Source: a phage
Assembly (NCBI GenBank): GCA_012646185.1
Contig: GCA_012646185.1_4706.1
Strand: one strand, 5' to 3'
DNA length: 64,000 bases
The notes beneath the pieces are model-generated. The model had not been told where the DNA came from, searched no databases, and worked only from the letters and a program-made list of their open reading frames with translations. This document shows positions 1 to 64,000 of the stretch, in pieces. Within the stretch, counting starts at the first letter, position 1. The number at the start of each line of letters is the position of its first letter. Made by a program: the position numbers and the translations under genes.

Positions 1-27
1 GGGGAGAAGGGCTATGCGCTATTTAAC

Positions 28-303
28 TTATCTCGAGGTTAACCACGATTCAATTGTGGTGAGGTTGCTTCGCAATACGCGCCAACTAGGGTGTGGTGGG
101 ATCACAGCACCTTGGTCGATTACGGTTAGCTGAGCCTGGTACTTCTGTTTCATACGGGCTACCGTAGCGTTTACCGAAAGGAAAAGCTGGTAACGTTCGT
201 ACGCCGTCAGTACAGCATCCATTTGGATTGCTTCGGTTGCTAAAACGATTTCGCGTAAGTCCTTTGCGTCCATCGGGACAGTAATGAGTTTATAATGACT
301 CAT
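28..303 (-). CDS. hypothetical protein (91 aa)
   Basis: Intact ORF; AAGGA Shine-Dalgarno about 6 nt upstream of ATG at 303; last gene of a minus-strand operon; no recognisable motif. Confidence 0.55.
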   Translation of the reverse strand: MSHYKLITVPMDAKDLREIVLATEAIQMDAVLTAYERYQLFLSVNATVARMKQKYQAQLTVIDQGAVIPPHPSWRVLRSNLTTIESWLTSR

Positions 304-352
304 AGGGTTTCCTTATCAACCAGGGTATCGCGTTAACAATACCCATCGTCAA

Positions 353-2890
353 TTACTGCTCTTCACGTTCCAGCAGATACTCGGAAGCGGTAATACCGTT
401 TACCGTACGTACTGCTTTCAGACGAGTATCATCGCTCAGAATTACAGTAACAGATTGCAGACCTTTTACTTTGGTTTCGAAGGTCTTGAACACCTGATCC
501 AGCATACGAGCAATGCTTGGGTTGGTTGCAGCAGATGCGTGAGTGTAACCGCTCTGGTTCAGCTTCAGAATCTTGGCGTTGGTCGGTACGCGAACAACAA
601 CATGCGGACGCATCGCGAACACGCTGTGATTGAACCAGTAAGCATCGTTGCTATCTTCGTCGGTAACGATGTCTGGATTAACACGCATATCCTCGATAGC
701 CGCATCCGCCAAACGACGTTCGATTTCGTCAGCATCCAGAGAACCATCTTTCTCCAGTTCTGCACGATACTCACTCATGGCAACCAGATGACGTTCACGA
801 TTCGCTGCGGATTTTTCGTGAGCGGCTTTCAGGTAGTCATGCATGTTGTACAGTTCTGCCATGGAAAGACGAATGTTCCACTGACCTTCGCCGTCACGAT
901 TGCAGTAGAGACACTTCAGCATGTTGACCCAGGTATAGTAGCAATTGGAGAATTCATCTTCAATGAACTTCTGGTCCATTTTAAGATCGTGAATCAGCCA
1001 ACCGGACAGTTCTCCGATATCATCAACGAAGCTAGAGATGGTGGTTTCAGAGAAGTTCTTCGGTACGATACGTTTGATCAGCTTGTTAACGTCTTTGGTC
1101 ATGCTATCATTCAGGAAATGCCAGATACGCAGAGGAATGACATCTCGATACTGTTGCATGATCTGACGATAAGCTTTGATATCGTCGCTACGACCTTTAT
1201 CAATAGACAACGCATCCAGGAATTCATGGATTGCATCCAGCTCTTTGTCGGTATAGGTTCCCAGATAGGAATTGACGGTGGCCAGGAATGCTAATGCGTC
1301 GTTTTGGTTGACGTCGGTGTTGGTCTGCTGAATGATCGCTACTGAAGCTTTGGTTTCAGCATCCTCAACGCTTGACGCTGCGATCGCGTCGGTGACGGTA
1401 AACAGTTTCATTTCGCGCTGCTCACCGACAACGATTGGCTCACGCTGAACCGGCTTGTTAAGACTAACACGAACAACTTCTGCTTGCGCGATACGATCCA
1501 GTTTTGCCATTTCCTGCTCTGCCATACGACGAGCGGTTGGATCTGATTCAAGTTCGATGTATTCCACTTCTTCCTCCGTGAGGGATGTAATGTCAACAAT
1601 GGTTTCATGAAGAATTCCGTTTTCGTCGATACGTGCTCGACGAGCGAAGTGCCTGAAGTCATACAACGTCGGCCAACGACTATTAGGTGCAAAGTCTTTG
1701 GCTTTCAGACGCATCTGCATAAATTCTTCATGTTGAACAACACGACCGTAACGCTTAGCATCTTCGGTCGCATCAATTGGATTAACGGTCTTTGTTGCCG
1801 TAGCGGAACGAGCCGTACGAACCGGTTCAGGTTGAACGGGTTTCTGCTGCCCAGCCTTAACATGCCATTCTGGCTCTTCGTACTGCTCAGCAAATTGCTC
1901 AGCGGCTGCAAAGATATCGTTGATACCACCAATATCTCCTTCAGGATTTGTCGAGTAAATCCGTGGTTGTGGTGCCTCGTAACGCGGCGCTGTAGCAGCA
2001 GGTGCGTCATCAACGATAGGATCGTCATCACCAACATCATACAAACGGTTGAACGCACAATCCTTCGAATCAATGTACGATGGCGTTTGTGGTTGGACAA
2101 CCGTCGGCCGAGGTTGTGTGCCGTATCCTGGTGTTGTTGGAGCCATACCACGCATAACTGCTGGGTTAGGTTGGTATTGTGGTTGCGGGTAGGTTCCACC
2201 ATACATGGCGTACGCAGGCTGTTGCGGTTGACCATACCCGTTGCTAACCATCGCACTTGCTTGCGGACCACGATAAGTCATCCCCATCTGCATCACCTGC
2301 TGCTTCAAACCACGTGACTTCTGAGCGATTTGCGCTAGGCTTCCGCTTTTATTCAGCTGCGTGTACTTGTTCGCGGCTTCCGGGTTAATGCGTGATAATT
2401 CAATCGCGCGATAATATTCCGGGTACTGATTCGGTTCAAAGAGCCACGTTACAAGATGATACAGCGCAACTGTGCTCACAGCAGCAGAGACGATCTGGTC
2501 GTCGGACGCGTTCTGTGGCATCGGGTTGATGTAAGAGAACACGTTCCAACAACAGTCTTCAACAAGCGATTCCATCATCATATCGTTATTGGTATAACGT
2601 GCGACGAACTCGGTTTGTATTTTGTCTTGCTGAGCGAAGTCTTTCAGGACATTAAAGATGGCTTGACGGATTTTGACGATCGTCGCTTCTTGGGTGATGA
2701 AGTTATAGTTCTGCTGATATGAGGGTTGTTGGTATTGTGGTGGTTGATAGGCGTTATTCGGGTATGCGCCGTACGGCGATTGCTGATACTGTTGCTGACG
2801 AACCCGTTCAGCCGCATAATTAACCGTGCTCGTATAGGGGTTTTCGCTATAGCCCATTTGTTGATACATGTTGTTACTGCCATTATACAT
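353..2890 (-). CDS. large protein (845 aa) with Q/Y/P-rich low-complexity N-terminal regions; function unknown
   Basis: Long ORF; N-terminus and residues about 215-270 are runs of Q, Y, P, G (e.g. QQYQQSPYGAYPNNAYQPPQYQQPSYQQNY); AAGGA upstream of ATG; antisense ORFs 455..1294 and 1607..2317 are nested inside it. Confidence 0.8.
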   Translation of the reverse strand: MYNGSNNMYQQMGYSENPYTSTVNYAAERVRQQQYQQSPYGAYPNNAYQPPQYQQPSYQQNYNFITQEATIVKIRQAIFNVLKDFAQQDKIQTEFVARYTNNDMMMESLVEDCCWNVFSYINPMPQNASDDQIVSAAVSTVALYHLVTWLFEPNQYPEYYRAIELSRINPEAANKYTQLNKSGSLAQIAQKSRGLKQQVMQMGMTYRGPQASAMVSNGYGQPQQPAYAMYGGTYPQPQYQPNPAVMRGMAPTTPGYGTQPRPTVVQPQTPSYIDSKDCAFNRLYDVGDDDPIVDDAPAATAPRYEAPQPRIYSTNPEGDIGGINDIFAAAEQFAEQYEEPEWHVKAGQQKPVQPEPVRTARSATATKTVNPIDATEDAKRYGRVVQHEEFMQMRLKAKDFAPNSRWPTLYDFRHFARRARIDENGILHETIVDITSLTEEEVEYIELESDPTARRMAEQEMAKLDRIAQAEVVRVSLNKPVQREPIVVGEQREMKLFTVTDAIAASSVEDAETKASVAIIQQTNTDVNQNDALAFLATVNSYLGTYTDKELDAIHEFLDALSIDKGRSDDIKAYRQIMQQYRDVIPLRIWHFLNDSMTKDVNKLIKRIVPKNFSETTISSFVDDIGELSGWLIHDLKMDQKFIEDEFSNCYYTWVNMLKCLYCNRDGEGQWNIRLSMAELYNMHDYLKAAHEKSAANRERHLVAMSEYRAELEKDGSLDADEIERRLADAAIEDMRVNPDIVTDEDSNDAYWFNHSVFAMRPHVVVRVPTNAKILKLNQSGYTHASAATNPSIARMLDQVFKTFETKVKGLQSVTVILSDDTRLKAVRTVNGITASEYLLEREEQ

Positions 2891-2924
2891 TTCTTACGAT
2901 CCTTTTTATTTATTCGGTTATGTG

Positions 2925-4721
2925 TCAATCGATTATGTCGTGATCGTTAATTTCTACAATTTCTTCATCGAATCGACCGACGTCTTTCTTCAAGCCTGCA
3001 TTGGTTGCTGCAACGTCATTTGCAATTTGTGGGGTAATGATTAACCGACCGCGCTCATCGATAGGTGCGTACATACTGAACTTCTGACGTCCGGTTGGTT
3101 CGGAGTGTGGAAGATTCAGATAGCTTGCACAGAACGGGATGGAACCACTAACCAAACGACTCTCGTCAGCCAATGCAGCACCGCCTGCGTTTTGGCTCTG
3201 GAGAACAACATGCGTGCTCACTTTGAACAGCATGCAATCACCAGGTGACTGAATCGATGTTGCCACTTTCTCACGTTTATCACGATTGCTCTGGATATTG
3301 AGAATCGCTTCCGTTGCAACTTGATTTCGCAACGCCTTCTGTACATCGCGATTGGTCATCTCTTTACGGTTGTTCTGTCGTTTACCACGTTCTGTGGTTT
3401 TAAGATGGAACCCCAGTTTAAAGATGCTCTTACGCACATCCTCCATGACATATTCCAACACCATCAATTCCTTACCGAACATCGTCGTGGTGTCAACACG
3501 ACTCATTTCGATAGTGACATTGTCAATCAGATACGCCATAAATTCATAGAAGTCGTCGCAAGGAATATTTTCCTGTTTGAACTTCTTCTGCTGAATTTCG
3601 TCAACGTAAAGATCGAGACTGTCGATGTGGTGGTTTACATCACGCAACAAACGCGCATCCGCATTGTTGTTATTAAAGATAATCAAACCGAGTAATGTAC
3701 GCCAATGGTCTGGCGCATTCGCGAACTCTTCAACCGGATAGTCTTCCGGAAAACGATCGTAATAACGGTCGATGAGATACAAGAATGCACCGACAAGGCC
3801 AAGAACAATACGTTCCGTGCCTCCACGTCTTACAGCAATTTGAATATCAGGATGTTTGTAACGTACAGCGCTAGCGCTACGGCTTTTACCGCTTTTGCTG
3901 ATACTAAAGCCTTTAGGAATAACCCCCATGGTGCGATAGATTACCCATTGGTCACGCGGAAAATCACGTTCAGCAAGGTTCCGTCCGGTTACGGCTTCGA
4001 CACCTGCAAAACGTCGGAAACACTCACCCACCCCGTACTTCGCAAAGAGATAGTGACCCAGTGTGGTTACGCTGGTGTGGTTGATGTTGTCACCGTTCAC
4101 TTTACTTTGTTTAGTAAGATGATAGATTTGCGACCAGGGTAATGACAGGTAATGACGATAATCGATACCGGTCGGTGTATCGTTGCTCAGGAACTGATAC
4201 GGTGTACGTTTAACCGTGATTTTGTCACGCGGAAGCATGATGAACGCCATGTCTTTCGTGTAACTGATTACGGGGTCAGCGAGTACCGCACTGAGAATGA
4301 AGTTCGCACCACGTAGACGCATTTTACCACCCTGACCTACCGCGGGTAATAGGAGAGGATGTCGGATAATGCAGTAGTCCTTTCCGGGTTCACGACGGTC
4401 ACCTGATTCCATCGCGCCGTACCAGCGGAATTCTAGCATCACCATAAACACATCGGAAGGCGCAAGGTCGAAGGTCAGCTTACCGCTATCCTTCCCTTTG
4501 GTTTTCTTTCCTCCGCTTAAGTAGTGGAACTGTTCGCGGGCCATACAGCGACGCAGGCCATGATACACCAGATCCTTAGGTAAACTATCTTTGCTGTTCC
4601 GCCAAAGACGATCAACATAGGACTCAACATCTTGCATCTTATCGACGACGATGTTGCGTGCTATCTTCTCGTTCATCTTCGGTGCAAGCTCAGCGACAGC
4701 TTTGCAGAATCTAGGATCCAT
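2925..4721 (-). CDS. hypothetical protein (about 598 aa)
   Basis: Long ORF; start moved to ATG at 4719-4721 preceded by AAAGGAG at 6 nt (the ORF-track start at 4724 is a GTG one codon upstream); no catalytic motif recognised. Confidence 0.75.
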   Translation of the reverse strand: MDPRFCKAVAELAPKMNEKIARNIVVDKMQDVESYVDRLWRNSKDSLPKDLVYHGLRRCMAREQFHYLSGGKKTKGKDSGKLTFDLAPSDVFMVMLEFRWYGAMESGDRREPGKDYCIIRHPLLLPAVGQGGKMRLRGANFILSAVLADPVISYTKDMAFIMLPRDKITVKRTPYQFLSNDTPTGIDYRHYLSLPWSQIYHLTKQSKVNGDNINHTSVTTLGHYLFAKYGVGECFRRFAGVEAVTGRNLAERDFPRDQWVIYRTMGVIPKGFSISKSGKSRSASAVRYKHPDIQIAVRRGGTERIVLGLVGAFLYLIDRYYDRFPEDYPVEEFANAPDHWRTLLGLIIFNNNNADARLLRDVNHHIDSLDLYVDEIQQKKFKQENIPCDDFYEFMAYLIDNVTIEMSRVDTTTMFGKELMVLEYVMEDVRKSIFKLGFHLKTTERGKRQNNRKEMTNRDVQKALRNQVATEAILNIQSNRDKREKVATSIQSPGDCMLFKVSTHVVLQSQNAGGAALADESRLVSGSIPFCASYLNLPHSEPTGRQKFSMYAPIDERGRLIITPQIANDVAATNAGLKKDVGRFDEEIVEINDHDIID

Positions 4722-4760
4722 CACACACTCCTTTCAGAAAGTTGCTTAAGCAGATTAAAG

Positions 4761-6197
4761 TTACTTTTTCGATGACGCCTTTTCAAGAATCTTGAAAAAG
4801 GTCATACCTATACCGACAACGGCCGCGGTTATGCTCGCAGCGGCTTTCCAAACATCGACGTTACGTTGACGTCGCGCTTCTTCCGCTTCACGTTGTCTTT
4901 TTGCCTCTTCATCACGTCGACGTATCTCAGCAGCAAACTCGTCGTGCTTACGTTTGGCTTCTTCGTCTCGACGACGAAGTTCAGCGACGAATTCTTCATG
5001 TTTGCGTTTAGCCTCGTCATCACGACGTTTTAAATCAGCTTGATAATCTTCGTGTATTTGTTTACGTAGATCATCTTGACGCTTCATTTCGGCTTGGTGT
5101 TGTTCCATCCTACGTTTTTGTTCGTCTTTAAGCTGATCGAGTTCGGCTTTATGTTGTTCATCGCGCAGCTTTGCGTCGGCGCGATGCGCCTCATGCATCT
5201 GTGCGATAACTGCCTTGTGTTCATCCGCCATACGCCGCATTTCAGCCATCACCCCTTTAAGGGTTTCTTCTGATGCCTTACGTTCGTAGCTACGCTGGTC
5301 GAAATCATTTTTGTAGGCTTCTTTTTGGATGGGGTCGCGCCAATGCAATGCCGATTCACGTGTCGGAAAAACATTGTACTTCCACATCTCTTTTTCCAAA
5401 TCTTCGACCGGTACGAAGATGGAGTCATTATTCCCGAAGGTAACCAACATACCTGGCGCGCCTGCTCCATTCGTTGGTTTTATTTCGAACGCTTTCCCCA
5501 GCACGTTAACCCATAAGCTATACGGATTATGAAAGTCGGGTGGCGTCCAATGGATAGTGAGTTGCGTTCCGAGAATCCGGAAACCCTCTGTTTTTCCCGT
5601 CAAGCTCCGCGCGCACGTTGCGATGTAGGGGTGATCAATCCCTTTCGTAACGTGGTCTGCGCTTTTGTATTCTCCTTTAACTTTTACGATTGCCACGTTG
5701 ATTTGCGCGACATAAGCAGGTTGATTAAAGTTCAGCGTGTTGAGGTCAATTTGACATATTTCATCCAGCGTATCGTACCAGTCTTGCTGGTCTAATAGAC
5801 GCGGCATTTTCTCAGCGTTAACAATACGACGGATATGCGGTTTCCTTATCGCGTAACCTGTGCCGTTTTTAACACGGAGTATATCCCGACGTCTACCCGC
5901 GTAGACGAAGTTTCTGAATGCACCATTCGCATTAGATACGTCATGGCTGTCAACTATTACAGGACTACGAAATTTTGAACGTCGTACGATCCTGAATGTA
6001 TTGCCGTCCTCAACCCTACCAGGAATGTACTGGAACATATTGTCGGAGGTGATAACCAACACGGTATGGCCAGATTCATTAATACATGCCCATCCTAATT
6101 CCAGGTCATATAACGGTTCAGCATAACCGTCAATGCGATAAGCGTGCGTACCATCCCACGGTTCGAACGCGGTATCACATATTGGCATGGAGGGCAT
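4761..6197 (-). CDS. tail-anchored membrane protein with globular N-domain and long E/K/R-rich helical repeat region
   Basis: ORF with GGAGG 6 nt upstream of ATG at 6195-6197; C-terminal hydrophobic segment AAASITAAVVGIGMTFFKIL; preceding region is charged 17-aa repeats (RRDEEAKRKH[DE]EF.AE[IL]). Confidence 0.8.
   Translation of the reverse strand: MPSMPICDTAFEPWDGTHAYRIDGYAEPLYDLELGWACINESGHTVLVITSDNMFQYIPGRVEDGNTFRIVRRSKFRSPVIVDSHDVSNANGAFRNFVYAGRRRDILRVKNGTGYAIRKPHIRRIVNAEKMPRLLDQQDWYDTLDEICQIDLNTLNFNQPAYVAQINVAIVKVKGEYKSADHVTKGIDHPYIATCARSLTGKTEGFRILGTQLTIHWTPPDFHNPYSLWVNVLGKAFEIKPTNGAGAPGMLVTFGNNDSIFVPVEDLEKEMWKYNVFPTRESALHWRDPIQKEAYKNDFDQRSYERKASEETLKGVMAEMRRMADEHKAVIAQMHEAHRADAKLRDEQHKAELDQLKDEQKRRMEQHQAEMKRQDDLRKQIHEDYQADLKRRDDEAKRKHEEFVAELRRRDEEAKRKHDEFAAEIRRRDEEAKRQREAEEARRQRNVDVWKAAASITAAVVGIGMTFFKILEKASSKK
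4850..5030. repeat. imperfect about 51-bp tandem repeat inside CDS 4761..6197
   Basis: Two to three adjacent copies of a unit encoding RRDEEAKRKH-EF-AE; visible as repeated cgacgacgaagttcagcgacgaattcttcatgtttgcgtt-like blocks. Confidence 0.6.
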
Positions 6198-6346
6198 CGT
6201 CAACCTCCATCTGATTGAAAACTATCACGCATAATGCATTTCCCTTTTCTTGTTCTTATCGAGCCGACAGCCGACGGTTTCAGCATCGTTCCTAGCGCGA
6301 GAACGACCTTACGTGTTGTCTATGCCTTATTCATCGCAGGCGTCTG

Positions 6347-6405
6347 TCACCTAGGTAATGTAAGCGTCAAATTTTTTCTATTCGCAACAATAAACGGCAT
6401 AGAAA
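6347..6405 (-). promoter_or_regulatory. conserved intergenic element, copy B (promoter or 5' leader candidate)
   Basis: Shares CACCTAGGTAATGTA...GCATAGAA core with copies at 12829..12888 and 51485..51545; lies between the hairpin after the 740-aa gene and the next minus-strand gene. Confidence 0.4.
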
Positions 6406-6435
6406 CCTCCCCCAACCCTTACGGGCTGAGGGAGG
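6406..6435. terminator. GC-rich hairpin downstream of 6535..8757 (intrinsic terminator candidate)
   Basis: CCTCCC...GGGAGG outer stem with inner CCC/GGG stem and 4-nt loop; member of the recurring intergenic hairpin family. Confidence 0.55.
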
Positions 6436-6534
6436 CTGACTTATGTATCACGGTGCCGGATGAATGTCCGGTGCAATGAAACCATCCGCAACGTTGTCGT
6501 CAAGAATATCGTCCAACGAAGCAGCTACGGTAGT

Positions 6535-8757
6535 TCAGTTAGTCTGAACCGGCAGCTTGATGTTTTCAGTGTAGACCTTACGCAGGTTCACAACGTTAAT
6601 CAGACCCAGCAGCGGGCAGTTGTTAACGAAGCGGCAGCGCGGCTGAACCATGGTTTCTTTAGAAACCTGACCGTTACGGGTAACCTGAGCAACAGATACC
6701 AGTTCCGGTACATACAGGAACATACCGAAGGTCAGCGGATCCGGAGAACCCTGGATACCACGAGACAGGGTCACGAAGATCTTATCGCGCAGCATGACGT
6801 TCGGGTTATCTACAACCACGAAGTTGAAGCTTACACCAACGGTACGGAAATCGCCATCGGTCTGCAGGAACTGCGGGATGTAGTTGTCAGTTGCTACTAC
6901 GCAACGCGGTTTCTCATCAGCGTTGGAAGACAGCAGCTGCAGAGCTGGCTGATAACCAGACTCGGAGTACATGCGGTATGCCATCTCACGAATCACGTTC
7001 ATGATCGCAGCAGACACTTCAGCACGACGTTCTGCAGTGGTGGTACCCTGAACAGATTTCTCCAGGTCCAGATTGATTTCTTCGAACCACGGACGGATCA
7101 GGTAACGACCGAAACCTTCGATCTGGATGTCGCCGAACTGACGGAAGCGAGAGGTCGCAACCGCTTTCAGTGCGTCTTTGTAGCTGAACAGTTTCTCAAC
7201 CATCAGGTTGTCGAAACGTGCGTTAGCAGCTTGGATCAGAACGTCCAGGTCAGCAGCGTTTTCTTCCCAATCCAGCGGACGAGGAATGGAGAACGGAGCC
7301 AGCAGGCCGATTGCGTAACGTTCTTGCTTCATGTTGAAGTCAAGGTGCTTACCGCGCTCACGACGGTTGCTGTTGTTACGGCGGATACGCAGTTCGTAAC
7401 CAACCAGTTTGAAGCTCAGGTCTTCAGCCAGCTGTTTGAACTCTTCGCCCTTACGCGGTTGTTCGATGTTGTCACGATCGACCAGACGATACAGTTCAGC
7501 GTTAGCGCCGTTAACACGCAGACCGGCTTTCTCTACGTTGGAAGAACCGTAAACTTCGATTGCCAGCTGAGCAGCGGATTTCGAATCGATGATGTCCTGC
7601 AGCGCTTCAGCTCGTGCACCTTTAACGTCAACGGTGTTCTCATCAACGAAGATGGAGTGGGTGTCGAACGCCAGGGTCATTTTGCGGAAGTCGCCTTCCA
7701 GGGATTTCTGGAAACCGTTGGTGATCAGACCAGATACGTCGAACGGTACGTAAGAGGTTTTGCTGTGCTTGGTAGATTTGATTTCCACCAGGATTTTGGT
7801 CAGCGTGATCTGGGCGTCCAGCGCGTCGGTGTTGTCGCTGTAACCGTTAGCCAGGATGCTATCGTCTTCAGCGATACCGATCATGTCGATCAGTTTATCA
7901 ACAGCCAGGTAAGACGTTTTATAAGTTACGCCTTTAATTTCGATGTCGCGCGGAGCAACGATAGCTTTGTCAACGAAGTACTGTGCGTTAGCATCGTCAG
8001 CACGATAGATCGGATGCAGATCGGTCACGTCGTTGGACAGAACGTCGTTGTACATGAACGCATCCAGCAGCGGACGACGTACCCAATCAGCCGGAGTACC
8101 GTCAGCGTTACGACGCAGGTGGTTGAACACCAGCGGACGACGGAAAGATACGTCGTAACCGATCTGGTTCGGAGCCAGAACGATGGTGTTGTACAGTTCG
8201 TTACCCATGCGGCTCAGACGAGAAGCCTTCACGTTGAACACAACGGAGTACGGCATCATGTCACGCAGTTCTTTCTGGTCGTAGGACAGCTGAACCAGTT
8301 CTTCAGATTCGCAACCGCAGGAATCAGCAGCCATCATGACGAAGTTAGAGCTGTCAACTTCACGGCCAGACGGAGTGGTGCTGATGTTCATGGAACGTGC
8401 TTGTTTAGCATATTCCACCGGGTTACCATGAGCCAGCATGATCAGTGCTGCTGCACGAGCCTGCTGTGCGTTCATGGTGAACAGCTGTTCTTCAATACGC
8501 TGCTTCTCTTCCGGAGTGGTGGTTTCGAAGCCCAGCATGGACAGAACCGGTTCTTCGGCTTTACGGATGTCGCTGCTGAAGCTCTTAACATCCATTTCGT
8601 TAACCAGTTTGTCCATGGATTTGAAATCAACCTTAGAAGCAGATTCCATAGACAGGAAGGTGTTCTCCAGACCTTTGTCTGCTGGTTTGCTACCATTAGC
8701 GGTCAGGAACTGGCGAGTGGCCGCGACCTGTTGGCTAAGAAGGGTTTTATCATTCAT
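6535..8757 (-). CDS. major virion structural protein, tentatively major capsid protein (740 aa)
   Basis: Strongest codon bias in the window (its antisense strand is stop-free for about 2.3 kb, ORF 6460..8760); AAAGGA 8 nt upstream of ATG; followed by hairpin; size fits jumbo-phage capsid proteins but no motif confirms the fold, and a tail sheath protein is an alternative. Confidence 0.45.
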   Translation of the reverse strand: MNDKTLLSQQVAATRQFLTANGSKPADKGLENTFLSMESASKVDFKSMDKLVNEMDVKSFSSDIRKAEEPVLSMLGFETTTPEEKQRIEEQLFTMNAQQARAAALIMLAHGNPVEYAKQARSMNISTTPSGREVDSSNFVMMAADSCGCESEELVQLSYDQKELRDMMPYSVVFNVKASRLSRMGNELYNTIVLAPNQIGYDVSFRRPLVFNHLRRNADGTPADWVRRPLLDAFMYNDVLSNDVTDLHPIYRADDANAQYFVDKAIVAPRDIEIKGVTYKTSYLAVDKLIDMIGIAEDDSILANGYSDNTDALDAQITLTKILVEIKSTKHSKTSYVPFDVSGLITNGFQKSLEGDFRKMTLAFDTHSIFVDENTVDVKGARAEALQDIIDSKSAAQLAIEVYGSSNVEKAGLRVNGANAELYRLVDRDNIEQPRKGEEFKQLAEDLSFKLVGYELRIRRNNSNRRERGKHLDFNMKQERYAIGLLAPFSIPRPLDWEENAADLDVLIQAANARFDNLMVEKLFSYKDALKAVATSRFRQFGDIQIEGFGRYLIRPWFEEINLDLEKSVQGTTTAERRAEVSAAIMNVIREMAYRMYSESGYQPALQLLSSNADEKPRCVVATDNYIPQFLQTDGDFRTVGVSFNFVVVDNPNVMLRDKIFVTLSRGIQGSPDPLTFGMFLYVPELVSVAQVTRNGQVSKETMVQPRCRFVNNCPLLGLINVVNLRKVYTENIKLPVQTN

Positions 8758-8906
8758 TGAAAGTATCCTTTACAGAATTAACTTATATAAGTCGGTCGAT
8801 AGACCATAGCGTACACGCGTGCATGCGCCACTATAGTATCAGTAAACACTTACCGTTATTGAGGTCGTGATACAACACTAAAAATGCCGCATAACTTTTC
8901 CCTACG

Positions 8907-9527
8907 TCACAAACGACGCAGGCGATAATGGATGGAACGATTGGTGCAATATGAACGGAACAGCGGCAATTGCGCAACTTCCGCAAGACTCATATTAATT
9001 CGCAGGTGTTCAATAACGGCGCTGTAGTTATCAGCAATACGATCGCTCAATAACTCTTCTGCCAATAAAGGAAGACAATCGACAACAATCGCGATCACAT
9101 CCTCATTAACATAACGCACCCGAACACTCAGCGGACGTTTGTCTGGGCTGTAAGTTGGATCCGCCAAACGACGTTCAATATCACGCGGATAGCTCGTCAG
9201 TAAATGGTAATAACCATTGTCATAACGATTGATGTACTCACACAGCACATCAACATTCTTCTCTGGCGGCAAACCTGTTTCGTCATAGTGATACGCAAAC
9301 ATACCACCAAGCAGGTTGTTAAGATGAACCGCAGGGTTCGCTTGTTCGTGTTCTTTCGTGATGAAGAAAGGCACGTTCTGGGCTGCGAAATAAAAACCTA
9401 CATCATTGGGCGATAGTATGCCGAAAAGACTTTTAGGGTCTAATAACACCTGTAAGTCATCACGCGCATTTCGAATAATCGCGTGTTCTACCCAATTCGG
9501 AACGACGAGATATCGGAGTTCCTTCAT
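8907..9527 (-). CDS. hypothetical protein (206 aa)
   Basis: ORF with AAGAGGTAA upstream of ATG at 9525-9527; divergent from 9567..11177. Confidence 0.7.
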   Translation of the reverse strand: MKELRYLVVPNWVEHAIIRNARDDLQVLLDPKSLFGILSPNDVGFYFAAQNVPFFITKEHEQANPAVHLNNLLGGMFAYHYDETGLPPEKNVDVLCEYINRYDNGYYHLLTSYPRDIERRLADPTYSPDKRPLSVRVRYVNEDVIAIVVDCLPLLAEELLSDRIADNYSAVIEHLRINMSLAEVAQLPLFRSYCTNRSIHYRLRRL

Positions 9528-9566
9528 TATGATTACCTCTTTGCAAGTATCGAAAGGATTGAGTCG

Positions 9567-11177
9567 ATGGACCCAAAACAGATAGCCATTAAGATTATTA
9601 CGTTACTGTTTCGTAATGCACAATTGAACCATCCCGATCCCAGTACGATCGAACATGTTAAATCCGTCTTAGATAAAGTCGAACCCCCGAAAAACCATCT
9701 CGCTACAGACGTAGATAGAGAGGTTTTCAACAACCTGATGAATACCATTCATTGGATGTTGGAACAACCATTATCGGAACCTTTCGATAAACAACAGTTG
9801 TTACAAAGGATACGTTTGGATTGCCTTGAACAAAGCAATCTTTACGAGATTCTTGCCGACGGACTGTACGATATCGAAGACGACGCTCATATCAGTAAGG
9901 TCTGTTCGCTCTATTACAATGAATTACGTAATCTGATTACCCGGCGTCGTGTTTTCGAAACCTTTAAAAACACGTACATGGATATCAGTAACGGGCGACT
10001 TGGGGATAAAGAATTTTTCGATGCGATGGCGAATCTGAAATTATCGCTAGACAGTATCGAAATGGATACCGAAAATCCCGAAGAGATGTCGTGTATGATT
10101 GACGGCTTTATCGCTGACAGCGAAGACGATATCGAGAAAGTTGAACGTATGTTCGTCAAAGCGATGGAACGTAACAGTCCTGAAGGTGGATTTGTAACCG
10201 GCTGGCAAGGCTTTAATAAAATGTTGGGGTCGGTCGGCGTTTTACGTCGCGGTACCTTAGGACTGATTGGTGCAATGCAGCACCGGAACAAGTCAGGCGT
10301 GTTGTTAAAACTGTTCACACATCTGGCATTGTACAACAAACCCCATTTCTTTTTCCCAGAGCGAGCAAAGAAAGCATTACTGATTCATTTGTCGACAGAA
10401 AACGAAGTGGAAGAAAACACGCTTCAGATATACAAGAACATGCGAGAACAGGAAACGGGCGAATATGTCGATATTCGTAAGATTGACCCTCGCGAGGCAT
10501 CACGTTATGTGTTGAAGGTGTTCAACGATGCGGGTTTCTCTGTTTGTATGCGTCGTGTTGATGGGATGAGTTATAAACAACTCGCTAATCTCATCGACCA
10601 TTTCGAACGCATGGGTTATGAAGTCATGGCGTTGTTCATTGACTATCTGAAAATGTTCTCATCGGAAGGGTTGGATAGAAATGGACCGACCGGCGCATGG
10701 CTCCAAGAACTCTTCAACAAAGTCCGTAACCTCTGCAGCGTTAAACGTATTTTAGGTATGACGGTACACCAGCTGTCATCCGATGCGAAGATGCGTGCGC
10801 GTGATGGTAACGATGAAGAGTTTGTTGACCAGGTCGCAGGTTTAAGTTACTGGGATGGTTGTAAAGGGATCGACCGTGAGATTGACCTTGAGGTGATTGT
10901 TGATATCGTTAAGGAGCCGGGCAAACGTCAAAGTTGGCAGGTCTTTGCGTTAGGGAAAGACCGTCAACCGGATAACGGTTCAACGAAACCTGAAGACAAA
11001 CATTTCGCGATGCCATTCCAAACCATCGGGATGCTTCCTGATGATTACGGTAAGAAAGCAGTATACTGCCGCAAGGTTGGCGGACAACCTGTCTCCGAGG
11101 GAGGTAAAGGTCCGTGGAACAAGTTCGATGAAAACGCAGCACCGAGTAATGAATTACAATTTGATTTAGAATTTTAA
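9567..11177 (+). CDS. hypothetical protein (about 536 aa)
   Basis: Long plus-strand ORF; start placed at ATG 9567 (AAGGA 8 nt upstream) rather than the GTG at 9483, which would overlap the divergent gene; no clear Walker or catalytic motif. Confidence 0.7.
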   Translation: MDPKQIAIKIITLLFRNAQLNHPDPSTIEHVKSVLDKVEPPKNHLATDVDREVFNNLMNTIHWMLEQPLSEPFDKQQLLQRIRLDCLEQSNLYEILADGLYDIEDDAHISKVCSLYYNELRNLITRRRVFETFKNTYMDISNGRLGDKEFFDAMANLKLSLDSIEMDTENPEEMSCMIDGFIADSEDDIEKVERMFVKAMERNSPEGGFVTGWQGFNKMLGSVGVLRRGTLGLIGAMQHRNKSGVLLKLFTHLALYNKPHFFFPERAKKALLIHLSTENEVEENTLQIYKNMREQETGEYVDIRKIDPREASRYVLKVFNDAGFSVCMRRVDGMSYKQLANLIDHFERMGYEVMALFIDYLKMFSSEGLDRNGPTGAWLQELFNKVRNLCSVKRILGMTVHQLSSDAKMRARDGNDEEFVDQVAGLSYWDGCKGIDREIDLEVIVDIVKEPGKRQSWQVFALGKDRQPDNGSTKPEDKHFAMPFQTIGMLPDDYGKKAVYCRKVGGQPVSEGGKGPWNKFDENAAPSNELQFDLEF

Positions 11178-11203
11178 ACGCAAAAAAAAAAGATTGTGCG
11201 GTT

Positions 11204-11235
11204 CCCTCCTCCAACCCGTAAGGGAAGGAGGAGGG
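11204..11235. terminator. bidirectional hairpin terminator between convergent genes
   Basis: CCCTCCTCC-AA-CCC-GTAA-GGG-AA-GGAGGAGGG; preceded on the plus strand by an A10 run (T10 on the minus strand), the classic intrinsic terminator form for the minus-strand gene. Confidence 0.7.
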
Positions 11236-11251
11236 GTTATGACCGCTTTGA

Positions 11252-11578
11252 TTAACTTATTGTCATGAATTCATTAGGTGAAAATTTCCAGCCGTTCTCA
11301 GTGAGAAGCGTGTTGAGTTTCGCTGCAACGATAAGCCATGCATGCATGGCTGTTACATCGTATTGGCGATTCACTCGACGTTGGTTTTCGATATTGATTT
11401 GCTCCTGTTCAGTGATGTTTGGATAAAGTGCGATAGCGCTAGGTTTACCCAGCGCGCTAGTCATCACCGCCGTACATTCACTGATAATGTTGTTTAAGTG
11501 GTAGTTATACACCGTTCCACGCATGACGCGATGACGGCATTCGATAATAGCGTCGTAAATGATTTCTCGAGTAATCAT
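11252..11578 (-). CDS. hypothetical protein (108 aa)
   Basis: ORF tightly following 11585..11986; no obvious SD, so start is uncertain. Confidence 0.55.
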   Translation of the reverse strand: MITREIIYDAIIECRHRVMRGTVYNYHLNNIISECTAVMTSALGKPSAIALYPNITEQEQINIENQRRVNRQYDVTAMHAWLIVAAKLNTLLTENGWKFSPNEFMTIS

Positions 11579-11584
11579 GATAAT

Positions 11585-11986
11585 TTAAAACATACGGTCG
11601 TTTTTAGCACGGGCGTCCATTACCAGATCGTAGATGCCTGCGGTTCGTAAGCACTCTTCGTAGTAACGATGTGTGCCTTCCTCAGCCATCCACGATAACC
11701 CACGGCTATCCGCAACAATAACCAGTTTGTTATTGTTGAACGCACACACCACACGGTAGGTCGCGTTGTTATTCGGATCGCGAGTGATAAGTTCGTAAAC
11801 GCCGTTAACAGGTTTACTGAATTCACCGTTTAACGGAACGAGTTCGGTAGTACCTTCAGCAAACGTTACGTTGATCGGTGATGGGTCTTTAGCGATAACA
11901 GTATATTCCACATTGTGTTCTTTACTGGTCATAATACCGAAGTAAGAACTCACAGGGGAACGTGGTACACTAAGAATATTAAACAT
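11585..11986 (-). CDS. hypothetical protein (133 aa)
   Basis: ORF with AAGAGGA 8 nt upstream of ATG. Confidence 0.65.
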   Translation of the reverse strand: MFNILSVPRSPVSSYFGIMTSKEHNVEYTVIAKDPSPINVTFAEGTTELVPLNGEFSKPVNGVYELITRDPNNNATYRVVCAFNNNKLVIVADSRGLSWMAEEGTHRYYEECLRTAGIYDLVMDARAKNDRMF

Positions 11987-12056
11987 AGATGTTGTCCTCT
12001 TAATTGGATTTAGATTGTTGGGTGTGTTATTGGGAAATGAAAACGTTGTTTCGGTT

Positions 12057-12626
12057 TTAGACGATGAGTGACCAGGTGGTAAGCACCCCGCTTGCGAATT
12101 CGAGCTTAAGACGTTTACCGATAAGTTGTTGTTGGATCATCTTCTCGGTGATACGTCGATCATGCTGAACCGCTTTATCAAACGCTTCTTTCGCTTCAGC
12201 TTGGTAGAAGTTCGTTTCTTCGTTTTCGTCGATCTCTTCGAGAGCATCGTCGTCGATGTCAGCAAGTTTCACTCGACCGTTTTCATCAGGTTGTTCTGCA
12301 GGTTCATTGTCATACGGCGTGTCTTTTGTTGGTGCGACACGATGTTGCAACTCGACCTGCGTTAACATGATCTCCATCTCACCATCGATAGGAATGATTT
12401 CATCGGCGCTGCCGTTTTCGGTCAGCTCTCGACTTTCCAGTAATGTCGTCGTAACAGAGAACACCTCTTCAACAGGAACCTCATCATCGTCGATGGTGTT
12501 AACCGTATTGCTGGTAACTTCGGCAACAACCATCAAATCAAATGCGTGAGGGTCACCTGGCATTTTGATTCCTGGAAGTTTGTTGAGGTACCAAGGATCA
12601 AGAATCATGATTTCTGGATTAAACAT
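12057..12626 (-). CDS. acidic hypothetical protein (189 aa)
   Basis: ORF with AAAGGTAA upstream; D/E-rich composition. Confidence 0.7.
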   Translation of the reverse strand: MFNPEIMILDPWYLNKLPGIKMPGDPHAFDLMVVAEVTSNTVNTIDDDEVPVEEVFSVTTTLLESRELTENGSADEIIPIDGEMEIMLTQVELQHRVAPTKDTPYDNEPAEQPDENGRVKLADIDDDALEEIDENEETNFYQAEAKEAFDKAVQHDRRITEKMIQQQLIGKRLKLEFASGVLTTWSLIV

Positions 12627-12828
12627 CGTATTTTACCTTTCTATGTTAGGTGGATTGCGGATAGAAGAATCAATGCATAGATTGATAGTTCTTTGTTAGA
12701 AATTATTGCCGAACCGGTTATGGTTATAACGCGTGTTTTCGTATTCTGACGGGTCGCGTATTAATAAGGCCATGACTGTATCCTCGATTATTAAGAGAAA
12801 TTTACAACGATAACAGTAACCGCTGTTA

Positions 12829-12888
12829 TCACCTAGGTAATGTAGTCGCGAAATAAACTGGAGTAATGCGAAATAAGACAGCATAGAA
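12829..12888 (-). promoter_or_regulatory. conserved intergenic element, copy A (promoter or 5' leader candidate)
   Basis: Nucleotide-level match to copies B and C; immediately adjacent to hairpin 12889..12920; the ORF-track 12696..13097 crosses it but its frame is not conserved between copies. Confidence 0.45.
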
Positions 12889-12920
12889 CCCTCTCCCAAC
12901 CCATCAGGGAAGGGAGAGGG
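12889..12920. terminator. GC-rich two-tier hairpin 4 nt after stop of 12925..14292
   Basis: CCCTCTCCC-AA-CCC-ATCA-GGG-AA-GGGAGAGGG. Confidence 0.6.
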
Positions 12921-12924
12921 AATA

Positions 12925-14292
12925 TTAAACGGTTGGGCGAACGGTGTTGTCTTTTTCTGGTGCAAGCCATAACGTGACCGTACCATGGCATGTCCACTGT
13001 GGTTCACGTACAGAAGAACCTGCCATCGTAACAGCACAATCGGTACGCATGATAACCCCGTATGCTTCGCAGAGATTGTTATCCTGCATCCACACAACTT
13101 TAGCAGGCATGCCAGGATACAACAAATCCATGTTTGCGTATTCCCACACCAACTGCATTGTTCTGCCGCGTAATCCAGCAGTATTACTTAATTCACGCCA
13201 TCGGTTATCGGTTACGCGCCCCATCCCTTTCGCCACCTTCACGTTATCGCTACGTTCTTCAGTTACGTACTCGCTAACGTTTACGGTACGACTGATTATC
13301 GTATCACCCCCTTTTGATAATGTCATTCCCTGACTCATCTGACTTGCCGAAACAAAACGCCCGCCCGCATTACCTAACAACGAAGCCGCGTTATTGATGT
13401 CGCTTACCGACGCCCCTCTCGTACATGCAATTTCCACGTATTTGTCACGATTGATCCAGGTCTTGTCCATGCCCGGAAACATATCGGCAGGATAGTTGTA
13501 AAAGATAGCCGTACGGCGGCCATCAGAGAAACGGGTTTCGTCATAGAGAGGATAAATATACAGATACGGGGATTGATAATAACAACCGACATCCGCTGAA
13601 TAAATACCGACCTGGTTCTGGATTTTGTCTACGAGATCCATTGCGTTGGTACCGTGTGGAAGAATAAGCAACTTGAACAGGTTGTCGTTATTCGGTGCAA
13701 CAATATCCACACCCTGCATTTTGAACCCGGTATCGGCTTCAACCGCAGAAAGTATCTTGCTGAATTCGAGCCGTAACACATCCAGCACTTTCGACCCGGT
13801 ATAGTTTTCACCGGTTTCTGATTGCATGAAGCTTTCAAGAACAGGATCGAACAGTTGAAATTGAAGATCGACCATTTGTTCGTAGTCTTTCTTCGAAGAA
13901 TCGGTTGCGGTACGTTCGTCGTTAGCAGACATACGACTGTCTACGGTTGTTAAACAAACCGCCCGGTAGACGTAAGCTTGCGCAGCATCGTCTACGGTTT
14001 GGCGTTGTCCGCGCATCAGGCTGTACGCCTGCACGATGATGCGCATTTTAAGTTGTTGTTGGTATGGTAGAATGTATTTTCCGTAACTGCCCGGTGGGAA
14101 CTTTACAGAAATATAAAGTTCATCCCCTGCGTTACGTTCATAGTCTCGATACGTGTGGACTTGAGTCACTAAAGGAACAGACACCGTCATTGACGGCGTG
14201 ATTAATTCCGCGGTGACTTTATACGCAACAGCAACTGCTTCCTGCGCAAATGTACCGATATACCGTCCTAACGGCGTCTGTTTGTAATCCAT
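12925..14292 (-). CDS. hypothetical protein (455 aa), probably structural
   Basis: Last gene of a translationally coupled minus-strand chain (16200..17765, 14897..16213, 14295..14900, 12925..14292). Confidence 0.75.
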   Translation of the reverse strand: MDYKQTPLGRYIGTFAQEAVAVAYKVTAELITPSMTVSVPLVTQVHTYRDYERNAGDELYISVKFPPGSYGKYILPYQQQLKMRIIVQAYSLMRGQRQTVDDAAQAYVYRAVCLTTVDSRMSANDERTATDSSKKDYEQMVDLQFQLFDPVLESFMQSETGENYTGSKVLDVLRLEFSKILSAVEADTGFKMQGVDIVAPNNDNLFKLLILPHGTNAMDLVDKIQNQVGIYSADVGCYYQSPYLYIYPLYDETRFSDGRRTAIFYNYPADMFPGMDKTWINRDKYVEIACTRGASVSDINNAASLLGNAGGRFVSASQMSQGMTLSKGGDTIISRTVNVSEYVTEERSDNVKVAKGMGRVTDNRWRELSNTAGLRGRTMQLVWEYANMDLLYPGMPAKVVWMQDNNLCEAYGVIMRTDCAVTMAGSSVREPQWTCHGTVTLWLAPEKDNTVRPTV

Positions 14293-14294
14293 GT

Positions 14295-14900
14295 TTAACG
14301 ACCCCGTTGCTGTTGTTGAATGATGAATTCTTCGATCTTCGTACCACGGAATTCGCTGTGACGAACCGCTTGCAGTTGCTCTTCAACGGTTGGGCCTGCG
14401 TTGAGACCGCCACGACGTGCGCGGTTGATGCCGATTTTACGACGCTGACCGATTTCACGTAAACGTGAAGATAATCCGCTCATTTCGGTTGGGTCTTTAA
14501 TACGACCGCGTGCAACGTTCCACAGACCACCCATGAACTCTTCGAGGATACGGCTGGCTTCGAGAGACGGTACGCGTGCGTTGGGATCGTTTTCGAGATT
14601 GTATTTAACGTATTCCGTGTGTTCCAGAAGAAGCATGAACATCTTCATGGCGTTCACGTCAGGATTTGCAATACGCATAGGGACACCACGAGAATGTTTT
14701 TCAGCAGCCTGCGGTACAGTGAGCTGTGCGGGCACCTCTTCGTTCATGGCCATATCGTCGATTTCTGCAACCCCTGAAGAGTAGACACCGCTGACTTCGT
14801 TGGTGTAGTTATCCACCATGAATTTACGGGGAATCCAGAATTCGAATTTACGTTCAAATAGACGTTTGGTTGGGGTATCTTTAACGTGTTGTAGACTCAT
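14295..14900 (-). CDS. hypothetical protein (201 aa)
   Basis: ORF; ATGA start/stop overlap with upstream gene. Confidence 0.7.
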   Translation of the reverse strand: MSLQHVKDTPTKRLFERKFEFWIPRKFMVDNYTNEVSGVYSSGVAEIDDMAMNEEVPAQLTVPQAAEKHSRGVPMRIANPDVNAMKMFMLLLEHTEYVKYNLENDPNARVPSLEASRILEEFMGGLWNVARGRIKDPTEMSGLSSRLREIGQRRKIGINRARRGGLNAGPTVEEQLQAVRHSEFRGTKIEEFIIQQQQRGR

Positions 14901-16213
14901 GGTTCAATAGCTCCTGCTCGTAACAGCATAATAACGAACGGTGTGAAATAATAACGATCTAGCGGAGAAAGCAACGGTATTGCGTCAACCATCTGTTTCA
15001 GTGCCGGATGGCTGATCGCTTTCTCATCGACCATATCACGTACCATACTCTCAATAATCGTCATTGGGGCTTGATTGCGGTAGAAAGCCTCTGTGAAAAC
15101 ATAGTACGGATCGTCCGCTACCGATGGAAACAACGGAACGCCGTCATACTCCATCGATGTAAGGTTGGTCACCAACGGATTTGTCGGTGGTGTGTTTTCA
15201 GGTACAGCCAACTCTTTACCTACGTCTTCACCGAGCGACGTGGTCGCAGGCCACATACAGAACCGCGCACCACTAAAACGAATCCCACCTGCAGCCGGGT
15301 ACTGATAGAAACGCTTTGTTGACAACAGTGTGAATTTCACCGTCAACCGTGCTTCGTCTTCCCGACGTCCGTCCATGACCCATTCAAAGACAGAAATCGC
15401 GTTCGCTTCCTGGCTGTCGTCTACGTTAAGGCGTCCGAAGTTCCATGAAGGTTTTCCTTCAAGCGACGACCATAATTTCGTAAACGCGTTAACGCACCAG
15501 GGATCGTAGGTTGCAGCATCTTGACCAGGAACAAGCAATGTGTTTAATTCACGGCTGTAGAATTCATGGTAGTACGCGTGACAAAGTCCCAGTGCACGAC
15601 GGAGATAATCGTACTTACGATTGTATTTCTCCGTTGCCATTACGGGATGTTTTCCGTGCTTTAACTGGTCTTGGTCGTACAGCGTATCCTCAACGATTTT
15701 CGCTTCCAGTTCGATAAGCTGTTTTTCGTCAAGAATACGTTGGAAGGAAATATCACATTCGTAAGCCGGTGCTAAGCTGATGTTCTTCGGCGTGATTCGG
15801 GTGATCGTGTACACCGCGATACGATGATCGAGACCGGAGATTAACAGCATGTTACCTAAAAGAGGAACCGATACCGCCGGAAGTATACACGTACCCTCGG
15901 ATTGAAAACGTGCGGTCCCGTTGTCGTACGACGGCGTCAATGACGACATTAACTTGATAGGGTAATGTCTGATGCGACGGTACTGCTGCTCGGCAATATC
16001 ACGGTTAGCTTGAAAACTGCTTTGTTCATCATCACGACCGAGAATCTGTTCGTAATAATCACATTCTACGGAATAACCGGATGCGTAATTCACTAACCCG
16101 ATTTGACTATTGTATTGCTCATCCACCACTGCAGAACGATAAACATCGTCGCGAGCCTTCGCGGGTTGTTGGGGGTTGATGATGGGTTTCGCGGGCTTCT
16201 TAGCGAGCGCCAT
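14897..16213 (-). CDS. hypothetical protein (438 aa)
   Basis: ORF overlapping the stop of 16200..17765 by 14 nt. Confidence 0.75.
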   Translation of the reverse strand: MALAKKPAKPIINPQQPAKARDDVYRSAVVDEQYNSQIGLVNYASGYSVECDYYEQILGRDDEQSSFQANRDIAEQQYRRIRHYPIKLMSSLTPSYDNGTARFQSEGTCILPAVSVPLLGNMLLISGLDHRIAVYTITRITPKNISLAPAYECDISFQRILDEKQLIELEAKIVEDTLYDQDQLKHGKHPVMATEKYNRKYDYLRRALGLCHAYYHEFYSRELNTLLVPGQDAATYDPWCVNAFTKLWSSLEGKPSWNFGRLNVDDSQEANAISVFEWVMDGRREDEARLTVKFTLLSTKRFYQYPAAGGIRFSGARFCMWPATTSLGEDVGKELAVPENTPPTNPLVTNLTSMEYDGVPLFPSVADDPYYVFTEAFYRNQAPMTIIESMVRDMVDEKAISHPALKQMVDAIPLLSPLDRYYFTPFVIMLLRAGAIEP

Positions 16214-17765
16214 AGCGTTTCACTCCTACGATGGTACCGACAAGAATTCTCGGTACGAATAAACTACGATGTTTGAACCATGAAGCGGTTGTTGGGATAC
16301 GTTTGATGGCTTCGATAAGCCCGATTAGCGTATAGCATCCCCGACTGTTCTTCCTAGGCCAGTACTTTTTATCTAGACCTAATACTGCAAACAGTTCATC
16401 CACCAGATTGGGATAACAACACAACGCTTCAAGTGTTTCAACCTGTAACTGACTTAAATCTAACAGTATCGCTAGACGAACGTGGTAATCACTCCGTAAG
16501 TCTAACGGATCTTTCGCTTCAAGATCACCAACGTCGGTTAATGTCCACGCGTCTCTTGCGTAGCGGTATTTGCCCTTCCAAACCTCAAGGAAAAAAGGAG
16601 ATTGGTAGTGGCATTTTGACCATTCTGGGTACTCACGGAACCACCGAACAAGATCGGGATGGAATTCACCTTCTTCGGCTAACGAGTCCAACGTCACCAA
16701 TAGGTTAGGTTGTTCAGGATCGATGGCAAGCAGCGCGGTGAAAAGCGTGCTTGATGGAAGTTCGGTTTCCACGCTCGATGGCGGTAGCCATTCATCCAAA
16801 TCAGGATACCGATACGCTTGAATCGATGCGCCCTGTTCAGGCAAGAACGAATCACGAAGAATGTCCTGATACTGCACCACCATACCACCACGACGCGCAC
16901 GGGATTTATCACGCACCGAAAGGCTCGGTTTGTAAAGGTACTCTTCGGGGAGTATCTGTTGGTGTACTTGAACCGGATACCGTGCTACGATGTGTGTTGG
17001 CGTGTCGTACGTGTAACGGTAAGAGAAGGTTGCGTTGTACGAAGAACTGTTCTCATTCTTCTCGGGTTTCGGAGCGTCGGTGAAATCAAATTGACCAGAG
17101 ATCTCTTCTTGCATTTCCCTGATAACCAATTTAACGCTCTTACCGTCACCGGCAACTGTCGTCATGGTGGTTGCACGGTTGTCGAACCCATCCCTAAGGT
17201 ATTCGCTGAACTTATCCCCGTAACCCGCTATTGCTTCTCGGTGTGTATGAATAACTTTTAACAACATGAGAAACTGTGTTGGGATCGCATAGCTGTATTC
17301 GGCGCTAAGAAAGGCGGCAACATGCTGACTTGTGAGCAACCGTTTCATGTCGTACCACCAACGTTCGGCAGTGACCTGATCTTCGAACCGTTTGGTGATC
17401 TGCATGGTTGCAACCATCGTACTGTAAACAGGTACCAGCGATACACCAAGGTTACGGTCTTCAAATACGGGAAGACTGTTTCGTTTGTAAACAGTATCGT
17501 ACATAGAGGCCTGTTCTTCAGGGACAATGTTAAGCTCAATTTGGATAAACCCGTCAGCAGGCCCCTTTACATCCTGATCAACAACTTGCGGCGGTTGCTC
17601 GTTCGCAGCACTCATTTTAGCGTGAAGCGCTTCCCCTCGAAAAAGAATGTTCTCCCGACTATAATCCCACCCGCAAAGCTCGCTGATCTGCCGTAACACC
17701 GCGATTGCAACCGGACGTGTTACCGTCGCGTATACGTCATTGATTTTTCGATCAAGTTTAGGCAT
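16200..17765 (-). CDS. hypothetical protein (about 521 aa)
   Basis: Start moved to ATG 17763-17765 (MPKLDRK), which overlaps the upstream stop by 8 nt; ORF-track start 17792 lies inside the upstream gene. Confidence 0.7.
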   Translation of the reverse strand: MPKLDRKINDVYATVTRPVAIAVLRQISELCGWDYSRENILFRGEALHAKMSAANEQPPQVVDQDVKGPADGFIQIELNIVPEEQASMYDTVYKRNSLPVFEDRNLGVSLVPVYSTMVATMQITKRFEDQVTAERWWYDMKRLLTSQHVAAFLSAEYSYAIPTQFLMLLKVIHTHREAIAGYGDKFSEYLRDGFDNRATTMTTVAGDGKSVKLVIREMQEEISGQFDFTDAPKPEKNENSSSYNATFSYRYTYDTPTHIVARYPVQVHQQILPEEYLYKPSLSVRDKSRARRGGMVVQYQDILRDSFLPEQGASIQAYRYPDLDEWLPPSSVETELPSSTLFTALLAIDPEQPNLLVTLDSLAEEGEFHPDLVRWFREYPEWSKCHYQSPFFLEVWKGKYRYARDAWTLTDVGDLEAKDPLDLRSDYHVRLAILLDLSQLQVETLEALCCYPNLVDELFAVLGLDKKYWPRKNSRGCYTLIGLIEAIKRIPTTASWFKHRSLFVPRILVGTIVGVKRYGAR

Positions 17766-18141
17766 CGATGTCGTCCTCGCTAATTTCCTCACCTCCTTGT
17801 TGTCGATATCCGGTATAATGAATCAGACTGCTCTGTAGAAGCTCTTTAACGAGCCCTAGACGCGTTTTATCTGTTTCATTGGACGTTTCCATTAATGTTT
17901 CTATTTCGTTGTTTAAAACAGCGTATAGCGCTTCTAACGGCAATCCTTGGATGATTGGTTTGATGGTACCTTCCGGTAGTGCCGCAACAGGAATCTGCAC
18001 GACGGTTTCATGTGAGGTATGTGGGTTAATACGGCAAATATACATACCGGGTACTGAATGTCGCGGGCACGCCGCTACCAAGCATGTCTGTTGCTGCGCA
18101 CCGTTAAGTGCGAGTGAGAGAAATTTTGCTTCACGTGTCAT
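17758..18141 (-). CDS. hypothetical protein (127 aa)
   Basis: ORF directly after hairpin 18194..18213. Confidence 0.6.
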   Translation of the reverse strand: MTREAKFLSLALNGAQQQTCLVAACPRHSVPGMYICRINPHTSHETVVQIPVAALPEGTIKPIIQGLPLEALYAVLNNEIETLMETSNETDKTRLGLVKELLQSSLIHYTGYRQQGGEEISEDDIDA

Positions 18142-18193
18142 CGCAGATTCCTGTTTGAAAGATAAGATATCACATGATGGTCGACAGCATAAA

Positions 18194-18213
18194 GCCCACC
18201 CCGAAGGGCGGGC
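18194..18213. terminator. hairpin after 18230..21616
   Basis: GCCCACCC...GGGCGGGC stem with one mismatch; followed on the minus strand by TTTATGCTGT as at other hairpins. Confidence 0.5.
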
Positions 18214-18229
18214 TGTTTATGCGTACGGA

Positions 18230-21200
18230 TTACTTGTAGGCACCGCAATGGGCTTTGATGAGGAAAAGCACCGCTTGCATCGGTTTATTGAACTGTTGCC
18301 ATAACGTCAATGCCGGATGGAACAACCAATCTTCCAGACCAAGAACGATACCGTAGTTAACGACATTATTAACATCGTTCTCAACGTTGAGTTCGCTATC
18401 CAGGAATTTATCGATTGAACGCAGGGTCTGCATGGCGTTGTCAGCAATAAGCCAAGCTTCATGTGCTTCACGAGCCGCACGCAGCACTGCCTCCAGTTCG
18501 CTGATAGTAGCTACCGGTAATTCCTCACTGGTGAGGTCGTCAGAAACCGTAAACTGGCGATTGATACCGGTGTAGATCCACTGCATCAGTTTCGCTGCTT
18601 CCTCGTTCGGGTTGTTACGCGTTGTCGCATAAGTCGCGCTCACCTTCACGATATGCGTTTCACCAAGATACGCTTTGGAACCAACACCTTTACGATCGCT
18701 GTCTTTCCACGGTTGTACGGTAGCGACCATGAGCTTATCCCATTTCTGAATAGGAATACGCTTCAGACCAACAACCGATCCAGCGGATGTTTCGGACTGG
18801 TTGCTCTTCCGCACGTCGCTGAGCTCACGATCGATAGCAACGATTAATTCACGCGTCATGTTACCAAGCATTTTGATTTCACCCAACGCAGCGATGAGCT
18901 TCTTCACGTCAGTAACAGGTTCACCACCGATGGTAAGATGACGGATGAAACGTTTCAGAATAATCCGTTCTGCTGCTGGGTTACCACGACGCGCTTTAGC
19001 CAACGCTTGCTGTGTTTCGGCGAACAGCTTATCCCATGGAGCCGTAGCGGCGGTATAGTAACGATGGTTGGTTTCGATCCAGTTACCGATACGGTTGACC
19101 GCGCTCTTAACGGTATCCATGAATCCTTCCATCGCAATTTCGGTAGCTTCGACGTTACCCTGGAAGTTATCAGGACCGATTTCGCGTGCCGCTACCAGAA
19201 TACCTTCCACCGCACTCACCGCATGACGACCGATAGCCAGATTTCGCTGTGCTTCTTCAGCACGCTCAACGAATTCCACTACCGCAGGATCGTCAACGAT
19301 TTCCGCCTCGGCAACAGCACGCGTACCCGCATCACCTTCCAGCGTTTCGATAGTGACAACCGGATCGTTTTCACCGGCAACATCCTGATACTCTTCCTGT
19401 TTGAGATCGCCGTTATCAGCCGCTGCGACAGCGGTGAGTATACGGACGGTAACATCACCGAGTTCTTTTGCAGCGAATCCGTAAACGGTGCATGCTGTTT
19501 TTGCAAAGTTCATTAGAATGCGTGTACGTTTAACGATGTAACCAACGCCGTAGTCACTACCGCTATTATCGATGTCACGGATTAACTGCTCAGCCGTTTC
19601 TTGAAGGATAGATACTGACTTCAAGAGATCGTCTTCAAACAGTTTCTTCGACACCTCAACCAACATATCAGCATTGATGTTGGGTGGGGTTTTGTCGCCC
19701 TGTTGTTTCATCTCGCTTAATTCATCGCGGAACTTACTGATTCCATCCAAAGCGGCACTGGCGGTATGTCCGAACGCGGCAACTCCTGGCATTGTTGTTG
19801 CTGACAACATATCCGAATCGGCGTTTGGACTTTCGCCTTCTTTAAGATCCTTCAGCTGGTCGAAGAACTTGCGAGATGCTTCAGCGATACGTTTGCTGTC
19901 TTTCACCGCGTTTACGATTTTATCGACGGATTTAGCGTCGTTTGCAAGCAGCGTATCGAGTTTGTTCCATTCGACACCGACTTTCGTCGCATCCTTAGTA
20001 TCGCTTGGCGGAGGAAGCAGTTTTGTCACCGGAGTCGTGCGTTGTTCTTTGGTCAGCTTGTTGGCCTTCTCTTCGATTTTTTTCTTGTTAACACCAAAGA
20101 GATTTTTCAAACGCGCCACGAGGGCTTTTAAGAACTTCGCGACCGCTTCGTAAACCGATTTCAGAATCTGTTTAAAGCGACCCGGCTGCTTTTCCCCGTC
20201 TTCCAGATTGAGATCGCTGTTCAGTGCGACATCAAGCTGTTTGTACGATTCCATGATGTATTCGTCTTTGATTTCAGGACGAATCTCGAAGCTTTCCATC
20301 GGACCTTCAGCCGGACGGAATTCCATTTTCAGTTCGCCTTGCAGGGTAGGGTCGACAATAGCGATAGCTTCACCCTGACCATCAGCGTTAAAGCGTTCAG
20401 CGTAACGAGTACGGCGAACAATAACGCTCTTATCCCCATCAAGACGACGCACCACCATGGTGCCAGGAATGTACGGTTGTTCTGTTTCAATGACGGTTAC
20501 ATCTGTTTCACCCTCACCGAGAATAACAGATGCACGCTGTTCGACAACAGGAACATCTAATACACCACGGGCTTCCAGCTCTTGATGGATTTCGAACGAC
20601 TCTTGTTTCAGATCTTCATCTTCTTCGTTTTCGTCGTCTTCATCATCGTCACCTTTGGTGTTTTCATCATCCTTGGTGGTTGTGTCGTCGGTGGCACCAG
20701 CGTCAGCGTCGGTGTTAGCAGGTTCTTCGGACGCAGGTTCGGTGGTGTTGTCCTCCGTGGACGACCCGTCAGTGTTATCGACATCAACATCACCTTGCAG
20801 TTCTGTTTCCTGAGCAACTGCTTCGGCTTTCTGCTCGCCGGTATTACCATCATTAGCGTCGACAACAGGTTGTTCGTCAGCGACGGTATCTTCAACCTTT
20901 TCTACTTTCTCCACGACACGTTTAATCACGGTGACTTTGATGGGTTCTTCCGTTGTTTTGGTTTCTGACGTCACCTCGGCTGCCGCAGCCGCTGTTTCAG
21001 CAACAGGTTCTGCTTTTTCCGGTTCGACGACATTACCTTTAACACCTTCGGTGGTTTCTGCAGGTTGCGCTGCCTGTTCGATTTGCGCCGGATTGGTTGG
21101 ATCGATGGCGTTAGCCGCATCCTGAATCTTGTTCTTCAGGTTGTCGCGGTCAGCGTTAACGGTCGGGTCGTTGGTCACTTTCGGTGCCGGTGTTTCGGTC

Positions 21201-21616
21201 GGTGCGTTTGCCGGATACGGGTTCTTCGGCTCTTCGCCAGGTGCGGTCGGTACCGCGATCAGAACGAACGGTTGAACATCGTTACCGTCTTCCATGGTTA
21301 CGCCACCGTTGCTCGGTGTGAAACGAATTCGTAAACTACCATCAATAGGACGGGTCACAATAACAGCACGTACGACATCCTCACCGTTCTCATCCGTGCT
21401 ACGAATCACACGAACAGCGTCATCAACGGTAGCCCCTTCCTCGAGCGTATCTGATTCGATCGTCGCTTCGATGCTGTCTGGCCGTGCCGCTGTAGGTAAT
21501 GCGATCACTTGCTCTTCTTTATCAGTAGAAAGCGTTGCTTTGACTTCGATAGGTGTATCGCCGCTTTCCAGGTTAAGATGCGACTTACGCATCAGATCAG
21601 CTAACGATTTTTTCAT
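18230..21616 (-). CDS. large acidic virion-type protein (1128 aa)
   Basis: N-terminal about 330 aa are D/E/T-rich low complexity; contains ESFE-type motifs (LKQESFEIHQ, GPMESFEIRPEIKDEYIMESYKQL) shared with the downstream paralog array. Confidence 0.8.
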   Translation of the reverse strand: MKKSLADLMRKSHLNLESGDTPIEVKATLSTDKEEQVIALPTAARPDSIEATIESDTLEEGATVDDAVRVIRSTDENGEDVVRAVIVTRPIDGSLRIRFTPSNGGVTMEDGNDVQPFVLIAVPTAPGEEPKNPYPANAPTETPAPKVTNDPTVNADRDNLKNKIQDAANAIDPTNPAQIEQAAQPAETTEGVKGNVVEPEKAEPVAETAAAAAEVTSETKTTEEPIKVTVIKRVVEKVEKVEDTVADEQPVVDANDGNTGEQKAEAVAQETELQGDVDVDNTDGSSTEDNTTEPASEEPANTDADAGATDDTTTKDDENTKGDDDEDDENEEDEDLKQESFEIHQELEARGVLDVPVVEQRASVILGEGETDVTVIETEQPYIPGTMVVRRLDGDKSVIVRRTRYAERFNADGQGEAIAIVDPTLQGELKMEFRPAEGPMESFEIRPEIKDEYIMESYKQLDVALNSDLNLEDGEKQPGRFKQILKSVYEAVAKFLKALVARLKNLFGVNKKKIEEKANKLTKEQRTTPVTKLLPPPSDTKDATKVGVEWNKLDTLLANDAKSVDKIVNAVKDSKRIAEASRKFFDQLKDLKEGESPNADSDMLSATTMPGVAAFGHTASAALDGISKFRDELSEMKQQGDKTPPNINADMLVEVSKKLFEDDLLKSVSILQETAEQLIRDIDNSGSDYGVGYIVKRTRILMNFAKTACTVYGFAAKELGDVTVRILTAVAAADNGDLKQEEYQDVAGENDPVVTIETLEGDAGTRAVAEAEIVDDPAVVEFVERAEEAQRNLAIGRHAVSAVEGILVAAREIGPDNFQGNVEATEIAMEGFMDTVKSAVNRIGNWIETNHRYYTAATAPWDKLFAETQQALAKARRGNPAAERIILKRFIRHLTIGGEPVTDVKKLIAALGEIKMLGNMTRELIVAIDRELSDVRKSNQSETSAGSVVGLKRIPIQKWDKLMVATVQPWKDSDRKGVGSKAYLGETHIVKVSATYATTRNNPNEEAAKLMQWIYTGINRQFTVSDDLTSEELPVATISELEAVLRAAREAHEAWLIADNAMQTLRSIDKFLDSELNVENDVNNVVNYGIVLGLEDWLFHPALTLWQQFNKPMQAVLFLIKAHCGAYK

Positions 21617-21631
21617 AAAGCGTTATTCCTC

Positions 21632-22738
21632 TTAAAAGTAATATTTCAGCGCCTCGCGAGAGACATCAAGCATAGCCGCTGTTGAATTCGTAAAGAACTC
21701 GGCATAGCCCACAAGCGGCACCTTGATCCACGCGGTATACGCTGTAAGGTATCGAGAAAGGGCTACCATAGCATCATCAGAAGCAGTAGTAACTGACAAC
21801 TGACCTTGTTGACGATAAACGTCGTTAAGTTTTGCTTGTAGATTCCCTGCGATTTCGAGTAACTCGTTGGCGTACTTTTTGCGATGGTAACTAACCAGTA
21901 AATCAACACCCGTATTTACCGACTCGAGTAGCACACCAACTTGTTCTAATGTTGGCATTGTAACCACCATATCCCGTTCAACGGACGGTACATCCTGGAC
22001 TTCAAACCGTGCGGATTGAATGGCGAGGGACTGTTGAATTGAACCAGAACCTGAGGCGGTAACCTGATCGAGTCGTAGCGTACGGTTACCCAGTAACGTT
22101 ACGTTGACGAGTCTCGATTCGTTCAGCGTACTGTAGACTTTGTGCAATAACGTATACGCGTCACGGTTAATCACATCGATTAATGCGGTATCCGTCTGTT
22201 TTAAGATAATGTCGAGCGCTCTATCTAACGTATTAGCGAACTGCTTGAAATCATCACGGAACGACGAAGACAAGAGATATTCAGCGATTGCCAAATTCTG
22301 TTTGTATAACGTATTCCCAGTTGTGAAGTCGAATCCAAAACTGTTCCCATACCGTAGGTGCGGTGCCAGCGTTGACGAAGCTTCGAAGCTTTGCGCGATG
22401 GGTTTACGACCAACGGCTTTTGTGTAGTGACGGCGGATGTTGCTGAGTTCGAGCTGTAGTGCACGACTACGATCGATAAACCGGGCGATAAAAGCAGTGA
22501 TGTTCCGCAACGTTGTCCAGATCGCATCGATGATGGCTTTGATGATTTTCATCGCAAGCTGATTGTACGATTCCATCGTGAGGAGATCAGCACTTTCTGT
22601 GGTATAACCGGTTGCCGGAATACCGCCTGCTTGCTGATAAATAAGCTGGTGAATTTGTCGTTGCGTTGCTGTCTCTGGCACAGGTAATGTTTTTAACAAG
22701 CTTAACGCTTGAATCTGTCCGTCATAGGTCTGCAGCAT
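21632..22738 (-). CDS. paralog-family protein (about 368 aa), putative internal virion protein
   Basis: Start placed at ATG 22736-22738 (GAGGAA 7 nt upstream); contains MESYNQLAMKIIKAIIDAIW, which resembles the family motif. Confidence 0.7.
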   Translation of the reverse strand: MLQTYDGQIQALSLLKTLPVPETATQRQIHQLIYQQAGGIPATGYTTESADLLTMESYNQLAMKIIKAIIDAIWTTLRNITAFIARFIDRSRALQLELSNIRRHYTKAVGRKPIAQSFEASSTLAPHLRYGNSFGFDFTTGNTLYKQNLAIAEYLLSSSFRDDFKQFANTLDRALDIILKQTDTALIDVINRDAYTLLHKVYSTLNESRLVNVTLLGNRTLRLDQVTASGSGSIQQSLAIQSARFEVQDVPSVERDMVVTMPTLEQVGVLLESVNTGVDLLVSYHRKKYANELLEIAGNLQAKLNDVYRQQGQLSVTTASDDAMVALSRYLTAYTAWIKVPLVGYAEFFTNSTAAMLDVSREALKYYF

Positions 22739-24023
22739 TGCTGGTTTCCTCAAGTTCGAGATGCGCGTCAAGATAATCATTAAGACCGTCGATGACGTCG
22801 CAGACAGTTAACAGGAATCGGGCAAAAGCAACCGCTTGGAAACCGACGACGTTACGCGCGATACCCACACGTTGAACGATAGCGGATGCGGTGGTATCGT
22901 CGTTGTCCATCTGTTGTAGCAAACGCTCGTAAGGTTGAATCCATTCGTCCTGGTCGGCAAGGCTTGCTTCAAGACAACGTTTAAATTCCAACTGGCGTAG
23001 CGTAGACCATAACGTACTTAATGCGTTGATGATCGCGTTGGTTCCGTCGATAACGTCGTTTAACGGTAAGAAACGGAATCCGTCTTTTGCTGATTGGAAA
23101 GATACGGCTTCCCACACAACGCTGAATTGCGTTCCTGTTGCGTCTTCGATGTTGTGTACTTTAAGATAGGAAGCACCAACAGGTACGTCAACGACCAGAT
23201 CGTCTGTTCCGGTAGGCGTTAACGGCTTCTCGCATAACGCCTCGTTAATGACCTCGAGGATATTCTCCCAACAGGCTTCGTTTTCTGCAGCGATACCTTC
23301 TTTGTTATCCGCAGATGGTGCTTTTAGTAGCTGCATTAATAACGGATCGAGTTGACGATGCCATGCTGCGAGGATTCCTGTGTTCGTCACGATGTTTTCT
23401 GCGGTTTGTCGTAAATCAGCAATACTGCTTACGGCACCACCTTTCGGATGAAGATATCGCCAGTTGTAGGGAAAGTTCTCCCAGAATGCGTTATCTTCAT
23501 TAACATCGTATTCGGAAATAGTTTTCAACGCAGCCGCTTTCTTTAATAACGGCTTCACCTGACGAACGAATCGACGATAACAACGATTGCAGATATCGAT
23601 CGCGTAGCGGTATAACTCGTTCATGTAAAGCCATAACGCTCGGGTTGCTTCTTTTGCGGTCTTGTCAAAACTTTCCATGTTCAAGCTCATCCCGCTGGAA
23701 GTTTCCTCTTCCAGACCATCGATGATGTGGTTTGGGTCCATTCCCATTCCGGCTGCTGCGGTTGTTGCGATATGTTTGATGGTGCTGATATCGCGTTCCT
23801 CGACTGCAGCCATGTTTGGGACAATATCCAGCCTGAGTTTATTTAATGTTTGAAGGTGTTGTTCACCTTCTTTCATCATCGTGTTTGTTTCGTCGATTGA
23901 GTGAAACTGATTCTCAATATTACTGGCATCGAGAATGTTGCCAGCGATACCGAACGATTCTACAGGTTCATCATCAATCCCTTGAAACAACGATGTCATG
24001 GGTTGTTGTAACACGTTTTCCAT
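22722..24023 (-). CDS. paralog-family protein (433 aa), putative internal virion protein
   Basis: AGGAG 6 nt upstream; N-terminus SLFQGIDDEP and motif MESFDKTAKEATRALWLYM match the paralogs. Confidence 0.75.
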   Translation of the reverse strand: MENVLQQPMTSLFQGIDDEPVESFGIAGNILDASNIENQFHSIDETNTMMKEGEQHLQTLNKLRLDIVPNMAAVEERDISTIKHIATTAAAGMGMDPNHIIDGLEEETSSGMSLNMESFDKTAKEATRALWLYMNELYRYAIDICNRCYRRFVRQVKPLLKKAAALKTISEYDVNEDNAFWENFPYNWRYLHPKGGAVSSIADLRQTAENIVTNTGILAAWHRQLDPLLMQLLKAPSADNKEGIAAENEACWENILEVINEALCEKPLTPTGTDDLVVDVPVGASYLKVHNIEDATGTQFSVVWEAVSFQSAKDGFRFLPLNDVIDGTNAIINALSTLWSTLRQLEFKRCLEASLADQDEWIQPYERLLQQMDNDDTTASAIVQRVGIARNVVGFQAVAFARFLLTVCDVIDGLNDYLDAHLELEETSNAADL

Positions 24024-24130
24024 TTGGGACTCCTACGTAGGAAAATCTTGGCGGGTGATCATGTCCGCCATTTACCTTCTGAACCGTTGATTCAGAAGTC
24101 AAAAGATAACCGGATACCAACGTCATAAAA

Positions 24131-24162
24131 CCTTCCTCCAACCCAACAGGGAAGGAGGAAGG
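24131..24162. terminator. GC-rich two-tier hairpin
   Basis: CCTTCCTCC-AA-CCC-AACA-GGG-AA-GGAGGAAGG between 22722..24023 and 24173..25462. Confidence 0.6.
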
Positions 24163-24172
24163 GATATAGTGG

Positions 24173-25462
24173 TTATGCTTTTTCGGTTACAGCGTCGAAG
24201 TATTTCGCTGCAGCAAATACAGCATCTGCATATTGACGGTTAGCAACACGGAGGATCTTAGCTGCTAATACCGCGCTCAAGCGCGCCATTTCAGAAATGG
24301 CGCTTATATAAGGACGAACGGTTTCACGATCTGCTTCCGGTAGATTGTCGAGCATACCGTCCCATTTAGTTTTAATTTTCATGCCGTTGAGTTTAGCAGT
24401 ACGTTCGACAGTACTTGTTAAACTTTCTGTCTGGTGAAAATACACGGGGTCAACAACACGAAACGCGTTAAGATACGAAGTCAGTGCGGCTTTCAATTCG
24501 TCGTCGTTATTGAAAATGTTCGCGTTTTCAATACTACCGGTCGCGGTTTCTTCAACTTCGATCTGAATATTCTTCACGAGCGCGCAGGCCTTAATGGTAT
24601 CTTTCTCAGCCATAAGAGCGTCAAGACCTTTAACAACATATCGTTTCCCACCACTTTCTGGTATTTTGAGTCCTTTTAACGCAGGCTTGATGGCGTAAAT
24701 ATAATCGTCCAGAATATCGGCAAGTGTCGTCAAATCGGTTAGTTTATTAACTTTCTTGTTAATGTCGTCAGTTTGGAGTAGTAAAAAAGTGGATGCTTGT
24801 GTGGATGCCGCTAACTGCTCAATATGTTTACGAATCTCCAACGCGTTAACCGTTTTTGCGTTAGGGAACATGCTAATCATATTCCCGGTCGGTTTATTTA
24901 GTTGTTTGATGTGACGCTCGCCTTTATTTACAGCGGTTGCAACATCGGTAATTTTTTTATACGCTACCGCAAGGTTTTTGAAAAGCAGCTGAATCAGCTT
25001 ACATAACTGTTCAGCCATGTTCGCAATGATTACCCAGACTGCGTATAACGCTTGTGCTGCGCGTTCTTTAAAGCCTTCCAGTACAATAGCTTGCCCTTCC
25101 ACCAAACGATCGTCGGCTTGGAACATGTCTTCATCAGACATCCCCAGGTTAGCCGCTGACGTCGAAGCAATCTGACGGATAAGGGCGACGTCACTAGCAC
25201 GTGCTTCCGTGATCGTTGGTGCGATCATGTACGCGGTATCTTCCAGCGTTGCTGAGGTACGCACCGCGATTTCAGCCAGTTCGCTGGATTCATCGATTGT
25301 CTCGTCGGTACGTCGAATCACCAACTCAACTTCGTCCTCTTCGATTTCCGCGTTAGGATCATTTTGCTCCGTCGGAATTGCCGCAAGAAGATCTTCGGCG
25401 CTGAGCAATGCGAGTTCGAATGCGTTTTTATTGACGTTATCAAAAAGAGAGATGCGGGCCAT
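24173..25462 (-). CDS. paralog-family protein (429 aa), putative internal virion protein
   Basis: AAGGA upstream; N-terminus ISLFDNVNKN and block APTITEARASDVALIR...RLVEGQAIVLEGFK align with 25472..26788. Confidence 0.8.
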   Translation of the reverse strand: MARISLFDNVNKNAFELALLSAEDLLAAIPTEQNDPNAEIEEDEVELVIRRTDETIDESSELAEIAVRTSATLEDTAYMIAPTITEARASDVALIRQIASTSAANLGMSDEDMFQADDRLVEGQAIVLEGFKERAAQALYAVWVIIANMAEQLCKLIQLLFKNLAVAYKKITDVATAVNKGERHIKQLNKPTGNMISMFPNAKTVNALEIRKHIEQLAASTQASTFLLLQTDDINKKVNKLTDLTTLADILDDYIYAIKPALKGLKIPESGGKRYVVKGLDALMAEKDTIKACALVKNIQIEVEETATGSIENANIFNNDDELKAALTSYLNAFRVVDPVYFHQTESLTSTVERTAKLNGMKIKTKWDGMLDNLPEADRETVRPYISAISEMARLSAVLAAKILRVANRQYADAVFAAAKYFDAVTEKA

Positions 25463-25471
25463 GTTAGTTCC

Positions 25472-26788
25472 TTAACCTTTTGTATAAGCTTTAACGAGAG
25501 TGTTGATAAATGAGGTCAATGCACGAAGATATTGGTAAGCGAATTGGTTTTCAATACGGTTCTCTTTACCGCAAAGCAGAATCGCACGCTTAACGAGCTT
25601 AGGATAGATCTCAACGTACGGTTGGTAGCTCGCATCAAAATTCTGCTCGTTGAAGCGTTTCATGGTGATTTCCTGGATGCGCTCCATGGTGCGAATTTTA
25701 TTACGAGAGAAGATCTCAGAGAAAGCGCGTCCGCGTTTTGTTACCATCAACAGATCTTTCGCGAACGTCAGTTGTCGAACGCTACGCAAATCGTCAGGTG
25801 TCGGCAGGACGTACGTTTCCGGATCACTATCCCATTCAACATCTTCAACGACAATATCCAAGTCGAGGTAACGTTTAACCGCATCGATGATATTGTCTTT
25901 TGACGCATCGAATTCTTTCAAGAAGACTGCGCCGTTGATGTAACGAATGCGTTTTCCGGAAACCGTTGGGGTGATAACGTCAGTACCTTCCACGGAACCG
26001 CGATTTTCCAGCGTCGATTTGACAGCGTTCAAGAAAGTCAGATAATCAACGGGAAGTTTTTCAACCTTATCTAAATGGAAGTCGATGATGTTTAACCCCA
26101 ACCCATCAATAACTGAATAACCGTCCGATTTAAGGAACATCTGATTGAAGGTATCGATGTTGCTTTTCAGCGCGTCTACACCACCAACGTTGTTACGGTT
26201 AGGGAAAAGTGTCCGCCACTCCGCTTTAAATGCAACTTCTTTATTTTCCTCGTATTTGCCTTTAGGCATTTGTTCGAGGGCTGCAACGGCTTTCTGAAAA
26301 TTGCGCGTCTCGTCGTAAACAAGACGGGTAAGCTTCTCGAAGGCTGCTGCCAGGGTCAGGGCAATATCAACAATGATATCCCAGATCTTTTTCATGGCTT
26401 TTACAACGGTGTCCTTAAACCCTTCAACAACCAAAGCTTCTCCAACCTCAACACGATCGGTTGGCGTCAGCAATGCTTCGGAGGGTAGACCCAGAGCAAT
26501 CGATGCGGATTCTTGCACGTTACGAACCAACGCAACATCACTGTAGTTAGCCGATTCGATAGTCGGAGCAACATCAAAACTGATTTCCCGTAATGCAGCA
26601 ACAGCAGGGAAAGCACGATCAAGTGCATCTTCATGTTCGTCGATTGTCGCCAAACGTAATTCAACGCCATCGGCATCGATGACATCGGCTGTAGGCTCCA
26701 CAGCAAGCGCCTCAGCAACAATAGGATCTTTTTCAAACGCCTCAAGGCTGATATCGCCTTGGGTCGCAAATAGCGGTATGTGTACCAT
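25472..26788 (-). CDS. paralog-family protein (about 438 aa), putative internal virion protein
   Basis: Start placed at ATG 26786-26788 (GGAG 8 nt upstream; MVHIPLFATQGD aligns with paralog N-termini); block APTIESANYSDVALVR...EALVVEGFK. Confidence 0.8.
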   Translation of the reverse strand: MVHIPLFATQGDISLEAFEKDPIVAEALAVEPTADVIDADGVELRLATIDEHEDALDRAFPAVAALREISFDVAPTIESANYSDVALVRNVQESASIALGLPSEALLTPTDRVEVGEALVVEGFKDTVVKAMKKIWDIIVDIALTLAAAFEKLTRLVYDETRNFQKAVAALEQMPKGKYEENKEVAFKAEWRTLFPNRNNVGGVDALKSNIDTFNQMFLKSDGYSVIDGLGLNIIDFHLDKVEKLPVDYLTFLNAVKSTLENRGSVEGTDVITPTVSGKRIRYINGAVFLKEFDASKDNIIDAVKRYLDLDIVVEDVEWDSDPETYVLPTPDDLRSVRQLTFAKDLLMVTKRGRAFSEIFSRNKIRTMERIQEITMKRFNEQNFDASYQPYVEIYPKLVKRAILLCGKENRIENQFAYQYLRALTSFINTLVKAYTKG

Positions 26789-26836
26789 GTGTTGTCTCCA
26801 GTAATGATTCAAAAGATAAACCTGAGCGGCATAGAA

Positions 26837-26868
26837 CCCTCTCCCAACCCGTTAGGGAAGGGAGAGGG
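26837..26868. terminator. GC-rich two-tier hairpin
   Basis: CCCTCTCCC-AA-CCC-GTTA-GGG-AA-GGGAGAGGG between 25472..26788 and 26891..28213. Confidence 0.6.
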
Positions 26869-26890
26869 GATATGTCAGTTTATTAACTGA

Positions 26891-28213
26891 TTACTGCTGT
26901 GCTGCGTCAGCCGGTTTCTCAGCCGCCTGGCCGCCGTACTCTTTCAGCATTTTAGCAACGCCATCCAGGACAGCGTTACCTGCCTGAACACCGTATTTCA
27001 TCAGACCGGTCTGCGGGTTCACATAGCAGGAACGTGCGTCTTTCAGCGCAGACAGTACAGCTTGAACACGCTGTTTTTCCTGAGCGGAAACTTCGCCTTT
27101 CTTAGACAGATCGGCTTCCATATCGTCACCGAATTTAACAGCGTCTTTGAAGCCCTGGGATTTCTTACCGATGTTGCCTTTCAGCGCCAGCAGTTTGTCA
27201 GCCAGTGCTTCAACACCGCTAACCGCAGCAGCCAGCTGGTTCAGGGACAGGACGGTAGCTTCAACTTCTTTTGCTTCGCCGGAGCGTTCCCAGGTTACTT
27301 TACCATCATTGGCTTTGAAACCCCAACCTGCCGGGCCAGCAACGTCAGCAATCGCCGGAGCGTTCAGTTTATCAGCGTACTCGGTGTGAGACTTAGCAAT
27401 AACGGTACCAACGAATTTATCAGCACGATCGTCAGCAGCCTTCATTGCTTTCTCGAAGGTGTCGGCGATTTTGGTCGCGCTGGTAACCAGATCGTCGCCA
27501 CCGGTGTAGCCTGAAACACCGCTACCCAGTTTAACTTTGGTATTTTTAGCAGTGCCTTTACGCTTGGCGATCATTTCTTTCAGTTTAGCAGCACGCGCTT
27601 TCAGTTTGGTCGCGCCGTCGAAGATGCGATCCATGAACTTCACGAAGGTTTCCCAGGAAGTCTTCAGGAAGTTCTTGATGGTTGCCCACAGTTTCTGCCA
27701 CCATTTTTGTTCTTCCAGGAAGATCATGTTGGTTGCATCGTAGCGGGAAGCGGAACCACCGAAGCTTTCGAAGGACGGCATGGTTTCCGGCATTTTGAAA
27801 CCGATAGTACCACACAGACGTTTCAGATTACGCATGTGTTCCTGAGCGGTCTGTGCAGACATACCACCGTCTTTCAGGTAGCTTTCGGTTGCAACAACGG
27901 TTTCCGTCAGTTCATCCATGGCATCATCCATGGCTTCTGCGGTTTCGTCGTCTTTTGCAATTTCGATAACAACAGAATCAACCTGCTCGATATCACCACG
28001 AACTTCGATAGCCAGTTCGGTTTCAGCTGCGGTATCTTCAGCGATTTCAGCACGTTCGGTCAGTTCAGCCACAACGTTTTCATCCGCTGCTGCAGCATCA
28101 GCTGCCGGTTCTGCTTCAACGGTTGCCGCTGCATCCGGATCGATCTCAGCAGCCAGTTGAACCAGCTGTGCGTTAGATGGATTTGCGACAAGACGATCAA
28201 AAATAGAAGGCAT
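26891..28213 (-). CDS. highly expressed paralog-family protein (440 aa), putative abundant internal virion or scaffold-like protein
   Basis: Strong codon bias (antisense frames open: ORFs 27062..27514, 27707..28234); N-terminus MPSIFDRLV and SFESFGG...KLWATI match the family; Ala/Glu/Lys-rich. Confidence 0.8.
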   Translation of the reverse strand: MPSIFDRLVANPSNAQLVQLAAEIDPDAAATVEAEPAADAAAADENVVAELTERAEIAEDTAAETELAIEVRGDIEQVDSVVIEIAKDDETAEAMDDAMDELTETVVATESYLKDGGMSAQTAQEHMRNLKRLCGTIGFKMPETMPSFESFGGSASRYDATNMIFLEEQKWWQKLWATIKNFLKTSWETFVKFMDRIFDGATKLKARAAKLKEMIAKRKGTAKNTKVKLGSGVSGYTGGDDLVTSATKIADTFEKAMKAADDRADKFVGTVIAKSHTEYADKLNAPAIADVAGPAGWGFKANDGKVTWERSGEAKEVEATVLSLNQLAAAVSGVEALADKLLALKGNIGKKSQGFKDAVKFGDDMEADLSKKGEVSAQEKQRVQAVLSALKDARSCYVNPQTGLMKYGVQAGNAVLDGVAKMLKEYGGQAAEKPADAAQQ

Positions 28214-28220
28214 AATTTGT

Positions 28221-28289
28221 TTCCTTTACAATAAATTGCACATTAGCTAATGTGGCTTAAGTGAACCGTCAGCTCACTTAAAAGCCCTT
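28221..28289. promoter_or_regulatory. palindromes upstream of 26891..28213 (operator or promoter-context candidate)
   Basis: Perfect 16-bp palindrome CACATTAGCTAATGTG followed by inverted repeat TTAAGTGA...TCACTTAA in the leader of the highly expressed gene. Confidence 0.3.
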
Positions 28290-28808
28290 AAAACCCGGTG
28301 CCATAGGTTGCCCAAACACCGCATTCAAAGTACATATGATGTCCTGGATGCCATTGTCCCAATGGAGCCAAGTACGCACCATCTCTTCGTCTGACAACGT
28401 GATATAACTCATAAGTTTACCGCTGCTTTCCAGACGTTGGTGTGAACTTAACGACTGACGATCTGACCAGTTATCAATCAATTGTCCAGCAATCTGTACG
28501 TTCGTGTCTCGTCTACCCGTATGAATAAACCGTAGCGTATCACGGATAAACTCCAGACTGGTGAAGTTCAGATTTGGGTTATGGCTGTTCATTTCCACCC
28601 AATCGGTGATGGGGTACATCAAACGATAAAGGGTAGAAAGAACCTGACGTTCATATTTCCAGTCATCGAGAGGAGTACCATCGACCAGACGCTGATACAA
28701 ACTAACAACGTCGCGATCGTAGTTCTCCTGGCGTTTTACACCGTTAACCGGAAATCCGAAGAACCCGGTACCGTATAACGTTAAAGGGACGTCACGAAGT
28801 GCATTCAT
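28278..28808 (-). CDS. hypothetical protein (176 aa)
   Basis: ORF with ATGA overlap to 28805..29707. Confidence 0.65.
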   Translation of the reverse strand: MNALRDVPLTLYGTGFFGFPVNGVKRQENYDRDVVSLYQRLVDGTPLDDWKYERQVLSTLYRLMYPITDWVEMNSHNPNLNFTSLEFIRDTLRFIHTGRRDTNVQIAGQLIDNWSDRQSLSSHQRLESSGKLMSYITLSDEEMVRTWLHWDNGIQDIICTLNAVFGQPMAPGFKGF

Positions 28809-29707
28809 ACAGCTGCCTCTTCTTTTCGTTTAATATCATAACGAAGTTTCTTCAGTCGCTCTTCGTGATATTCGATCTGCTGCTGGATTTTTGGATCGTT
28901 GCCCGCATTCTGCTGTTTTTGCTTCAGTGACAAAATCCAATACTCCAGCGCTTGGGCTTCTTCTTTGGCTGCTTGCAATGACGCTTCTTCACGTTCGCTG
29001 CGCCAGATGCGATAACGGTAAATAAGCGTGTTGGTCATTTGAGTGTCGGACCATGAGCCCATACGCATCGGGTCAGTATTACCTGCGTTGTACAATCCAT
29101 TACCAACACCGTCTTCATCAGAAACCACAACATCCGGGATTTTATCCAACCCAGCAAGGATCTGTTGTTTCTGTCCACATAGCACCTCGGTGGCGATGGC
29201 GAAACCGTACATGTTGGCGGTCAGGTAAGCAATCTCGTTTTTGGTGAAGAACTCACCAAGTGCCTTATCACCACCCGGCATGCTTTCGCAGATGACCGTT
29301 GCACGAAGCAGCGTACGGGCGTAGCTAACGTAGAAGCCCAGGGATTCAACAAGACGTACCAGAGCGGCTTCTTTGAAACTTAGACCGTCAGCAGCAACAT
29401 CGATTTCCAGGTTTTTGTTAACACGTTTAACGATTTCTGGAATCAGGTCGACAGCGTTGCGTAGCGCTAAGTGAACGTTTTCTACCCAGCTTCCAGAGCG
29501 AACGCGGGTTAAACGCTGGTGCAGATCCTTGTCAGCGAGTTTCCATAAGGCGCTTTCCCCTTTTTGGAGAAGCGAAGCGGATGTCTCGTAGTAAGGAATC
29601 GCGGTGTTGTTGATTTCGTCACGGATCGATTCAAGTGCGTCAGCAACACCGGTGCGTTTAAAAAGCGGCTTCAAACCGCGAATGAATTCTTTAAAATCAA
29701 TTGCCAT
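28805..29707 (-). CDS. hypothetical protein (300 aa)
   Basis: ORF; charged helical C-terminus. Confidence 0.7.
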   Translation of the reverse strand: MAIDFKEFIRGLKPLFKRTGVADALESIRDEINNTAIPYYETSASLLQKGESALWKLADKDLHQRLTRVRSGSWVENVHLALRNAVDLIPEIVKRVNKNLEIDVAADGLSFKEAALVRLVESLGFYVSYARTLLRATVICESMPGGDKALGEFFTKNEIAYLTANMYGFAIATEVLCGQKQQILAGLDKIPDVVVSDEDGVGNGLYNAGNTDPMRMGSWSDTQMTNTLIYRYRIWRSEREEASLQAAKEEAQALEYWILSLKQKQQNAGNDPKIQQQIEYHEERLKKLRYDIKRKEEAAV

Positions 29708-29746
29708 GAGTGAGCACCTATGCTATTTCGAAACAGGTTACGTGTA

Positions 29747-30853
29747 TTAACGAATCTGTGGGACGTTTCCGGTACGGAGCGCCTGGAGGATCGTCAGAAG
29801 ATCGGAACCCGAGGTTGACGAACTGTTGGATTTTTCCAGTTGCTTGAAGCTTACGGTGGTCCCTTGATCCAAGCTGTGGAAATAGAAGGTCACCATCTCT
29901 TCAGCTTCGTCGATGATGATCAACTGCATTGCGAGGGCTTCAGCCATGACTTTCTGACGTGTGGTATAGTCAGATAAACGACGTCCGATCTTACGCTCGA
30001 TGGCTTCCTGGTTAGCCTTAGAGATGATATAGGTGGAGGCGATTGCTCCAGAAGAAGGGATCTTTGTGCTCGCTGCAGCTTTTGCGGCATTGATGCGCGC
30101 AGCGTTAACAGCCTTACGGATACCCTCTTTATCCATGCGTGAGATTCGTTTATGCTCACGAACCAGATCGCTAAGCAGGATCATATCGCTCCAGAAAGAT
30201 AGCTCACCGGCCATCATGCGATGCCAACGTGCTCGCCAGGTGTTCTGTGGACCGCCAATCGCTAAAATCGACGCAAGCACTTCCGCTGGCGAACTCGCGA
30301 TACGCATGCTGATGTTCAACGGCATTTTCATCGTTGCCTGACCATCGGTCAGCGTCACGGTTAAGAACTTGCCGGTGACCGCGTTCGCATCTTTGTTCAG
30401 CAATTCGATCGCTGCGTCGCTGGCTCCAACATCGAGGCTATTTTTTTGTTTCCCTTGCAGGTTGAATCCTTTGTCATCAAGGAAAACAAGGCTTTTGCTA
30501 TCCGCACTTTCCAGCGCTAATTTAATAGCCTTATCCGTCAGGTTAGCGTTACGATTTGGGTTAACACGACCCAGCGTTTTATCGACACTGATGTTACCCA
30601 CCTGCATGATGGTATTCAACGCCAGTAAATAGAACCCGGTATACATGTTTTCAGCGGTGCGCATGCAGTTGCCTAACGCATTGCGTGCGTCGCTATAATA
30701 CAACTCACGTTCAAAGATCAACGGCGCGATAACGCGTGAAGGTTGTGAGAGTTCAACCAACGAACCTGGCTGGATAAGTTTATTAACTTCGTAGACTTTA
30801 GCGATACCGGACGCAACAACGTTAACAGCGTCGGCAATTTCTGATGCTACCAT
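29747..30853 (-). CDS. hypothetical protein (368 aa)
   Basis: ORF with AAGGA upstream of ATG 30851-30853; divergent from 30888..32093. Confidence 0.75.
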   Translation of the reverse strand: MVASEIADAVNVVASGIAKVYEVNKLIQPGSLVELSQPSRVIAPLIFERELYYSDARNALGNCMRTAENMYTGFYLLALNTIMQVGNISVDKTLGRVNPNRNANLTDKAIKLALESADSKSLVFLDDKGFNLQGKQKNSLDVGASDAAIELLNKDANAVTGKFLTVTLTDGQATMKMPLNISMRIASSPAEVLASILAIGGPQNTWRARWHRMMAGELSFWSDMILLSDLVREHKRISRMDKEGIRKAVNAARINAAKAAASTKIPSSGAIASTYIISKANQEAIERKIGRRLSDYTTRQKVMAEALAMQLIIIDEAEEMVTFYFHSLDQGTTVSFKQLEKSNSSSTSGSDLLTILQALRTGNVPQIR

Positions 30854-30887
30854 ATTGAAATCCTTATTTACAAATAAAGGAAAGAAA

Positions 30888-32093
30888 ATGTCTAATTACT
30901 ACGACCAAGCTATTCAAACCATTCAGGAGAATAATGCGTCGTTAACACCCGAAGCTGTGGAGGCAGCGGGCAATGCGGTGTTATTCACTGATTCGGATTG
31001 GGCAATAGCGCGGAAGAATATTCGTACCAGTGTCGGTCAAGGGACATACGAGGACAGTATCGCCAGACGGTATCGGAATGTGTCACCTATTCCGGGTAAC
31101 AGTCCGATTCCGATTAACCGCGATCATGCCGGTATTACCTTCTTCACACGACCTAATTTACATCTTACCGACGCGAACTTAAAACGAGATCGACGTTTGT
31201 GGTCGTTACGTACGGATAACCCTAACAGTATTCAGGCTGTTGTCCGTGACTACTTGGACCCTGTGGGTGCCAGAAAGCGGAACCATCGAGGACGTGCCAT
31301 CGTCGATGAGCGCAATCCATTCATAAGTATACTGACGGACAACCTGACGGATATCAGCGGTTTCAATGACATGGAAATGCAGGTCTATCAGGGCAAACCG
31401 GGATTACGCCAAGAAACCGTTGTGATGGCTGACGGTTCGGTGGATATGTTCCAGCCTTATAACCTGAACGCGACATTCAAGAACATCATGGGTAACCCCA
31501 TCATGTTCCTTCATTATATTTGGTTGATTTACATCGCTGGTGTGCATAATGGCGAACTGACGCCAAGCCCTCAGGCCATCATTGATAATGAAATGGATTA
31601 CTGGACAAGATGTTATCGTATCATCCTGGATCCGACTGGGATGTATGTTCGTTATATCTTCGCACCGACCGCGATGTTTCCTGTCGGACTACCGATTGGT
31701 AATATGGCTAACTACAGCATCGATAAACCCTTCACGCAAGATAACGAACGTATCACTATCCCATACCAAGCGGTTGGTAACAACGCATTCGATGAAATTC
31801 TGAAGGATGAATTCAATCGCCTTGTCCTGATGTTCTATTACGGTGAGAACGATACCCGTACGTTCCTTGAAGATGAGGAGTTGGTACCTATCTCACCCTA
31901 CGAGCGTCGAATCATGTCGTATCGTGTCGATATGTATCCATTTATTCATCCGTTGACCTCAGAGCTTCTTTGGTTCGTACCCGCCGATGATTACAACGAA
32001 TTCTATCTGGATCTTGAGCCGTCGGCGTTACCACCGGATACGTTCAGTCGCGATCTTGTCCGTACCACCATTCCGCAAAATTACGAGGGATAA
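30888..32093 (+). CDS. hypothetical protein (about 401 aa)
   Basis: Start placed at ATG 30888 (AAAGGAAAG upstream) rather than TTG 30855. Confidence 0.7.
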   Translation: MSNYYDQAIQTIQENNASLTPEAVEAAGNAVLFTDSDWAIARKNIRTSVGQGTYEDSIARRYRNVSPIPGNSPIPINRDHAGITFFTRPNLHLTDANLKRDRRLWSLRTDNPNSIQAVVRDYLDPVGARKRNHRGRAIVDERNPFISILTDNLTDISGFNDMEMQVYQGKPGLRQETVVMADGSVDMFQPYNLNATFKNIMGNPIMFLHYIWLIYIAGVHNGELTPSPQAIIDNEMDYWTRCYRIILDPTGMYVRYIFAPTAMFPVGLPIGNMANYSIDKPFTQDNERITIPYQAVGNNAFDEILKDEFNRLVLMFYYGENDTRTFLEDEELVPISPYERRIMSYRVDMYPFIHPLTSELLWFVPADDYNEFYLDLEPSALPPDTFSRDLVRTTIPQNYEG

Positions 32094-32096
32094 TAA

Positions 32097-35090
32097 ATGA
32101 GCGTAACCAACAAAGATCTTGCTGAACAGCTCAATCGTTATATGCTTTCACCTATTGAAATGCAGGCTGTTGCAAGCGATATGATCCGTTTGGCCTCTGA
32201 TGGTGAATTAACCCTGGTTGATCCCAGCTGTCCGTTTGTTTATCTGCTGGAGGTTGCAACGGCAACGGCTGCGAACCAGAACGCGCGGGATGAGTCCCGT
32301 GTTCGCGAACTGTATCCAAAACTTGCAACCAACTGGAACCAGCTCTATCGTTGGATGTATGATGAGTCGTACGTCGGACGTTTCGCGATGCCGGGTAAAA
32401 CGGAAATCATTTATTCGTTAGGGTATCAGGAAATCCTCGATCGGGCTGTAGAGATTCCCAACACCATTGCCTCCGATGATTTAAGCCGTTCTTACAGCCG
32501 TAAGTTAGTGATACCACGTACGACGGCGTTTACGGTGGCCGGAATGGATTTCGGGTTACATTATCCCATCGAAATCCAAGTACAAGCGCATGATCAGATC
32601 CGCGTCGTTTATAACACCGATAACATCAGCCCATTGCAAACCTTGGAGAGTAACCAAGTTGAGTACGGGGTTGTTCGTGTAAAAGCGGGTAAAGTGTTGG
32701 TGATGCGTATCCCGCTGTTCCAGTTTAAAACACTGGTAAAAGATGTGCCGTTTAACAGCGTTCACGGGATGAACAGCAGCATTACCTTCGAAGATCAGTT
32801 TTACCATTGTCGTGCGTACATGTCGTCGGATAACGATACCTGGACGGAGATAGCGACAACGCACAGTCAACAGATCTACGATCCGTTAACACCAACCATC
32901 GCGTTACAAGTAGAAGGGAACAAACTTAACTGGCGTGTTCCTGAAATCTATTTGTCTCAAGGTACGATGGATAAAAGCACCATTCGACTTGAGGTGTTGA
33001 CGACGAAAGGGAAAATCAGCGTCGACCCGTCTGATTACGATGTGACCGACTGGAAAGATAATTACATCGATTTGTCGCCAAAAGCCGAACAGAAATACAG
33101 TGCGCCGCTAAGTGCATTCAACATTAAAGGGATTTATAGCGAAGGGGCGTTGTCGGGCGGACGATCTGCGTTAACGTTCGAGGAACAACGTGAACGTGTT
33201 ATGGCAGGTGTGAACAAAACCAAGGTGCCGATCACAGGAACGCAGGTCGAGCTGGTGCTTCAAGATGCGGGTTACGGGATGGTGACCACCATCGACAACG
33301 TAACTAATCGTTCGTTCCTGGCAACCCGAGATTTACCGCAATTGAGCGACAGCGTACCTCAAGCCGGTTCGTTGATGGGGTCTTTCTATACGTCAGCTGC
33401 AGCATTGGTGAAAAGTAAGTTTGTCGCCGATAACGGCGATCGTATTACGATTAAACCTGATTGCTTGTATCGTGACAGTAACGGAAGTATCGCACTGTTG
33501 TCAGACGATGAAATTGACCGTATTAATGCAGGCAACTCTGATGCGAAGTTGAACGCGGTAAACAACGCCATGTTGTTCTACAGTCCGTTTCATTACGTAT
33601 TAGATGCAACAAGCGATTTCGACATCCATGCTTATTACCTGGATGCCCCTAAGATCGGCACGCAAGCATTCCTCGACGCGAACGAGACAATCCCGTTAAC
33701 CGCTATGGTGACCGGATACCGTCTGGATCGTATCGCTGAAGGATATCGTCTAAGCCTCATTGTAGAAGGTAACGACGCGTGGAAGGCGCTCGACGATAAA
33801 AACGTGCACATCCAGCTGGGGTTCAATCCGCGGGGTGAGGGTGATTATGCGACGATGTTAGCATCGCCTACAACCGATGAACAAGGTCGTCGTTTGTTCA
33901 CCTTCGATATCACCACGAATTACGATTTTACACGAATCCTGGCTGATGATTCCACGGCGTATGAACCGTATATCGCATTGACCTCTTTCTCGATGTATGA
34001 ATCGACACCGCGGGCTTACTGGGCATCACTGCAGCAGTATTTGGAAATCTTCCATGTGGTGACGGATTACGCGCCGGAAGATGTCGACGGTATTTTACAC
34101 AGCGCTTCCGATAATTACCTGGTTAAGAAACTCACGCTTCAAAATGGGTATTGTTTCTACCGTGAACGTCTCACCGCAACCTTTGGTTATGATCTGGACG
34201 GTCTTTGGATGCGCTCACGTACGGTGGCCTCGGAGATTACGTATAAACGTTACACCGAGAACATTCCGTGGGTGTATGACGAAGATATTCCAGCGACGGA
34301 TGAGACCGGTTCGGTTATCATTGAGCAAGGCGATGATGGTACGTTGTCGGTTAAATATCTGCATCGTAAAGGTGACCCGAAATTAAACAGTGATGGAAGC
34401 CAAGCCTATCGTTATCTGAAAGGCGACATCATGAAAGATAATTACGGTAATCCGATCCCTGTCGATGAACGTGAGGTTCTGCGTAACCTGGACATGTTCT
34501 TTATCGATGCGTCGTATCTGCTCGCGAACGATACGGACGTGATTGACTATCGTAACACGATTCCTACACAGCTTATTGAGTGGATTCAGAACGATATCAG
34601 CACGTTCAGGAATTTCTGTTATGAGGAAACAGAGATTTCATTGTATCCTAAGCAATCGCTGGGGTATGTGGATGTGATTGTGGAAAACGGATTGGAAACA
34701 ACGCTTCCTGCTGCCTTATCGTTCAACGTGACGCTTTACTTACCGGCTAAGCAATACGCTGACCTGGATTTACGTCAAGTTCTTCAAGCGATGGTATCGA
34801 AAGTCATCAACGAATGCTTAACATCCCGTACGGTGGCTAAAGCAGAAATGATCGCGATGATTCGTGAGGAGGGCGGTGACGACATCCTTAACGTTGAAAT
34901 CGATGATTTTGGGCCAGGTAAGAACCTCAGTGTTTATACCGCGAAGAACGACGGCGTTCGTTGTGCGGTGAAGAAAGAGCTTTATGTTAAAGCGGATGGT
35001 ATCTTGTCCGTACGTGAAGCGATCGATGTGAGTTTTGTGAAACACGCACAAAGCAACAGTTCAGCGCTAGCGCAAGGCCTTCGTGTCTAA
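32097..35090 (+). CDS. large hypothetical protein (997 aa), possibly structural
   Basis: Long ORF with GAGGGA 8 nt upstream; converges on hairpin 35112..35143. Confidence 0.8.
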   Translation: MSVTNKDLAEQLNRYMLSPIEMQAVASDMIRLASDGELTLVDPSCPFVYLLEVATATAANQNARDESRVRELYPKLATNWNQLYRWMYDESYVGRFAMPGKTEIIYSLGYQEILDRAVEIPNTIASDDLSRSYSRKLVIPRTTAFTVAGMDFGLHYPIEIQVQAHDQIRVVYNTDNISPLQTLESNQVEYGVVRVKAGKVLVMRIPLFQFKTLVKDVPFNSVHGMNSSITFEDQFYHCRAYMSSDNDTWTEIATTHSQQIYDPLTPTIALQVEGNKLNWRVPEIYLSQGTMDKSTIRLEVLTTKGKISVDPSDYDVTDWKDNYIDLSPKAEQKYSAPLSAFNIKGIYSEGALSGGRSALTFEEQRERVMAGVNKTKVPITGTQVELVLQDAGYGMVTTIDNVTNRSFLATRDLPQLSDSVPQAGSLMGSFYTSAAALVKSKFVADNGDRITIKPDCLYRDSNGSIALLSDDEIDRINAGNSDAKLNAVNNAMLFYSPFHYVLDATSDFDIHAYYLDAPKIGTQAFLDANETIPLTAMVTGYRLDRIAEGYRLSLIVEGNDAWKALDDKNVHIQLGFNPRGEGDYATMLASPTTDEQGRRLFTFDITTNYDFTRILADDSTAYEPYIALTSFSMYESTPRAYWASLQQYLEIFHVVTDYAPEDVDGILHSASDNYLVKKLTLQNGYCFYRERLTATFGYDLDGLWMRSRTVASEITYKRYTENIPWVYDEDIPATDETGSVIIEQGDDGTLSVKYLHRKGDPKLNSDGSQAYRYLKGDIMKDNYGNPIPVDEREVLRNLDMFFIDASYLLANDTDVIDYRNTIPTQLIEWIQNDISTFRNFCYEETEISLYPKQSLGYVDVIVENGLETTLPAALSFNVTLYLPAKQYADLDLRQVLQAMVSKVINECLTSRTVAKAEMIAMIREEGGDDILNVEIDDFGPGKNLSVYTAKNDGVRCAVKKELYVKADGILSVREAIDVSFVKHAQSNSSALAQGLRV

Positions 35091-35111
35091 AACAAAATAG
35101 CATGAGCATAA

Positions 35112-35143
35112 CCCTCCTCCAACCCGTCAGGGAAGGAGGAGGG
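35112..35143. terminator. bidirectional hairpin between convergent genes
   Basis: CCCTCCTCC-AA-CCC-GTCA-GGG-AA-GGAGGAGGG. Confidence 0.65.
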
Positions 35144-35152
35144 AATATGCTG

Positions 35153-38100
35153 TTATCTTACGTTATTGCTGTTCTGCTGTTCGCTGAACCAACCGTACAC
35201 CTTGAGATCGGTACCGTATTTCAATGCGATATACGCATTCAGTGCGGCACAGAACAAAGACGCGAATGCCCATATCAGCGAAGGATCAACATCTTCCGTT
35301 ACCACCGGGAGAGTATTATCCGGTTCCCATGATGGAGAACTGTCCATGAACGTCGTGACCATTACTCGCCGTTGTTCTTCGGTGGTAAAGTCGCTATGAG
35401 GTTCCAACGCTTCTTTTGCCAGACGTCGATATTCGAACATATGCGTTGCTAAAGCCGATGAGTTACCAGATTCGCCTTCATAGTTCGGATCCACCGCATA
35501 ACAGAGTTCTGTTGAATCTAACAAAGCAACCGCCTGTGTGATGCTGTCGGCAGTGCCTGCACCATAGAGTTCGATAGACCGCGAAAGCTTCTCACAGAAC
35601 GCATCCAACGCGGCAGGATTGGACACCTGAAGGTCAAGGCCTAATGTCCACGGATAGTTACTGAATACACCCGTAAACCGCGGCATAACACCCAACAGAT
35701 GTTGTCCGATTACAGCACGGTTATAAACAGCCCGGTTATAGACTTGAAACGCAGCCTCCAAAGCTTGGTTATAATGACGACGAAGTTCGTCACGAGAGTT
35801 GCGGAACCTGTTTGCCGCAAGACTCGTGGCTGCGACGCTACAAACATCGTAATTGGTGGACGAGAGCACAGTTTCGTTAAGATCGAACGCTTCCTGTTTC
35901 AACGATCCGCTAACCGCTGCTGCTTCGCTGTTTGCTTTATCGACAACAGTACTCAAAGCGTTGATGTAACGTTTAGCTCGGACTTCCAGCCATTGTGCGA
36001 TGCCGAGAACATCCACAGCGGCTTTAGCAAGGTCACGCGCGTTCACGATTTCGTTCTTCAAGGCACCCAACCCTTTATTCTCAGGCGAAGAGGCTTGTTG
36101 ACGAATCATGCTGTTTAACATGGTAAGCAGATTATCCAACTCGTGCCCACTGACCTTGTTACGCGCATCGGTAATCGGCCCTTGCAGGAATTTACGGCAA
36201 CCATCGTTGTATCGAATCAGTTTATCCACATCGATAGATTCGTTCGTGGATTCCTTGAACTGATCCTTCAATTCTTCACGGTAGTCATGGATTTCACTTG
36301 CGAGATTATCGATAGTGATACCATCATGTCCAAGAAGAACTTTATTGAAGTTACCTTTCTCGAATGCCAGAGCAAGACCTTCACGAATCTTAGCGAGTTT
36401 ATCCTGATCAAGTTCACGACCGTTCGATAGCTCTTTCACTTCCGAGCTGATTAATGCCGAAACGTTACCCAGATTGTCGGTAACCCCTTTGAACGCTCCC
36501 GACCAGATCGTTCCTGCTTCAGCGTATTTCGCAATGGTCTGAATACCGACGGTGTGCAGCGACGCTAAACGTTTCTTCGTGCCTTCGGTAAGCAGAGCGT
36601 CTTTAGCTCGCGTAAGCTGGCTGTTATTAGCTTCCGCCTGCTGAATCGCTGCTTTCGCACTTCCATTACGCCAGCTCTTAACCAGCCAATCAACCAAACG
36701 TTTTAGGATGTTGACGGTATATTCCATCGTCCGCCGTAACGTTTCCCACGCGCTTTCTGCGGTATAGATGCCGTACCCTTCCATCTTCAACGCTTTCAAG
36801 CTTGTTTGACGTGCCAGCCATTCTACCGTTGCGGAACAAACGTTTACAAAGGCTTCCAGGTAGGTGTAATAGACGTCTGTTGCCGACGTTTCGTTGAACT
36901 TTGAATGCAGATAGAACTGATCGTAAAGTTCGTCGTCATCGCCGAAGGCATCATAGTTCCACAGTTCTGTATCACAACCTGTACCGCAGAAGACGTCAGC
37001 TGTCGTAAACTCTTTAAGCGCTTTAGCTGCATCATTCGTCAGGAATTTACCCGTTTCGACTACATCGTCGACATTAAGCTTGGGGAGTTCGTCGGTGACT
37101 GGCTCTTCCAACATCAGCATATTGAAGAATGTGCTGTACTTGTATCCGAGCCATTTTGGATAACTGCTTTCAGGGATCGTAGACAACGGCTTGATTTTCT
37201 TGGCTTCAGCCAATGTGTCTTTTGCGACCTGATATTGGTTTTCCCCAGCCTTGACGCGACGTAATGCTTTTTCTTCCAACTGCTTAAGCTTGGCATGGCG
37301 TGCTTGTGCTGGAGCTTCAACAAGTTTTTGTACTGACCGCATTGCAGAAATCGCTTCTTTTAATACGATCATCGGCATACGAACTTTGCCGTCGTCGAAA
37401 CTAAGAGCGCGAGCGACACGTTTACTTACGACAGGCTTATCATGGATATTTCGTTCCACCCATGATTTGTTTGCGTAAGTTTGAGCGATCTGCTGTTGGA
37501 TATTTTCAAGGTATTTCCAGCCGTTGGAAGCTTTGTTATCCAGAAGCGGATTCGGTCCCTTCTTATCGAAAAGTTTCAGAATCGGACCAAAGAAACCTTC
37601 CTGTACGAGTTCGATACGCGTGTATCCGTCAGCCGCTTCGATTTCTTCTTGGGTTTTGTCCCAGAGCTGTTCACTACGGACAGCAGTAGCTGTTTCAGAT
37701 ACCGACATAACAAGCTCGGCAACAACTTCAGCACAGGTCAGTACGGTACGCACGCATTGCACTAGCATACGCTGGTAAACGATACGTGCGTTTTGTAGAC
37801 GTGCGATAACCGCTAAATAACCGATATTGTCAAGACGTTCGTCGGCTTGAGCAGAGTCGACACGTTCTATCAGTTGTTTAACCAGCGCGGCTGTTTCCGG
37901 ATAATCGTTCACGACGTCACGCATAATTCGTGATGCGAAAACCGCGGTACCTAAAACGTTAAGAAGTGTTTTACCGTCCCATTCTTTTGGTGTCGCTACC
38001 GATTCGGTAGGGATGAGATTTCCCGCTTGATCGAAGTATGGCATAAGGACATTGATATCCGTAGACGGTACTGCGGTGATTGCGTTGTACTCTTCATCCG

Positions 38101-38758
38101 CACCATCGTTGCCAGACGGCTGTAATGCAAGTGCTTGTTCAAGGATTTTGCGGTCAACAGCATAAAGCGCCGACAGAGCCTGTGTTACCGCAACCAGATC
38201 AACGATCGGCGACCAGAGCTGTGCGAGCTTACCTTCGTATTTCTGTACAGCGATAGCAAGGTCTTCTTTTACGTCAGGATGATTGATTAAACCACCCAGC
38301 GCTTCATGGATTGCAGAAAAACGTTCAGAATGTGCTTGAGTTAATGCAACAAAATCGTCAACGTACGATGCATTTTCTTCAAGGCGTGCAAGTTCCTGCT
38401 CCAGAAGATCTTTTACTTGCGTGGCGGATGCGTTTCTCAGCTGTTCCCCGATAATCGCGATGGCTTTATCGACAACACGACAAGCTTCATTGAAGCCTGT
38501 CGTTGAAGGTAACTCGGTCCATAATGCCAGCGGCTTACCTTCCATTGCGTCAGGAAGGGAATATGACAACATTGCTAGTTGTTGACGTGATACCTGTTTG
38601 TCACGATGTAACGTTTCTTTCAACGCCAGAAGCTCATCAAGACCCACACTGCTAGGGATCGTGGGATGTGATACGGCGTTGATATTTTCTGTCAATGACT
38701 CAAGAACCAATAAACCATTTTCAGCGGAAGATAACCCTGCTTTAAGGTATTTGTTCAT
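35153..38758 (-). CDS. very large helical protein (1201 aa) sharing ELVQEGF motif with 38840..41632
   Basis: Long ORF; ACGGAG 7 nt upstream; internal RIELVQEGFFGPILKLF; hydrophobic C-terminal segment LIWAFASLFCAALNAYIALKY; a tape-measure role is not excluded. Confidence 0.8.
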   Translation of the reverse strand: MNKYLKAGLSSAENGLLVLESLTENINAVSHPTIPSSVGLDELLALKETLHRDKQVSRQQLAMLSYSLPDAMEGKPLALWTELPSTTGFNEACRVVDKAIAIIGEQLRNASATQVKDLLEQELARLEENASYVDDFVALTQAHSERFSAIHEALGGLINHPDVKEDLAIAVQKYEGKLAQLWSPIVDLVAVTQALSALYAVDRKILEQALALQPSGNDGADEEYNAITAVPSTDINVLMPYFDQAGNLIPTESVATPKEWDGKTLLNVLGTAVFASRIMRDVVNDYPETAALVKQLIERVDSAQADERLDNIGYLAVIARLQNARIVYQRMLVQCVRTVLTCAEVVAELVMSVSETATAVRSEQLWDKTQEEIEAADGYTRIELVQEGFFGPILKLFDKKGPNPLLDNKASNGWKYLENIQQQIAQTYANKSWVERNIHDKPVVSKRVARALSFDDGKVRMPMIVLKEAISAMRSVQKLVEAPAQARHAKLKQLEEKALRRVKAGENQYQVAKDTLAEAKKIKPLSTIPESSYPKWLGYKYSTFFNMLMLEEPVTDELPKLNVDDVVETGKFLTNDAAKALKEFTTADVFCGTGCDTELWNYDAFGDDDELYDQFYLHSKFNETSATDVYYTYLEAFVNVCSATVEWLARQTSLKALKMEGYGIYTAESAWETLRRTMEYTVNILKRLVDWLVKSWRNGSAKAAIQQAEANNSQLTRAKDALLTEGTKKRLASLHTVGIQTIAKYAEAGTIWSGAFKGVTDNLGNVSALISSEVKELSNGRELDQDKLAKIREGLALAFEKGNFNKVLLGHDGITIDNLASEIHDYREELKDQFKESTNESIDVDKLIRYNDGCRKFLQGPITDARNKVSGHELDNLLTMLNSMIRQQASSPENKGLGALKNEIVNARDLAKAAVDVLGIAQWLEVRAKRYINALSTVVDKANSEAAAVSGSLKQEAFDLNETVLSSTNYDVCSVAATSLAANRFRNSRDELRRHYNQALEAAFQVYNRAVYNRAVIGQHLLGVMPRFTGVFSNYPWTLGLDLQVSNPAALDAFCEKLSRSIELYGAGTADSITQAVALLDSTELCYAVDPNYEGESGNSSALATHMFEYRRLAKEALEPHSDFTTEEQRRVMVTTFMDSSPSWEPDNTLPVVTEDVDPSLIWAFASLFCAALNAYIALKYGTDLKVYGWFSEQQNSNNVR

Positions 38759-38773
38759 AAAACACTCCGTTGA

Positions 38774-38804
38774 CCTAGGTGGAGGCCAATAACCTCCACC
38801 TAGG
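38774..38804. terminator. perfect 12-bp stem hairpin
   Basis: CCTAGGTGGAGG-CCAATAA-CCTCCACCTAGG between 38840..41632 and 35153..38758. Confidence 0.65.
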
Positions 38805-38839
38805 GTTGAACAACGCGTACGGTTATACGGTACGCACGA

Positions 38840-41632
38840 TTACGCTAATTTACCGAAACCGGCCTTCTGTAGTTTCTCGTTGATCAGTTTTGCTTCAGCG
38901 AAAACATAATCACGATACGCAGTGACTAATCCGTCCACCCGTGAACGCAAGGCTTCTTCGAAGCTATACCACGCAGCGATTTCACGAATCTGTGCGTTGA
39001 TATAATCAACGGTTGAGCGAAGCTCGGTTGCGTTTTCTTGCGGAATGGCTTTCACCTGGCGAGCAACGTCATTTAAACGACGGAACTGTGTTTCGATTTC
39101 TTTAAACTTACTGTCAGCAAGTTTGCTGAATTCGTCACCGGAACGGGTAAATAACAGATAGCTGTTGCCGTCAAGTGCGGTCGCTAACTGCTGAAGTACG
39201 TTGGTGTCCGGATACACAGGAGTACCGCTTTGCAATACTTTCTCACCGAATTCCGCGAAGTCCTTCGGCGGTAAGTGTGCAGACGTTGTCAATTCGTTGA
39301 AACGGAAAGTCAGCGAACTATCATACAACATCCGGTACGCTTCCATACCCTGTTTCATGGTACCGGCCAGGTTAGCCAGACGCGGAGCAATCTCGCCTTC
39401 TTTAGCGCGTTTCTGGTCTTCTAACGCCCCTTCGAGTTCTTTACACTGGTCGTTCAGATACACGATACGATCGGGACGCAGACGACGCATCTCACGAAGA
39501 ATGGTATCCAGCTTACCTTCCTGGAAATAACCTAACGTTAAAGACGTACACGCTTGCTGAAGACGATCGAAGACCGGTAAGGTTACCATCTCCTTACGGA
39601 TACCATCAACAATCGCAGAAACAGCCGAAAGTTTCTGTTCTGTAGTCAATGGAACATCAGAGGCCGACTTGCTGGGCGCACCAACAACGTTACGCATTGC
39701 GTCGGTATCCTCGGTTTTATCAACCTCTTTACGAACATGCTCATCAGGAACATAAACGTTAGCATTACGTTTCGCCTGCTTGATAGCATCGCTGGCCGCT
39801 TTTTCGGTGGCCGCTACGCTATCGGCACGTTTCTTCAAGAGTTCAATAATCCAGAGCACCAGACGACGAATCGCAGTGTAGGCTGTCGTGATGATGACGC
39901 CGATAACAGCCATCTTCATGATACCGAACGATTCCATGGTCGGCTCTAACGCTTGGTCTGGCATATACCGTTCACGCAGTTCCAGATAGATCTGCTCATC
40001 TGGTTTGCTGACCTCACCACGATGCGAAGTACGATAGATGGCTTCGTCAATCTCAACAAGATCTTTGCGGGCCTGGCGATCGGATTCTGTTAAGTAAGCA
40101 CAACCGGATACATCATCTTCGAAGCTTAAGAATTTGAAAAAGTCACTGACGTCGATCTTGATCTTCTTCGCTTCATTGTCAACGTTAATGAAATCCGTTT
40201 TACGAGACTGCTGTTGAATCTTAATATCCTTTATCGGTTTAAGCGCTTTGTCTTTTAATGCCTGCATGATCTGTTTCCAGCTGGCATCGCGTTCAAGAAC
40301 AAGGAAATAGTTCTTGAGTTCGAATGCGCGATAGCGGACAACAAGTTGTTCTACCTGGACATGAGCGAGTTGTACGTCCATCAGCCAACGCGACAGCGCA
40401 GAAACCAAACGGCTATACGCAAGCAGCGTCTGGTACGTCAGCTTCATGTGTTTCTCGTAGAGCTCAATGTCTCCGCCCTGGATGTCGGCTGTCGGGTTCA
40501 TTTCCTTCGTTGCTTTGAAGACTTGTTCGGCTTCATTCAGCATTTGCTCAAACTTGACTTCATTGAACGCGTTGAATGGTTCGGCCAGTTCGTTCATCCG
40601 ATCGTGTAGTTCGCGAACCCAAGCTTCTTTGTGATTACGAATGACCGCATCAGCGTGGAGTTCGGTTTGATGTTTCTGTACCCATTCTTCAATGATATCC
40701 GCAGCTGCAACAACACCTGTGTTGTCAGAAATCAATGGGATGACGTTAGAGAGCGTACCCGCACATGCTGGCGTTTTCCAATGATCATTAAGTGTGTTGC
40801 GGAACGTAATGATGTCCGTCATTGACGTAGTGATATCGAGGAACGTGTTACCGTTACGACTCATGCTTGTGATGTTTGTGGCAAACGTCTTTTGTTGTTC
40901 TACAACGAATGGAATCAACGCCATCAACCAATCAGCAATACACTGTGCTTTTTCTTTCAGGTTTTTGTCGGCGATTTCTTTGAGATTAATTGCGCCGCCG
41001 TACCCCGCAAGTTCGTTATACACATCGTTCAAGGTCATCTGCGCATCAAGCATTTCTTTGAAACGCGGATAATCTTCCCCTAACGCATCGATGATATCCT
41101 GGATAACGTCGTCGGTTGTAGCGATAAATTTCTTCGTGTCGACTTTAGATTTCCAGATTATTTTCACCGCTTCTTTCATAACGGTGAACATGATCTGCCA
41201 AATACGCTTAATAAGTTCCCAGACTTTCTTCGCACCATCGACAAACAGTTTAGAGATCTTGGCAACGAATCCTTCCTGCACTAACTCAACGCCGTTACGT
41301 GATGGGATTTCCGTGAAGAAAGCATCCGGCAGTTGTTTCGGGAATGCGTCACCAAGACGCATACGCAGTTCCGGTACATCAGCACGAGAAATACCGCGTG
41401 TTACTAATTGTTCGTGAAGACGAACGTTTTCTTCACCAGCAGCCACGAATTCATTAACGTCGAAGGAGACCATTGCTTCCTGATCTTCGGTGGTAACAAC
41501 GCTTGAACCGTCGCTGGTTTGGATGTCTTCGTCAGGGAACGCCATGAGCATACCGTGACGCATTTCAACCACTCCGTAATCGGTTGCTAAACCGAATTCG
41601 TTGTGGTCGGGAGTAATAACTGGGATACTCAT
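38840..41632 (-). CDS. large helical protein (930 aa), paralog-family member
   Basis: ATGA overlap with upstream gene; NGVELVQEGFVAKISKLF...KKVWELIKRIW near residue 115 matches the family motif. Confidence 0.8.
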   Translation of the reverse strand: MSIPVITPDHNEFGLATDYGVVEMRHGMLMAFPDEDIQTSDGSSVVTTEDQEAMVSFDVNEFVAAGEENVRLHEQLVTRGISRADVPELRMRLGDAFPKQLPDAFFTEIPSRNGVELVQEGFVAKISKLFVDGAKKVWELIKRIWQIMFTVMKEAVKIIWKSKVDTKKFIATTDDVIQDIIDALGEDYPRFKEMLDAQMTLNDVYNELAGYGGAINLKEIADKNLKEKAQCIADWLMALIPFVVEQQKTFATNITSMSRNGNTFLDITTSMTDIITFRNTLNDHWKTPACAGTLSNVIPLISDNTGVVAAADIIEEWVQKHQTELHADAVIRNHKEAWVRELHDRMNELAEPFNAFNEVKFEQMLNEAEQVFKATKEMNPTADIQGGDIELYEKHMKLTYQTLLAYSRLVSALSRWLMDVQLAHVQVEQLVVRYRAFELKNYFLVLERDASWKQIMQALKDKALKPIKDIKIQQQSRKTDFINVDNEAKKIKIDVSDFFKFLSFEDDVSGCAYLTESDRQARKDLVEIDEAIYRTSHRGEVSKPDEQIYLELRERYMPDQALEPTMESFGIMKMAVIGVIITTAYTAIRRLVLWIIELLKKRADSVAATEKAASDAIKQAKRNANVYVPDEHVRKEVDKTEDTDAMRNVVGAPSKSASDVPLTTEQKLSAVSAIVDGIRKEMVTLPVFDRLQQACTSLTLGYFQEGKLDTILREMRRLRPDRIVYLNDQCKELEGALEDQKRAKEGEIAPRLANLAGTMKQGMEAYRMLYDSSLTFRFNELTTSAHLPPKDFAEFGEKVLQSGTPVYPDTNVLQQLATALDGNSYLLFTRSGDEFSKLADSKFKEIETQFRRLNDVARQVKAIPQENATELRSTVDYINAQIREIAAWYSFEEALRSRVDGLVTAYRDYVFAEAKLINEKLQKAGFGKLA

Positions 41633-42069
41633 GCATTCTCTCCTTGCAGTGCGTTAGCGAAAGCCGTTGCAAGTTGTGCAACCAGTTTCGGATCAACGCC
41701 TTCGATAACGTCAGGCAGCCCTGCGGTTTCTTGGTCACGAACAGCGGAGGCTAATAACAGCATGGTTTCAGGTGCGGTTGGCTCATGCACCATGCGGTAA
41801 CGCAGGCACCAGAAGTAGCGAGCAACGTCTAACGCATCAGCCAGCCCAATAACCAGCACCTTGTTCAGCTTATCCAACCCTTCACGGATTTTAGGGAGAT
41901 GTTCACGAACGAAAATGCTATCTGCGGTCAGATCTTCTTTTTCAGCGAATACGGGCATGCTGTAACCAGCGATATAACCTGCGGCAATACTTAGCGCACG
42001 GGTCTGTTGTTCGGCTGGGAAATCACGTACCAGGTCTTTCAGCTGAACGGCGAAATCAGAAATATTCAT
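41629..42069 (-). CDS. hypothetical protein (146 aa)
   Basis: ORF with AAGGA 8 nt upstream. Confidence 0.7.
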   Translation of the reverse strand: MNISDFAVQLKDLVRDFPAEQQTRALSIAAGYIAGYSMPVFAEKEDLTADSIFVREHLPKIREGLDKLNKVLVIGLADALDVARYFWCLRYRMVHEPTAPETMLLLASAVRDQETAGLPDVIEGVDPKLVAQLATAFANALQGENA

Positions 42070-42102
42070 GTTAAATTCCTTTATAGTAGAAGGTGAATTA
42101 GG

Positions 42103-43413
42103 TTACGCGACGACAGAGTCGAGTTTCGCTGACACTTTGAACAGATCGTTGTTCATTGTGGAAGAAAGGACTTGTTGAATTTCTTCCTGTTTAACGGCTT
42201 TACGAACCCCAGGACGAAGGATAAGCGTAACCATCTGTGAAAAGGTACGATTATTGTTCATCGCACTCAGCGTTTCATCGATTGTTTTGATGGTATCCAG
42301 CGTCATGGAACGAACATCGCTTGGGATATCACGATCTTTCAAGCGTATAATTAAATCTTGTTTGATTTTACGGAATCGTTCCATGTCGTTATCGTAAATG
42401 CTGTATGTTGGATCTAACCAAACAGAAAGCGCGGTTACGGCCACAACAACCAACACACCGATAGCGCCAACAGAAGCTAAACCTATCGCCATCATAGAGG
42501 CTATAGTAGCATCCATGATGAAGGAGAGCCAGAACATCGTTTTGGACTTCATGGAGTTGGTGCCATAAAGCCGATACATTTTAGCAAGCCCGCTAACGAG
42601 ATACTCCCCACTACCGTGACGCGTAGCGAACTGATCAGCCATGAATTCGGAAGCAACGTCAGTGTATCGACCAGCATTGTTTACATTTCGTAACTGCATT
42701 GCTCTGTTAGACACGTAAACCGTGTACCAGACACTACCATCGTCTGAATCACTGATTTTGTCTACGTCAACGTTGGTATCCAACGTTTTGTTTAACGCTT
42801 TCGCCAGTTCGATACGTTTTACCTTATCGGTTGTTCCCAACAGTTCACGCTGTACGGTCATGATCGAGGCTTCGACACGAACCGTTTCTGATAATGTTTC
42901 AAGGAAAGTAAATGCGTGCCCGATTTCATGCAGCATTATGGCTGCTTTTTCTTCCGGAAGAAAGGGTTCTGTCGCTGTTAGCAGTTCATACGTGATGGCA
43001 GAACGAATCTTCAACTCCTCAAAGATACCGTAAACACGACCTTTTTCTAAATCGACGTAACCGACAGGTGCATCTTTAATCTTCTTAAGGAGTGCGACAC
43101 CATCAGCACCACGCATCCATAACCGATGATAGTCCGCCAGGATCGTGTTGTTTGTCGAAATATCCGGTGGGTACACGTAGGCGTTCATCTGGCCCATTTT
43201 CATGTCGACCGAGAATTCGATGTTCAACCCCGTATAGCGTTTAACCATCTCGGTTAAACGACCGTCCTTGAAAACGTTTAAAACCTCTTTTTTATCCAGT
43301 CCCTGTTTGCTTCTGAAGAACTCGGTCATTTCCTTGAACAAGGAACCATCTTGAAACTTGATGGCTTCCATCGTTAATTCGTCATGACCATACACGCGTT
43401 GTAGTAATGACAT
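42103..43413 (-). CDS. putative membrane-associated zinc metallopeptidase (HExxH)
   Basis: Motif AAIMLHEIGHAFTFLETLSE (HExxH plus downstream Glu) followed by a hydrophobic segment about 40 residues long (MFWLSFIMDATIASMMAIGLASVGAIGVLVVVAVTALSVWL). Confidence 0.55.
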   Translation of the reverse strand: MSLLQRVYGHDELTMEAIKFQDGSLFKEMTEFFRSKQGLDKKEVLNVFKDGRLTEMVKRYTGLNIEFSVDMKMGQMNAYVYPPDISTNNTILADYHRLWMRGADGVALLKKIKDAPVGYVDLEKGRVYGIFEELKIRSAITYELLTATEPFLPEEKAAIMLHEIGHAFTFLETLSETVRVEASIMTVQRELLGTTDKVKRIELAKALNKTLDTNVDVDKISDSDDGSVWYTVYVSNRAMQLRNVNNAGRYTDVASEFMADQFATRHGSGEYLVSGLAKMYRLYGTNSMKSKTMFWLSFIMDATIASMMAIGLASVGAIGVLVVVAVTALSVWLDPTYSIYDNDMERFRKIKQDLIIRLKDRDIPSDVRSMTLDTIKTIDETLSAMNNNRTFSQMVTLILRPGVRKAVKQEEIQQVLSSTMNNDLFKVSAKLDSVVA

Positions 43414-43634
43414 TGTACACTCTCTAAATTTACGTAAATTTAAGGGCTAATGGATCGGCTGGCCGCACCAATCACAATGTGTCCGCTGCTATGCAACGGC
43501 ATTCATAGAAATACCTTTTGACGGTAACATCACCCATCACACCCCAAGCAATAAGAGTGGTCGGTTAAAAACAACAGAACGTGGGGATGATATAGAAAAT
43601 CACCTTTTAACACTTATTACGAGTTTATCAAGCC
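43414..43634. promoter_or_regulatory. divergent intergenic region (strand switch, candidate promoters)
   Basis: 220-bp ORF-free spacer between the divergent starts of 42103..43413 and 43635..45134. Confidence 0.4.
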
Positions 43635-45134
43635 ATGAGCGAACAAGAACGAAAACCTAAGAAGAAACTGCTCGGTATTCAATGTCGACACATCAGCTAT
43701 AACGAAGCGAACGACGGCAGCAAGAACGACCTCATGATCGCAAAAGAGATCATGTTCTTTGATGACAATACGCAAGCGACGAACCTTCGCTTCTTTGAGA
43801 ATTACAAACGTCCGTTTTGGGTGACGGTAGAGAGTAAACGTAAGAACAAATATAAAAAGGAAAGCGAGAAGCTCTCGCATGTGCGTCGCTATGATGTCCG
43901 CCAAAGTGAACTGGTTGAAAAGATCAGTTCGGTGCTTTATAAAAGACGTGCTGACGATAACACCCGTTTACAGCAGCTTGCACGGAGTCCATACCTCTAC
44001 GGCACGGACGTTAGCGCCAGCTGTTATTTAAAAACCCAGTACAACACAAAATGGCCGGAATACGTCGATAAATTACCCGCTTCCATTGCCTGTTTCGATA
44101 TCGAAACCGACGTTGTCCATGGACATGGTAAGATCGTTTGTATGTCTATTACAATGGGATACAATGCGATACTTTGCTATACCAAGGACTTCGTTGGTCA
44201 TATTCCGAATGCGATTGAGAAAACCCATGAGAAGATTCGATATTACCTGGCCGAACGTCTGAATACCAAAGAAGATCCTCATGCGTTCGAAAAATATCAG
44301 TACGATGTGCGAATCGTAGAAAGTCCGGCACAAGCAGTCATCCAATGCATGCAGAAGGTTCACGAATGGCAGCCGGATTATCTCCTTGGCTGGAATATCG
44401 CGTTCGATATTCCGCGCATGCTCCAGGCACTGAACGAGGAAGGGTATCGTCCCGAGGATGTTTTCTCCGATCCTCGTGTACCCCCTAAGTATCGTATTGC
44501 TCGCTGGGTACCACCGAAGACCGACAAGGTATCTGCTTCAGGCCGTAAAACCAACCTTACCCTCGAGCAGACCTGGCCGATGTTTTATACGATGGCTACG
44601 TATCAGGTTATGGATGCGATGTGTGGTTATAAGTTCGTTCGTTTAGGAAGACCGGATGAGGGACGCTATTCACTCGATGCGGTGTTAGAGCGTAATAAAT
44701 GCCATACGAAATTAAAAGCGATTCCTGGTACAGAAGGGTTCACGGAGCTCGCCTGGCACGAAGAGATGCAAACGAACCATCAAATCGACTACGGCGTATA
44801 TAACCTTTGGGATAACCAAGGTATTGAGGCGTTGGACCAGAAAACAAAAGACTATTCGATGACCATCCCGATTCGTTTAGCGGCGTCGGATTTGAAAGAT
44901 TTCAGTTCCAACCCTAAACGTATCTGCGATAAACTTTTCTTCGTGTATCTTAACCGTGGGGAAGTCATGGGATGCACCGCCGACGACATGACCCAGGAAG
45001 AAGATAAGTGGGTTATCTCACGAACCGGACATATCGTCACATTACCATGCGATCTCATGGCGGACAACGGCATTCATCTCTTCTGGGATATGCCTAATTT
45101 AAGGAGCTATATTCGATTATTTGTTGCGGATTAA
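43635..45134 (+). CDS. DEDDy 3'-5' exonuclease domain protein, family B DNA polymerase N-terminal-like
   Basis: Exo I ACFDIETD, Exo II LLGWNIAFDIPRML, Exo III GRYSLDAV in canonical order and spacing; no polymerase palm motifs seen downstream. Confidence 0.65.
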   Translation: MSEQERKPKKKLLGIQCRHISYNEANDGSKNDLMIAKEIMFFDDNTQATNLRFFENYKRPFWVTVESKRKNKYKKESEKLSHVRRYDVRQSELVEKISSVLYKRRADDNTRLQQLARSPYLYGTDVSASCYLKTQYNTKWPEYVDKLPASIACFDIETDVVHGHGKIVCMSITMGYNAILCYTKDFVGHIPNAIEKTHEKIRYYLAERLNTKEDPHAFEKYQYDVRIVESPAQAVIQCMQKVHEWQPDYLLGWNIAFDIPRMLQALNEEGYRPEDVFSDPRVPPKYRIARWVPPKTDKVSASGRKTNLTLEQTWPMFYTMATYQVMDAMCGYKFVRLGRPDEGRYSLDAVLERNKCHTKLKAIPGTEGFTELAWHEEMQTNHQIDYGVYNLWDNQGIEALDQKTKDYSMTIPIRLAASDLKDFSSNPKRICDKLFFVYLNRGEVMGCTADDMTQEEDKWVISRTGHIVTLPCDLMADNGIHLFWDMPNLRSYIRLFVAD

Positions 45135-45165
45135 CCTTCGTTCTGTAAAAACTTACCGATATATA

Positions 45166-45211
45166 GAAATTACTGTGAGATACCAAAGGTACTCGTAAGT
45201 TTAGTAATTTC
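45166..45211 (+). other. hairpin (9-bp stem GAAATTACT/AGTAATTTC, 28-nt loop) between exonuclease gene and HNH gene
   Basis: Read directly from sequence; could be a terminator or part of an intron 5' structure. Confidence 0.4.
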
Positions 45212-45227
45212 TGAGCGGTAGGTAAAT

Positions 45228-46364
45228 ATGTTGGAACATCTTGAACATTTAGACAATGAATACTTAAATTTCACCAATCGTCGTTATCGTATCTTCGAAG
45301 ACGGTACACTTTACGATTACAAAGAGAATTGTAAAGTACCTGTTATAATAGAAGATAACAACTCTTACGTTATTATCGATTGGTATCGTGGGGTTGGTAA
45401 ATACGAATTGGGGATGATCATGCTTACAGCATTTGATCGCATCCACATTCCTAACTATCTTTACGATGAAATTGAATCGTTGTTTATTGATAACGACCCG
45501 ACGAACTTTTCGTATAGTAACCACATCTATCGTTTCCGTAATGGACCGCTGGCTGTGGAAGGGTATCCGGGATATTACTACATCCCGTTTGCCACGTACT
45601 ATGCGCTAAATGAACAAGGTGAATGTTTAAGTCTTTTGTCTGGGGAAGGTATAACGTGGACAATGACGCAGCAAAACGGTACGCGGCGTCCCGGCTATCG
45701 ATACAGAAAGGTAACACCTGATAGCGGTTTTACGGCTCAGCTGTATCGTCATCGAGCGATGATGTTGACGTTTCGTCGTTACGACGCAAGCGTTGTGGAA
45801 ATGACCGTTAATCACAAGAACGGTATTAAAGGCGATGATTGGCTGGATAACCTGGAATGGGCAACCTACAAGGAAAACAACAATCATGCGCGTATAAACG
45901 GTTTATGTGACGGCAAAGCGAAACCTATCAAGATCTTTGATTATAATCGTCATACCGAACGTCATTTCAAGAGCATCGCTGAGGCGGAACGTGCGTATCC
46001 ACACGTAGCAAAAGGACGTTTCAAATGGTGGGTTGAAAATCCACCGAAACGTATACCTGAATGTAACCTCTACATCAAACATGCGTTCGATAATACTCCG
46101 TGGCCTGAATGGAAACTGGGTGATGAACGACGTATTGAAGATGTAGCGGGTATTCCGATTATCGCCCTTAACATGGTTACAGGCGAGAAACGAGTGTATT
46201 CATCGGTTACAGCTGCGGGTAAGGATACGAAAACAAGTTGGATAACAGTACGACGTCACTGTGATAAGCGTGTCGTTCCTGTTAAACAAGCATGGTGTTT
46301 CCGTTATGCTGACGACGTCAAAAACATGCCTGAGTTAACTTCCCTACCAACAATCGAACAGTAA
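45228..46364 (+). CDS. HNH homing endonuclease
   Basis: HNH signature TVNHKNGIKGDDWLDNLEWATYKENNNHA; C-terminal repeated DNA-binding-like modules (SIAEAERAYPHVAKGRFKWW, SVTAAGKDTKTSWITVRR); gene visibly more AT-rich than its surroundings. Confidence 0.85.
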   Translation: MLEHLEHLDNEYLNFTNRRYRIFEDGTLYDYKENCKVPVIIEDNNSYVIIDWYRGVGKYELGMIMLTAFDRIHIPNYLYDEIESLFIDNDPTNFSYSNHIYRFRNGPLAVEGYPGYYYIPFATYYALNEQGECLSLLSGEGITWTMTQQNGTRRPGYRYRKVTPDSGFTAQLYRHRAMMLTFRRYDASVVEMTVNHKNGIKGDDWLDNLEWATYKENNNHARINGLCDGKAKPIKIFDYNRHTERHFKSIAEAERAYPHVAKGRFKWWVENPPKRIPECNLYIKHAFDNTPWPEWKLGDERRIEDVAGIPIIALNMVTGEKRVYSSVTAAGKDTKTSWITVRRHCDKRVVPVKQAWCFRYADDVKNMPELTSLPTIEQ

Positions 46365-46875
46365 CGATAACAGGTCCCCCTACTTGTAATGAGTGGGTGA
46401 ACTCTCTTTAATTGCTGGAAACCTTTAATGCCCCTCCACACCACAACGCAATCCGAAAGGGTAAACGTGATGGTTGTCGAAAGACAGAAAAAAGTTGGAG
46501 GGGATTACCTAAGCTGAAATAAAAGCCGTTACTTTCTGGATATGGAAAGAGTCTAACGGTGCTAAGGGTCCTGCTAGAAATAAGGTAACCGTAGCAGCGA
46601 AGACCCTACGGACTGTCGTGACCGACTCGATGAGTTGGCGTGGTTAACACGGACAGGCTACGGGTAACGTTCAACGACCATCCGGTTGCGCGGAGTAGGA
46701 GAATTAGGATGTTCTCCGAAAAGGGAGAAGTCGGTCGAGGTGTTGTAGAAACACCGTTGCTTTGCTTCGCAAACATAAGACAGGCTAAGATATGGTCTAT
46801 ATTAAATGTAATACTATGATGTATAGAATTTAATGGCTCGATATTAGCAGTTCATATCCAAATGGGCAGATCCTG
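46365..46875 (+). ncRNA. structured non-coding region with group I intron catalytic-core-like elements
   Basis: About 510 nt without a credible ORF; R-like GTTCAACGACCA (46669..46680) and S-like AAGATATGGTC (46788..46798) with complementary GACCAT/ATGGTC halves (P7-like); several local hairpins and a long-range CCCCTCCA/TGGAGGGG complement. Confidence 0.35.
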
Positions 46876-47091
46876 TTGAATCTATCCAGAGCATGTGTTT
46901 TTCGTGAGCTCTCACGCATTGAGGGCGTCTCTGACTACCAATTCAGGAAGCTAGGTATCAACTTTATTACCGGAGGTAAAACGAACGCTGTAGACTTCTG
47001 TAGAATCGTTTATAAAGCACCATCGATGTTTGAGCTCTTAGAACATTTCGATGCGACGCGTCCAAAAGAGGAAGCGCGGACCATCGAATGA
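46876..47091 (+). CDS. doubtful small ORF (71 aa, TTG start); possible 3' exon or spurious
   Basis: Frame open from 46834; no SD; no recognisable motif. Confidence 0.2.
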   Translation: MNLSRACVFRELSRIEGVSDYQFRKLGINFITGGKTNAVDFCRIVYKAPSMFELLEHFDATRPKEEARTIE

Positions 47092-47141
47092 TTCAAGTAG
47101 GTTGATCCTCGTTTAACAAAAAAGAAAACACATGCGAAGCT

Positions 47142-47169
47142 CCTCCCCCTGGCGGAAGCCGGAGGGAGG
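47142..47169. terminator. hairpin with GGAA tetraloop
   Basis: CCTCCCCCTGGC-GGAA-GCCGGAGGGAGG, 11 of 12 pairs; downstream of 47178..47663. Confidence 0.6.
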
Positions 47170-47177
47170 GGTGAGGT

Positions 47178-47663
47178 TTATGCGCGTTCGTTACCAACCG
47201 TTACTTTGTAGTCAGCGTCGGTTAAGAATATAGACAGGAATCCATGTTCTTTGCAAATCTGACTAAGGATGTCAGCAATGATTTCGTTGATCATCGGCTT
47301 GTTTGCAAGGGCATAGATGTACCCGGGTGTAAAAGAAAGTGCGTGATTGATCATAGGCTCATGAGAAGCCAAGATAAGGATCACGTGATGCTTCCCATCG
47401 TCGGTAACGACCGCTTGCGTAGACACGAAGAAATCAGTGAAGCAGCAGCGATCACAGGCTTTAGGTATATACAAGTCACCCAGAGCTTCGTTACGTGCTT
47501 TTACGTGTGTTTCAGGGGTGATGCTGCTAAGTTGATCTTCAGCGAGATCCAAGACATCCTCAATCGTTTTAAGAATAGCGTTGCGGAAATCCTCACGGTA
47601 GAATGGGATGATATCACGATCGTTCATGTAATCGCCGGATTCGATAGTAAAGTTGATGTTCAT
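47178..47663 (-). CDS. small hypothetical protein (161 aa), accessory island
   Basis: ORF with AGGAG 6 nt upstream. Confidence 0.7.
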   Translation of the reverse strand: MNINFTIESGDYMNDRDIIPFYREDFRNAILKTIEDVLDLAEDQLSSITPETHVKARNEALGDLYIPKACDRCCFTDFFVSTQAVVTDDGKHHVILILASHEPMINHALSFTPGYIYALANKPMINEIIADILSQICKEHGFLSIFLTDADYKVTVGNERA

Positions 47664-47773
47664 TGAATGCTCCTAGTGGTTATGTCGATTGATTGATGTA
47701 TTGATTTATGTTTGATGGGGTATACTTGAAACTACAAATAAGGCTCTTGGCGTTGCTGTTATGGTTCAGTTCT

Positions 47774-48226
47774 TTATCCCTTGTTGGATTCGTCAATATA
47801 CTTGGTGTCGTAAGACAAATGCTGAATTAATTTTCTAGGTCTGATGAATATACGACATGTGATAAACACATCAGGATTGTATTGTTCCACGCAACGTCCG
47901 AAGGCTCGTTTTGCGGCGTGACGCATCAACACTAATTCCCGATCGTTCATCTCATCATCAAATTCGATGTGTATCGTGATTTTATCGGGAAATAAATAGA
48001 TAGAGTAATCGCCACCAATACCGCCGTCGTCAAAACGATAATCGTTGTGGTAATGGTGAAGTTTACCTTCGTGTATCGTCTGGTACCACCCGACGTTACT
48101 ATCAAGGCCCATACCCAGGCGTCCGAATGCCTGATTAATAATATCTTCGACGACGGATGCGGGTGTGGGGCCATTGAACAATCTATCCAGACGTTTTTTC
48201 ATCGATTTGTCGTTTTTCATGTTCAT
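47774..48226 (-). CDS. small hypothetical protein (150 aa), accessory island
   Basis: ORF between hairpin 48255..48290 and the 47664..47773 spacer. Confidence 0.65.
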   Translation of the reverse strand: MNMKNDKSMKKRLDRLFNGPTPASVVEDIINQAFGRLGMGLDSNVGWYQTIHEGKLHHYHNDYRFDDGGIGGDYSIYLFPDKITIHIEFDDEMNDRELVLMRHAAKRAFGRCVEQYNPDVFITCRIFIRPRKLIQHLSYDTKYIDESNKG

Positions 48227-48254
48227 TGTTTCTTTTCCTGTGTAGTCGGTATAC

Positions 48255-48290
48255 AGCCCTTCCCCGGCCTTGGTGGCTAGGGAAGGGGCT
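48255..48290. terminator. GC-rich hairpin
   Basis: AGCCCTTCCCC...GGGAAGGGGCT. Confidence 0.5.
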
Positions 48291-48301
48291 ATGCTACGTT
48301 G

Positions 48302-48700
48302 TTATGCTTCGCAATCAGCTGAAGGCGTCGCGCCTTTCTTACCGGCGATACGCCAAATCCGACACGCTGGGTAATGGTTAACCTCTAGAGAGCAAGGAAT
48401 GTTATATTTCTCTTCCAGCGCATAAAGACATTTCGTTAGCTGCTCCAGCGCGTTCTCGTCGTGTCGTAACGCGTGGTGGCCTAATCGATGTTGGTCGTTC
48501 TTTATATACGCCTCGAAGAGAACATGTTGGCGATGTACGCTGACGTTTACAGCCTCGAGTATAGCTTGGTCGAGCATACGACTAAAGCACATCAACGAGT
48601 CAGATACGTTTTCTCGCTTAACCAGATCGATCATGGCGGGAATATACGAATGGTCGATGTTATCGATGACCGCTTTAGCGACGGAATCAGCAACGTTCAT
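48302..48700 (-). CDS. small hypothetical protein (132 aa), tandem paralog of 48736..49131
   Basis: Shared blocks VKAV.DNIDH...MID..K.E, EKYNIP.SLEVN..PA with its neighbour. Confidence 0.7.
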   Translation of the reverse strand: MNVADSVAKAVIDNIDHSYIPAMIDLVKRENVSDSLMCFSRMLDQAILEAVNVSVHRQHVLFEAYIKNDQHRLGHHALRHDENALEQLTKCLYALEEKYNIPCSLEVNHYPACRIWRIAGKKGATPSADCEA

Positions 48701-48735
48701 CTTTTAATCCCTAGTTTGTTATTGATCACGTATAT

Positions 48736-49131
48736 TTACTCTTTGACGTCAGTTGTCGTTTCGACATGCTTCTCACTACTGACGTACCAGAGCAGGTACG
48801 CTGGGAAAAGATTGACCTCTAAGCTAAATGGGATATTGTATTTCTCTTCCATTTTACAGAGATGTTCTTTAAGTAAATTTCTCGCGTCTCTGTCACCACG
48901 AACAGAGTGCCAGTCTAGTTCTTTGTTCTCCTTTACCAGGACCTCTACGATGATACGTTGCTCGTGAACCTCGGTTTTCACAGTGAAAAGTAAATCGCTG
49001 CTATCAAAACGGGTAAAACGAATGTATGAACCAGGTGTTTTTTCTTGTTTAATAATATCGATCATGGTAGAAATGCGCGGATGATCGATGTTGTCGTTAA
49101 CAGCTTTAACGATGGATTCTACAATGCTCAT
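48736..49131 (-). CDS. small hypothetical protein (131 aa), tandem paralog of 48302..48700
   Basis: See paralog; ATGA overlap with the upstream micro-ORF. Confidence 0.7.
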   Translation of the reverse strand: MSIVESIVKAVNDNIDHPRISTMIDIIKQEKTPGSYIRFTRFDSSDLLFTVKTEVHEQRIIVEVLVKENKELDWHSVRGDRDARNLLKEHLCKMEEKYNIPFSLEVNLFPAYLLWYVSSEKHVETTTDVKE

Positions 49132-49226
49132 TTTTTATCCTTAATGTTATCGATATTGACGAGTTCATCAATACGGCACTGTTGGTTGAATTCGATTAAT
49201 CGTTGAACTTTATCTTTGATAGACAT
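49128..49226 (-). CDS. candidate micro-ORF (32 aa, MSIKDKVQRLIEFNQQCRIDELVNIDNIKDKK)
   Basis: Not in the ORF track (below 60 aa); starts 2 nt after the stop of 49229..49687 and ends in an ATGA overlap with 48736..49131. Confidence 0.3.
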   Translation of the reverse strand: MSIKDKVQRLIEFNQQCRIDELVNIDNIKDKK

Positions 49227-49228
49227 GA

Positions 49229-49687
49229 TTACCCATTAGCTCCTTCTTCGTCTGGAGAGTACTCCATTGTGTAGAATTCATAACCATCGGAAAACTTGAG
49301 TGTTAATGTAATAGGGAAATCGCACGGCGTAGCTGATTTCGTAAATGCGTTATTAGCAACATCTGCCAACCGACGTATAGCATCAGTCCCGCTGACGCTG
49401 AATGGTAGTTGTATGTTGATAAGGATACGATGCTTGTAAACATAGAAAACAACGGTACTGTCAAGATAGACGCTATGGAACGGTATTGTTGGGATGCGTT
49501 CCACGATGGTAAAATACGTCCCGTCATTATCGCTATGTCCCACCGACCAAATATCGGATTTGCGTAGATTTTGTTTGAGAGATTCGATGCTTCGAGTGAC
49601 GGTATCAGCAACAGGCGTGACGTAAGCGTCTTTATGCGAGTCGAAAAGTTCGTTGACGTTAGATTCGAATGAAAACGTTGTTGCCAT
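49229..49687 (-). CDS. small hypothetical protein (152 aa), paralog of 49753..50253
   Basis: C-terminal similarity ITLTLKFSDGYEFYTMEYSPDEE versus VILTINGHDGSGLFEFHYDPDNE. Confidence 0.7.
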   Translation of the reverse strand: MATTFSFESNVNELFDSHKDAYVTPVADTVTRSIESLKQNLRKSDIWSVGHSDNDGTYFTIVERIPTIPFHSVYLDSTVVFYVYKHRILINIQLPFSVSGTDAIRRLADVANNAFTKSATPCDFPITLTLKFSDGYEFYTMEYSPDEEGANG

Positions 49688-49752
49688 TTTCTACCTCAAT
49701 GGTTTAACCGATACGTGCCCCACCTAACAAGGGACACGTTATCGTTGATTAA

Positions 49753-50253
49753 TTACTCTTCTGTGTTTTCATTGTCGGGATCGTAGTGGAATTCGAACAG
49801 CCCTGAACCGTCGTGCCCGTTGATTGTTAGTATAACGGGCATATCGAATCCTCGGACACGCGAATGAAAACACTGTGCTAATTTGAGTTTGGCGTATGCC
49901 GCTATTTCATTGACAGCAATACACGATTCACCTGTTATACTCAGTATAACGTCGATACTAACAATGTTGTCGTGCAACGCAAAACGCCAGCGATCGATAC
50001 GATTATTATCTTTATCGGTTGTCTCGTTTACGAGATAGACTTTATCGTCAACCGACAAAGCGGGACTCCAGCAACGATCGTTTATTAAATTCGCCTGGAG
50101 TTTTAGTATCGTCTGATCGATAATATCCCAACACGTAACCAGCGTGGTGTCAGGCACTGAGTAGAGAAGGGCGTGCACTTTATCCTTTATTTTAAGTGCT
50201 TCCGCAGGACGTCCGCAAATACCATGCATTTCAACTTTCTTATTCATATTCAC
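49753..50253 (-). CDS. small hypothetical protein (166 aa), paralog of 49229..49687
   Basis: See paralog. Confidence 0.7.
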   Translation of the reverse strand: MNMNKKVEMHGICGRPAEALKIKDKVHALLYSVPDTTLVTCWDIIDQTILKLQANLINDRCWSPALSVDDKVYLVNETTDKDNNRIDRWRFALHDNIVSIDVILSITGESCIAVNEIAAYAKLKLAQCFHSRVRGFDMPVILTINGHDGSGLFEFHYDPDNENTEE

Positions 50254-50290
50254 TTCTTTCTTAATCTAAATGTTAGTTGGGGTGGAATGC

Positions 50291-50923
50291 TTACATGCTT
50301 TCTAACATATCGATGATCATGGAACCCATACCGAAACTCGGTCTTTCACCGATGTACTCAGCAAGCTGGCGATGGACGTCTTTTGGATTTCCTTCTTCAC
50401 CATCGGCATCGATGTAGACCGAAAAAGAAAATGAATCGGAATCCACGCTGATAACCAGACGACGTTCATTGCGTTCCTTGAGCGTGTCGACGATAGCTGC
50501 TTTCAGTACTGCGATCGCGTTCATCGCGTGCAAGATATCTCCATCGGGTTTCGGCAGATCGATCTTTTCTTTCAGGTCGATATTGATGTTGGTTACAATT
50601 GGGTTGAGGTCGACCTTGACGTAATCGTTAGGGTACATGCGAATAATCGCACGATCGATATCTGAACCGTAAAAGTCAACACGTGGCTTTAACACTTCTT
50701 TGTTTGGATCCATGTTTTCATCCATACCCGCCTGCAAGAAACGTTCTACGTTATCCAGTTCACGATAAACTGACGCTTCGATTTCTTTCAGATAGTTGGC
50801 TGCGGTTTCATGTTCTTTACGCAGCTCGTCTTTAAGGAGCTGTACGGTGACTTCACTGGAACGAATGCTGTTCGCGAATTGGGTAATTGACATATCGAAT
50901 TCCTTAAATTCTCTTGAGTTCAA
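50291..50923 (-). CDS. hypothetical protein (210 aa)
   Basis: ORF; no motif. Confidence 0.7.
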   Translation of the reverse strand: MNSREFKEFDMSITQFANSIRSSEVTVQLLKDELRKEHETAANYLKEIEASVYRELDNVERFLQAGMDENMDPNKEVLKPRVDFYGSDIDRAIIRMYPNDYVKVDLNPIVTNINIDLKEKIDLPKPDGDILHAMNAIAVLKAAIVDTLKERNERRLVISVDSDSFSFSVYIDADGEEGNPKDVHRQLAEYIGERPSFGMGSMIIDMLESM

Positions 50924-50991
50924 TTAATGATGAAAAGCTGTAAAAAAAGGTGGGGCGAACCCCACCAAAACGTCAGACACACGCAGGAAAA

Positions 50992-51417
50992 TTAATTCAG
51001 TGACGCATATAACGCATAACGACTGTAGATCTCAACCGCCGGTCCGTTATGCGTTAACAGACCATCCCGGTTGTAATACTGGAAAAATGAATAACGTTTG
51101 TCGAAGTGATAAACAAAAGCAATGTCTTTGCTGCCAAGACCTGTGATGCGTGGTCTGTTTTTATCTAACAGCGCTTTGACTTTTAACAGTGTTGCCGCAC
51201 GTGCTTTAACGTTAGGGATTAATCCATCACAATCGATATAAACTGTGTAACCTGTTTCAGATGTTGCGACGGTCGTATTGCGATTGACGCGGAAGATTTT
51301 TGTTTCGTATGTACTATCTTCAAGAATTGGGTTTTGTTTTTCGTATTTTCGTTTACGCAGAAATTCTACAACGGTGATATAGTTAGCGGTAATATGCCCG
51401 GTTATAGCTTGTAACAT
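50992..51417 (-). CDS. hypothetical protein (141 aa)
   Basis: ORF preceded by conserved element copy C. Confidence 0.7.
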   Translation of the reverse strand: MLQAITGHITANYITVVEFLRKRKYEKQNPILEDSTYETKIFRVNRNTTVATSETGYTVYIDCDGLIPNVKARAATLLKVKALLDKNRPRITGLGSKDIAFVYHFDKRYSFFQYYNRDGLLTHNGPAVEIYSRYALYASLN

Positions 51418-51484
51418 CTTGACATCCTTTTATATTGGATTGGTTGCAATTGTCTTAAATAGATGATAAGATATTTTGCTCTTA

Positions 51485-51545
51485 TCACTAAGGTAATGTA
51501 GTCGTGAAATAAACTGCGTTAACACGAAATAAAAACAGCATAGAA
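51485..51545 (-). promoter_or_regulatory. conserved intergenic element, copy C (promoter or 5' leader candidate)
   Basis: TCACTAAGGTAATGTAGTCGTGAAATAAACTG...ACAGCATAGAA; a 1-nt indel relative to copy A breaks any shared reading frame. Confidence 0.45.
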
Positions 51546-51585
51546 CCCTCCTCCCACATCCTTCAAGAGGACGGTGGGAAGAGGG
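51546..51585. terminator. long GC-rich hairpin
   Basis: CCCTCCTCCCAC...GTGGGAAGAGGG, 11 of 12 pairs, plus an inner stem. Confidence 0.55.
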
Positions 51586-51590
51586 AGAGA

Positions 51591-51992
51591 TTAAATGTCG
51601 TGGACGGCAATGCCGTTTAACCAGCAATACAGCTTAACGCGACAGGAATACCGCTTCGTTGCGGCAACCATTTCATCGCGTAAACGCTGGTAGATTTCAT
51701 CCTGGTGTTCACGATCAATGGGGTAATCAGCCCAACATTCGATCATGACGTCACCATTCGTCAGAATCGTCGTACGCATCCTGTCCTGGATACGGCGGTC
51801 TTTCCCGGCATTAGGGAAATACATTCCTTCAGTACGAATAAGGTCGCCGCAGGGCATGACTAACCATTCGTTCGTTTTGCCGGTATTCTTATAATCCATT
51901 ACGGCTTGCATTGCGGTGTCAACGCTAAAAGAAACATAATTCCAAACGGATGTCCAACGATAGATTGCGGGTTGTTCGAGTGTTTCGTTCAT
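51591..51992 (-). CDS. hypothetical protein (133 aa)
   Basis: ORF. Confidence 0.7.
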   Translation of the reverse strand: MNETLEQPAIYRWTSVWNYVSFSVDTAMQAVMDYKNTGKTNEWLVMPCGDLIRTEGMYFPNAGKDRRIQDRMRTTILTNGDVMIECWADYPIDREHQDEIYQRLRDEMVAATKRYSCRVKLYCWLNGIAVHDI

Positions 51993-52046
51993 GGAGTGCT
52001 TGTCCTATTTTTATTTTCTGCACAGGATAAATTCAACGGCATAAAG

Positions 52047-52076
52047 CCCTTCCCTGCCCTTATATGGGGCGGGAAG
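52047..52076. terminator. hairpin
   Basis: CCTTCCC...GGGAAG with inner GCCC/GGGC. Confidence 0.45.
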
Positions 52077-52206
52077 AGTTTATGACCGCAATGAGAATCT
52101 CTCACGACAAGCTCACGACGATTATCGCATCACCCCGCGAGTGAGGGAGATCAGGATCACCTCCTACGTCGTAACGACAGTAATCCCGTTAACGTCGCTT
52201 TAGACG

Positions 52207-52833
52207 TTATGCAAAGCGACGCATGTAACCTGCCAGATAGTTACGCGTATCGAAGTAAGCAATTTCAGGAATTGCGATATTAAGGTCGATAGCACGGATT
52301 TCAACTTGGCGACGGCTTTCATCATAGATCGCATCCATCAGACGCAGTACTGTCAGGAAAGCCATGCGGGTATGGTAGTCCAGCGGCATGTTATCGATAC
52401 CGCGATACAGATAACGGTTTGCGTTAAATGCCCCTTCGCTGTTATCTTTCCAGATCTTCAGAATATCAGCAAAGGCGGCGCGGAAAACTTCAGGATTATC
52501 CACATCCAGTAACGCACGGAAAGCAGACATTAAAGACCGCTGATGACGGATCAACGACTGCGGCGTTTGCGGCATGGTCGGACCCATTTCTTCCGCATAT
52601 TTCTGGAACGGAGCAACCAGGGTTGCGGCACGAGAAGCCACGATAGAAACAGCAGGCGATTCTTTCACCGCCGGTTTCGCAGGCTTTTCTTCAACAACGG
52701 TTTCCTTCTTCTCAACAGCGACCGTTTCCGGCTGTGCTACAACATCACCAACCGGAGCATCTGCAACGGTGGTTTCTACCGCAGTAATCTCCTCGTCCAT
52801 TTTTGCAGAACGTTGGTCTTTATTCTTGCTCAT
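52207..52833 (-). CDS. hypothetical protein (208 aa) with Ala/Val/Glu/Pro-rich N-terminus
   Basis: AAGGA 8 nt upstream. Confidence 0.7.
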   Translation of the reverse strand: MSKNKDQRSAKMDEEITAVETTVADAPVGDVVAQPETVAVEKKETVVEEKPAKPAVKESPAVSIVASRAATLVAPFQKYAEEMGPTMPQTPQSLIRHQRSLMSAFRALLDVDNPEVFRAAFADILKIWKDNSEGAFNANRYLYRGIDNMPLDYHTRMAFLTVLRLMDAIYDESRRQVEIRAIDLNIAIPEIAYFDTRNYLAGYMRRFA

Positions 52834-52858
52834 GTTTATTTCCTTTCATTTAACAAGG

Positions 52859-54160
52859 TTAACTAATGTAAAGTTCAGGATCGTAAGGCGCTAACGATAC
52901 ACTGGCGTTATGCATTGCTTTCATCATAGTGTTCATGAAAACGTTGTTTACGCCGGTGATCTCCGCCCCGATCGCGTCTGGGGTTGGAGCCATCGCGTTA
53001 CCGCAACAGGTAGCACAGTATTCCAATGGGCCTGCTTTACAACGTTGAGGATCACGTAACTTGATGGTTTGTCCTTCCAAGGAAGCAAGTAATTCAGCAT
53101 CAATAAGTTTAAGCGCCGCACCGTCGATCATGTAACGGCCGACAAGCAGCTTATCTTTGATGTGGTCGCGGTTTACCGTGAACAGAATATGTTCTTGGGT
53201 ACCGCAGTCGTCCATCGTGATTTTAAGGTTCTGTGTTGCACGCTGTGATTCTTTCGCCGTCTGTCCCGCTAAAGCGGTCAGTGCGCCACGTGAGAACGAA
53301 CCGGCACGTGCACTGTTGTTGTACTCCGCCCAATGGTCGACACGCATCCCTTCAGCCAGGCTGTGTGTGATAACGTTACGTTTACCAGGGTCAACGAAGT
53401 CGGCTTCAACCCCCATCATGATGTGCGTTTTCTTTCGAGTATTACCGAAACTCTTGCCAGGGTTAATATAGAACCCTTCCGATTCATCACCCTTAAAGGA
53501 TTCCTTATCCATTTTGGTTAGCGTGGCTTCGAGTTTAATCAGTTCTTCAGGCGTGAACTTACCTTCCTCTTGTAAGCGTGCTAACTCTTTATCGCGATAG
53601 GCAATAATATCATCATCGACCGTTAACGCTTTATCACTCATTGATGGAACAATTAAACGGTTGATGGCGGTTAATGCGCTGATATTGTTGGTGAATTTCT
53701 TCACTTCGCTTGCGTACAACGGACCAATTGGACGTTCGTTAGGATCAGGTATTCCCTCTTCAGGATCGTCAGCGACGCGTGGCGCAATCAGTGACTCCAG
53801 TGTACCGCTGGTCAACCGTCCTGCCTGATATTCAATCTGAATACCGAAAGCATCATAAAGGACGTACATATTGAACAACGCTTCACCGAAGGTTGTGGTG
53901 GTCGTATTCTTAACCGACGGTAGATCACCAGGTGCGAGCTCCAATGGCTCCCAGAAACTCAACAAGGGTTTTGTTGGCTCGGTTTCCCATTGATGTTCCT
54001 CACCGTCGATGGTAACCGTAACGACGTTACCTTGACGATGTAATTTGGGCTGATACTTCTCAGCACCACCTTCCGTAAAAGCAAACGCGTCGTTAATCCA
54101 TTCAAGGTAACGGTAGTGCCCTTCACGCATCGCGTAAAGGAAATATTCACGAGGTGTCAT
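52859..54160 (-). CDS. hypothetical protein (433 aa) with C-terminal Cys cluster
   Basis: AAAGGAG 7 nt upstream; C-terminal CKAGPLEYCATCCG; no RNAP or DNA polymerase motif found. Confidence 0.75.
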   Translation of the reverse strand: MTPREYFLYAMREGHYRYLEWINDAFAFTEGGAEKYQPKLHRQGNVVTVTIDGEEHQWETEPTKPLLSFWEPLELAPGDLPSVKNTTTTTFGEALFNMYVLYDAFGIQIEYQAGRLTSGTLESLIAPRVADDPEEGIPDPNERPIGPLYASEVKKFTNNISALTAINRLIVPSMSDKALTVDDDIIAYRDKELARLQEEGKFTPEELIKLEATLTKMDKESFKGDESEGFYINPGKSFGNTRKKTHIMMGVEADFVDPGKRNVITHSLAEGMRVDHWAEYNNSARAGSFSRGALTALAGQTAKESQRATQNLKITMDDCGTQEHILFTVNRDHIKDKLLVGRYMIDGAALKLIDAELLASLEGQTIKLRDPQRCKAGPLEYCATCCGNAMAPTPDAIGAEITGVNNVFMNTMMKAMHNASVSLAPYDPELYIS

Positions 54161-54173
54161 GTAACAACTCCTT

Positions 54174-55046
54174 TTAAACCCGGGTCAGGTCACCGTGATA
54201 TGAAACGAACTCTGATAACGCTCGGGTTGCTTCTTTGGATTCTTCAACCATCGGGAAGTTTGCGGTAATAAGTTCTCGTAAGACAGGGACGAGTTCATTA
54301 TCTTCGAGATCGGAAGCTAAGGCGAATGCAATCAGTTCTTGGGTGTATGCATACGGTTGCTGACGTAATGCAGTAAGCTGATCCCGACACTGCGACATTA
54401 GCAGGTCCAGTGGAACCGCTATCGTACCCCCTTCATCAATATACTGGCTGAACACCGGTGGGAACGCATCGCTGATGACACGAATACGTCGACGAATATG
54501 ATCCGGAATCTGGACGTTTTCTTCGTCGGTGATATTTTCGCTGTCTTTCTCCAGCTTCTTGGTCAGTACCTGTTGGATGCGTGGGAGCAAGCTTGAATGC
54601 ACGAAACCGATTAATGGGGTTACGTTAACAGCATCAACGCCGTAAATATGATGCACGCATTCCGCCAGCGCTTCAGCTGTGGTGTAGTCTTCATCTTCAA
54701 CGATAGCGAGTAGAAAAGCGGTATCGTCATGTGTTTCCAGGTCTAATAACGTAGACGCCAGTGCATGAAGATATTTCAGGCTATCCAGAGTTAGCTGTCC
54801 TTCGTTAATTCGGATCCCGAAGGCAAGCAATTGTTGTTTATAAAGTTCGATACATCCGTTTGTTAAAATGATATCTAATTCGTTTAAATCGTATTGTTCC
54901 CCAGCACCTGATAACATCGTACTGCAGAACGTTTCCAGTTGTTCACATTTAAAATCTTGGTATAAACGATGCATGCAGTGCTGTAACAGCGTACGCCTTG
55001 TTTCAGGGATCTTACCTTCTAACAAAGCCAAGACGGAATCAATCAT
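54174..55046 (-). CDS. hypothetical protein (about 290 aa)
   Basis: Start placed at ATG 55044-55046 (GGAG 5 nt upstream) rather than GTG 55052. Confidence 0.7.
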   Translation of the reverse strand: MIDSVLALLEGKIPETRRTLLQHCMHRLYQDFKCEQLETFCSTMLSGAGEQYDLNELDIILTNGCIELYKQQLLAFGIRINEGQLTLDSLKYLHALASTLLDLETHDDTAFLLAIVEDEDYTTAEALAECVHHIYGVDAVNVTPLIGFVHSSLLPRIQQVLTKKLEKDSENITDEENVQIPDHIRRRIRVISDAFPPVFSQYIDEGGTIAVPLDLLMSQCRDQLTALRQQPYAYTQELIAFALASDLEDNELVPVLRELITANFPMVEESKEATRALSEFVSYHGDLTRV

Positions 55047-55142
55047 ATCCACTCCGATGCGGTAAATGTCTACTAGCTCTCATAATCTATTGAAGAAACT
55101 ACCAGCTTACGCCAACTTAGATTAATCAGGAGTAACCATCCC

Positions 55143-55616
55143 ATGCCAGTTTCATCCAAACCAAGAAAAAAATCCGTAGGAAACCCTAAAGCTCAGGAAA
55201 CAACAGCAATTCGTTGGGACGAGTTACGTGAACCTATCGAAAACTGCGAATTGTTATTAGGTACCCTGGGTGCAGCTATTTACCAAGCGACGCAACCCTG
55301 TCGTTTACGATTAACCCAAAACAAACGTGATGAGTTCGTTGCGTTATCAACAAGCACGAATAAAGATCTGACCGAACTTCAAACCGAGTTGACGACGATC
55401 AAGAACTCCATTACGCCGATGTACGGTAAAGAAGTTGATGAACAAAGTATTCTGTTACAGTACAACTACGGGATGTCGTTAATGAACATCCTGGAACGCG
55501 CATCCGATATTCTGCGTCCTGACGTTGCACGCCTAAGCCAACTGCGTGTCGAAGGGATGGAGAACCAGATCCGATTCGCTAACAGTGTTAAATCTCAAGG
55601 AGCCACCGAAGCATGA
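55143..55616 (+). CDS. hypothetical protein (157 aa)
   Basis: ORF after the divergent spacer; ATGA overlap with the next gene. Confidence 0.65.
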   Translation: MPVSSKPRKKSVGNPKAQETTAIRWDELREPIENCELLLGTLGAAIYQATQPCRLRLTQNKRDEFVALSTSTNKDLTELQTELTTIKNSITPMYGKEVDEQSILLQYNYGMSLMNILERASDILRPDVARLSQLRVEGMENQIRFANSVKSQGATEA

Positions 55617-57277
55617 GCGAACAAGAAAAAGAAGTCGTGACGAATCAGGAAGCCACCGAACGTTCAGAGTCGTCCGTTGAAACTACGATTCCGGCAAGTT
55701 CCGAGCCGGTTGGTTCCGCACAGCAGGAAAGTAAAGACGAAGTAGTGGCTCCAGAAGCAACCCGTGAAGAAGAACCATCACATCCACCGCTGGTCGATTT
55801 CTCGAAGGCAACGATACGTTTCCAATGCGAAGACATTCGTCCTAAGAGCCCGAAGAAAACAAAACGCCAGCCGTTGGTGTTACCGTTATATTCTCCGCGT
55901 GTACAGACAACGTATTACCGGGAATACATCAACGAAGCGATGGATACCGTACAAGCCATTGTCGCTCAACGCGGTAAACCGACAGACGAACAGTTTGATA
56001 AATTCAGTAAAGCGGTGGTGCAATCGGTTGCTGATGGACAATACCATCCGCGCGGCCCAGCTCACGATCGCGCGTTGGAACGTAAGGGCAGTCAGTGGAC
56101 TAACGTACCCGTAGACTCATCGGGTGTTGGTCGCGTTATTCCTGGCATCCCGCAACCGAACCATATTCCTGATGATGTCGAAGCGCCGCTGACAGGAACC
56201 GATGCGATCTATTTTGCTATCCGTAATACGAAATCAGGTGCGCCTGCGGTAATGCCGTTATGGCATAGCGGTATTAAGCTGCAGTTCAATCCGCCGTCAA
56301 ATGAACGTGTTGCAATTATGCACGAACGTATTGCCCGCGATAAAATCCTGGGTGGACGTGATAGCACCGGTTTCCTGTTTTCGGCAACCTCGATTATCAC
56401 CATGAAGCACGCAATCGAATTAGCGTTAGAATGCTGTTACATGGCCAACGTACCGAACCTGGATATCCAGCGTTTGAAAGACATTATCCCGGTTACCGAT
56501 GTTCCAGCGTTATTACTGAACGTGTTGGTAACCATGTACCCGTACGGATATCCTTACGTACAGACCTGCTATCAGAATCCAGAAACCTGCGACTATCGTG
56601 TTGAAGATACCGTAAGCTTTGCGAAACTCTATCAAGTTGACAACAGCGCGATAACCAAACGTATGCGACAGATCATGACCGAAGGTCCGGTCATGACCGA
56701 TGAACTTTTGCGTGAGTATGCAAACGAACTGGGTGAAACAAACTCCCGTACGCTGGATCTGTCCGACAACGGTTCTGTTATCATTGAACTTGAAGTACCG
56801 AAGATTTCACGACAAATTGCCATGGGCGAACGCTGGTTAAGCGATACGCTGGAAGATCTGCGTGATATTCTATCGCGTCCGTCAATGACCGAAGAAGAGC
56901 GCGATCGTGTTATTCGTGAACGTCAGTTCTATAGCTGGATGCGTCAGTATGATGCATGGATCAAATCGATGCATGTGTCAGTAAACGGCACCATGCGTCG
57001 TGTAAGCGATGCGGATACAGCAACGGTATTAGCGCAGCTGTCTCGTGATAGCGATCTTCGTGAACGCTATATCGATGGGTTGATGCAATTCATCGGTGAT
57101 TCGACGATTGCGCTCGCAGCGATGCCTGCCTGGAAATGTCCGAAATGTAATGCCGATATTGCTGACAATCTACGTGACCAGAAATACTACGATCTGATTG
57201 CTTTGGATGTACCCCAGCTTTTTTTTACCCTAAACTCCGTCCAATCTCTTCAGGAGGGGATGGACGCGGTATTCTAA
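55613..57277 (+). CDS. hypothetical protein (554 aa) with C-terminal CPKC zinc-ribbon-like motif
   Basis: Long ORF; T8 run at 57219..57226 near the 3' end; the -1 frame is open from there to 57699. Confidence 0.75.
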   Translation: MSEQEKEVVTNQEATERSESSVETTIPASSEPVGSAQQESKDEVVAPEATREEEPSHPPLVDFSKATIRFQCEDIRPKSPKKTKRQPLVLPLYSPRVQTTYYREYINEAMDTVQAIVAQRGKPTDEQFDKFSKAVVQSVADGQYHPRGPAHDRALERKGSQWTNVPVDSSGVGRVIPGIPQPNHIPDDVEAPLTGTDAIYFAIRNTKSGAPAVMPLWHSGIKLQFNPPSNERVAIMHERIARDKILGGRDSTGFLFSATSIITMKHAIELALECCYMANVPNLDIQRLKDIIPVTDVPALLLNVLVTMYPYGYPYVQTCYQNPETCDYRVEDTVSFAKLYQVDNSAITKRMRQIMTEGPVMTDELLREYANELGETNSRTLDLSDNGSVIIELEVPKISRQIAMGERWLSDTLEDLRDILSRPSMTEEERDRVIRERQFYSWMRQYDAWIKSMHVSVNGTMRRVSDADTATVLAQLSRDSDLRERYIDGLMQFIGDSTIALAAMPAWKCPKCNADIADNLRDQKYYDLIALDVPQLFFTLNSVQSLQEGMDAVF

Positions 57278-57369
57278 TCGATCCGCGATACGGGTTACAT
57301 GACGGACAACTTGTTCGTAATGATGAAAAAATCTGGGAATTGCTGTTAGCGCGTAAAGGCGACGGCGGC

Positions 57370-57699
57370 ATGAAACTGAACATCGAAATGGGTATTGCGT
57401 ACGATACCATGTTTGGCTTGTACGATCGTGTTAACGACTGGACGCCGTTGAAATGGGTGGCTCAGCATCCCGCTGAAGATCCCTGGGACAGATTAGGAAT
57501 TAAACCCTTAATCGAGGATTATGTCCGATTCGGTATTAAAGAGTTCATGACGCTGGATGCGTTTTTAAAAGCACCGTATCCTTACGCGCAAACGGTACTC
57601 AAAATCGCACAAGACGAACTGCGGAAACGTAGTGCGGTACTGGACGACGATGAGGACAAGTTACGACGAGAAGAAGAACGTTTACGAAACGGAAAATAA
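57370..57699 (+). CDS. hypothetical protein (109 aa) or frameshift extension of 55613..57277
   Basis: First ATG at 57370; the frame is open upstream to 57178 and overlaps the upstream gene. Confidence 0.5.
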   Translation: MKLNIEMGIAYDTMFGLYDRVNDWTPLKWVAQHPAEDPWDRLGIKPLIEDYVRFGIKEFMTLDAFLKAPYPYAQTVLKIAQDELRKRSAVLDDDEDKLRREEERLRNGK

Positions 57700-57700
57700 A

Positions 57701-58210
57701 ATGGCGAGATTTACCAGTTTGATTGGGTTGGATATTTGGGAAACACCGGCTGACGTTCGGGTTATTCCTGTCAACACCGTCGGTGTGATGGGACGTGGTC
57801 TTGCCAAACAGGCAGCTGATCGTGTGCCCGGTCTTCTTGAAGCGTACCGTAAGCAATGTCAAGATGGGTTTAAGGTGGGCGAAGTCGTATCGTATCAGCA
57901 AGGCGAGAACGATCAGCTCACTTACGTGTTGTTTCCATCAAAATCGGATTGGCGTGAAAGAACACGACGCGAGTATATCGTTAACGGTTTACTGGCGTTA
58001 AAAGCATGGTTACTGGAGCTTCAGTTCGAAAGAGACGGCTTCTCATACCACCGTCCGGCTGAACCGCTGATCGTTGCAATTCCTCCGGTCGGTTCTGGTT
58101 GCGGTAATATCGGTTACGGACAATCCGAAACAATCCAGCCTCAATGGGTACGCACACAAATCAAACAGTATCTTGCCACCGTACCAAACGTTCATTTCTA
58201 CTTGTTCTAA
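57701..58210 (+). CDS. macrodomain (ADP-ribose-processing) protein
   Basis: Motifs VIPVNTVGVMGRGLAKQAA and IVAIPPVGSGCGNIGYG fit the macro fold signature; start at ATG 57701 directly after the upstream stop. Confidence 0.55.
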   Translation: MARFTSLIGLDIWETPADVRVIPVNTVGVMGRGLAKQAADRVPGLLEAYRKQCQDGFKVGEVVSYQQGENDQLTYVLFPSKSDWRERTRREYIVNGLLALKAWLLELQFERDGFSYHRPAEPLIVAIPPVGSGCGNIGYGQSETIQPQWVRTQIKQYLATVPNVHFYLF

Positions 58211-58226
58211 TGCAAAGGTAACATAA

Positions 58227-58258
58227 CCCTCCTCCAACCCGTAAGGGAAGGAGGAGGG
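58227..58258. terminator. bidirectional hairpin between convergent gene blocks
   Basis: CCCTCCTCC-AA-CCC-GTAA-GGG-AA-GGAGGAGGG, identical to the 11204 copy. Confidence 0.65.
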
Positions 58259-58275
58259 CTTATGCTGTTATGCTA

Positions 58276-58650
58276 TTAATGTTCGTTCCAGATGGCATCT
58301 TCCGGTGGAACAATAGGATCTTTCTTCGGCATTGATGGCACTTCATGGCGATGCTTACGAAACTGCCTATCGATAACCTCACGAAGCCGGTACGCGTCAA
58401 CCCATGTTGATTTATTGAACAGCTCCAATGTCACAGTTAATCGTGTTCTTGACATTGAATAGCTTTTCTTCGCAATCAAATTGGGATAATTCAGTTGAGC
58501 GAACCACGCACGTATTTGTGCTTCGGTAAAAGCGATGCTGTAATAACTAAGTTTACCGTCATTAAAATCGTGCGCGTGGGTGTAGCGTCCAGCGTAACGC
58601 CAGACAAGATGCACATTCAGATCGATCCATGGTGGGGTGGTATCAGCCAT
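58276..58650 (-). CDS. hypothetical protein (124 aa)
   Basis: GAGGG 7 nt upstream. Confidence 0.65.
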   Translation of the reverse strand: MADTTPPWIDLNVHLVWRYAGRYTHAHDFNDGKLSYYSIAFTEAQIRAWFAQLNYPNLIAKKSYSMSRTRLTVTLELFNKSTWVDAYRLREVIDRQFRKHRHEVPSMPKKDPIVPPEDAIWNEH

Positions 58651-58659
58651 GTGTTACCC

Positions 58660-59229
58660 TCAACGATTCTTCATCACTTTACCCAGGCTTTCGATATTAT
58701 CCCAAAAGCGATTTTTACTTGGCGCATCGCCGACGATAACCGACATCAAATCACGACGTTCACGACTGATGATGCCTTGTGATTTCCAGATCACCATCGT
58801 CCAGCAAGCTGCCAAAACGAACAGATGGTTAATGCTCGGTTTGGTTTGCGCGACGAACGCAAGCCATGCCCAGATACCGGTGTATACTAGCGTCACTAAA
58901 AAGAGCGAGATTGTTGCAACGACAACAACGAAGTTTTGGACAGCGGGTTGATTAGCCTTATCATGAATAGCGGTAAGATCAGGAAGATTACCTTCAACTG
59001 AACTCGTTTCATCGATTTCCAATTCTTCGATTTCTTTTCGTGTGTCAGGAGCTAATCCAGCATCATCGAGATAGTTTTTTAACCGCTGTATGCTTAATCG
59101 TTGACCGACAGGAATGTTGATGTTGTCGTAACTATTAAGCGCATCAACCAGGGAGCGCCCGTCAACGAGAACCAAGCTCGCAGTACCCATTGTCTGCGGT
59201 TTTATTTTGTAAAGGTCTTTTACTTTCAT
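58660..59229 (-). CDS. predicted membrane protein (189 aa)
   Basis: Two hydrophobic segments (VVVVATISLFLVTLVYTGIWAWLAFV, LFVLAACWTMVIW); lies in the tail-fibre region. Confidence 0.65.
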   Translation of the reverse strand: MKVKDLYKIKPQTMGTASLVLVDGRSLVDALNSYDNINIPVGQRLSIQRLKNYLDDAGLAPDTRKEIEELEIDETSSVEGNLPDLTAIHDKANQPAVQNFVVVVATISLFLVTLVYTGIWAWLAFVAQTKPSINHLFVLAACWTMVIWKSQGIISRERRDLMSVIVGDAPSKNRFWDNIESLGKVMKNR

Positions 59230-59250
59230 CTAGACACCACCTCCAACGTG

Positions 59251-61863
59251 TTAAGCGTCCGGCGTAAAATCAAAAGGAATGTCCGTACGAATGATATCGT
59301 AACGTTTTCCGAGGAAATAAAACTCTTCGGGAACCTGGCCTGGAATGATGCTATCACCGATGAACTGCGGATACGCCCAGATGTACTGAGTGAGTCCTTC
59401 GAACATATCCAGGTTATTTGCGTGGTTACCCATGATACGTTTCCAGAGTTCGCGTTTATACGGTGTTTTAACATCGAATCCATAAAGCGGTGCAAGATCT
59501 TCACCAGGAACAAATCCCAGGTAATAATGGATCTGACTAACCGGGAAACCAAGCGTATCTCGCGGAATGGTGATCGCTTGCTCAGCCTTGGTGACATGCG
59601 TCTCAATAATCCAGTCGTAGCACTCCGAATAGAACCGATCGAATTTCTCTGGATTATACCACGCTTTGGGAAGATTGAGTTTCTCCGTGAACGCATTCGA
59701 CATGATCGTCGGTAAGAACGGAAGAATACCGGTTTTGATCTGCGTGTATTTCGATTTTACCCGGTTAACCAAATTCCAGCAACTGTATCCTAACTGTTCG
59801 TTACAAAACTCAACGTAGAGATCGTAATCACCGCCAGATAATGGGTTGTTAATATCACCGATGTCTGCGGCGTATTTGTTGGGATATCGGTTATTGAAAG
59901 CCAGTTTGGTTTGGTAATCGTAGATACACGGTTTGTTGTTCGCTGTATTGATCCACCACCAGGGTTCACCTACTTGCACACAAATGTCCTGGACATGAGG
60001 GTAGATGATATCAGCAAACGCGGTTAACACATCCCCTAACCATGCCATCGCCTGTTGGTTACATGGAGACAACAACCAAGACGGTGGCGTATATCCGGTT
60101 GCTGCGATGTTTCCTTCCCAATCCTGCTGCGCCCACTCGAACGGACATGCTGTACTCATCAATTCGTAACTTAAACTGATGGTGACAGAGAAATGGTGTT
60201 TTGCGGCGTATGCAGCGAAAGCTTCATGCCACGCGATACAGGGTGGATTTAATACATCTGTGGTGTTCACCAGTAACTTACCCGCACTTGGCGTCCAGAC
60301 AGTATCGTAGAAATGCGACATTCCAACATAATGCACTAATTCATCTTGATACCCCGCATAAACCAGGTTCTCAAATACGCGCTCCGGCGTGATGTTGTAA
60401 TGGTCATCATAAGCGGTTATCGCACGAAGTTCGTGTGGCGTACAATGATGGCGATTAACCGTCATTTCCTGATACACCCCATCGATAGGAAGAATCTCGA
60501 TGGTTAAACCGAGGTCGATCGGTGTTTCCAGATAGGTCGTTTCAGTCGCATCTTCCTTATAATGTCGAGAACTCATGCTGAACATCAACGACGTTACCGA
60601 TTCGAGTTCGATAGGCTCGTCAGCATAGAACCCCGCCATTGCGTCATTGAAATCGATCGTTACGATTGCGCTTGTACCGTCTTCAGAGACGTCGGTCGCA
60701 TATCGGGTTAATGAGATATACTGACGGCTATCGTCTTTGTGTACGATGGTTAAAACCGGCGGGTTTTCGGTATCTGCAAAGTTACGCTGATCGCCAGTAA
60801 ACGTGATCTTCGCTTTAAAGATCAAACCGAATAACGACGTCATGGGATCATACGCAATACAACCGTGATCCAGCGTATCCGTTGTCCGCCATTCTATCCC
60901 GACCAACCCGTTAGCGGTATGGCATCGCATATACGCATTAAGTACCATGTCCTCACTGACAACCGCGAAGTTCTCTGTTGACTGACCGTTGATAATCCAA
61001 TACATCGGTTGCCAGAGGTTACGCGTACCTTTTGCGTAGCGGTAGGTTGGTGCGCCTTTGGGGTTGCCATTATTAAGATGGAATACGGCAGTACCTTGAT
61101 AATGGTCGTTCGTATTAATCGGGACACTGTAAGCATCACCGAGATCCGTACGTTCCACCTTCGCGACTGTTGCGTTTTCAAATAACCCACGCAGCGCGGG
61201 TAAACCGATATCTTCAGGTGCGTTTTCTCGACGAATCGCATCCGCGATGCGGTGGGCTAAGGCGGGGTAAATGGTCTCACCCTGTTGTAGGTTTGCAATA
61301 CCTACAAAGCGATCGGGAGCGATGTCAGCAATCAATAACTCAACATCACCCTTCGTTCTATCGTCATTAAGATATTTCAGTCCGGTAAGGTCAAGATGCT
61401 GAATAAGCGACAACAGGTTGTATTTACGGTTTTCAACAGTTAGTACAAGATCGCCTGCCCAAACCAAACTTCCCTCATCCGCTGTTACTTTAACGGATTG
61501 TCGGCCTGTGGTAGACGTTGTTGTCGTTTTATTTAATTGTCCTTGTAGGAAGTCGGTTGCGAGGTCAAAGGCGATACCGTAACGGTCAGCGACCGCTTGC
61601 ACGATTTCACGTAACTGGGTATCTTCTTCAATGATAATCTTGACAGGTATTCCCAAGAACGCTTTAGCGAGGTCTCGTTTAACCAACGAGACGAATACGG
61701 ATTTGTAGTATCGACTTCCATCTTTCCCTTTAAAAAGAATGGAAGTTGTTTCGGGTGCCGATAGAACACGTGCAAATACGACATCGTCGGAAGTAAGAGA
61801 AAGTCCGTTTTTCTCGTTGACCAATCTTAGTATTTCATTTTGCGCGGTTTCATGTAACTTCAT
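59251..61863 (-). CDS. large tail-module protein (870 aa); function unknown
   Basis: Long ORF with GAGG upstream; Trp-rich C-terminal half (GEPWWWINT); a tail role is inferred only from its position upstream of the fibre/Tfa genes. Confidence 0.75.
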   Translation of the reverse strand: MKLHETAQNEILRLVNEKNGLSLTSDDVVFARVLSAPETTSILFKGKDGSRYYKSVFVSLVKRDLAKAFLGIPVKIIIEEDTQLREIVQAVADRYGIAFDLATDFLQGQLNKTTTTSTTGRQSVKVTADEGSLVWAGDLVLTVENRKYNLLSLIQHLDLTGLKYLNDDRTKGDVELLIADIAPDRFVGIANLQQGETIYPALAHRIADAIRRENAPEDIGLPALRGLFENATVAKVERTDLGDAYSVPINTNDHYQGTAVFHLNNGNPKGAPTYRYAKGTRNLWQPMYWIINGQSTENFAVVSEDMVLNAYMRCHTANGLVGIEWRTTDTLDHGCIAYDPMTSLFGLIFKAKITFTGDQRNFADTENPPVLTIVHKDDSRQYISLTRYATDVSEDGTSAIVTIDFNDAMAGFYADEPIELESVTSLMFSMSSRHYKEDATETTYLETPIDLGLTIEILPIDGVYQEMTVNRHHCTPHELRAITAYDDHYNITPERVFENLVYAGYQDELVHYVGMSHFYDTVWTPSAGKLLVNTTDVLNPPCIAWHEAFAAYAAKHHFSVTISLSYELMSTACPFEWAQQDWEGNIAATGYTPPSWLLSPCNQQAMAWLGDVLTAFADIIYPHVQDICVQVGEPWWWINTANNKPCIYDYQTKLAFNNRYPNKYAADIGDINNPLSGGDYDLYVEFCNEQLGYSCWNLVNRVKSKYTQIKTGILPFLPTIMSNAFTEKLNLPKAWYNPEKFDRFYSECYDWIIETHVTKAEQAITIPRDTLGFPVSQIHYYLGFVPGEDLAPLYGFDVKTPYKRELWKRIMGNHANNLDMFEGLTQYIWAYPQFIGDSIIPGQVPEEFYFLGKRYDIIRTDIPFDFTPDA

Positions 61864-61885
61864 TAAAAACCTCAGCCCTTTAGAA

Positions 61886-62527
61886 TTAAATGTACTGCTT
61901 ACCGCCCACGAAGGAAGTTAACCAGTTCCTGCTGACGAGTTGTGATACCCAGCCTGGAACGGCTCTACCATTCTGGCTCATGATGTTACCACACCAACCA
62001 GGGAATCCGGGACGGATGTAATAGAAAGTTAAATTGTAGAGATGACAGTTCCATACCGCAACGTTATGTTTACCAGAAACCGCTTTAAAGACAAACGCGA
62101 CAGGTAACGGAGACGATAACAATTCAGTCACAGGGACGGCTGACCAGTTCGCATTCGCGTTCCATGGCTGCCAGGTGTGACTACGCGAGTCACCGTTAAC
62201 GTTACCGTTGCTACCGCGTCCGCCCGCGTTCCACCATAGCGACGGACTCATGTTCTTAAGTGAGGTAAATTGCTGTGGTGGAATATTCGGAATGATAACA
62301 GGGTTGGTACCTTGTCCGTGTTTCTTTTCTTTTGCGTTCACATAGCCGTTTATCGATTCGAGGTATTTGGTACCAGGATAATTGTTCTGGACTCGTGTCG
62401 CAATATCACGAACGTCGAACGTCCAGCAGATCATGGTGTTGTAGTAAGCGTCGGTGTTATCATGCCATGAGTTACCATCTTGTAAACGTGCGCCGCTATT
62501 CGGTGTTTTATCTGTACTTATAGCCAT
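61886..62527 (-). CDS. hypothetical protein (213 aa)
   Basis: ORF with AGGA upstream; Asn/Gly/Trp-rich. Confidence 0.65.
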   Translation of the reverse strand: MAISTDKTPNSGARLQDGNSWHDNTDAYYNTMICWTFDVRDIATRVQNNYPGTKYLESINGYVNAKEKKHGQGTNPVIIPNIPPQQFTSLKNMSPSLWWNAGGRGSNGNVNGDSRSHTWQPWNANANWSAVPVTELLSSPLPVAFVFKAVSGKHNVAVWNCHLYNLTFYYIRPGFPGWCGNIMSQNGRAVPGWVSQLVSRNWLTSFVGGKQYI

Positions 62528-62666
62528 GGTCTTGTCCTATACGTTGGTGGTTGAGGTGGCGGATATCGGATGCGTGCTGGACGTGAACCCTATAGTTCGC
62601 GCTATCGCCATTTTCTACCTCGTTTCTATTCTCAAAAAGGAAATTTCATACGATGACGCCATAGCA

Positions 62667-62696
62667 GCTCCTCCTTCCCTGACGGGTTGGAGGAGC
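62667..62696. terminator. hairpin of the conserved family in inverted orientation
   Basis: GCTCCTCC-TT-CCC-TGAC-GGG-TT-GGAGGAGC. Confidence 0.6.
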
Positions 62697-62704
62697 ATAC
62701 TTAA

Positions 62705-63211
62705 TTACTTACTGATAACCTCAACAGAGTTGGGATCAGCGATCAATGCACGGTCGGTAGAACAATTGAAGAAGACCATCCCAACACCATCGCCGTTCGA
62801 GTTCAGGGTTGAACTTGCGTAAGACAGGGTTGGTTTATTCATGCGGTAGAAGCGTTCGCTGGTAGTGGTATTGAACCCCAGATCAACGTAGTCTTTCACC
62901 GTGGTATACAACTGGGTGGACTCGAAAACGGTTACCGGAGAGTCAACGGTAAATTGACTACCTTCGTCCACAACCAGAACTTTATCGTTCCAGATTTCAG
63001 TGGTTGAGAACTTCGGTTTCCAATGTTCGAATTCCTGGGTTGCGCCCCAGCAAGAATAAACAGCGAGATTGCTGTTCTTCTCGACTGGTTTCAAACCCAC
63101 CAGTTGCGTCAGGTCTTTATCCAGGTTCGGTAAACCTTCCAGCGTAGCACACCCACCCAGAGAAAGCACCATCAGCATACCAAGAACGATCGCGCAAAGT
63201 TTCTTTGTCAT
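62705..63211 (-). CDS. predicted lipoprotein (168 aa)
   Basis: N-terminal signal peptide with lipobox MTKKLCAIVLGMLMVLSLGGC; sits beside the tail-fibre genes. Confidence 0.7.
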   Translation of the reverse strand: MTKKLCAIVLGMLMVLSLGGCATLEGLPNLDKDLTQLVGLKPVEKNSNLAVYSCWGATQEFEHWKPKFSTTEIWNDKVLVVDEGSQFTVDSPVTVFESTQLYTTVKDYVDLGFNTTTSERFYRMNKPTLSYASSTLNSNGDGVGMVFFNCSTDRALIADPNSVEVISK

Positions 63212-63252
63212 CGGATTTCCTCATGTGTTAACGGGAGTGATTTCCATAGTAA

Positions 63253-63669
63253 TTACACAGTTGTAGGAAATTCCGGCCAATCGATATTTGGTACAGCATC
63301 GGTATCGACAGCAGTCACCGCATCAATGTAATCCAAAACAGCATTAAGTCGGGTCGTTTCTTCCGGAGTCAGTTTTCGCCCAGCCCGTAATTTTAACTGA
63401 ATAAGATCGATGGAAGCCAGCGCAGAATCAATCAAAGATTGTTTTATCTGTTCTGCCTCGGCGACGAGATCTTCGTGTTGCCGCTCGGGTTCCGGAGGTG
63501 CGGTAAACTCACCATTTGAGTATGACCAACCTATTCCAGGTGACACAGCCTCCTTATCGTCGATATGAACCAACTGCTGATTGTCGAATATATCGAGCTC
63601 TGCTTCACCGTCGTAAACAATCGTGTTTACTACCACTCCATTTTCAATAACAGCGTATAATGTACTCAT
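63253..63669 (-). CDS. tfa: tail fibre assembly protein (Tfa-type chaperone)
   Basis: C-terminal pattern AEAEQIKQSLIDSALASIDLIQLKLRAGRKLTPEETTRLNAVLDYIDAVTAVDTDAVPNIDWPEFP matches the Tfa family; start placed at ATG 63667-63669 (GAGGAG 8 nt upstream), overlapping the fibre stop as TAATG. Confidence 0.75.
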   Translation of the reverse strand: MSTLYAVIENGVVVNTIVYDGEAELDIFDNQQLVHIDDKEAVSPGIGWSYSNGEFTAPPEPERQHEDLVAEAEQIKQSLIDSALASIDLIQLKLRAGRKLTPEETTRLNAVLDYIDAVTAVDTDAVPNIDWPEFPTTV

Positions 63670-64000
63670 TACATAAACTCCTCGATGATGCAAATCCCAT
63701 TAGCACCACGCCCACCAGGCTTAGCGGTTCCTGAGTAAGAGTTATCGTAAGCACCACCACCACCCGAACCAGGCGCGAGGCCGTTATGGGCGGTGCCAAC
63801 ACCAGCGCGACCGCCACCGCCCCAATATGATGCACCCCCACATCCACCGGCGGCAAGAGTACCGGCTTGTCCATCGCTACCGTCTCCACCCGGAATGCGT
63901 ATATCCCCGGTAGTAGGTGCGCCCCCATAGCCACCGCCAGTGTTTGTGACAGTTGTTTTTCCTGCGCCTTGCCCGCCGGGAGCAGTTAGCAGGGATGCAA
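63669..64000 (-). CDS. tail fibre protein, 3' end only (5' end beyond window)
   Basis: Frame not in the ORF track; translates to Gly-rich ...GGGYGGAPTTGDIRIPGGDGSDGQAGTLAAGGCGGASYWGGGGRAGVG...GICIIEEFM; stop at 63669..63671. Confidence 0.65.
   Translation of the reverse strand, partial: ASLLTAPGGQGAGKTTVTNTGGGYGGAPTTGDIRIPGGDGSDGQAGTLAAGGCGGASYWGGGGRAGVGTAHNGLAPGSGGGGAYDNSYSGTAKPGGRGANGICIIEEFM

Follow-up and report, generated by a model that had tools for sequence, protein, structure and literature searches.

The DNA analysed here, hereafter the window, is a 64,000-nucleotide stretch of a phage genome. Over 20 kb it is 96.3% identical to Escherichia phage Goslar, a chimallivirus. Judged by this match, the window is part of a Goslar-like jumbo phage of E. 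coli. Subunits of a phage multisubunit RNA polymerase are encoded in the window. Intergenic DNA makes up 6.9% of its length (~7% in Goslar). The preliminary description of the window reported a family of hairpins at intergenic junctions. A structure-aware scan bears this out; there are seven full copies and one half copy, all intergenic and 3–30 nt past stop codons (Table 1).

Table 1. Coordinates of hairpin elements and of one polymerase gene in the window (strand "." denotes elements at convergent junctions).
Feature	Position	Strand	Details
Two-tier half copy, 3' half (GGGGAGAAGG + gcTATG)	1..16	.	Cut by window edge; orthologue Goslar 36847-36880, at convergent junction Goslar_00036(+)/00037(-)
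Gene g39, homologue of phiKZ nvRNAP beta-like subunit GP123	2925..4721	-	Context for mechanism; outside the repeat family
Broader-class hairpin after g41 (major head protein homologue)	6405..6436	-	Tail ttcTATGCCGT; 3 G·U pairs, these present only on minus (sense) strand
Two-tier hairpin, convergent junction g43(+, ends 11177)/g44(-, ends 11252)	11204..11235	.	+ strand TATG tail 11238-11241; on minus strand, lower stem GCGGT/ACCGC and T11 run 12 nt away replace TATG
Two-tier hairpin, 4 nt past g48(-) stop	12889..12920	-	Sense tail ttcTATGCTGT; TATG = 12882-12885 on minus strand
Simple phiKZ-like terminator AGCCCGCCC-TTCG-GGGTGGGCT + tTATGCTGT, after g53(-)	18193..18214	-	Absent from the preliminary description
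Two-tier hairpin, 10 nt past g56(-) stop	24131..24162	-	Sense tail tttTATGACGT; + strand without proximal TATG
Two-tier hairpin, 22 nt past g58(-) stop	26837..26868	-	Sense tail ttcTATGCCGC; CATA/TATG form a third, lower tier
Two-tier hairpin, convergent junction g63(+, ends 35090)/g64(-, ends 35153)	35112..35143	.	Tails aaTATGCTGT (+), tTATGCTCA (-)
Broader-class hairpin, convergent junction DNA polymerase exon 2 (+, ends 47091)/g70(-, ends 47178)	47134..47177	.	+ strand TATG tail
Broader-class hairpin after extra gene 48302..48700(-)	48257..48287	-	Degenerate sense tail TATAC; sense-strand TATG in the nearest Goslar counterpart (84363), which follows Goslar_00072 in a region with local rearrangement
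Broader-class hairpin after g76(-)	51546..51585	-	Sense tail ttcTATGCTGT
Broader-class hairpin, downstream of g77(-)	52047..52078	-	Sense tail cttTATGCCGT
Two-tier hairpin, convergent junction g83(+, ends 58210)/g84(-, ends 58276)	58227..58258	.	TATG tails on both strands; orthologue annotated 'putative terminator' in Goslar record (93445..93476)
Two-tier hairpin, interior inverted, ~6 nt past g88(-) stop	62667..62698	-	Sense tail TATGGCGT; + strand without tail

Briefly, each element is 32 nt long and has two tiers: a 9-bp polypyrimidine/polypurine stem and CCC-N4-GGG, separated by an AA/AA internal loop. When up to three mismatches were allowed, the strict pattern CCCTCCTCCAACCCNNNNGGGAAGGAGGAGGG matched four times in the window and not once in 100 shuffles. 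RNA folding, proposed earlier as a check, showed that all seven full copies adopt the drawn structure (dG -24.5 to -30.3 kcal/mol, z -4.6 to -6.6); 0 of 200 shuffles were as stable. The arrangement first described, with AA-CCC-NNNN-GGG-AA at its centre, fits most copies. The exception is 62667, where the interior reads TT..TGAC..TT on the + strand and AA/GUCA on minus-strand RNA. The placement at gene ends stands too, while "often between convergent genes" overstates the case: three of the seven full copies, and the half copy, lie at convergent junctions and four between co-directional minus-strand genes. In Goslar, convergent junctions favour the long two-tier form (10/14 convergent loci versus 8/25 one-way loci, P = 0.02).

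The two-tier copies are a subfamily. The broader class, with ~39 loci in Goslar, comprises a hairpin, a gap of 0–4 nt and then TATG-C-Y-G-T. Hairpins lie a median of 15 nt past the stop codon. Five "degenerate relatives" noted previously are real gene-end hairpins that fall outside the two-tier subfamily, with covariance model E values of 0.03 (6406), 0.05 (48255) and 0.43 (51546) and no hit for 47142 and 52047. Together with the site at 18193, they belong to the broader class. In the genome-wide motif search called for at the outset, coding DNA was almost free of hairpin+TATG sites. Of 18 strand-sites in the window (dG <= -18), 17 are intergenic (P = 3e-19), as are 40 of 44 across Goslar (dG <= -20).

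At one-way Goslar sites, the sense strand carries TATG in 24/24 cases, compared with 3/24 for the antisense strand (P = 2e-10). The four positions after the imposed TATG are C (63%), Y (88%), G (65%) and T (53%). The sense strand of these sites has 28 G·U pairs and the antisense strand 5; loci were picked by scoring the fold ahead of a TATG, which accounts in part for this asymmetry. Elements at convergent junctions are perfect Watson–Crick palindromes with tails on both sides. The CATA...TATG flanks reported earlier are real; their constant element is the TATG of the transcribed strand, and CATA is for the most part a mirror copy of it at two-way sites. The strictly conserved part is the TATG(C)(Y)GT tail, which had been seen as a palindromic flank only. 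These patterns indicate a putative terminator signal that acts at the RNA level and is directional. Sense TATG is missing in two places: the minus-strand arm at 11204, with its distant T-run, and the sense strand at 48257, which carries TATAC.

The arms behave differently from the description given initially. Far from being near-identical, they are of several compensatory types (CCCTCCTCC, CCCTCTCCC, CCTTCCTCC, GCTCCTCC). In the two-tier stem, 5 of 12 pairs show compensatory changes, one-sided changes are absent and 99% of cells are paired. Between orthologues, the stems persist and the loop is hypervariable. Two other chimalliviruses, Ralstonia phage FLC4-11C and Erwinia phage MadMel, share the CATAA-hairpin-TATGCYGT design, with arms that are neither polypyrimidine/polypurine nor Shine-Dalgarno (SD)-like. 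Strict conservation and SD-like GGAGG arms had been taken as signs of an added processing or protein-binding role. That argument is not supported, given arms that covary and that are not SD-like in relatives.

The same observations bear on a translational role. GGAGG (SD) and CCUCC (anti-SD) arms might sequester the ribosome-binding site of the tail ATG or of the next gene, or bind the 30S subunit or 16S rRNA. The 3' arm and tail do form GGAGGAGGG-N2-3-ATG, a perfect ribosome-binding site, and the annotated start of Goslar_00047 is such a tail ATG. Moreover, the arms of one Goslar copy match the 16S 3' end and the SD consensus exactly (ACCTCCTTA/TAAGGAGGT). However, tail-ATG open reading frames at 11204 and 58227 have only 5–9 codons, and the 62-codon example, g47, holds a promoter-like motif and is unlikely to be a gene. 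Real downstream genes begin 43–260 nt away, so the arm cannot be their SD. With covarying arms and relatives that lack SD-like sequence, we consider this explanation very improbable.

Could the elements instead be DNA features, such as mobile or REP-like palindromes, cruciforms or protein sites for replication, recombination or packaging? As DNA, the two-tier copies form perfect palindromes, and G·U pairs are absent from them. Their interior orientation flips between orthologous sites of near-identical genomes, and arm types and loop variants are exchanged between copies. The interior AA is on the + strand in 13 of 15 Goslar copies (13:2, P = 0.007), a genome-strand bias that is not explained by a terminator role. 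Against this, one-way stems of the broader class contain G·U pairs, which are mismatches on the other strand and in DNA, and the tail tracks gene direction rather than genome strand. REP/BIME palindromes and T4 CUUCGG hairpins are likewise multi-copy, sequence-related intergenic hairpins at gene ends, and can stabilise 3' ends. REPs are host chromosomal elements tied to RAYT transposases, whereas the window motif is nowhere a repeat in 185,579 bacterial and archaeal genomes (24 single hits versus ~17 expected by chance). The loop defines T4 hairpins, but here it varies more than any other part. Among 2.9 million viral contigs, only Goslar-like genomes contain the motif in multiple copies (three genomes, with the window a fourth). 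No transposase or nuclease was associated with the copies. We therefore consider a DNA-level function highly unlikely.

Terminators of the same design are known from phiKZ, also of the family Chimalliviridae. In this phage, 61 terminators share the motif 5'-BCCYCCCCHWWDGGGRRGGBYTTATKYYGT-3', with RNA 3' ends mapped by ONT-cappable-seq (Putzeys et al. 2024, PMC10914365). Both motifs have a polypyrimidine 5' arm and a polypurine 3' arm, a TTATG-YY-GT tail 1–3 nt past the stem, a position directly after stop codons and a CATAA...TTATG palindrome at convergent genes. The tail after TATG here equals phiKZ TTAT-K-YY-GT, and phiKZ copies read CATAAT-GCCCTCCC-GCAAT-GGGAGGGC-TTATGCTGT. A covariance model built from Goslar-clade copies only found at least 10 phiKZ gene-end loci (E 1e-4 to 0.1). 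The stems differ. In phiKZ there is a single tier of 7–8 bp with a 4–5 nt loop; in the two-tier subfamily, 9 bp are followed by a 2x2 internal loop of AA (or UU), another 3 bp and a tetraloop. The latter form, with ~12 bp, is roughly 8 kcal/mol more stable. In 201phi2-1, motif A (n = 59) is also a sequence-conserved hairpin terminator, common with phiKZ; 15 of 132 terminators are bidirectional, and hairpins that combine motifs A and B are longer, much as in the two-tier form (PMC11512511). The comparison relies on the likeness to the phiKZ motif that the authors state for motif A.

Like classical intrinsic (Rho-independent) terminators, the elements place a GC-rich hairpin near the RNA 3' end with an A/U-rich stretch after it, and no factor need be assumed. 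Unlike them, they have only UUAU or AUAU in place of a U-tract and a sequence-specific tail, TATGCYGT. A consensus terminator scan of the window found none of the hairpin copies. The release mechanism is therefore not of the textbook type. Accordingly, of the "bidirectional intrinsic terminators" first proposed, the terminator part is favoured by gene-end position, strand-specific tail and the phiKZ/201phi2-1 design, while "intrinsic" does not hold in the classical sense. The window also contains one classical terminator, GGTGGGGTTCGCCCCACC+T7, at 50949-50966(-).

The missing U-tract would also suit elements that do not stop polymerase, with read-through RNA trimmed by 3' exonucleases or cut by an endonuclease. 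Stems of -24 to -30 kcal/mol would block exonucleases. In addition, the sequencing methods used for phiKZ and 201phi2-1 detect 3' ends and not the act of termination; the phiKZ ends might in principle reflect processing, or exonucleases arrested by the hairpin. However, eight 201phi2-1 terminators were validated in vivo, causing strong termination between two reporters in the uninfected host (PMC11512511). A conserved, precisely spaced tail past the stem is needless for a stability hairpin because it would be trimmed off. Read-through at convergent junctions would also yield long antisense RNA. We therefore regard a purely stabilising or processing function as unlikely.

The tail raises a further alternative. 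The phiKZ nvRNAP late-promoter initiator is the same tetranucleotide, 5'-TATG-3', on the non-template strand (Yakunina et al. 2015, PMC4666361; IUCrJ 2026, PMC12809450), where it is bound by GP123 (PMC12809450). TATG, with G as +1, defines phiKZ late promoters and every point mutation kills transcription (PMC4666361). Hence, the tail might be part terminator and part late promoter, in cassettes that end one transcript and initiate another; at convergent junctions these would produce antisense RNAs. Where genes are co-directional, the following gene begins 43–140 nt after TATG (e.g. g57, g52, g76). Both strands of Goslar genes are depleted in TATG (0.65-fold), which would fit a start signal. 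However, convergent junctions retain tails on both sides although no gene starts there. In phiKZ late promoters, TATG is a start site without an upstream hairpin, as in the model promoter P119L; here it follows a gene-end hairpin. At three co-directional sites, a separate early-promoter-like motif already precedes the next gene. We regard such a dual role as rather unlikely.

The hairpin family is real, and largely expected from the terminators already mapped in phiKZ and 201phi2-1. By analogy with these phages, the elements are probably (roughly 80%) transcription terminators of a Goslar-like chimallivirus, the local form of a terminator module conserved in nucleus-forming jumbo phages. The module comprises a GC-rich RNA hairpin, 0–4 nt and U-A-U-G-(C)-(Y)-G-U, a few nt past the stop codon. 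The nascent hairpin would form with polymerase positioned over the A/U-rich stretch that ends in UAU. This would leave a weak hybrid of only 4–6 bp, and the transcript would then be released. Between convergent genes, a single element would have to stop polymerases from both sides; it is accordingly a perfect Watson–Crick palindrome, flanked by CATA to its left and TATG to its right. A pausing or termination role for TATG is not described in the phiKZ nvRNAP studies cited here. That the invariant TATG is the tetranucleotide bound by phiKZ nvRNAP at late promoters suggests polymerase-specific pausing and termination.

Between positions 10000 and 30000 the window aligns end to end, at 96.3% identity, with Escherichia phage vB_EcoM_Goslar (MK327938, 237,307 bp). 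Goslar belongs to the Chimalliviridae and is a jumbo phage that forms a nucleus. Gene models were obtained by mapping the proteins of the complete annotated Goslar genome onto the window. Genes lie mostly on the minus strand and intergenic DNA accounts for 6.9%. The g39 product, for which there are 235 relatives among chimalliviruses, matches GP123 (beta-like subunit, phiKZ non-virion RNA polymerase), and the annotation of g78 is RNAP beta-like. Together with the identity to Goslar, these genes mark a chimallivirus with its own multisubunit RNA polymerases. In segment 5001-25000 we counted 13 sigma-70-type promoter-like sites, half the number in shuffled sequences (26.2 ± 5.3). Classical terminator-like sites were not enriched (15, compared with 21 ± 5). 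Both counts fit a phage transcribed without the host polymerase.

The preliminary description had reported a family of near-identical hairpins at intergenic junctions. The strict 32-nt pattern, with up to three mismatches, has four matches in the window and none in 100 shuffles. Scanning for CCC-N3-6-GGG with complementary 9-mer flanks yields seven full copies, named here by start position, and a looser copy at 6406. A copy present at Goslar 36847 is represented in the window by its 3′ arm and tail, at bases 1-16. Folded as RNA, each copy adopts the structure originally drawn: a 9-bp stem, a 2 × 2 internal loop, a 3-bp stem and a tetraloop. Fold energies range from -24.5 to -30.3 kcal/mol (z -4.6 to -6.6) and none of 200 shuffles was equally stable. 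The seven two-tier hairpins and their relatives are GC-rich, their 5′ arms being of CCYCC type and their 3′ arms of GGRGG type. The family is therefore real. Aligning 17 distinct copies from the window and Goslar shows changes on both sides in 5 of 12 pairs and on one side only in none; pairing holds in 99% of cells and falls to 52-68% in all slid controls. Hence, structure is conserved but arm sequence as such is not, and the copies are alike in fold rather than near-identical in sequence.

All copies are intergenic and begin a few nucleotides downstream of a stop codon; none in the window occupies a divergent junction or the inside of a gene. Their assignment to gene ends thus holds throughout. 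That the junctions are often convergent applies to three full copies and the half copy, whereas four lie between co-directional minus-strand genes. The hairpin at 24131 separates g56 from g55, and that at 26837 follows g58 just upstream of g57. The 9-nt gap between g57 and g56 contains no hairpin.

Features of the window and of related genomes (window positions unless Goslar is named)
Feature	Position	Strand	Details
GP123 homologue, g39	2925..4721	minus	24% identity over 578 residues, E = 1e-53
Two-tier hairpins, convergent genes	11204, 35112, 58227		half copy also convergent, at window edge
Two-tier hairpins, co-directional genes	12889, 24131, 26837, 62667		flanking genes on minus strand
Tails at two-tier copies			gTTATGAC, TTCTATGC, AATATGCT and similar; no T-run
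Hairpin tail, phiKZ or Goslar type			written TATGCTGT
Simple hairpin AGCCCGCCC-TTCG-GGGTGGGCT	18193		tail tTATGCTGT
Broader-class hairpin	51546		tail ttcTATGCTGT
Broader-class hairpin	52047		tail cttTATGCCGT
Interior inversion	11204 orthologue		L022, UViG_3300045988
Interior inversion	Goslar 134585 orthologue		L019, UViG_3300011560
Promoter-like motif	6347-6362, 12829-12844, 51485-51500	minus	40-60 nt downstream of three terminators
Goslar_00047 orthologue, 62 codons	12696-12884	minus	starts at ATG of TATG tail, hairpin 3′ arm as "SD"
Textbook intrinsic terminator	50949-50966	minus	after g75; GGTGGGG-TTCG-CCCCACC then T7
Paralogues g55, g56, g57	22722-26788	minus	distant, 22-30% mutual identity (tblastn cross-hits)
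Variable relative to Goslar	35153-38758	minus	
Variable relative to Goslar	45228-46364	plus	HNH/NUMOD intron endonuclease ORF between DNA polymerase exons; 68% identity to Goslar counterpart
Variable relative to Goslar	48302-49131	minus	small genes 48302-48700 and 48736-49131, without Goslar counterpart
DNA polymerase gene, apparently split	45135-47091	plus	exon 1 is g68 (43635-45134); short exon 2 frame ends at 47091
Group I intron match (Rfam RF00028)	46326-46817		42.5 bits, E = 6e-9; slightly below gathering score of 50

Besides the variable segments tabulated, the g64 homologue has 1201 aa in the window and 930 aa in Goslar, and its N-terminal half is just 48% identical. With the second DNA polymerase exon ending where it does, the hairpin at 47134-47177 becomes a convergent-junction terminator.

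Folding of all intergenic spacers showed that the same short tail also follows gene-end hairpins whose stems differ. Each TATG on either strand was then given the score of the strongest single hairpin whose end lay 0-4 nt upstream. At dG ≤ -18 kcal/mol, 17 of 18 window strand-sites are intergenic (binomial P = 3e-19). Across the whole Goslar genome the figure is 40 of 44 at dG ≤ -20 (P = 7e-42), and two of the four remaining sites fall in a doubtful 75-codon ORF. The Goslar sites group into 39 loci. In 43 Goslar sense sites, for which TATG alone was imposed, the four positions that come next favour C (63%), Y (88%), G (65%) and T (53%) in turn. The tail reads T(T)-TATG, the gap from stem to TATG is 0-4 nt (mostly 1-2) and the median distance from stop codon to hairpin is 15 nt. 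In the window, a tail of the form TTAT-K-YY-GT follows shortly after the stem. Twelve of 14 strand-sites carry it on the transcribed strand; it is the minus strands of 11204 and 48257 that lack the TATG tail. Hairpins at 6406, 47142, 48255, 51546 and 52047 had been called degenerate relatives. They are relatives, as members of this broader class, but do not belong to the two-tier subfamily: a covariance model of that subfamily returned E = 0.03, no hit, 0.05, 0.43 and no hit, respectively. The model recovers the seven copies with E-values that are not independent, because these copies trained it; its useful output is the matches in phiKZ.

The copies have the GC-rich hairpin of at least five pairs found in classical intrinsic terminators, but no T-run (taken as five or more T among 8 nt, beginning 0-2 nt past the stem). 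A consensus terminator scan of window 5001-25000 reported no family copy. Hence, we dropped the label "intrinsic" in its strict sense, under which the elements had been introduced, and rejected classical intrinsic terminators as their identity. At the gathering score, Rfam 15 has no match in the window, and a tRNA scan found nothing. With the textbook terminator after g75, a second, classical type exists alongside the TATG type.

Conversely, the elements resemble terminators mapped in related phages. In phiKZ, ONT-cappable-seq identified 133 termination regions, including six bidirectional terminators between convergent genes (PMC10914365). In 201phi2-1, a motif "strongly resembling" that of phiKZ occurs 59 times and 15 terminators are bidirectional; eight cloned examples halted transcription in the uninfected Pseudomonas host (PMC11512511). 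Copies in the parts of the phiKZ genome examined, such as CATAAT-GCCCTCCC-GCAAT-GGGAGGGC-TTATGCTGT, match the window elements in flanks, arm polarity and tail. The published phiKZ stem is 7 bp, whereas the window stem is a longer, two-tiered variant. The covariance model, built from Goslar-clade two-tier copies alone, matched at least 10 phiKZ loci, all at gene ends (E 1e-4 to 0.1). The CATAA-hairpin-TATGCYGT design is also found in Ralstonia phage FLC4-11C and Erwinia phage MadMel, whose RNAP beta-like proteins are less than 30% identical to the window's. Unlike in the window, their arms are not polypyrimidine/polypurine (for example AGAGGAGAGGC...GCCTCTCCTCT). This identifies arms resembling Shine-Dalgarno (SD) sequences as a lineage habit and the tail as the universal part. 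By analogy with phiKZ, where 3′ ends were mapped, and from sequence alone here, we conclude that the elements are Goslar-clade members of this terminator kind. The preliminary reading as terminators, two-way at convergent junctions, is retained as a prediction from hairpin, tail and gene-end placement. The module itself is already known from phiKZ and 201phi2-1, and the window elements are its local form. New are the palindromic variant with two tiers and its association with convergent junctions, strand-asymmetry evidence for a directional RNA-level signal, and the coincidence of the conserved tail with the polymerase's own TATG initiator.

Directionality was assessed at 24 one-way Goslar loci, with a gene end on one strand only; locus 83245 was moved to the two-way group. 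The TATG tail is on the sense strand at all 24, and on the antisense strand too at only three (Fisher P = 2e-10). One-way stems contain 28 G·U pairs in the sense and five in the antisense orientation, an asymmetry partly favoured by locus choice because the fold was scored upstream of TATG. A G·U pair is a mismatch in DNA, as it is on the opposite strand, which suggests that selection acts on these stems as sense RNA. At convergent junctions the element is a perfect Watson-Crick palindrome, in most cases flanked by a left-hand CATA and a right-hand TATG. Two-tier forms are more frequent at such junctions (10/14 loci, compared with 8/25 one-way; P = 0.02). An element serving two transcripts cannot use wobble pairs, which accounts for the strict sequence conservation noted previously.

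Recurrent palindromes could alternatively be DNA-level or mobile elements. For the class as a whole this is unlikely, because of the sense-strand wobble pairs and a tail that follows gene direction. In 185,579 bacterial and archaeal genomes (596 Gb) the core pattern has 24 scattered single matches, compared with about 17 expected by chance, and none is in Escherichia. Among 2.9 million viral contigs (IMG/VR), only Goslar and two Goslar-like UViGs have it in multiple copies. A host-derived or REP-like origin was rejected given the near-chance match count; neither multiple copies in a bacterial genome nor an associated transposase or nuclease was seen. Three contigs related to one another but not Goslar-like (L008, L023 and L028; 3300019124_000021, 3300018757_000033 and 3300018877_000054) share one orthologous hairpin, GGCCTCC-AA-CCC-N4-GGG-AA-GGAGGCC. 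It directly follows a gene stop codon, with a TTTTTATGCTGC tail on the opposite strand, in a context of Firmicute-like appearance (an amidase with a copper-amine-oxidase-like domain). It was judged a chance resemblance.

Individual copies were followed through four Goslar-like genomes, namely the window, Goslar, UViG_3300011560 and UViG_3300045988. Stems persist within flanks that share 90-99% identity. Most orthologous sites have different tetraloops (GTAA, GTCA, GTTA, GTGA, ATCA, AACA, AGCA), and unrelated sites share the same variants. The copy at 58227 departs from its Goslar counterpart in its entire arm type as well as its loop (CCCTCCTCC/GTAA compared with CCCTCTCCC/AGCA). Two sites show an inversion of the asymmetric interior (AA-CCC-GTAA-GGG-AA) between near-identical genomes, with flanks unmoved. 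These differences suggest exchange among copies and inversion mediated by the palindromes. The frequent GTAA loop was rejected as a functional GNRA tetraloop, since orthologous loops vary freely and an inverted interior gives UUAC on the same transcript. Despite the flips, 13 of 15 canonical Goslar copies carry AA..GTAA..AA on the plus strand (P = 0.007), regardless of gene direction; we have no explanation for this.

The tail sequence has a known role at phiKZ late promoters. These are defined by 5′-TATG-3′, with G as the start site, and each substitution abolishes transcription (PMC4666361). In a 2026 structure, the four non-template-strand bases are splayed into a pocket of GP123 (PMC12809450). 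Of the 16 pocket residues named there, eight are identical in g39 and two more are still aromatic, compared with 27% identity overall; drawn from a pairwise alignment, this is a weak indication. Across 247 Goslar CDS, TATG occurs at 0.65x (z = -15) and CATA at 0.64x (z = -10) of the expectation from codon-order shuffles, whereas TATC (1.33x) and GATA (1.17x) are enriched. With its complement also depleted, TATG is avoided on both gene strands, as for a polymerase signal.

A TATG beside a hairpin might instead be the late promoter of the next gene. This suits co-directional sites, but TATG tails are kept on both sides of convergent junctions, where no gene lies downstream. Moreover, the region upstream of the phiKZ reference promoter P119L is AT-rich and hairpin-less; for the same reason, hairpins were rejected as a general rule for the missing specificity determinant of late promoters.

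The GGAGG arms had also been credited with an added role, and with the tail ATG they could act in translation. We rejected this. ORFs opened by the tail ATG have 5-9 codons at 11204 and 58227, and true downstream genes begin 43-260 nt away, too far for an SD. Arms in the Ralstonia and Erwinia phages are not SD-like. The longer Goslar_00047 holds a promoter-like motif, and its orthologue is probably a terminator-promoter-leader region, not a gene. Goslar_00145 (134413..134640) spans a hairpin and is similarly doubtful. The motif, TTT(C/A)ACG(R)C-TA(C/T)ATTAC(C/T)TAGGTGA, has 12 Goslar copies at up to three mismatches, all on the minus strand. They precede gene starts by 24-204 nt; eleven are intergenic, and the doubtful ORF Goslar_00047 contains the other. 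We take its core, TATATTAC, to resemble the phiKZ early (virion RNAP) promoter. ChmC eCLIP, done in PhiPA3, reported no motif and so tells nothing about these elements.

A tentative interpretation, to which we give a probability of about one in four, is that TATG after the hairpins is a polymerase-specific termination signal and not a substitute for a short U-tract. Briefly, the tail is A/U-rich as far as the G. A polymerase halted with RNA ending ...UAU would have the stem end just 4-6 nt behind the 3′ end. Completion of the hairpin would then leave a very short, weak A/U hybrid to strip. Plausibly, the elongating enzyme would capture TATG and pause, and the hairpin would turn pause into release. 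One core-enzyme pocket would thus read "start" with no hairpin behind and "stop" with a hairpin behind. Against strict polymerase specificity, 201phi2-1 terminators function with the host polymerase (PMC11512511). The module also occurs in small-gene regions, which the virion polymerase may transcribe. In the literature on these terminators and polymerases that we examined, we found no termination mechanism proposed. If true, polymerase-specific reading of TATG would explain why the tail is kept across Pseudomonas, Ralstonia, Erwinia and E. coli chimalliviruses while stems drift. It would also explain counter-selection of TATG on both gene strands, and the perfect CATA-hairpin-TATG palindromes at convergent junctions.

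For annotation, there are about 39 sites per Goslar-like genome, of which a minority are labelled "putative terminator". Gene callers make spurious small ORFs, such as Goslar_00047, from an SD-like arm and ATG. Recognising the module settles operon boundaries in a main E. coli phage-nucleus model. The two-tier palindromes, compact at about 45 bp, are candidate bidirectional insulators for engineering. In chimallivirus terminators, it is the TATG(C)YGT tail and not the stem sequence that is conserved across hosts. Its match to the late-promoter initiator of the phage polymerase bears on termination by sigma-less, highly diverged multisubunit polymerases.

Follow-up and report, generated by a model that had tools for sequence, protein, structure and literature searches.

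Nucleus-forming jumbo phages, among them the phiKZ-like Escherichia phage Goslar, pack thousands of copies of internal proteins, which are injected along with the DNA. In Salmonella phage SPN3US the head protease is gp245 and its substrates are gp45, gp47, gp50, gp53, gp54, gp75, gp81 and gp225. The cuts mapped by mass spectrometry in SPN3US include AAQE125|GWKETLKDLF in gp53, VARE137|SLWDDIK and VAQE124|SY in gp54, VALE|SW, followed by a transmembrane helix, in gp47, and VASE20|SIGFQD in gp45 (PMC10052503), while cuts are known at SQE-122 in phiKZ gp86, SQE-113 in 201phi2-1 gp148 and ALE-111 in SPN3US gp47 (PMC5694885). [quoted passage not shown] The 2026 Goslar structure paper calls the role of the internal proteins a "key unsolved mystery" and leaves proteolysis unanalysed.

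The window analysed here, a 64-kb stretch of phage DNA, exhibits ~94% nucleotide identity to Goslar, and its gene order corresponds one-to-one to that of SPN3US gp44-gp54. All mass spectrometry and structural data discussed below come from Goslar, and the phage of the window is known here from its sequence. An earlier note on this DNA had proposed that an N-terminal motif of five tandem paralogues recurs in three very large proteins encoded between positions 18230 and 41632, as a targeting or processing signal shared by at least eight genes. These genes, with a module that turned out to be informative, are as follows (the vertical bar stands after the motif glutamate).

18230..21616, minus strand: 1128-aa multi-module head protein, gp053 orthologue, motif at E339, E441, E456 and E830
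21632..22780, minus strand: 382-aa paralogue, gp054 orthologue, LTME70|SYNQLAMK
22722..24023, minus strand: 433-aa paralogue, gp055 orthologue, EPVE22|SF and LNME117|SFDKTAKE
24173..25462, minus strand: 429-aa PF12699-fold paralogue, gp056 orthologue, IVLE129|GFKERAAQ
25472..26812, minus strand: 446-aa PF12699-like paralogue, gp057 orthologue, acidic N-terminal 130 residues, then LVVE130|GFKDTVVKAMKKIW
26891..28213, minus strand: 440-aa internal head protein, gp058 orthologue, the dominant PF12699 protein, VATE110|SY and PSFE149|SF
35153..38758, minus strand: 1201-aa protein, gp064 orthologue, paralogue of the 930-aa protein
36779..37597, minus strand: cargo module, residues 388-660 of the 1201-aa protein, about 265 residues, flanked by two motif copies
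38840..41632, minus strand: 930-aa protein, gp065 orthologue, in the SPN3US gp47 / phiKZ gp86 slot by synteny

The motif, of the form x-[M/Q/V/L]-E-[G/S]-[F/Y], is repeated across all eight proteins. Every string quoted for the large ones was found where it had been placed: LKQE339|SF, GPME441|SF and YIME456|SY in the 1128-aa protein (18230-21616, minus strand), LVQE120|GFVAKISKLF in the 930-aa protein (38840-41632, minus strand) and LVQE387|GFFGPILKLF in the 1201-aa protein (35153-38758, minus strand). Additional copies are IAME830|GF (1128 aa), PTME567|SF (930 aa), and LKME660|GY and LKQE956|AF (1201 aa). The motif glutamates of the tandem paralogues are E70, E22/E117, E129, E130 and E110/E149, where the residue numbers of the 382- and 446-aa ORFs hinge on the start codon, because Goslar annotates shorter starts (for gp054, 14 codons downstream of the start of the 382-aa ORF). 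The description "N-terminal" holds for the paralogues and for one site of the 930-aa protein, all other copies being internal.

The repetition is real and non-random. When the proteins were shuffled one by one with composition kept (500 shuffles), E[GS][FY] was expected 2.7 +/- 1.5 times in the eight proteins and observed 15 times, a count reached by none of the 500 shuffles; the three large proteins alone contain 8 copies versus 1.6 expected (again 0/500), and the stricter pattern [MLVQF]E[GS][FY] occurs 14 times in the eight proteins versus 0.8 expected. The excess over a shuffled proteome that the earlier note called for is thus present, and the remaining 49 ORFs of the window exhibit no enrichment of E[GS][FY] (10 observed, 8.3 expected). 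In the whole Goslar genome the cluster has 15 copies versus 2.2 expected, and the rest 55 versus 38. A profile HMM of 46 columns built from four paralogues and compared with the 57 ORFs of the window returned the three large proteins and the fifth paralogue as its four best non-training matches, with weak scores (E from 0.001 to 0.37).

All 15 sites are kept in Goslar, even where protein identity is just 77-85%. The residues in position P3 of the 15 sites are K, P, I, A, T, P, N, V, V, A, S, V, K, V and T, so that 5/15 fit the published rule S/A/G/T-X-E; at the LKQE|AF site, which is supported by mass spectrometry, P3 is K. The charge is asymmetric across the motif, the upstream regions being acidic (pI about 4.0-4.6), and a conserved amphipathic helix comes next after the motif, with a tryptophan at a distance of 11-12 residues. 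When the paralogue profile was aligned with the large proteins by hhalign, the motif alone aligned, at low probability, with no domain homology for the 930-aa protein, which is in keeping with a short linear site.

The tandem genes appear to encode internal head proteins of the phiKZ type (PF12699). The 440-aa protein matches this family at 9e-19 (68.3 bits, above the curated threshold of 27 bits); the 446-aa and 382-aa proteins score under that threshold (23.7 and 22.1 bits, the latter at 1e-4), and the Pfam scan of the 429-, 433- and 1128-aa proteins gave no match. The paralogues are mutually 15-19% identical, and the motif column is kept while nearly everything else has changed. In an alignment of eight sequences the window proteins align end-to-end with SPN3US gp53/54, at no more than 22% identity to gp53, and E125 of gp53 is one of two invariant columns. 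The motif glutamates of four out of five paralogues, like E830 in the 1128-aa protein, fall on the cleaved glutamates E125 of gp53 and E137 of gp54; the exception at the E125 column is the 440-aa paralogue, which aligns through FLEE168|QK, its FLEE168|QKWW corresponding to the maturation site of gp53.

The 1128-aa protein consists of an acidic region 1-339 (pI 4.05), a segment 340-441, a central part 457-830 and a C-terminal PF12699-like domain 831-1128. The best match of SPN3US gp54 in the window is to its residues 826-914, with ARE137|SLW falling on AME830|GF. In the 930-aa protein, an acidic N-terminus of 120 residues is followed by LVQE120|GF, and PTME567|SF lies ahead of a transmembrane-like helix; E120 corresponds by synteny to the sites at 111, 122 and 113 in gp47, gp86 and gp148, respectively. 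The 1201-aa protein, whose N-terminus exhibits weak similarity to that of the 930-aa protein, comprises an acidic N-terminal part of 387 residues, LVQE387|GFF, the module, LKME660|GY, and a C-terminal part with LKQE956|AF. No significant family emerged when the segments of the large proteins were each scanned against Pfam and PHROG, and BLASTP among the motif-delimited segments revealed similarity limited to the propeptide regions of three paralogues, likewise without a significant family.

The motif in the large proteins marks module boundaries, as seen most directly in the 1201-aa protein, where residues 388-660 sit exactly between E387 and E660. This module is present in the window phage and in the IMG/VR locus L004 and is missing from Goslar and from the locus L005 as an exact indel, the Goslar sequence at that point being LVQE|GFFDPT-KME|GYG. 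It is also the sole part of the 1201-aa protein with relatives beyond the Goslar lineage: a homologue search with the module alone returned none, and phmmer on representatives found 14 relatives. The module stands on its own in Klebsiella phage Eowyn, and other phages have it fused or in tandem. Nearly all of 21 module copies (17 proteins of other jumbo phages, internal tandems included) follow [VI]-S-[TM]-E|G-[LIF], and 17/21 have S in P3, which fits the S80 rule; just one site, YTTE|GAWEAF, is present in a remote homologue that has the Goslar gp064 type of architecture and 31% identity. The AlphaFold model of the module has a pLDDT of 77, its first ~25 residues being mostly of low confidence (<50 at 1-12 and 18-25). 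The Foldseek matches of the model are internal head or virion proteins of jumbo phages; against the PDB nothing significant was found, and the type III secretion tip proteins SipD and IpaD appeared at a meaningless E of about 3.

Other searches stayed within the same lineage. With the module excepted, essentially Goslar alone was found when the large proteins, all three, and the 440-aa paralogue were compared by tblastn with 50,697 phage records; the best 120 of 208 homologues of the 930-aa protein are all Goslar-like with at least 84% identity, distant ones being absent among the matches listed; and a search for related loci with the 997-aa protein returned near-identical contigs and nothing else.

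The estimate of at least eight genes is correct, and probably an undercount, as similar sites occur in the gp45 homologue of the window and in Goslar gp192, gp209 and the protease itself. Two further head proteins of the window have to be considered.

42103..43413, minus strand: 436-aa head protein, gp067 orthologue, SPN3US gp45 homologue, with a short propeptide ending LTME16|AIKFQDG
6535..8757, minus strand: 740-aa major capsid protein, gp041 orthologue, N-terminal ~150-157 residues removed

The gp067 orthologue matches SPN3US gp45 in BLASTP at 2e-23, the gp45 cut ASE-20|SIGFQD corresponds to LTME16|AIKFQDG, and this protein, although encoded outside 18230-41632, belongs to the same substrate set. 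The major capsid protein was aligned with SPN3US gp75 at ATE-130 and is likely cut within GCE150|SEE|LVQL, before S158, at GCE150|S or SEE153|L; cryo-EM density of the capsid protein is absent for its first 157 residues. An E[GS][FY] site was sought in its N-terminal region and none was found, the first ordered residues, S158-Y159, following L157. The protease itself is Goslar gp212, which belongs to Peptidase_S80 (PF20034, 1.3e-78) and to the PHROG 'head maturation protease' (5e-58); judging from ~94% nucleotide identity, the window phage presumably encodes it too, in a gene outside the 64-kb window. Goslar gp212 has SPTME198|GFQK at the autocleavage position of SPN3US gp245 (AQE-203 of 263 aa), and in virions peptides of its catalytic domain are found and downstream ones are absent.

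Direct evidence on processing was taken from the Goslar virion peptides obtained by a semi-specific search (Table S4 of 10.64898/2026.04.21.720040), considered alphabetically to about 'EI' and so without those starting with G or S. Two termini coincide with motif-like sites. The semi-tryptic peptide AIKFQDGSLFKEMTEFFR of gp067 begins exactly after LTME, i.e. at LTME|AIKF, and ANSEAAAVSGTLKQE of gp064 ends before AFDL at LKQE|AFDL, with a score of 108 and an area of 14,100 versus 5,460 for the tryptic form. Other ragged peptides in these data end after F, I, V or L; given these and the semi-specific search, a lone semi-tryptic peptide is weak evidence. On the other hand, gp053 yielded uncleaved peptides across its E456 and E827 sites, EIRPEIKDEYIMESYK (score 108, areas 17,600 and 9,960) and EIGPDNFQGNVEATEIAMEGFMDTVK (score 36, area 541), which means that at least E456 is cut incompletely. 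Every region of gp053 was detected in virions, and its acidic N-terminal region is retained (areas 11,000 and 79,000).

Upstream regions of several other proteins appear depleted, as judged from a few peptides per protein. For the major capsid protein, propeptide peptides have area 0 versus 570,000 and 84,400 for mature ones; N-terminal peptides of gp058 have areas of 4,880 and 9,180 versus a protein total of 10.8 million; the peptide EGEQHLQTLNK from the gp055 propeptide has 1,130 versus a total of 237,000; N-terminal peptides of gp064 have 0, 0 and 2,420 versus 224,000 for a C-terminal peptide, and that of gp065 has 451 versus 14,400. In gp056 the peptide ASDIALIR from the propeptide is absent and the mature-part peptide AALTSYLNAFR has an area of 31,600. 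In gp057 the N-terminal peptides 21-45 and 59-67 are undetected and a C-terminal one is detected, while peptide 98-112, upstream of VVE122|GF, is present at an area of 15,300, so that either this piece stays in the virion or maturation involves a cut nearer to the N-terminus. The gp65 chain of PDB 36za begins at K134, 14 residues past the predicted cut. The mature ends predicted from the motif would be GFKDTVVK, GFKER, SFDK, SYDQLAMK, SFGGSASR and GFMDTVK, and further SFEIR(PEIK), GFVAK, SFGIMK, GFFDPTK, GYGIYTAESAWETLR and GFQK.

We consider it likely that the head-maturation protease (Peptidase_S80, the family of phiKZ gp175 and SPN3US gp245) recognises the motif x-[M/Q/V/L]-E|[G/S/(A)]-[F/Y] and cleaves within it, after the glutamate. 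A processing signal, as proposed in the earlier note, is supported by homology to mapped prohead-protease sites of SPN3US, by the position at module boundaries, distant phages included, by the presence of the motif at the autocleavage position of the Goslar S80 protease, and by the partial direct mass spectrometry and the deposited structure of Goslar; at the level of single sites, the termini at LTME|AIKF and LKQE|AFDL are in line with it, and the two gp053 sites were seen uncleaved. A targeting role, the other half of the proposal, would, if real, be a property of the acidic region that precedes the motif and not of the motif itself, by analogy to the capsid-targeting sequences of T4 and to SPN3US gp47 (PMC5694885, PMC9026906). 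A nucleus-import or secretion signal was considered and not taken further, as mass spectrometry and cryo-EM place the proteins inside the head and the motif stands at mapped protease positions.

The motif might instead be a conserved structural or functional element, with which an amphipathic or hydrophobic helix begins at the N-terminus, its initial turn, serving in-head assembly or membrane contact after ejection, with any cleavage occurring elsewhere upstream. The conserved amphipathic helix with its tryptophan, the uncleaved spanning peptides at two gp053 sites, the gp057 peptide 98-112 found in virions, the misfit of P3 to the known S80 rule, and the recurrence of G-[LIF]-[FLW]-D at P1'-P4' of the module family in phages with different proteases all speak for such an element. 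However, the invariant column is the glutamate and not the helix, it matches mapped SPN3US cuts, two termini were observed at the glutamate, folds as unrelated as those of gp65, gp192, gp209 and the protease's C-terminal tail contain the motif, and the 10-25 residues that come next are absent from the deposited gp65 chain or mostly of low confidence in the module model, which suggests a flexible segment. We regard this reading as quite improbable, even if it is compatible with a protease site, the two not being mutually exclusive. Still less probable is that the motif is an inherited family signature, with the large proteins being fusions of PF12699-type domains related by common ancestry only. 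In its favour, membership of PF12699 or resemblance to it is indeed seen for all five paralogues and for the 1128-aa protein in its C-terminal domain, the predicted fold of the module matches internal head and virion proteins of jumbo phages, and there is weak similarity between the N-terminus of the 930-aa protein and that of the 1201-aa protein; but beyond the motif the paralogue profile resembles neither the 930-aa protein nor the N-terminal or central stretches of the large proteins to a detectable degree, the role solved for gp65 in the vertex complex is a different one and its fold is unrelated to PF12699, the protease itself carries the motif, and the motif column survives between paralogues of 15-19% identity.

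As for a short pattern recurring by chance in long, glutamate-rich proteins, the pattern was defined after inspection of the same proteins, which are indeed long and acidic, and the rest of the Goslar genome exhibits a mild excess (55 versus 38). Nevertheless, the counts of 15 versus 2.7 and 8 versus 1.6, equalled in 0/500 composition-preserving shuffles, and the 15/15 sites conserved in Goslar and lying at indel and domain boundaries leave this explanation a negligible probability; it is already refuted by the shuffle controls and positional conservation.

With the motif read as a protease site, the following scheme may be proposed. Precursors of internal head and ejection proteins would enter the assembling prohead through their acidic N-terminal regions, and the protease would then cut after the glutamate, a step suggested by homology to the mapped SPN3US sites and by direct data at two related Goslar sites. 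This would yield neutral-to-basic mature domains that start with G/S-F/Y and continue into a helix, either amphipathic with a tryptophan or hydrophobic, and the acidic pieces would mostly be cleared from the head, as suggested by semi-quantitative data for several proteins. The motif would be common to these proteins because of one common protease and not of a common fold. The three large proteins would serve as polyprotein-like carriers of several modules with cut sites between them; a module flanked by two sites would travel into the head with its carrier and then be releasable, that of the 1201-aa protein being a natural example. The chimallivirus genome is sheltered by the early phage infection vesicle, and a bolder extension, to which we give rather little credence, is that the cut exposes, on many packaged proteins simultaneously, new conserved N-termini (G/S-F/Y and then an amphipathic, tryptophan-rich or transmembrane-like helix) that insert after ejection into the membrane of this vesicle or help to organise it, that the large proteins are cassette carriers gaining and losing ejected effectors at their protease sites, as with the module by which near-identical phages differ, and that the unusual P2/P1'/P2' signature reflects a shifted protease specificity in the Goslar lineage.

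A map of such sites would show the real termini and masses of the mature proteins, on which copy-number estimates, the fitting of unassigned cryo-EM density and the expression of correct constructs depend. It predicts that several 'giant' head proteins work as sets of smaller released modules, and a possible rule follows, that cargo placed between two motif copies could be loaded into heads of E. coli jumbo phages. The departure from (S/A/G/T)-X-E, if confirmed, would widen the known specificity of S80 proteases. The general picture from phiKZ, 201phi2-1, SPN3US and T4 stays unchanged: the kind of system is known, and it is newly delineated in the Goslar lineage.

Compared with SPN3US, the window shares PF12699 proteins with acidic N-terminal propeptides of 110-150 residues and a hydrophobic helix after the cut in the gp47-slot protein; cleavage after glutamate, a protease that trims its own C-terminus at an equivalent position, and propeptide fragments that are cleared from the head in part only would be further common features. 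The differences are that SPN3US requires A in P3 (A-X-E) and favours V in P4, whereas in the window P3 is variable and P2 mostly M/Q; that SPN3US mature ends start with G-W or S-L-W and the predicted Goslar-type ends with G-F, S-F or S-Y; that SPN3US has two PF12699 paralogues and the window phage five, plus a sixth domain fused into the 1128-aa protein; and that SPN3US substrates reportedly lose N-terminal propeptides alone, whereas the large proteins of the window bear internal sites. The SPN3US cleavage map is experimental and that of the window mostly inferred. The proteases phiKZ gp175 and 201phi2-1 gp268 (MEROPS S80) are of the same family as Goslar gp212, the PF12699 operon gp86-gp97 of phiKZ is syntenic with that of the window, several redundant sites within propeptides occur in phiKZ and 201phi2-1 as well, and LVQE-120 of the 930-aa protein stands against SQE-122 in phiKZ gp86 and SQE-113 in 201phi2-1 gp148; however, 10/15 window sites break the P3 rule of their consensus sequences, S/A/G-X-E and S/A/G/T-X-E.

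Viral polyproteins likewise combine several modules per reading frame with short protease sites between them, at which cassettes are gained or lost. They yield replication proteins, whereas the processing proposed here would take place inside the prohead of a DNA phage, on packaged cargo, and, unlike in polyproteins, some sites are apparently cleaved incompletely. In T4, an N-terminal region (CTS) carries cargo into the prohead and a related serine protease, gp21, cuts after glutamate in the internal proteins IPI-III and Alt; its consensus, (L/I)-X-E, differs from the window motif, and the CTS has 10-20 residues, versus 70-390 acidic residues in the upstream regions of the window. Unrelated cargo can be loaded into T4 by CTS fusion, and the module flanked by two sites resembles a natural version of such a construct.

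The motif E-[GS]-[FY], usually preceded by M, Q, V or L, is not randomly distributed in the window. The earlier note had proposed it as a targeting or processing signal shared by five tandem paralogs (382, 433, 429, 446 and 440 aa) and three large proteins (1128, 1201 and 930 aa), and all the strings it quoted were found where it had placed them. The shuffled control it had called for (per-protein shuffles, 500 rounds) bears it out: these eight proteins contain 15 copies against 2.7 +/- 1.5 expected, a number reached in 0/500 shuffles, while the window's other 49 ORFs show no enrichment (10 vs 8.3 expected). The large proteins alone contain 8 copies against 1.6 expected (0/500 shuffles), and in all 8 the glutamate is preceded by M, L, V, Q or F, where 0.4 are expected. 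Four copies had been overlooked: IAME830/GF in the 1128-aa protein, PTME567/SF in the 930-aa protein, and LKME660/GY and LKQE956/AF in the 1201-aa protein (the slash marks a predicted or mapped cut).

The window exhibits 94.4% nucleotide identity to Escherichia phage vB_EcoM_Goslar over 92% of its length, and the region in question comprises orthologs of Goslar gp053-gp065. This phage belongs to the Chimalliviridae and is a phiKZ-like jumbo phage that forms a nucleus. All 15 sites are identical in Goslar, even in proteins with only 77-85% identity, and in its whole genome the cluster contains 15 copies vs 2.2 expected, the remainder 55 vs 38. The 930-aa protein has an identical copy on a 236-kb contig of an E. 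coli assembly, with many similar contigs; near-identical copies occur in many isolate assemblies of E. coli, Salmonella and Shigella, on contigs of 235-247 kb, which makes Goslar-like phages frequent passengers of sequenced isolates, whether in a carrier state or as contamination.

The five tandem genes correspond to PF12699, 'phiKZ-like internal head proteins': the 440-aa paralog is well over the Pfam threshold, two are just under it and two have no match. Their pairwise identity is only 15-19%, and the few invariant columns include the motif glutamate and a tryptophan 11-12 residues downstream. The longest ORFs at 21632-22780 (382 aa) and 25472-26812 (446 aa), both on the minus strand, start 14 and 8 codons, respectively, upstream of the Goslar-annotated starts; the former shares 59 nt with the end of the gene before it, and the latter has TTG as its start codon. 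Which starts are used is uncertain, and the residue numbers of the sites change with the start chosen. Genes gp44-gp54 of Salmonella phage SPN3US correspond to the window in a one-to-one order, in mirror orientation.

Correspondence between proteins of the window and SPN3US
436 aa: SPN3US gp45 (BLASTP 2e-23)
146 aa: SPN3US gp46
930 aa: SPN3US gp47 slot
997 aa: SPN3US gp48
412 aa: SPN3US gp49
368 aa: SPN3US gp50 (5e-17)
next genes after 368 aa: SPN3US gp51, gp52
five paralogs: SPN3US gp53/gp54

The gp45-type head protein (42103-43413, minus strand) contains a zincin-like HExxH, AAIMLHEIGHAF, followed by hydrophobic segments (SPN3US gp45 equivalent, AAIILHEVGHVY); a Pfam search with this protein gave no match, and it may represent a second peptidase that is packaged in the head and depends on metal. 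Elsewhere in the window, an 845-aa protein (353-2890, minus) has a low-complexity N-terminus rich in Q, Y, P and N, and a 480-aa protein (4761-6203, minus) has highly charged tandem repeats (RRRDEEAKRKHDEF...) and then a C-terminal hydrophobic helix. A stop-free ORF of 766 aa (6460-8760, plus) is antisense to the whole major capsid protein gene (6535-8757, minus, 740 aa), and being the longer of the two, it leads a longest-ORF caller to the wrong strand.

The SPN3US prohead protease, gp245, cuts after glutamate in A-X-E, and sites have been mapped in gp53 (AAQE125/GWKETLKDLFERF), gp54 (VAQE124/SYGA and VARE137/SLWDDIKAFLQRIFDWL), gp47 (VALE/SWANAGKVGLVVLIM, with a transmembrane helix after it) and gp45 (VASE20/SIGFQD) (PMC10052503, PMC5694885). 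We placed them on the SPN3US sequence for comparison, and they are resembled by the window sites E/GFKDTVVKAMKKIW, E/SFDKTAKE, E/SFGIMKMAVIGVIITT and E/AIKFQDG. SPN3US gp53 and gp54 were aligned with the five paralogs and the C-terminal third of the 1128-aa protein. Only two columns of this alignment are invariant, and one of them is that of gp53 E125; it coincides with E830 of the 1128-aa protein and with the motif glutamate in 4/5 paralogs, the 440-aa paralog having FLEE168/QK there instead. Within the window, gp54 is matched best by residues 826-914 of the 1128-aa protein, where ARE137/S falls on AME830/G. In proteins of the gp47 slot, cuts have been published at SQE-122 of phiKZ gp86, SQE-113 of 201phi2-1 gp148 and ALE-111 of SPN3US gp47 (PMC5694885), and the 930-aa occupant of this slot has LVQE-120. 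The site positions are homologous to those mapped in SPN3US.

The protease is present in Goslar, and the motif also stands where this enzyme is expected to cleave itself: Goslar gp212 (269 aa; NC_048170 203033-203839, outside the window) is a Peptidase_S80 enzyme (1.3e-78) that has SPTME198/GFQK where SPN3US gp245 cleaves itself, at AQE-203 of 263 aa. In the whole Goslar genome, M-E-[GS]-[FY] occurs outside the cluster in only four proteins, gp212, gp192, a helicase and a DNA polymerase, in the latter two probably by chance. Near their N-termini, the vertex-complex protein gp192 (NC_048170 231758-232600) has ALSME26/GF and the abundant virion protein gp209 (NC_048170 205366-206889) has EPIVE15/GF; both are encoded outside the window.

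In Goslar virions, two peptides have a terminus at a glutamate, and several of the regions upstream of sites are depleted. The preprint on the Goslar structure (10.64898/2026.04.21.720040) includes no proteolysis analysis and notes only that the first 157 capsid-protein residues are invisible in density; we compared the virion peptides of its Table S4 alphabetically up to about 'EI', a range that excludes peptides starting with G or S. The semi-tryptic gp067 peptide AIKFQDGSLFKEMTEFFR begins directly after LTME, as predicted beforehand from the SPN3US gp45 site, and the gp064 peptide ANSEAAAVSGTLKQE (score 108) ends directly before AFDL, with an area of 14,100, larger than that of the tryptic form (5,460). 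Single semi-tryptic matches are modest evidence, because a semi-specific search also gives other ragged peptides. Propeptide peptides of the capsid protein are absent, vs mature-peptide areas of 570,000 and 84,400; N-terminal peptides of gp064 have areas of 0, 0 and 2,420 vs 224,000, gp065 peptides 451 vs 14,400, and N-terminal peptides of gp058 4,880 and 9,180, with a protein total of 10.8 million. Far-N-terminal peptides of gp056 and gp057 are absent, and in the gp212 protease peptides of the catalytic domain are present and those downstream of E198 absent. In PDB 36za, the sequence of one Goslar gp65 chain begins at K134, 14 residues past LVQE119/GF. Against complete cleavage, virions retain the acidic N-terminus of gp053, uncut gp053 peptides across E456 (score 108) and E827 (score 36), and a gp057 peptide from upstream of its motif. 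The gp053 peptide EIRPEIKDEYIMESYK (residues 442-459; window ~20240-20290) starts 2 residues past the predicted E441/SF cut and spans E456; it may derive from SFEIRPEIK... by fragmentation, or point to a different cut. Chain C7 of PDB 36za is named 'Inner-peripheral baseplate spoke gp32'; its 801-residue sequence, in 55 copies, runs from gp65 K134 to the C-terminus, and the 'gp32' label looks wrong.

The motif marks a boundary and is not a sign of a shared fold: apart from the motif itself, no similarity could be detected between a profile of the paralogs and the large proteins. Upstream regions are strongly acidic (pI 4.0-4.6); most downstream regions are neutral to basic, with an amphipathic or hydrophobic helix first. 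Of the 1201-aa protein, only residues ~373-662, the stretch bounded by E387 and E660, have relatives beyond the Goslar lineage. Exactly this E387-E660 module is missing from Goslar and IMG/VR 3300011560_000001, which read LVQE/GFFDPT-KME/GYGIY, and present in the window and IMG/VR contig 3300045988_173921; a distant gp064-type homolog (31% identical) has a single site at the module position, YTTE/GAWEAF. The in-frame indel of ~795 nt between near-identical phages (36788-37588, within 35153-38758, minus strand) corresponds to 265 residues, and at each of its two junctions a protease-type motif is no more than a few codons away.

The module is widespread among jumbo phages: Klebsiella phage Eowyn has it as a separate protein with a leader of 17 residues, and in others it occurs in tandem or fused to a second domain, judged from its sequence to be a putative nucleoside 2-deoxyribosyltransferase. 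This conserved partner of ~150 residues (GGTxxGPKWR...ITPYQEGCYS) is located on the N- or C-terminal side of the module, with protease-type sites between the parts.

Module fusions
Locus L002, 4462-6879, and loci L009/L010, 3317-4840
Proteins P0126, P0128, P0129, P0136 and P0137

[VI]-S-[TM]-E/G-[LIF] precedes nearly all of the 21 module copies, internal ones included; the motif behaves as a boundary across phages. The AlphaFold model of the module (pLDDT 77, pTM 0.77) is mostly of low confidence over its first ~25 residues (pLDDT <50 at 1-12 and 18-25), and its fold matches only uncharacterized, internal head and virion structural proteins of jumbo phages.

The motif is best interpreted as a site of the S80 prohead protease, at the junction of acidic upstream regions, which probably target the proteins to the prohead, and mature packaged modules. 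The three large proteins would be polyprotein-like carriers, and we infer that every E/[GS][FY] copy is cut and that the inserted module is released. What is most unusual about the proposed sites is their specificity: P3 is S, A, G or T in only 5/15, with M (7), Q (3), V or L at P2, G, S or A at P1' and F or Y at P2'. There are two ways to account for this: the enzyme of the Goslar lineage recognizes different positions, or selection acts on the new N-terminus in its own right. A more novel reading, in which the cut exposes N-termini that are membrane-active and serve after ejection, seems rather unlikely.

No cleavage map for Goslar-like phages was found in the papers searched. As a prohead-protease site, the motif places the window in a head-protein processing system of the same kind as that of phiKZ, 201phi2-1 and SPN3US, to which the window adds, as new details, a variant consensus, sites in the interior of very large proteins and a cassette with a site at either end; the capsid-targeting sequences of T4 and its gp21 are a more distant likeness.

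Follow-up and report, generated by a model that had tools for sequence, protein, structure and literature searches.

A question raised by this locus is what a run of five consecutive minus-strand genes, each encoding a protein of 368-440 aa, contributes to the phage that carries it. The genes lie in a phage contig of 64,000 nucleotides (GCA_012646185.1_4706.1), the whole of which is called the window here. In a first-pass annotation, they had been read as a tandem array of paralogues, most likely for internal virion proteins, and the open reading frames and coordinates found here agree with it (Table 1). The window shows 96.3% DNA identity to Escherichia phage Goslar (vB_EcoM_Goslar, MK327938), and the five genes are orthologues of Goslar gp54-gp58, with protein identities of 97-98%; when the adjoining gp53 is included, the range is 95-98%, and gene order and strand are alike. 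The genes are named after their Goslar orthologues below, though the window represents a separate isolate or assembly, in which the gp64 orthologue has 1201 aa as compared with 930 aa in Goslar. Very probably, the array supplies a nucleus-forming jumbo phage of the Goslar type with its PF12699 internal head proteins, gp58 being the major one, gp54-57 low-copy members and gp53 a probable further one. The earlier reading as internal virion proteins was borne out by PF12699 matches, by synteny and by published mass spectrometry (MS) of Goslar virions covering gp53-58. Goslar gp53-58 were reported as virion PF12699 proteins in a 2026 preprint (10.64898/2026.04.21.720040); for Goslar, the array of internal head proteins is known from the literature, and it is nothing unusual in this phage family.

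Table 1 Positions in the window of the array genes, their neighbours, the junctions (slash: putative cut) and the hairpin cassettes
Feature	Position	Strand	Remarks
gp53 orthologue	18230-21616	-	1128 aa; adjoins the five-gene array; probable sixth member
gp54 orthologue	21632-22738	-	368 aa; longer ATG start at 22780
gp55 orthologue	22722-24023	-	433 aa
gp56 orthologue	24173-25462	-	429 aa
gp57 orthologue	25472-26788	-	438 aa; TTG alternative start at 26812
gp58 orthologue	26891-28213	-	440 aa; 97.5% identical to Goslar gp58
gp59 orthologue, PhiKZ_gp91 vertex-binding protein	28278..28808	-	PF25618, 159 bits; upstream neighbour
gp53 junction, E codon (AME830/GF)	19127-19129	-	equivalent of gp56 E129
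gp54 junction, E codon	22571-22573	-	equivalent of gp56 E129
gp55 junction, E codon	23673-23675	-	equivalent of gp56 E129
gp56 junction, VLE129/GFK	25067..25084	-	predicted maturation cleavage site
gp57 junction, E codon	26423-26425	-	equivalent of gp56 E129
gp58 junction, E codon	27713-27715 (FLE167/EQ) or 27767-27769 (SFE149/SF)	-	two candidates
Hairpin cassette after gp53	18188-18214	-	similar to that after gp58; RNA fold z -3.7
Hairpin cassette after gp56	24124-24162	-	similar to that after gp58; RNA fold z -3.2
GC-rich hairpin + TTCTATG	26830..26868	-	just downstream of gp58; RNA fold z -4.1

Since the gp59 orthologue corresponds to PhiKZ_gp91, the synteny with phiKZ gp91-97 is fixed. The array directly follows this gene, which is the position held by gp92-97 in phiKZ and by gp53-54 in Salmonella phage SPN3US. 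The order of the head genes is alike in SPN3US (gp50-54), phiKZ (gp89-97) and two metagenomic relatives (L002 and L004), and the Goslar record lists gp61, gp62 and gp63 as similar to phiKZ ORF089, 088 and 087, respectively. The sizes of the encoded proteins run 440/435/505/547/371/816 aa in phiKZ and 440/438/429/433/368/1128 aa in the window. In a pattern scan, the minus strand was found to hold five cassettes of a hairpin with TTCTATG, and the capsid gene is immediately followed by one of these.

The Pfam family PF12699 (phiKZ_IP, phiKZ-like phage internal head proteins) has a curated gathering score of 27 bits, which was exceeded by gp58 (68.3 bits); this protein also matched PHROG 'internal head protein' families. 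gp54 stayed below the cut-off (22.2 bits, HMM positions 89-384), and its orthologue in the diverged relative L002 (387 aa; BLASTP 5e-32 to gp54), through which gp54 joins the family, was above it with 63.8 bits. Scores below the cut-off were also obtained for gp57 (23.7 bits, E 3.3e-5), for its orthologue in L004 (439 aa, 26.8 bits) and for the gp55 orthologue in L002 (453 aa, 23.7 bits). gp55, gp56 and gp53 themselves gave no PF12699 match in the Pfam scan. On pairwise BLASTP, gp56-gp57 (E 4.6e-18), gp55-gp57 (7.7e-10) and gp55-gp56 (4.8e-7) were similar; hhalign aligned gp56 with gp57 over the full length at 99%, gp55 with gp56 at 98%, and gp55 with gp56/gp57 at 96-98%. Hence gp55 and gp56 join PF12699 via gp57, with hhalign values of 96-99%. 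No significant BLASTP similarity to any other array protein was found for gp54 or gp58, and shallow-profile hhalign likewise gave no significant pair when gp58, gp54 and the gp55-57 group were compared with one another. The paralogy claimed at first is real but mostly deep, and pairwise alignment detects it only within gp55, gp56 and gp57.

These null results favour a different reading, according to which the array is not one family: gp55-57 would be paralogues, and gp54 and gp58 unrelated helical proteins, whose common motif at the junction described below would be fortuitous or the outcome of convergence towards a protease site. The orthologues of gp64 and gp65, which carry the same junction motif and have no PF12699 match, point in the same direction. 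It is nevertheless very unlikely that the array is split in this way, as one Pfam model is matched by gp58, gp57 and the orthologues of gp54 and gp55, and the matches agree in their coordinates and place the start of the mature domain at HMM ~89. An AF2 model of gp56 (pLDDT 68.6 overall, ~80-90 in the mature part) gave 44 matches in BFVD at E <= 1e-3, the best at 7e-8, and aligned over ~400 columns with PF12699-type proteins; the named matches were all virion or internal head proteins of jumbo phages (PhiEaH1, 201phi2-1, Noxifer and others). One shared predicted fold has also been reported for Goslar gp53-58 (10.64898/2026.04.21.720040). Homology of all five proteins at the family level is thus supported by profiles, orthologues and fold.

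All five proteins had been described as sharing an N-terminal module, composed of I.LF, then APTI.EA..SDVAL.R and then a junction followed by a Trp-containing helix. The junction and the helix occur in all five, but the full module is restricted to gp56 and gp57; 'I.LF' and 'APTI.EA..SDVAL.R' are degenerate in gp55, leave a faint echo in gp58 and are absent from gp54, which has 56 residues before its junction. In the five proteins and in gp53, a Trp helix of strong amphipathicity (muH ~0.6) comes after the junction E/[GS][FY], for which gp58 has FLE/EQ or SFE/SF. Junction and helix together were present in 6/6 array proteins, with gp53 counted, as against 7 of the 46 other ORFs (Fisher p = 8e-5), and in none of 2000 shuffles did all six array proteins carry the motif. 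It is kept in diverged orthologues at 23-45% identity and sits at PF12699 HMM ~89-92, where the mature domain begins. The leaders preceding it are 56-167 residues long (830 in gp53). The N-terminal parts of gp55-58 are acidic, with net charges of -16 to -27, the latter in gp58, and that of gp53 reaches -80, while the 56-residue leader of gp54 has only -3; gp54 is a short-leader PF12699 member, as is phiKZ gp96. The C-terminal parts carry +2 to +10 (gp58, +10), gp55 being the exception with -17.

The gene of gp53, next to the array and with the same junction at E830, was overlooked in the first-pass annotation. The N-terminal region of its product is long, acidic and variable, the C-terminal domain, which covers ~300 aa behind AME830/GF, is conserved, and the junction motif is kept in relatives at 30% identity. 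When gp53 was compared with SPN3US gp53 by hhalign, E830 was aligned to the mapped cut E125, though the alignment is weak (E 0.0023). Neither the Pfam scan nor a structure model confirmed PF12699 membership of gp53, the AF2 model of the C-terminal domain being too low in confidence for use (pLDDT 45). A PF12699 domain has been reported for Goslar gp53 (10.64898/2026.04.21.720040), and it is on this report and the weak alignment that gp53 is probably to be counted as the sixth member.

Codon usage had been seen to become more optimised towards gp58, and very different copy numbers had been predicted from it. With E. coli codon weights, the CAI rose from 0.24 in gp54 through 0.30 (gp55), 0.34 (gp56) and 0.36 (gp57) to 0.72 in gp58, the highest value among 52 ORFs and near that of the major capsid protein gene (0.745); 29 of the 30 Leu codons of gp58 are CTG. 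By LC-MS/MS of Goslar virions, ~2150 copies of gp58, ~330 of gp53, ~70 of gp54, ~50 of gp55, ~60 of gp56 and ~50 of gp57 were reported (10.64898/2026.04.21.720040). The gradient matches these copy numbers; the codon bias noted earlier is thus confirmed, and the skew in copy number is the one that had been predicted from it. Expression is probably the main determinant of copy number: gp58 has codons like those of the capsid gene and its own downstream hairpin, the remaining array genes carrying ordinary codon usage.

It was also suggested earlier that the E-GF/E-SF junction could be a maturation cleavage site. In the SPN3US PF12699 paralogues gp53 and gp54, maturation cuts were mapped by MS at AQE125/GW and AQE124/SY (PMC5694885), which is the same junction, so that the suggestion is supported by homology only. 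From the sequences, a maturation cut at E/[GS][FY] is predicted for Goslar-type phages. In the phiKZ/SPN3US motif, P3 is S, A or G. Among the array junctions, gp53 (A) and the SFE149 site of gp58 alone conform to this; four others have V, V, N or T, which counts against a cut of this type. Sites of the type [SA]-x-E are found near the N-terminus of gp56, gp57 and gp58 (residues 16-23). The position of the cut is not fixed in the family, since phiKZ gp162 is cut at 17/18 and 137/138, upstream of its PF12699 match. The window holds no prohead protease gene. In Goslar, the first 157 residues of the capsid protein are missing from the cryoEM model, which indicates that a protease is active there, and the sites GCE150/S and SEE153/L of this protein suit an [SAG]-x-E cut.

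The Goslar peptide table is partial, with peptides running alphabetically from A to ELK only. In this partial table, the gp58 leader peptides 55-72 and 115-131 accounted for 0.045% and 0.16% of the gp58 signal, the mean being 1.15% per peptide, and this depletion resembles that of a capsid-protein propeptide peptide (0.037%). Three gp57 leader peptides and one gp56 leader peptide were not found in it. A peptide across the gp53 junction (809-834) was detected, if weakly, which counts against a cut there, and detection of the gp55 leader peptide 52-62 counts against removal of that leader. The preprint itself contains no discussion of leaders or cleavage sites (10.64898/2026.04.21.720040).

A scheme can be proposed in which gp53-58 would be made late in infection, each with an acidic N-terminal leader that would carry the protein into the prohead and, by analogy with phiKZ gp93, may bind the inner capsid face. 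A prohead protease of the phiKZ gp175 type, which cuts after Glu, would first remove a short N-terminal peptide and then cut between leader and helical C-terminal domain, with E/[GS][FY] as the likeliest site. The helical domains, neutral to basic, would remain in the head with the DNA, leave with it at infection and reach the early-infection (EPI) vesicle. Family membership, synteny, the codon gradient and the conservation and enrichment of the junction motif are results of the present analysis, whereas targeting by the leaders, the precise positions of the cuts and whatever the proteins may do once injected are inferred; for gp58, a fusion to sfGFP was reported to be packaged, injected and to stay with the EPI vesicle in Goslar (PMC10541120).

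The presence of all six proteins in purified mature Goslar virions, with gp58 at ~2150 copies, and the injection of gp58-sfGFP into the next host speak against the idea that the proteins are no cargo but scaffold or core proteins, used for prohead building only and then degraded and expelled. No protein dedicated to scaffolding has been confirmed for these jumbo phages, and acidic leaders removed by a protease are known from T4 core proteins (PMC5694885); both would suit a scaffold. Several phiKZ paralogues, however, tolerate transposon insertions, which is unexpected for an essential scaffold. A scaffold-only role is extremely improbable, as the data on virion MS and injection already refute it in large part.

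A less improbable, though still doubtful, alternative is that the proteins act mainly as cement of the capsid wall, in which case N-terminal regions bound inside the shell would stabilise the giant capsid and the C-terminal domains would be secondary. In the phiKZ capsid structure, gp93 residues 14-84, which remain on the capsid wall, and gp162 residues 19-134 form fibre-like minor capsid proteins (PMC11297242). The N-terminal parts of the gp56, gp57 and gp58 orthologues are 87-95% conserved as compared with 56-79% for the C-terminal parts, and gp58 leader peptides at a few percent of the mean signal would fit a small retained subset. The strong depletion of the leader peptides argues against cement as the main role, as do the ~2150 copies of gp58, far more than the ~180 wall sites of phiKZ gp93, and the Goslar maps, which are without such fibres and from whose atomic model gp53 and gp58 are missing. 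The cement reading complements that of packaged and injected internal head proteins and does not replace it.

More tentatively, several features of these head proteins can be brought into one joint reading. E/[GS][FY] with the amphipathic Trp helix may be a general signature of the prohead protease in the Goslar lineage, which would occur in at least eight head proteins (gp53-58 and the gp64 and gp65 orthologues) and would tolerate more residues at P3 than S/A/G, the rule in phiKZ and SPN3US. The acidic leaders, which show higher conservation than the injected domains, may serve as exchangeable tags for loading into the capsid; the C-terminal domains, evolving fast, could then form a diversifying group of effectors that are injected.

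Among known systems, the T4 proteins IPI/II/III and Alt work alike, with an N-terminal targeting peptide, a cut after Glu and injection (PMC5694885). Their leaders have 10-20 residues and are cut at L/I-x-E, unlike the much longer leaders of the array. In Pfam and PHROG scans of the array, no T4 internal-protein family was matched, and no relationship in sequence or fold was found; the likeness is an analogy of mechanism only and not family membership.

SPN3US gp53/gp54 (paralogue family A) resemble the array in their position after the gp50-52 homologues, strong PF12699 matches, acidic leaders (125 and 124 aa) and basic mature domains. They differ in that the two members are equally abundant (>600 copies each), whereas Goslar has one dominant and several minor members; in that P3 is Ala at both mapped cuts, as against V, V, N, T, A, or F/S in the array; and in that the two have the same first 15 residues, while the array proteins differ there.

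In phiKZ, several members are present at ~100-200 copies each, in contrast to the single dominant one of Goslar (10.64898/2026.04.21.720040). The known cuts of gp93 (SLE13) and gp162 (SLE17 and SNE137) are of the S-x-E type, at least those of gp162 lying off the junction position. The phiKZ inner body is visible in low-resolution EM, whereas none was seen in Goslar micrographs or in asymmetric or symmetry-expanded maps, and the cryoEM maps showed neither inner-body density nor leader fragments. As no ordered cylindrical body appears in Goslar micrographs or maps, the genes are filed here under PF12699 and not as 'inner body'. The inner-body locus of phiKZ, gp92-gp97 (with gp162 and gp163), is otherwise like the array, consisting of six genes of similar sizes after gp91. 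phiKZ gp92-96 match PF12699, gp96 (371 aa) over HMM range 89-386 much as gp54 does, and gp97 (816 aa) is, like gp53 of the window, a large last gene without a Pfam match. In phiKZ, the head protease gp175 processes the PF12699 proteins, which are also injected; entry into the host in this way has been shown for gp92, 93, 95 and 97.

The five minus-strand genes at 21632-28213, whose calls and sizes are exactly those of the first-pass annotation, found their sole match in the phage collection in Escherichia phage vB_EcoM_Goslar, a nucleus-forming jumbo phage, at 96.3% DNA identity. Each has a one-to-one Goslar counterpart with 97-98% protein identity, and the window genes are named here after those counterparts, gp54 to gp58 (see table); the Goslar GenBank record labels all five "hypothetical protein". 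A word-indexed search of 5.8 billion proteins gave 2 relatives for gp54, 34 for gp56 and 53 for gp58; those of gp58 are 85-98% identical and those of gp56 66-97%, in apparently the same phages. Elsewhere in the window, the gp64 orthologue at 35153-38758 (minus strand) has 1201 aa compared with 930 aa in Goslar; its C-terminal 544 residues are 98% identical and its first 392 just 48%, with an insertion between, and colinearity with Goslar DNA is lost in this region, at ~36.8-38.4 kb.

Genes of the array and hairpin cassettes in the window
Feature	Position	Strand	Description
gp53	18230-21616	minus	1128 aa, next gene downstream of gp54
gp54	21632-22738	minus	one-to-one Goslar counterpart, 368 aa
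gp55	22722-24023	minus	one-to-one Goslar counterpart, 433 aa
gp56	24173-25462	minus	one-to-one Goslar counterpart, 429 aa
gp57	25472-26788	minus	one-to-one Goslar counterpart, 438 aa
gp58	26891-28213	minus	one-to-one Goslar counterpart, 440 aa
hairpin cassette	6398-6434	minus	just downstream of capsid gene
hairpin cassette	12882-12920	minus	just downstream of gp48 orthologue
hairpin cassette	18188-18214	minus	just downstream of gp53
hairpin cassette	24124-24162	minus	just downstream of gp56
hairpin cassette	26830-26868	minus	just downstream of gp58

Against the Pfam family PF12699 (phiKZ_IP, "phiKZ-like phage internal head proteins"), gp58 scored 68.3 bits (cut-off 27), and it also matches PHROG families annotated as internal head protein. 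The scores of gp54 (22.2 bits) and gp57 (23.7 bits) are below threshold, with E-values of about 1e-4 to 3e-5. The same locus was taken from two more distant metagenomic relatives, L004 (gp58 85% identical) and L002 (45%), in which the orthologues of gp54 (L002, 63.8 bits), gp57 (L004, 26.8 bits) and gp55 (L002, 23.7 bits) were scored; the L002 gp56 orthologue gave a weak full-length match (12.4 bits). For gp56, AlphaFold2 gave a model with a mean pLDDT of 68.6, rising to about 80-90 over the C-terminal domain; it matched 44 viral structures (E <= 1e-3), and every named hit, in alignments of roughly 400 columns, was a jumbo-phage virion or internal head protein. On this profile and fold evidence gp54-58 are a single family, although for most pairs the relationship lies below what pairwise comparison detects. 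In Goslar, gp53 and gp58 have a predicted PF12699 domain, gp54-57 have the same fold according to AlphaFold prediction, and all six proteins were detected in purified virions (10.64898/2026.04.21.720040). The earlier reading of the array as internal virion proteins is thus supported by the PF12699 matches, the gp56 fold and the virion detection, and we hold both the family assignment and the virion role with high confidence. For gp53, neither the C-terminal domain nor three relatives had a Pfam match. Only three relatives turned up when 1.84 billion representatives were searched exhaustively with HMMER, and the AlphaFold2 model of this domain, with a pLDDT of 45, was too poor to use. Its membership therefore draws on the preprint and on a weak hhalign match, and it is a probable sixth member of PF12699.

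The five proteins had been described as paralogues with a shared N-terminal module, which held for some of them. In all-against-all BLASTP, significant similarity was observed only within gp55/gp56/gp57 (gp56-gp57, E 4.6e-18; gp55-gp57, 7.7e-10; gp55-gp56, 4.8e-7), mostly in the first ~200 residues, while gp54 and gp58 had no significant similarity to other array proteins by BLASTP or shallow-profile hhalign. With orthologues added, the homology of gp56 and gp57 extended from end to end of both proteins (hhalign 99%, E 3.5e-18) and gp55 was joined to them through its N-terminal 150-200 residues. Profile-profile comparison of gp58, gp54 and the gp55-57 group was not significant with profiles built from close relatives, which are shallow because the word-indexed searches gave solely Goslar-like sequences. 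Common to gp54-58, and also present in gp53, is a Glu, then [GS][FY] and a strongly amphipathic Trp-containing helix (muH about 0.6), here called the junction between a leader and a mature domain. Of the motifs that had been assigned to all five, "I.LF" and "APTI.EA..SDVAL.R" occur whole in gp56 and gp57 only; gp55 carries degenerate versions, and gp54, with just 56 residues ahead of the junction, practically lacks them. The L002 locus (10001-19668, contig ERZ926030, 179 kb) holds four small genes and a 1380-aa gene, with a single 463-aa gene where gp56 and gp57 stand here; this makes the pair look like a lineage-specific, local duplication, and paralogue number varies within the lineage.

Codon optimisation had been seen to rise sharply towards gp58, which was strikingly confirmed, and very different copy numbers had been proposed. 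The codon adaptation index for E. coli (weights of Sharp and Li) is 0.24 for gp54, 0.30 for gp55, 0.34 for gp56, 0.36 for gp57, 0.72 for gp58 and 0.42 for gp53; the gp58 value is at the top of the 52 ORFs, and only the major capsid gene (0.745) is on a par with it. The copy numbers agree, as the Goslar virion contains an estimated ~2150 copies of gp58, ~330 of gp53, ~70 of gp54, ~50 of gp55, ~60 of gp56 and ~50 of gp57 (10.64898/2026.04.21.720040), so that copies and codon usage share the same top order, with gp58 leading by a wide margin, gp53 second and gp54-57 below. On the plus strand, a 766-aa ORF at 6460-8760 overlaps the major capsid gene (6535-8757, minus strand) in antisense and slightly exceeds it in length, and a naive longest-ORF caller chooses it over the capsid gene; almost certainly this is a shadow ORF that arises from the capsid gene's strong codon bias.

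The junction motif is present in 6/6 array proteins and in 7/46 other window ORFs (Fisher p = 8e-5); it occurred in all six in 0/2000 shuffles and is kept in orthologues just 23-45% identical. In Salmonella phage SPN3US, propeptides of 125 and 124 residues are cut from the PF12699 paralogues gp53 and gp54 (SPN3US numbering) by the prohead protease at A-x-E, as mapped by mass spectrometry (PMC5694885). On the sequence these cuts are AQE125|GWKETLKDLF and AQE124|SYGARK, of the same type, E|[GS][aromatic] followed by a helix, as the window junctions, and the two proteins have the same layout of leader and mature domain. The hhalign match of gp53, weak as it is (E 0.0023), places E830 exactly on SPN3US E125. 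In Pfam coordinates, the mature domain starts at about HMM position 89 in gp54, the gp56 orthologue, phiKZ gp92 and phiKZ gp96, and the junction Glu lies at about position 92. For gp58 there are two candidates, FLE167|EQKWW and SFE149|SF; hhalign sets gp58 174-228 on SPN3US 126-186, and by the reckoning in Pfam coordinates the homologous site is FLE167, not SFE149. The predicted first mature residues are G130 in gp56, G123 in gp57, S118 in gp55, S57 in gp54, G831 in gp53 and E168 or S150 in gp58, for which YDATNMIFLEEQK is an example of a tryptic peptide spanning the predicted junction.

Whether the cut falls exactly at the junction is, in our judgement, an even question. The P3 residues are V, V, N, T and A, with F or S in gp58, and most members therefore break the S/A/G rule of phiKZ and SPN3US. 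Furthermore, phiKZ gp162 has its known cuts ahead of the Pfam match, and family members thus do not share a fixed cut position. Sites of the form [SA]-x-E also occur near the N-terminus after a short hydrophobic motif in gp56 (AFE16, SAE23), gp57 (SLE16, AFE19) and gp58 (AAE23), and they are similar to the sites at which phiKZ gp93 (SLE13) and gp162 (FFASLE17) are first cut, the phiKZ sites being quoted second-hand (PMC5694885; PMC11297242). A prohead protease gene was not found within the 64-kb window. Residues 1-830 of gp53 are acidic, of low complexity and variable in length among relatives (total sizes 1089, 1127, 1380 and 1665 aa), and contain further ..ME|[SDG] sites (VTME|DG, GPME|SF, YIME|SY); the density of ME[SGD] is 1.85 per 1000 residues across the array proteins, compared with 0.43 elsewhere.

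Net charge before the junction is -16 to -27 in gp55-58, -80 in gp53 and -3, near neutral, in gp54; after the junction it is +2 to +10, gp55 (-17) excepted. Identity to L004 is higher in the leader than in the mature domain for gp58 (95%/79%), gp57 (90%/66%) and gp56 (87%/56%), and the leaders of the three are again the more conserved part against L002. Such strong conservation, unexpected for a part presumed to be cut off, suggests a constrained role in assembly. In the Goslar peptide table, the evidence covers peptides sorting alphabetically from A to ELK. Among these, the gp58 leader peptides 55-72 and 115-131 make up 0.045% and 0.16% of the gp58 signal (mean peptide 1.15%), a depletion similar to that of a capsid-propeptide peptide (0.037%); in the cryoEM model, the Goslar capsid protein is missing its first 157 residues (10.64898/2026.04.21.720040). 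Three gp57 leader peptides and one of gp56 were not found in the same part of the table. Against leader removal, gp55 leader peptide 52-62 was weakly detected, as was, against cleavage, a gp53 peptide spanning AME|GF. The abundance of gp53 peptide 202-220 shows that the virion keeps at least some of this protein's long N-terminal region. Overall, the A to ELK peptides are consistent with leader removal but do not prove it.

Directly downstream of gp58, gp56 and gp53, a GC-rich hairpin is followed by T(T/C)TATG (RNA fold z -4.1, -3.2 and -3.7, respectively). The minus strand of the window has five such cassettes, with stems of 9-12 bp and a pyrimidine-rich 5' arm, and those at 12882-12920 and 26830-26868 are nearly identical. 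Late promoters of the phiKZ type centre on TATG, and in that light the cassettes may be putative terminator-plus-restart elements that would split the array into gp58, gp57-56 and gp55-54-53. A scan of the region for sigma-70 promoters and terminators was uninformative, giving fewer sites than shuffled sequence. The Goslar record annotates just two of the three array cassettes.

The gene upstream of gp58 encodes a PhiKZ_gp91 vertex-binding protein (159 bits), and the block corresponds to phiKZ gp87-gp97 and SPN3US gp48-gp54. After gp91, phiKZ has six consecutive genes of 440/435/505/547/371/816 aa, and the window series is 440/438/429/433/368/1128 aa. In both, the PF12699 match of the short fifth gene (phiKZ gp96; gp54 here) is confined to HMM 89-386, and the large sixth gene is without a Pfam match. 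In phiKZ, the head protease gp175 cleaves proteins of this family, which are also injected, and transposon insertions are tolerated in several of them; of gp93, residues 14-84 stay on the inner capsid wall and the helical domain is released (PMC11297242). When supplied in trans, Goslar gp58-sfGFP was packaged and injected along with the DNA, and it remained at the early-infection (EPI) vesicle (PMC10541120). Few chimallivirus head components are as abundant as the PF12699 proteins, which enter the cell with the genome, their role being termed an "unsolved mystery", and none of the Goslar maps shows an ordered inner body (10.64898/2026.04.21.720040).

Possibly new are the testable prediction of a cleavage site for each paralogue in Goslar-type phages and the finding that in gp56, gp57 and gp58 the leader is better conserved than the injected domain; also of modest added value is that the junction motif may extend to two more head proteins, the gp64 and gp65 orthologues. 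The window holds no new kind of system, and from raw sequence the first-pass annotation had recovered the family, the copy-number skew and a likely processing site. Family, tandem paralogy, processing and injection are already established for phiKZ, 201phi2-1 and SPN3US, and the specifics of Goslar gp53-58 are in the 2026 preprint; the array is hence a known system, correctly read, in a close relative of Goslar.
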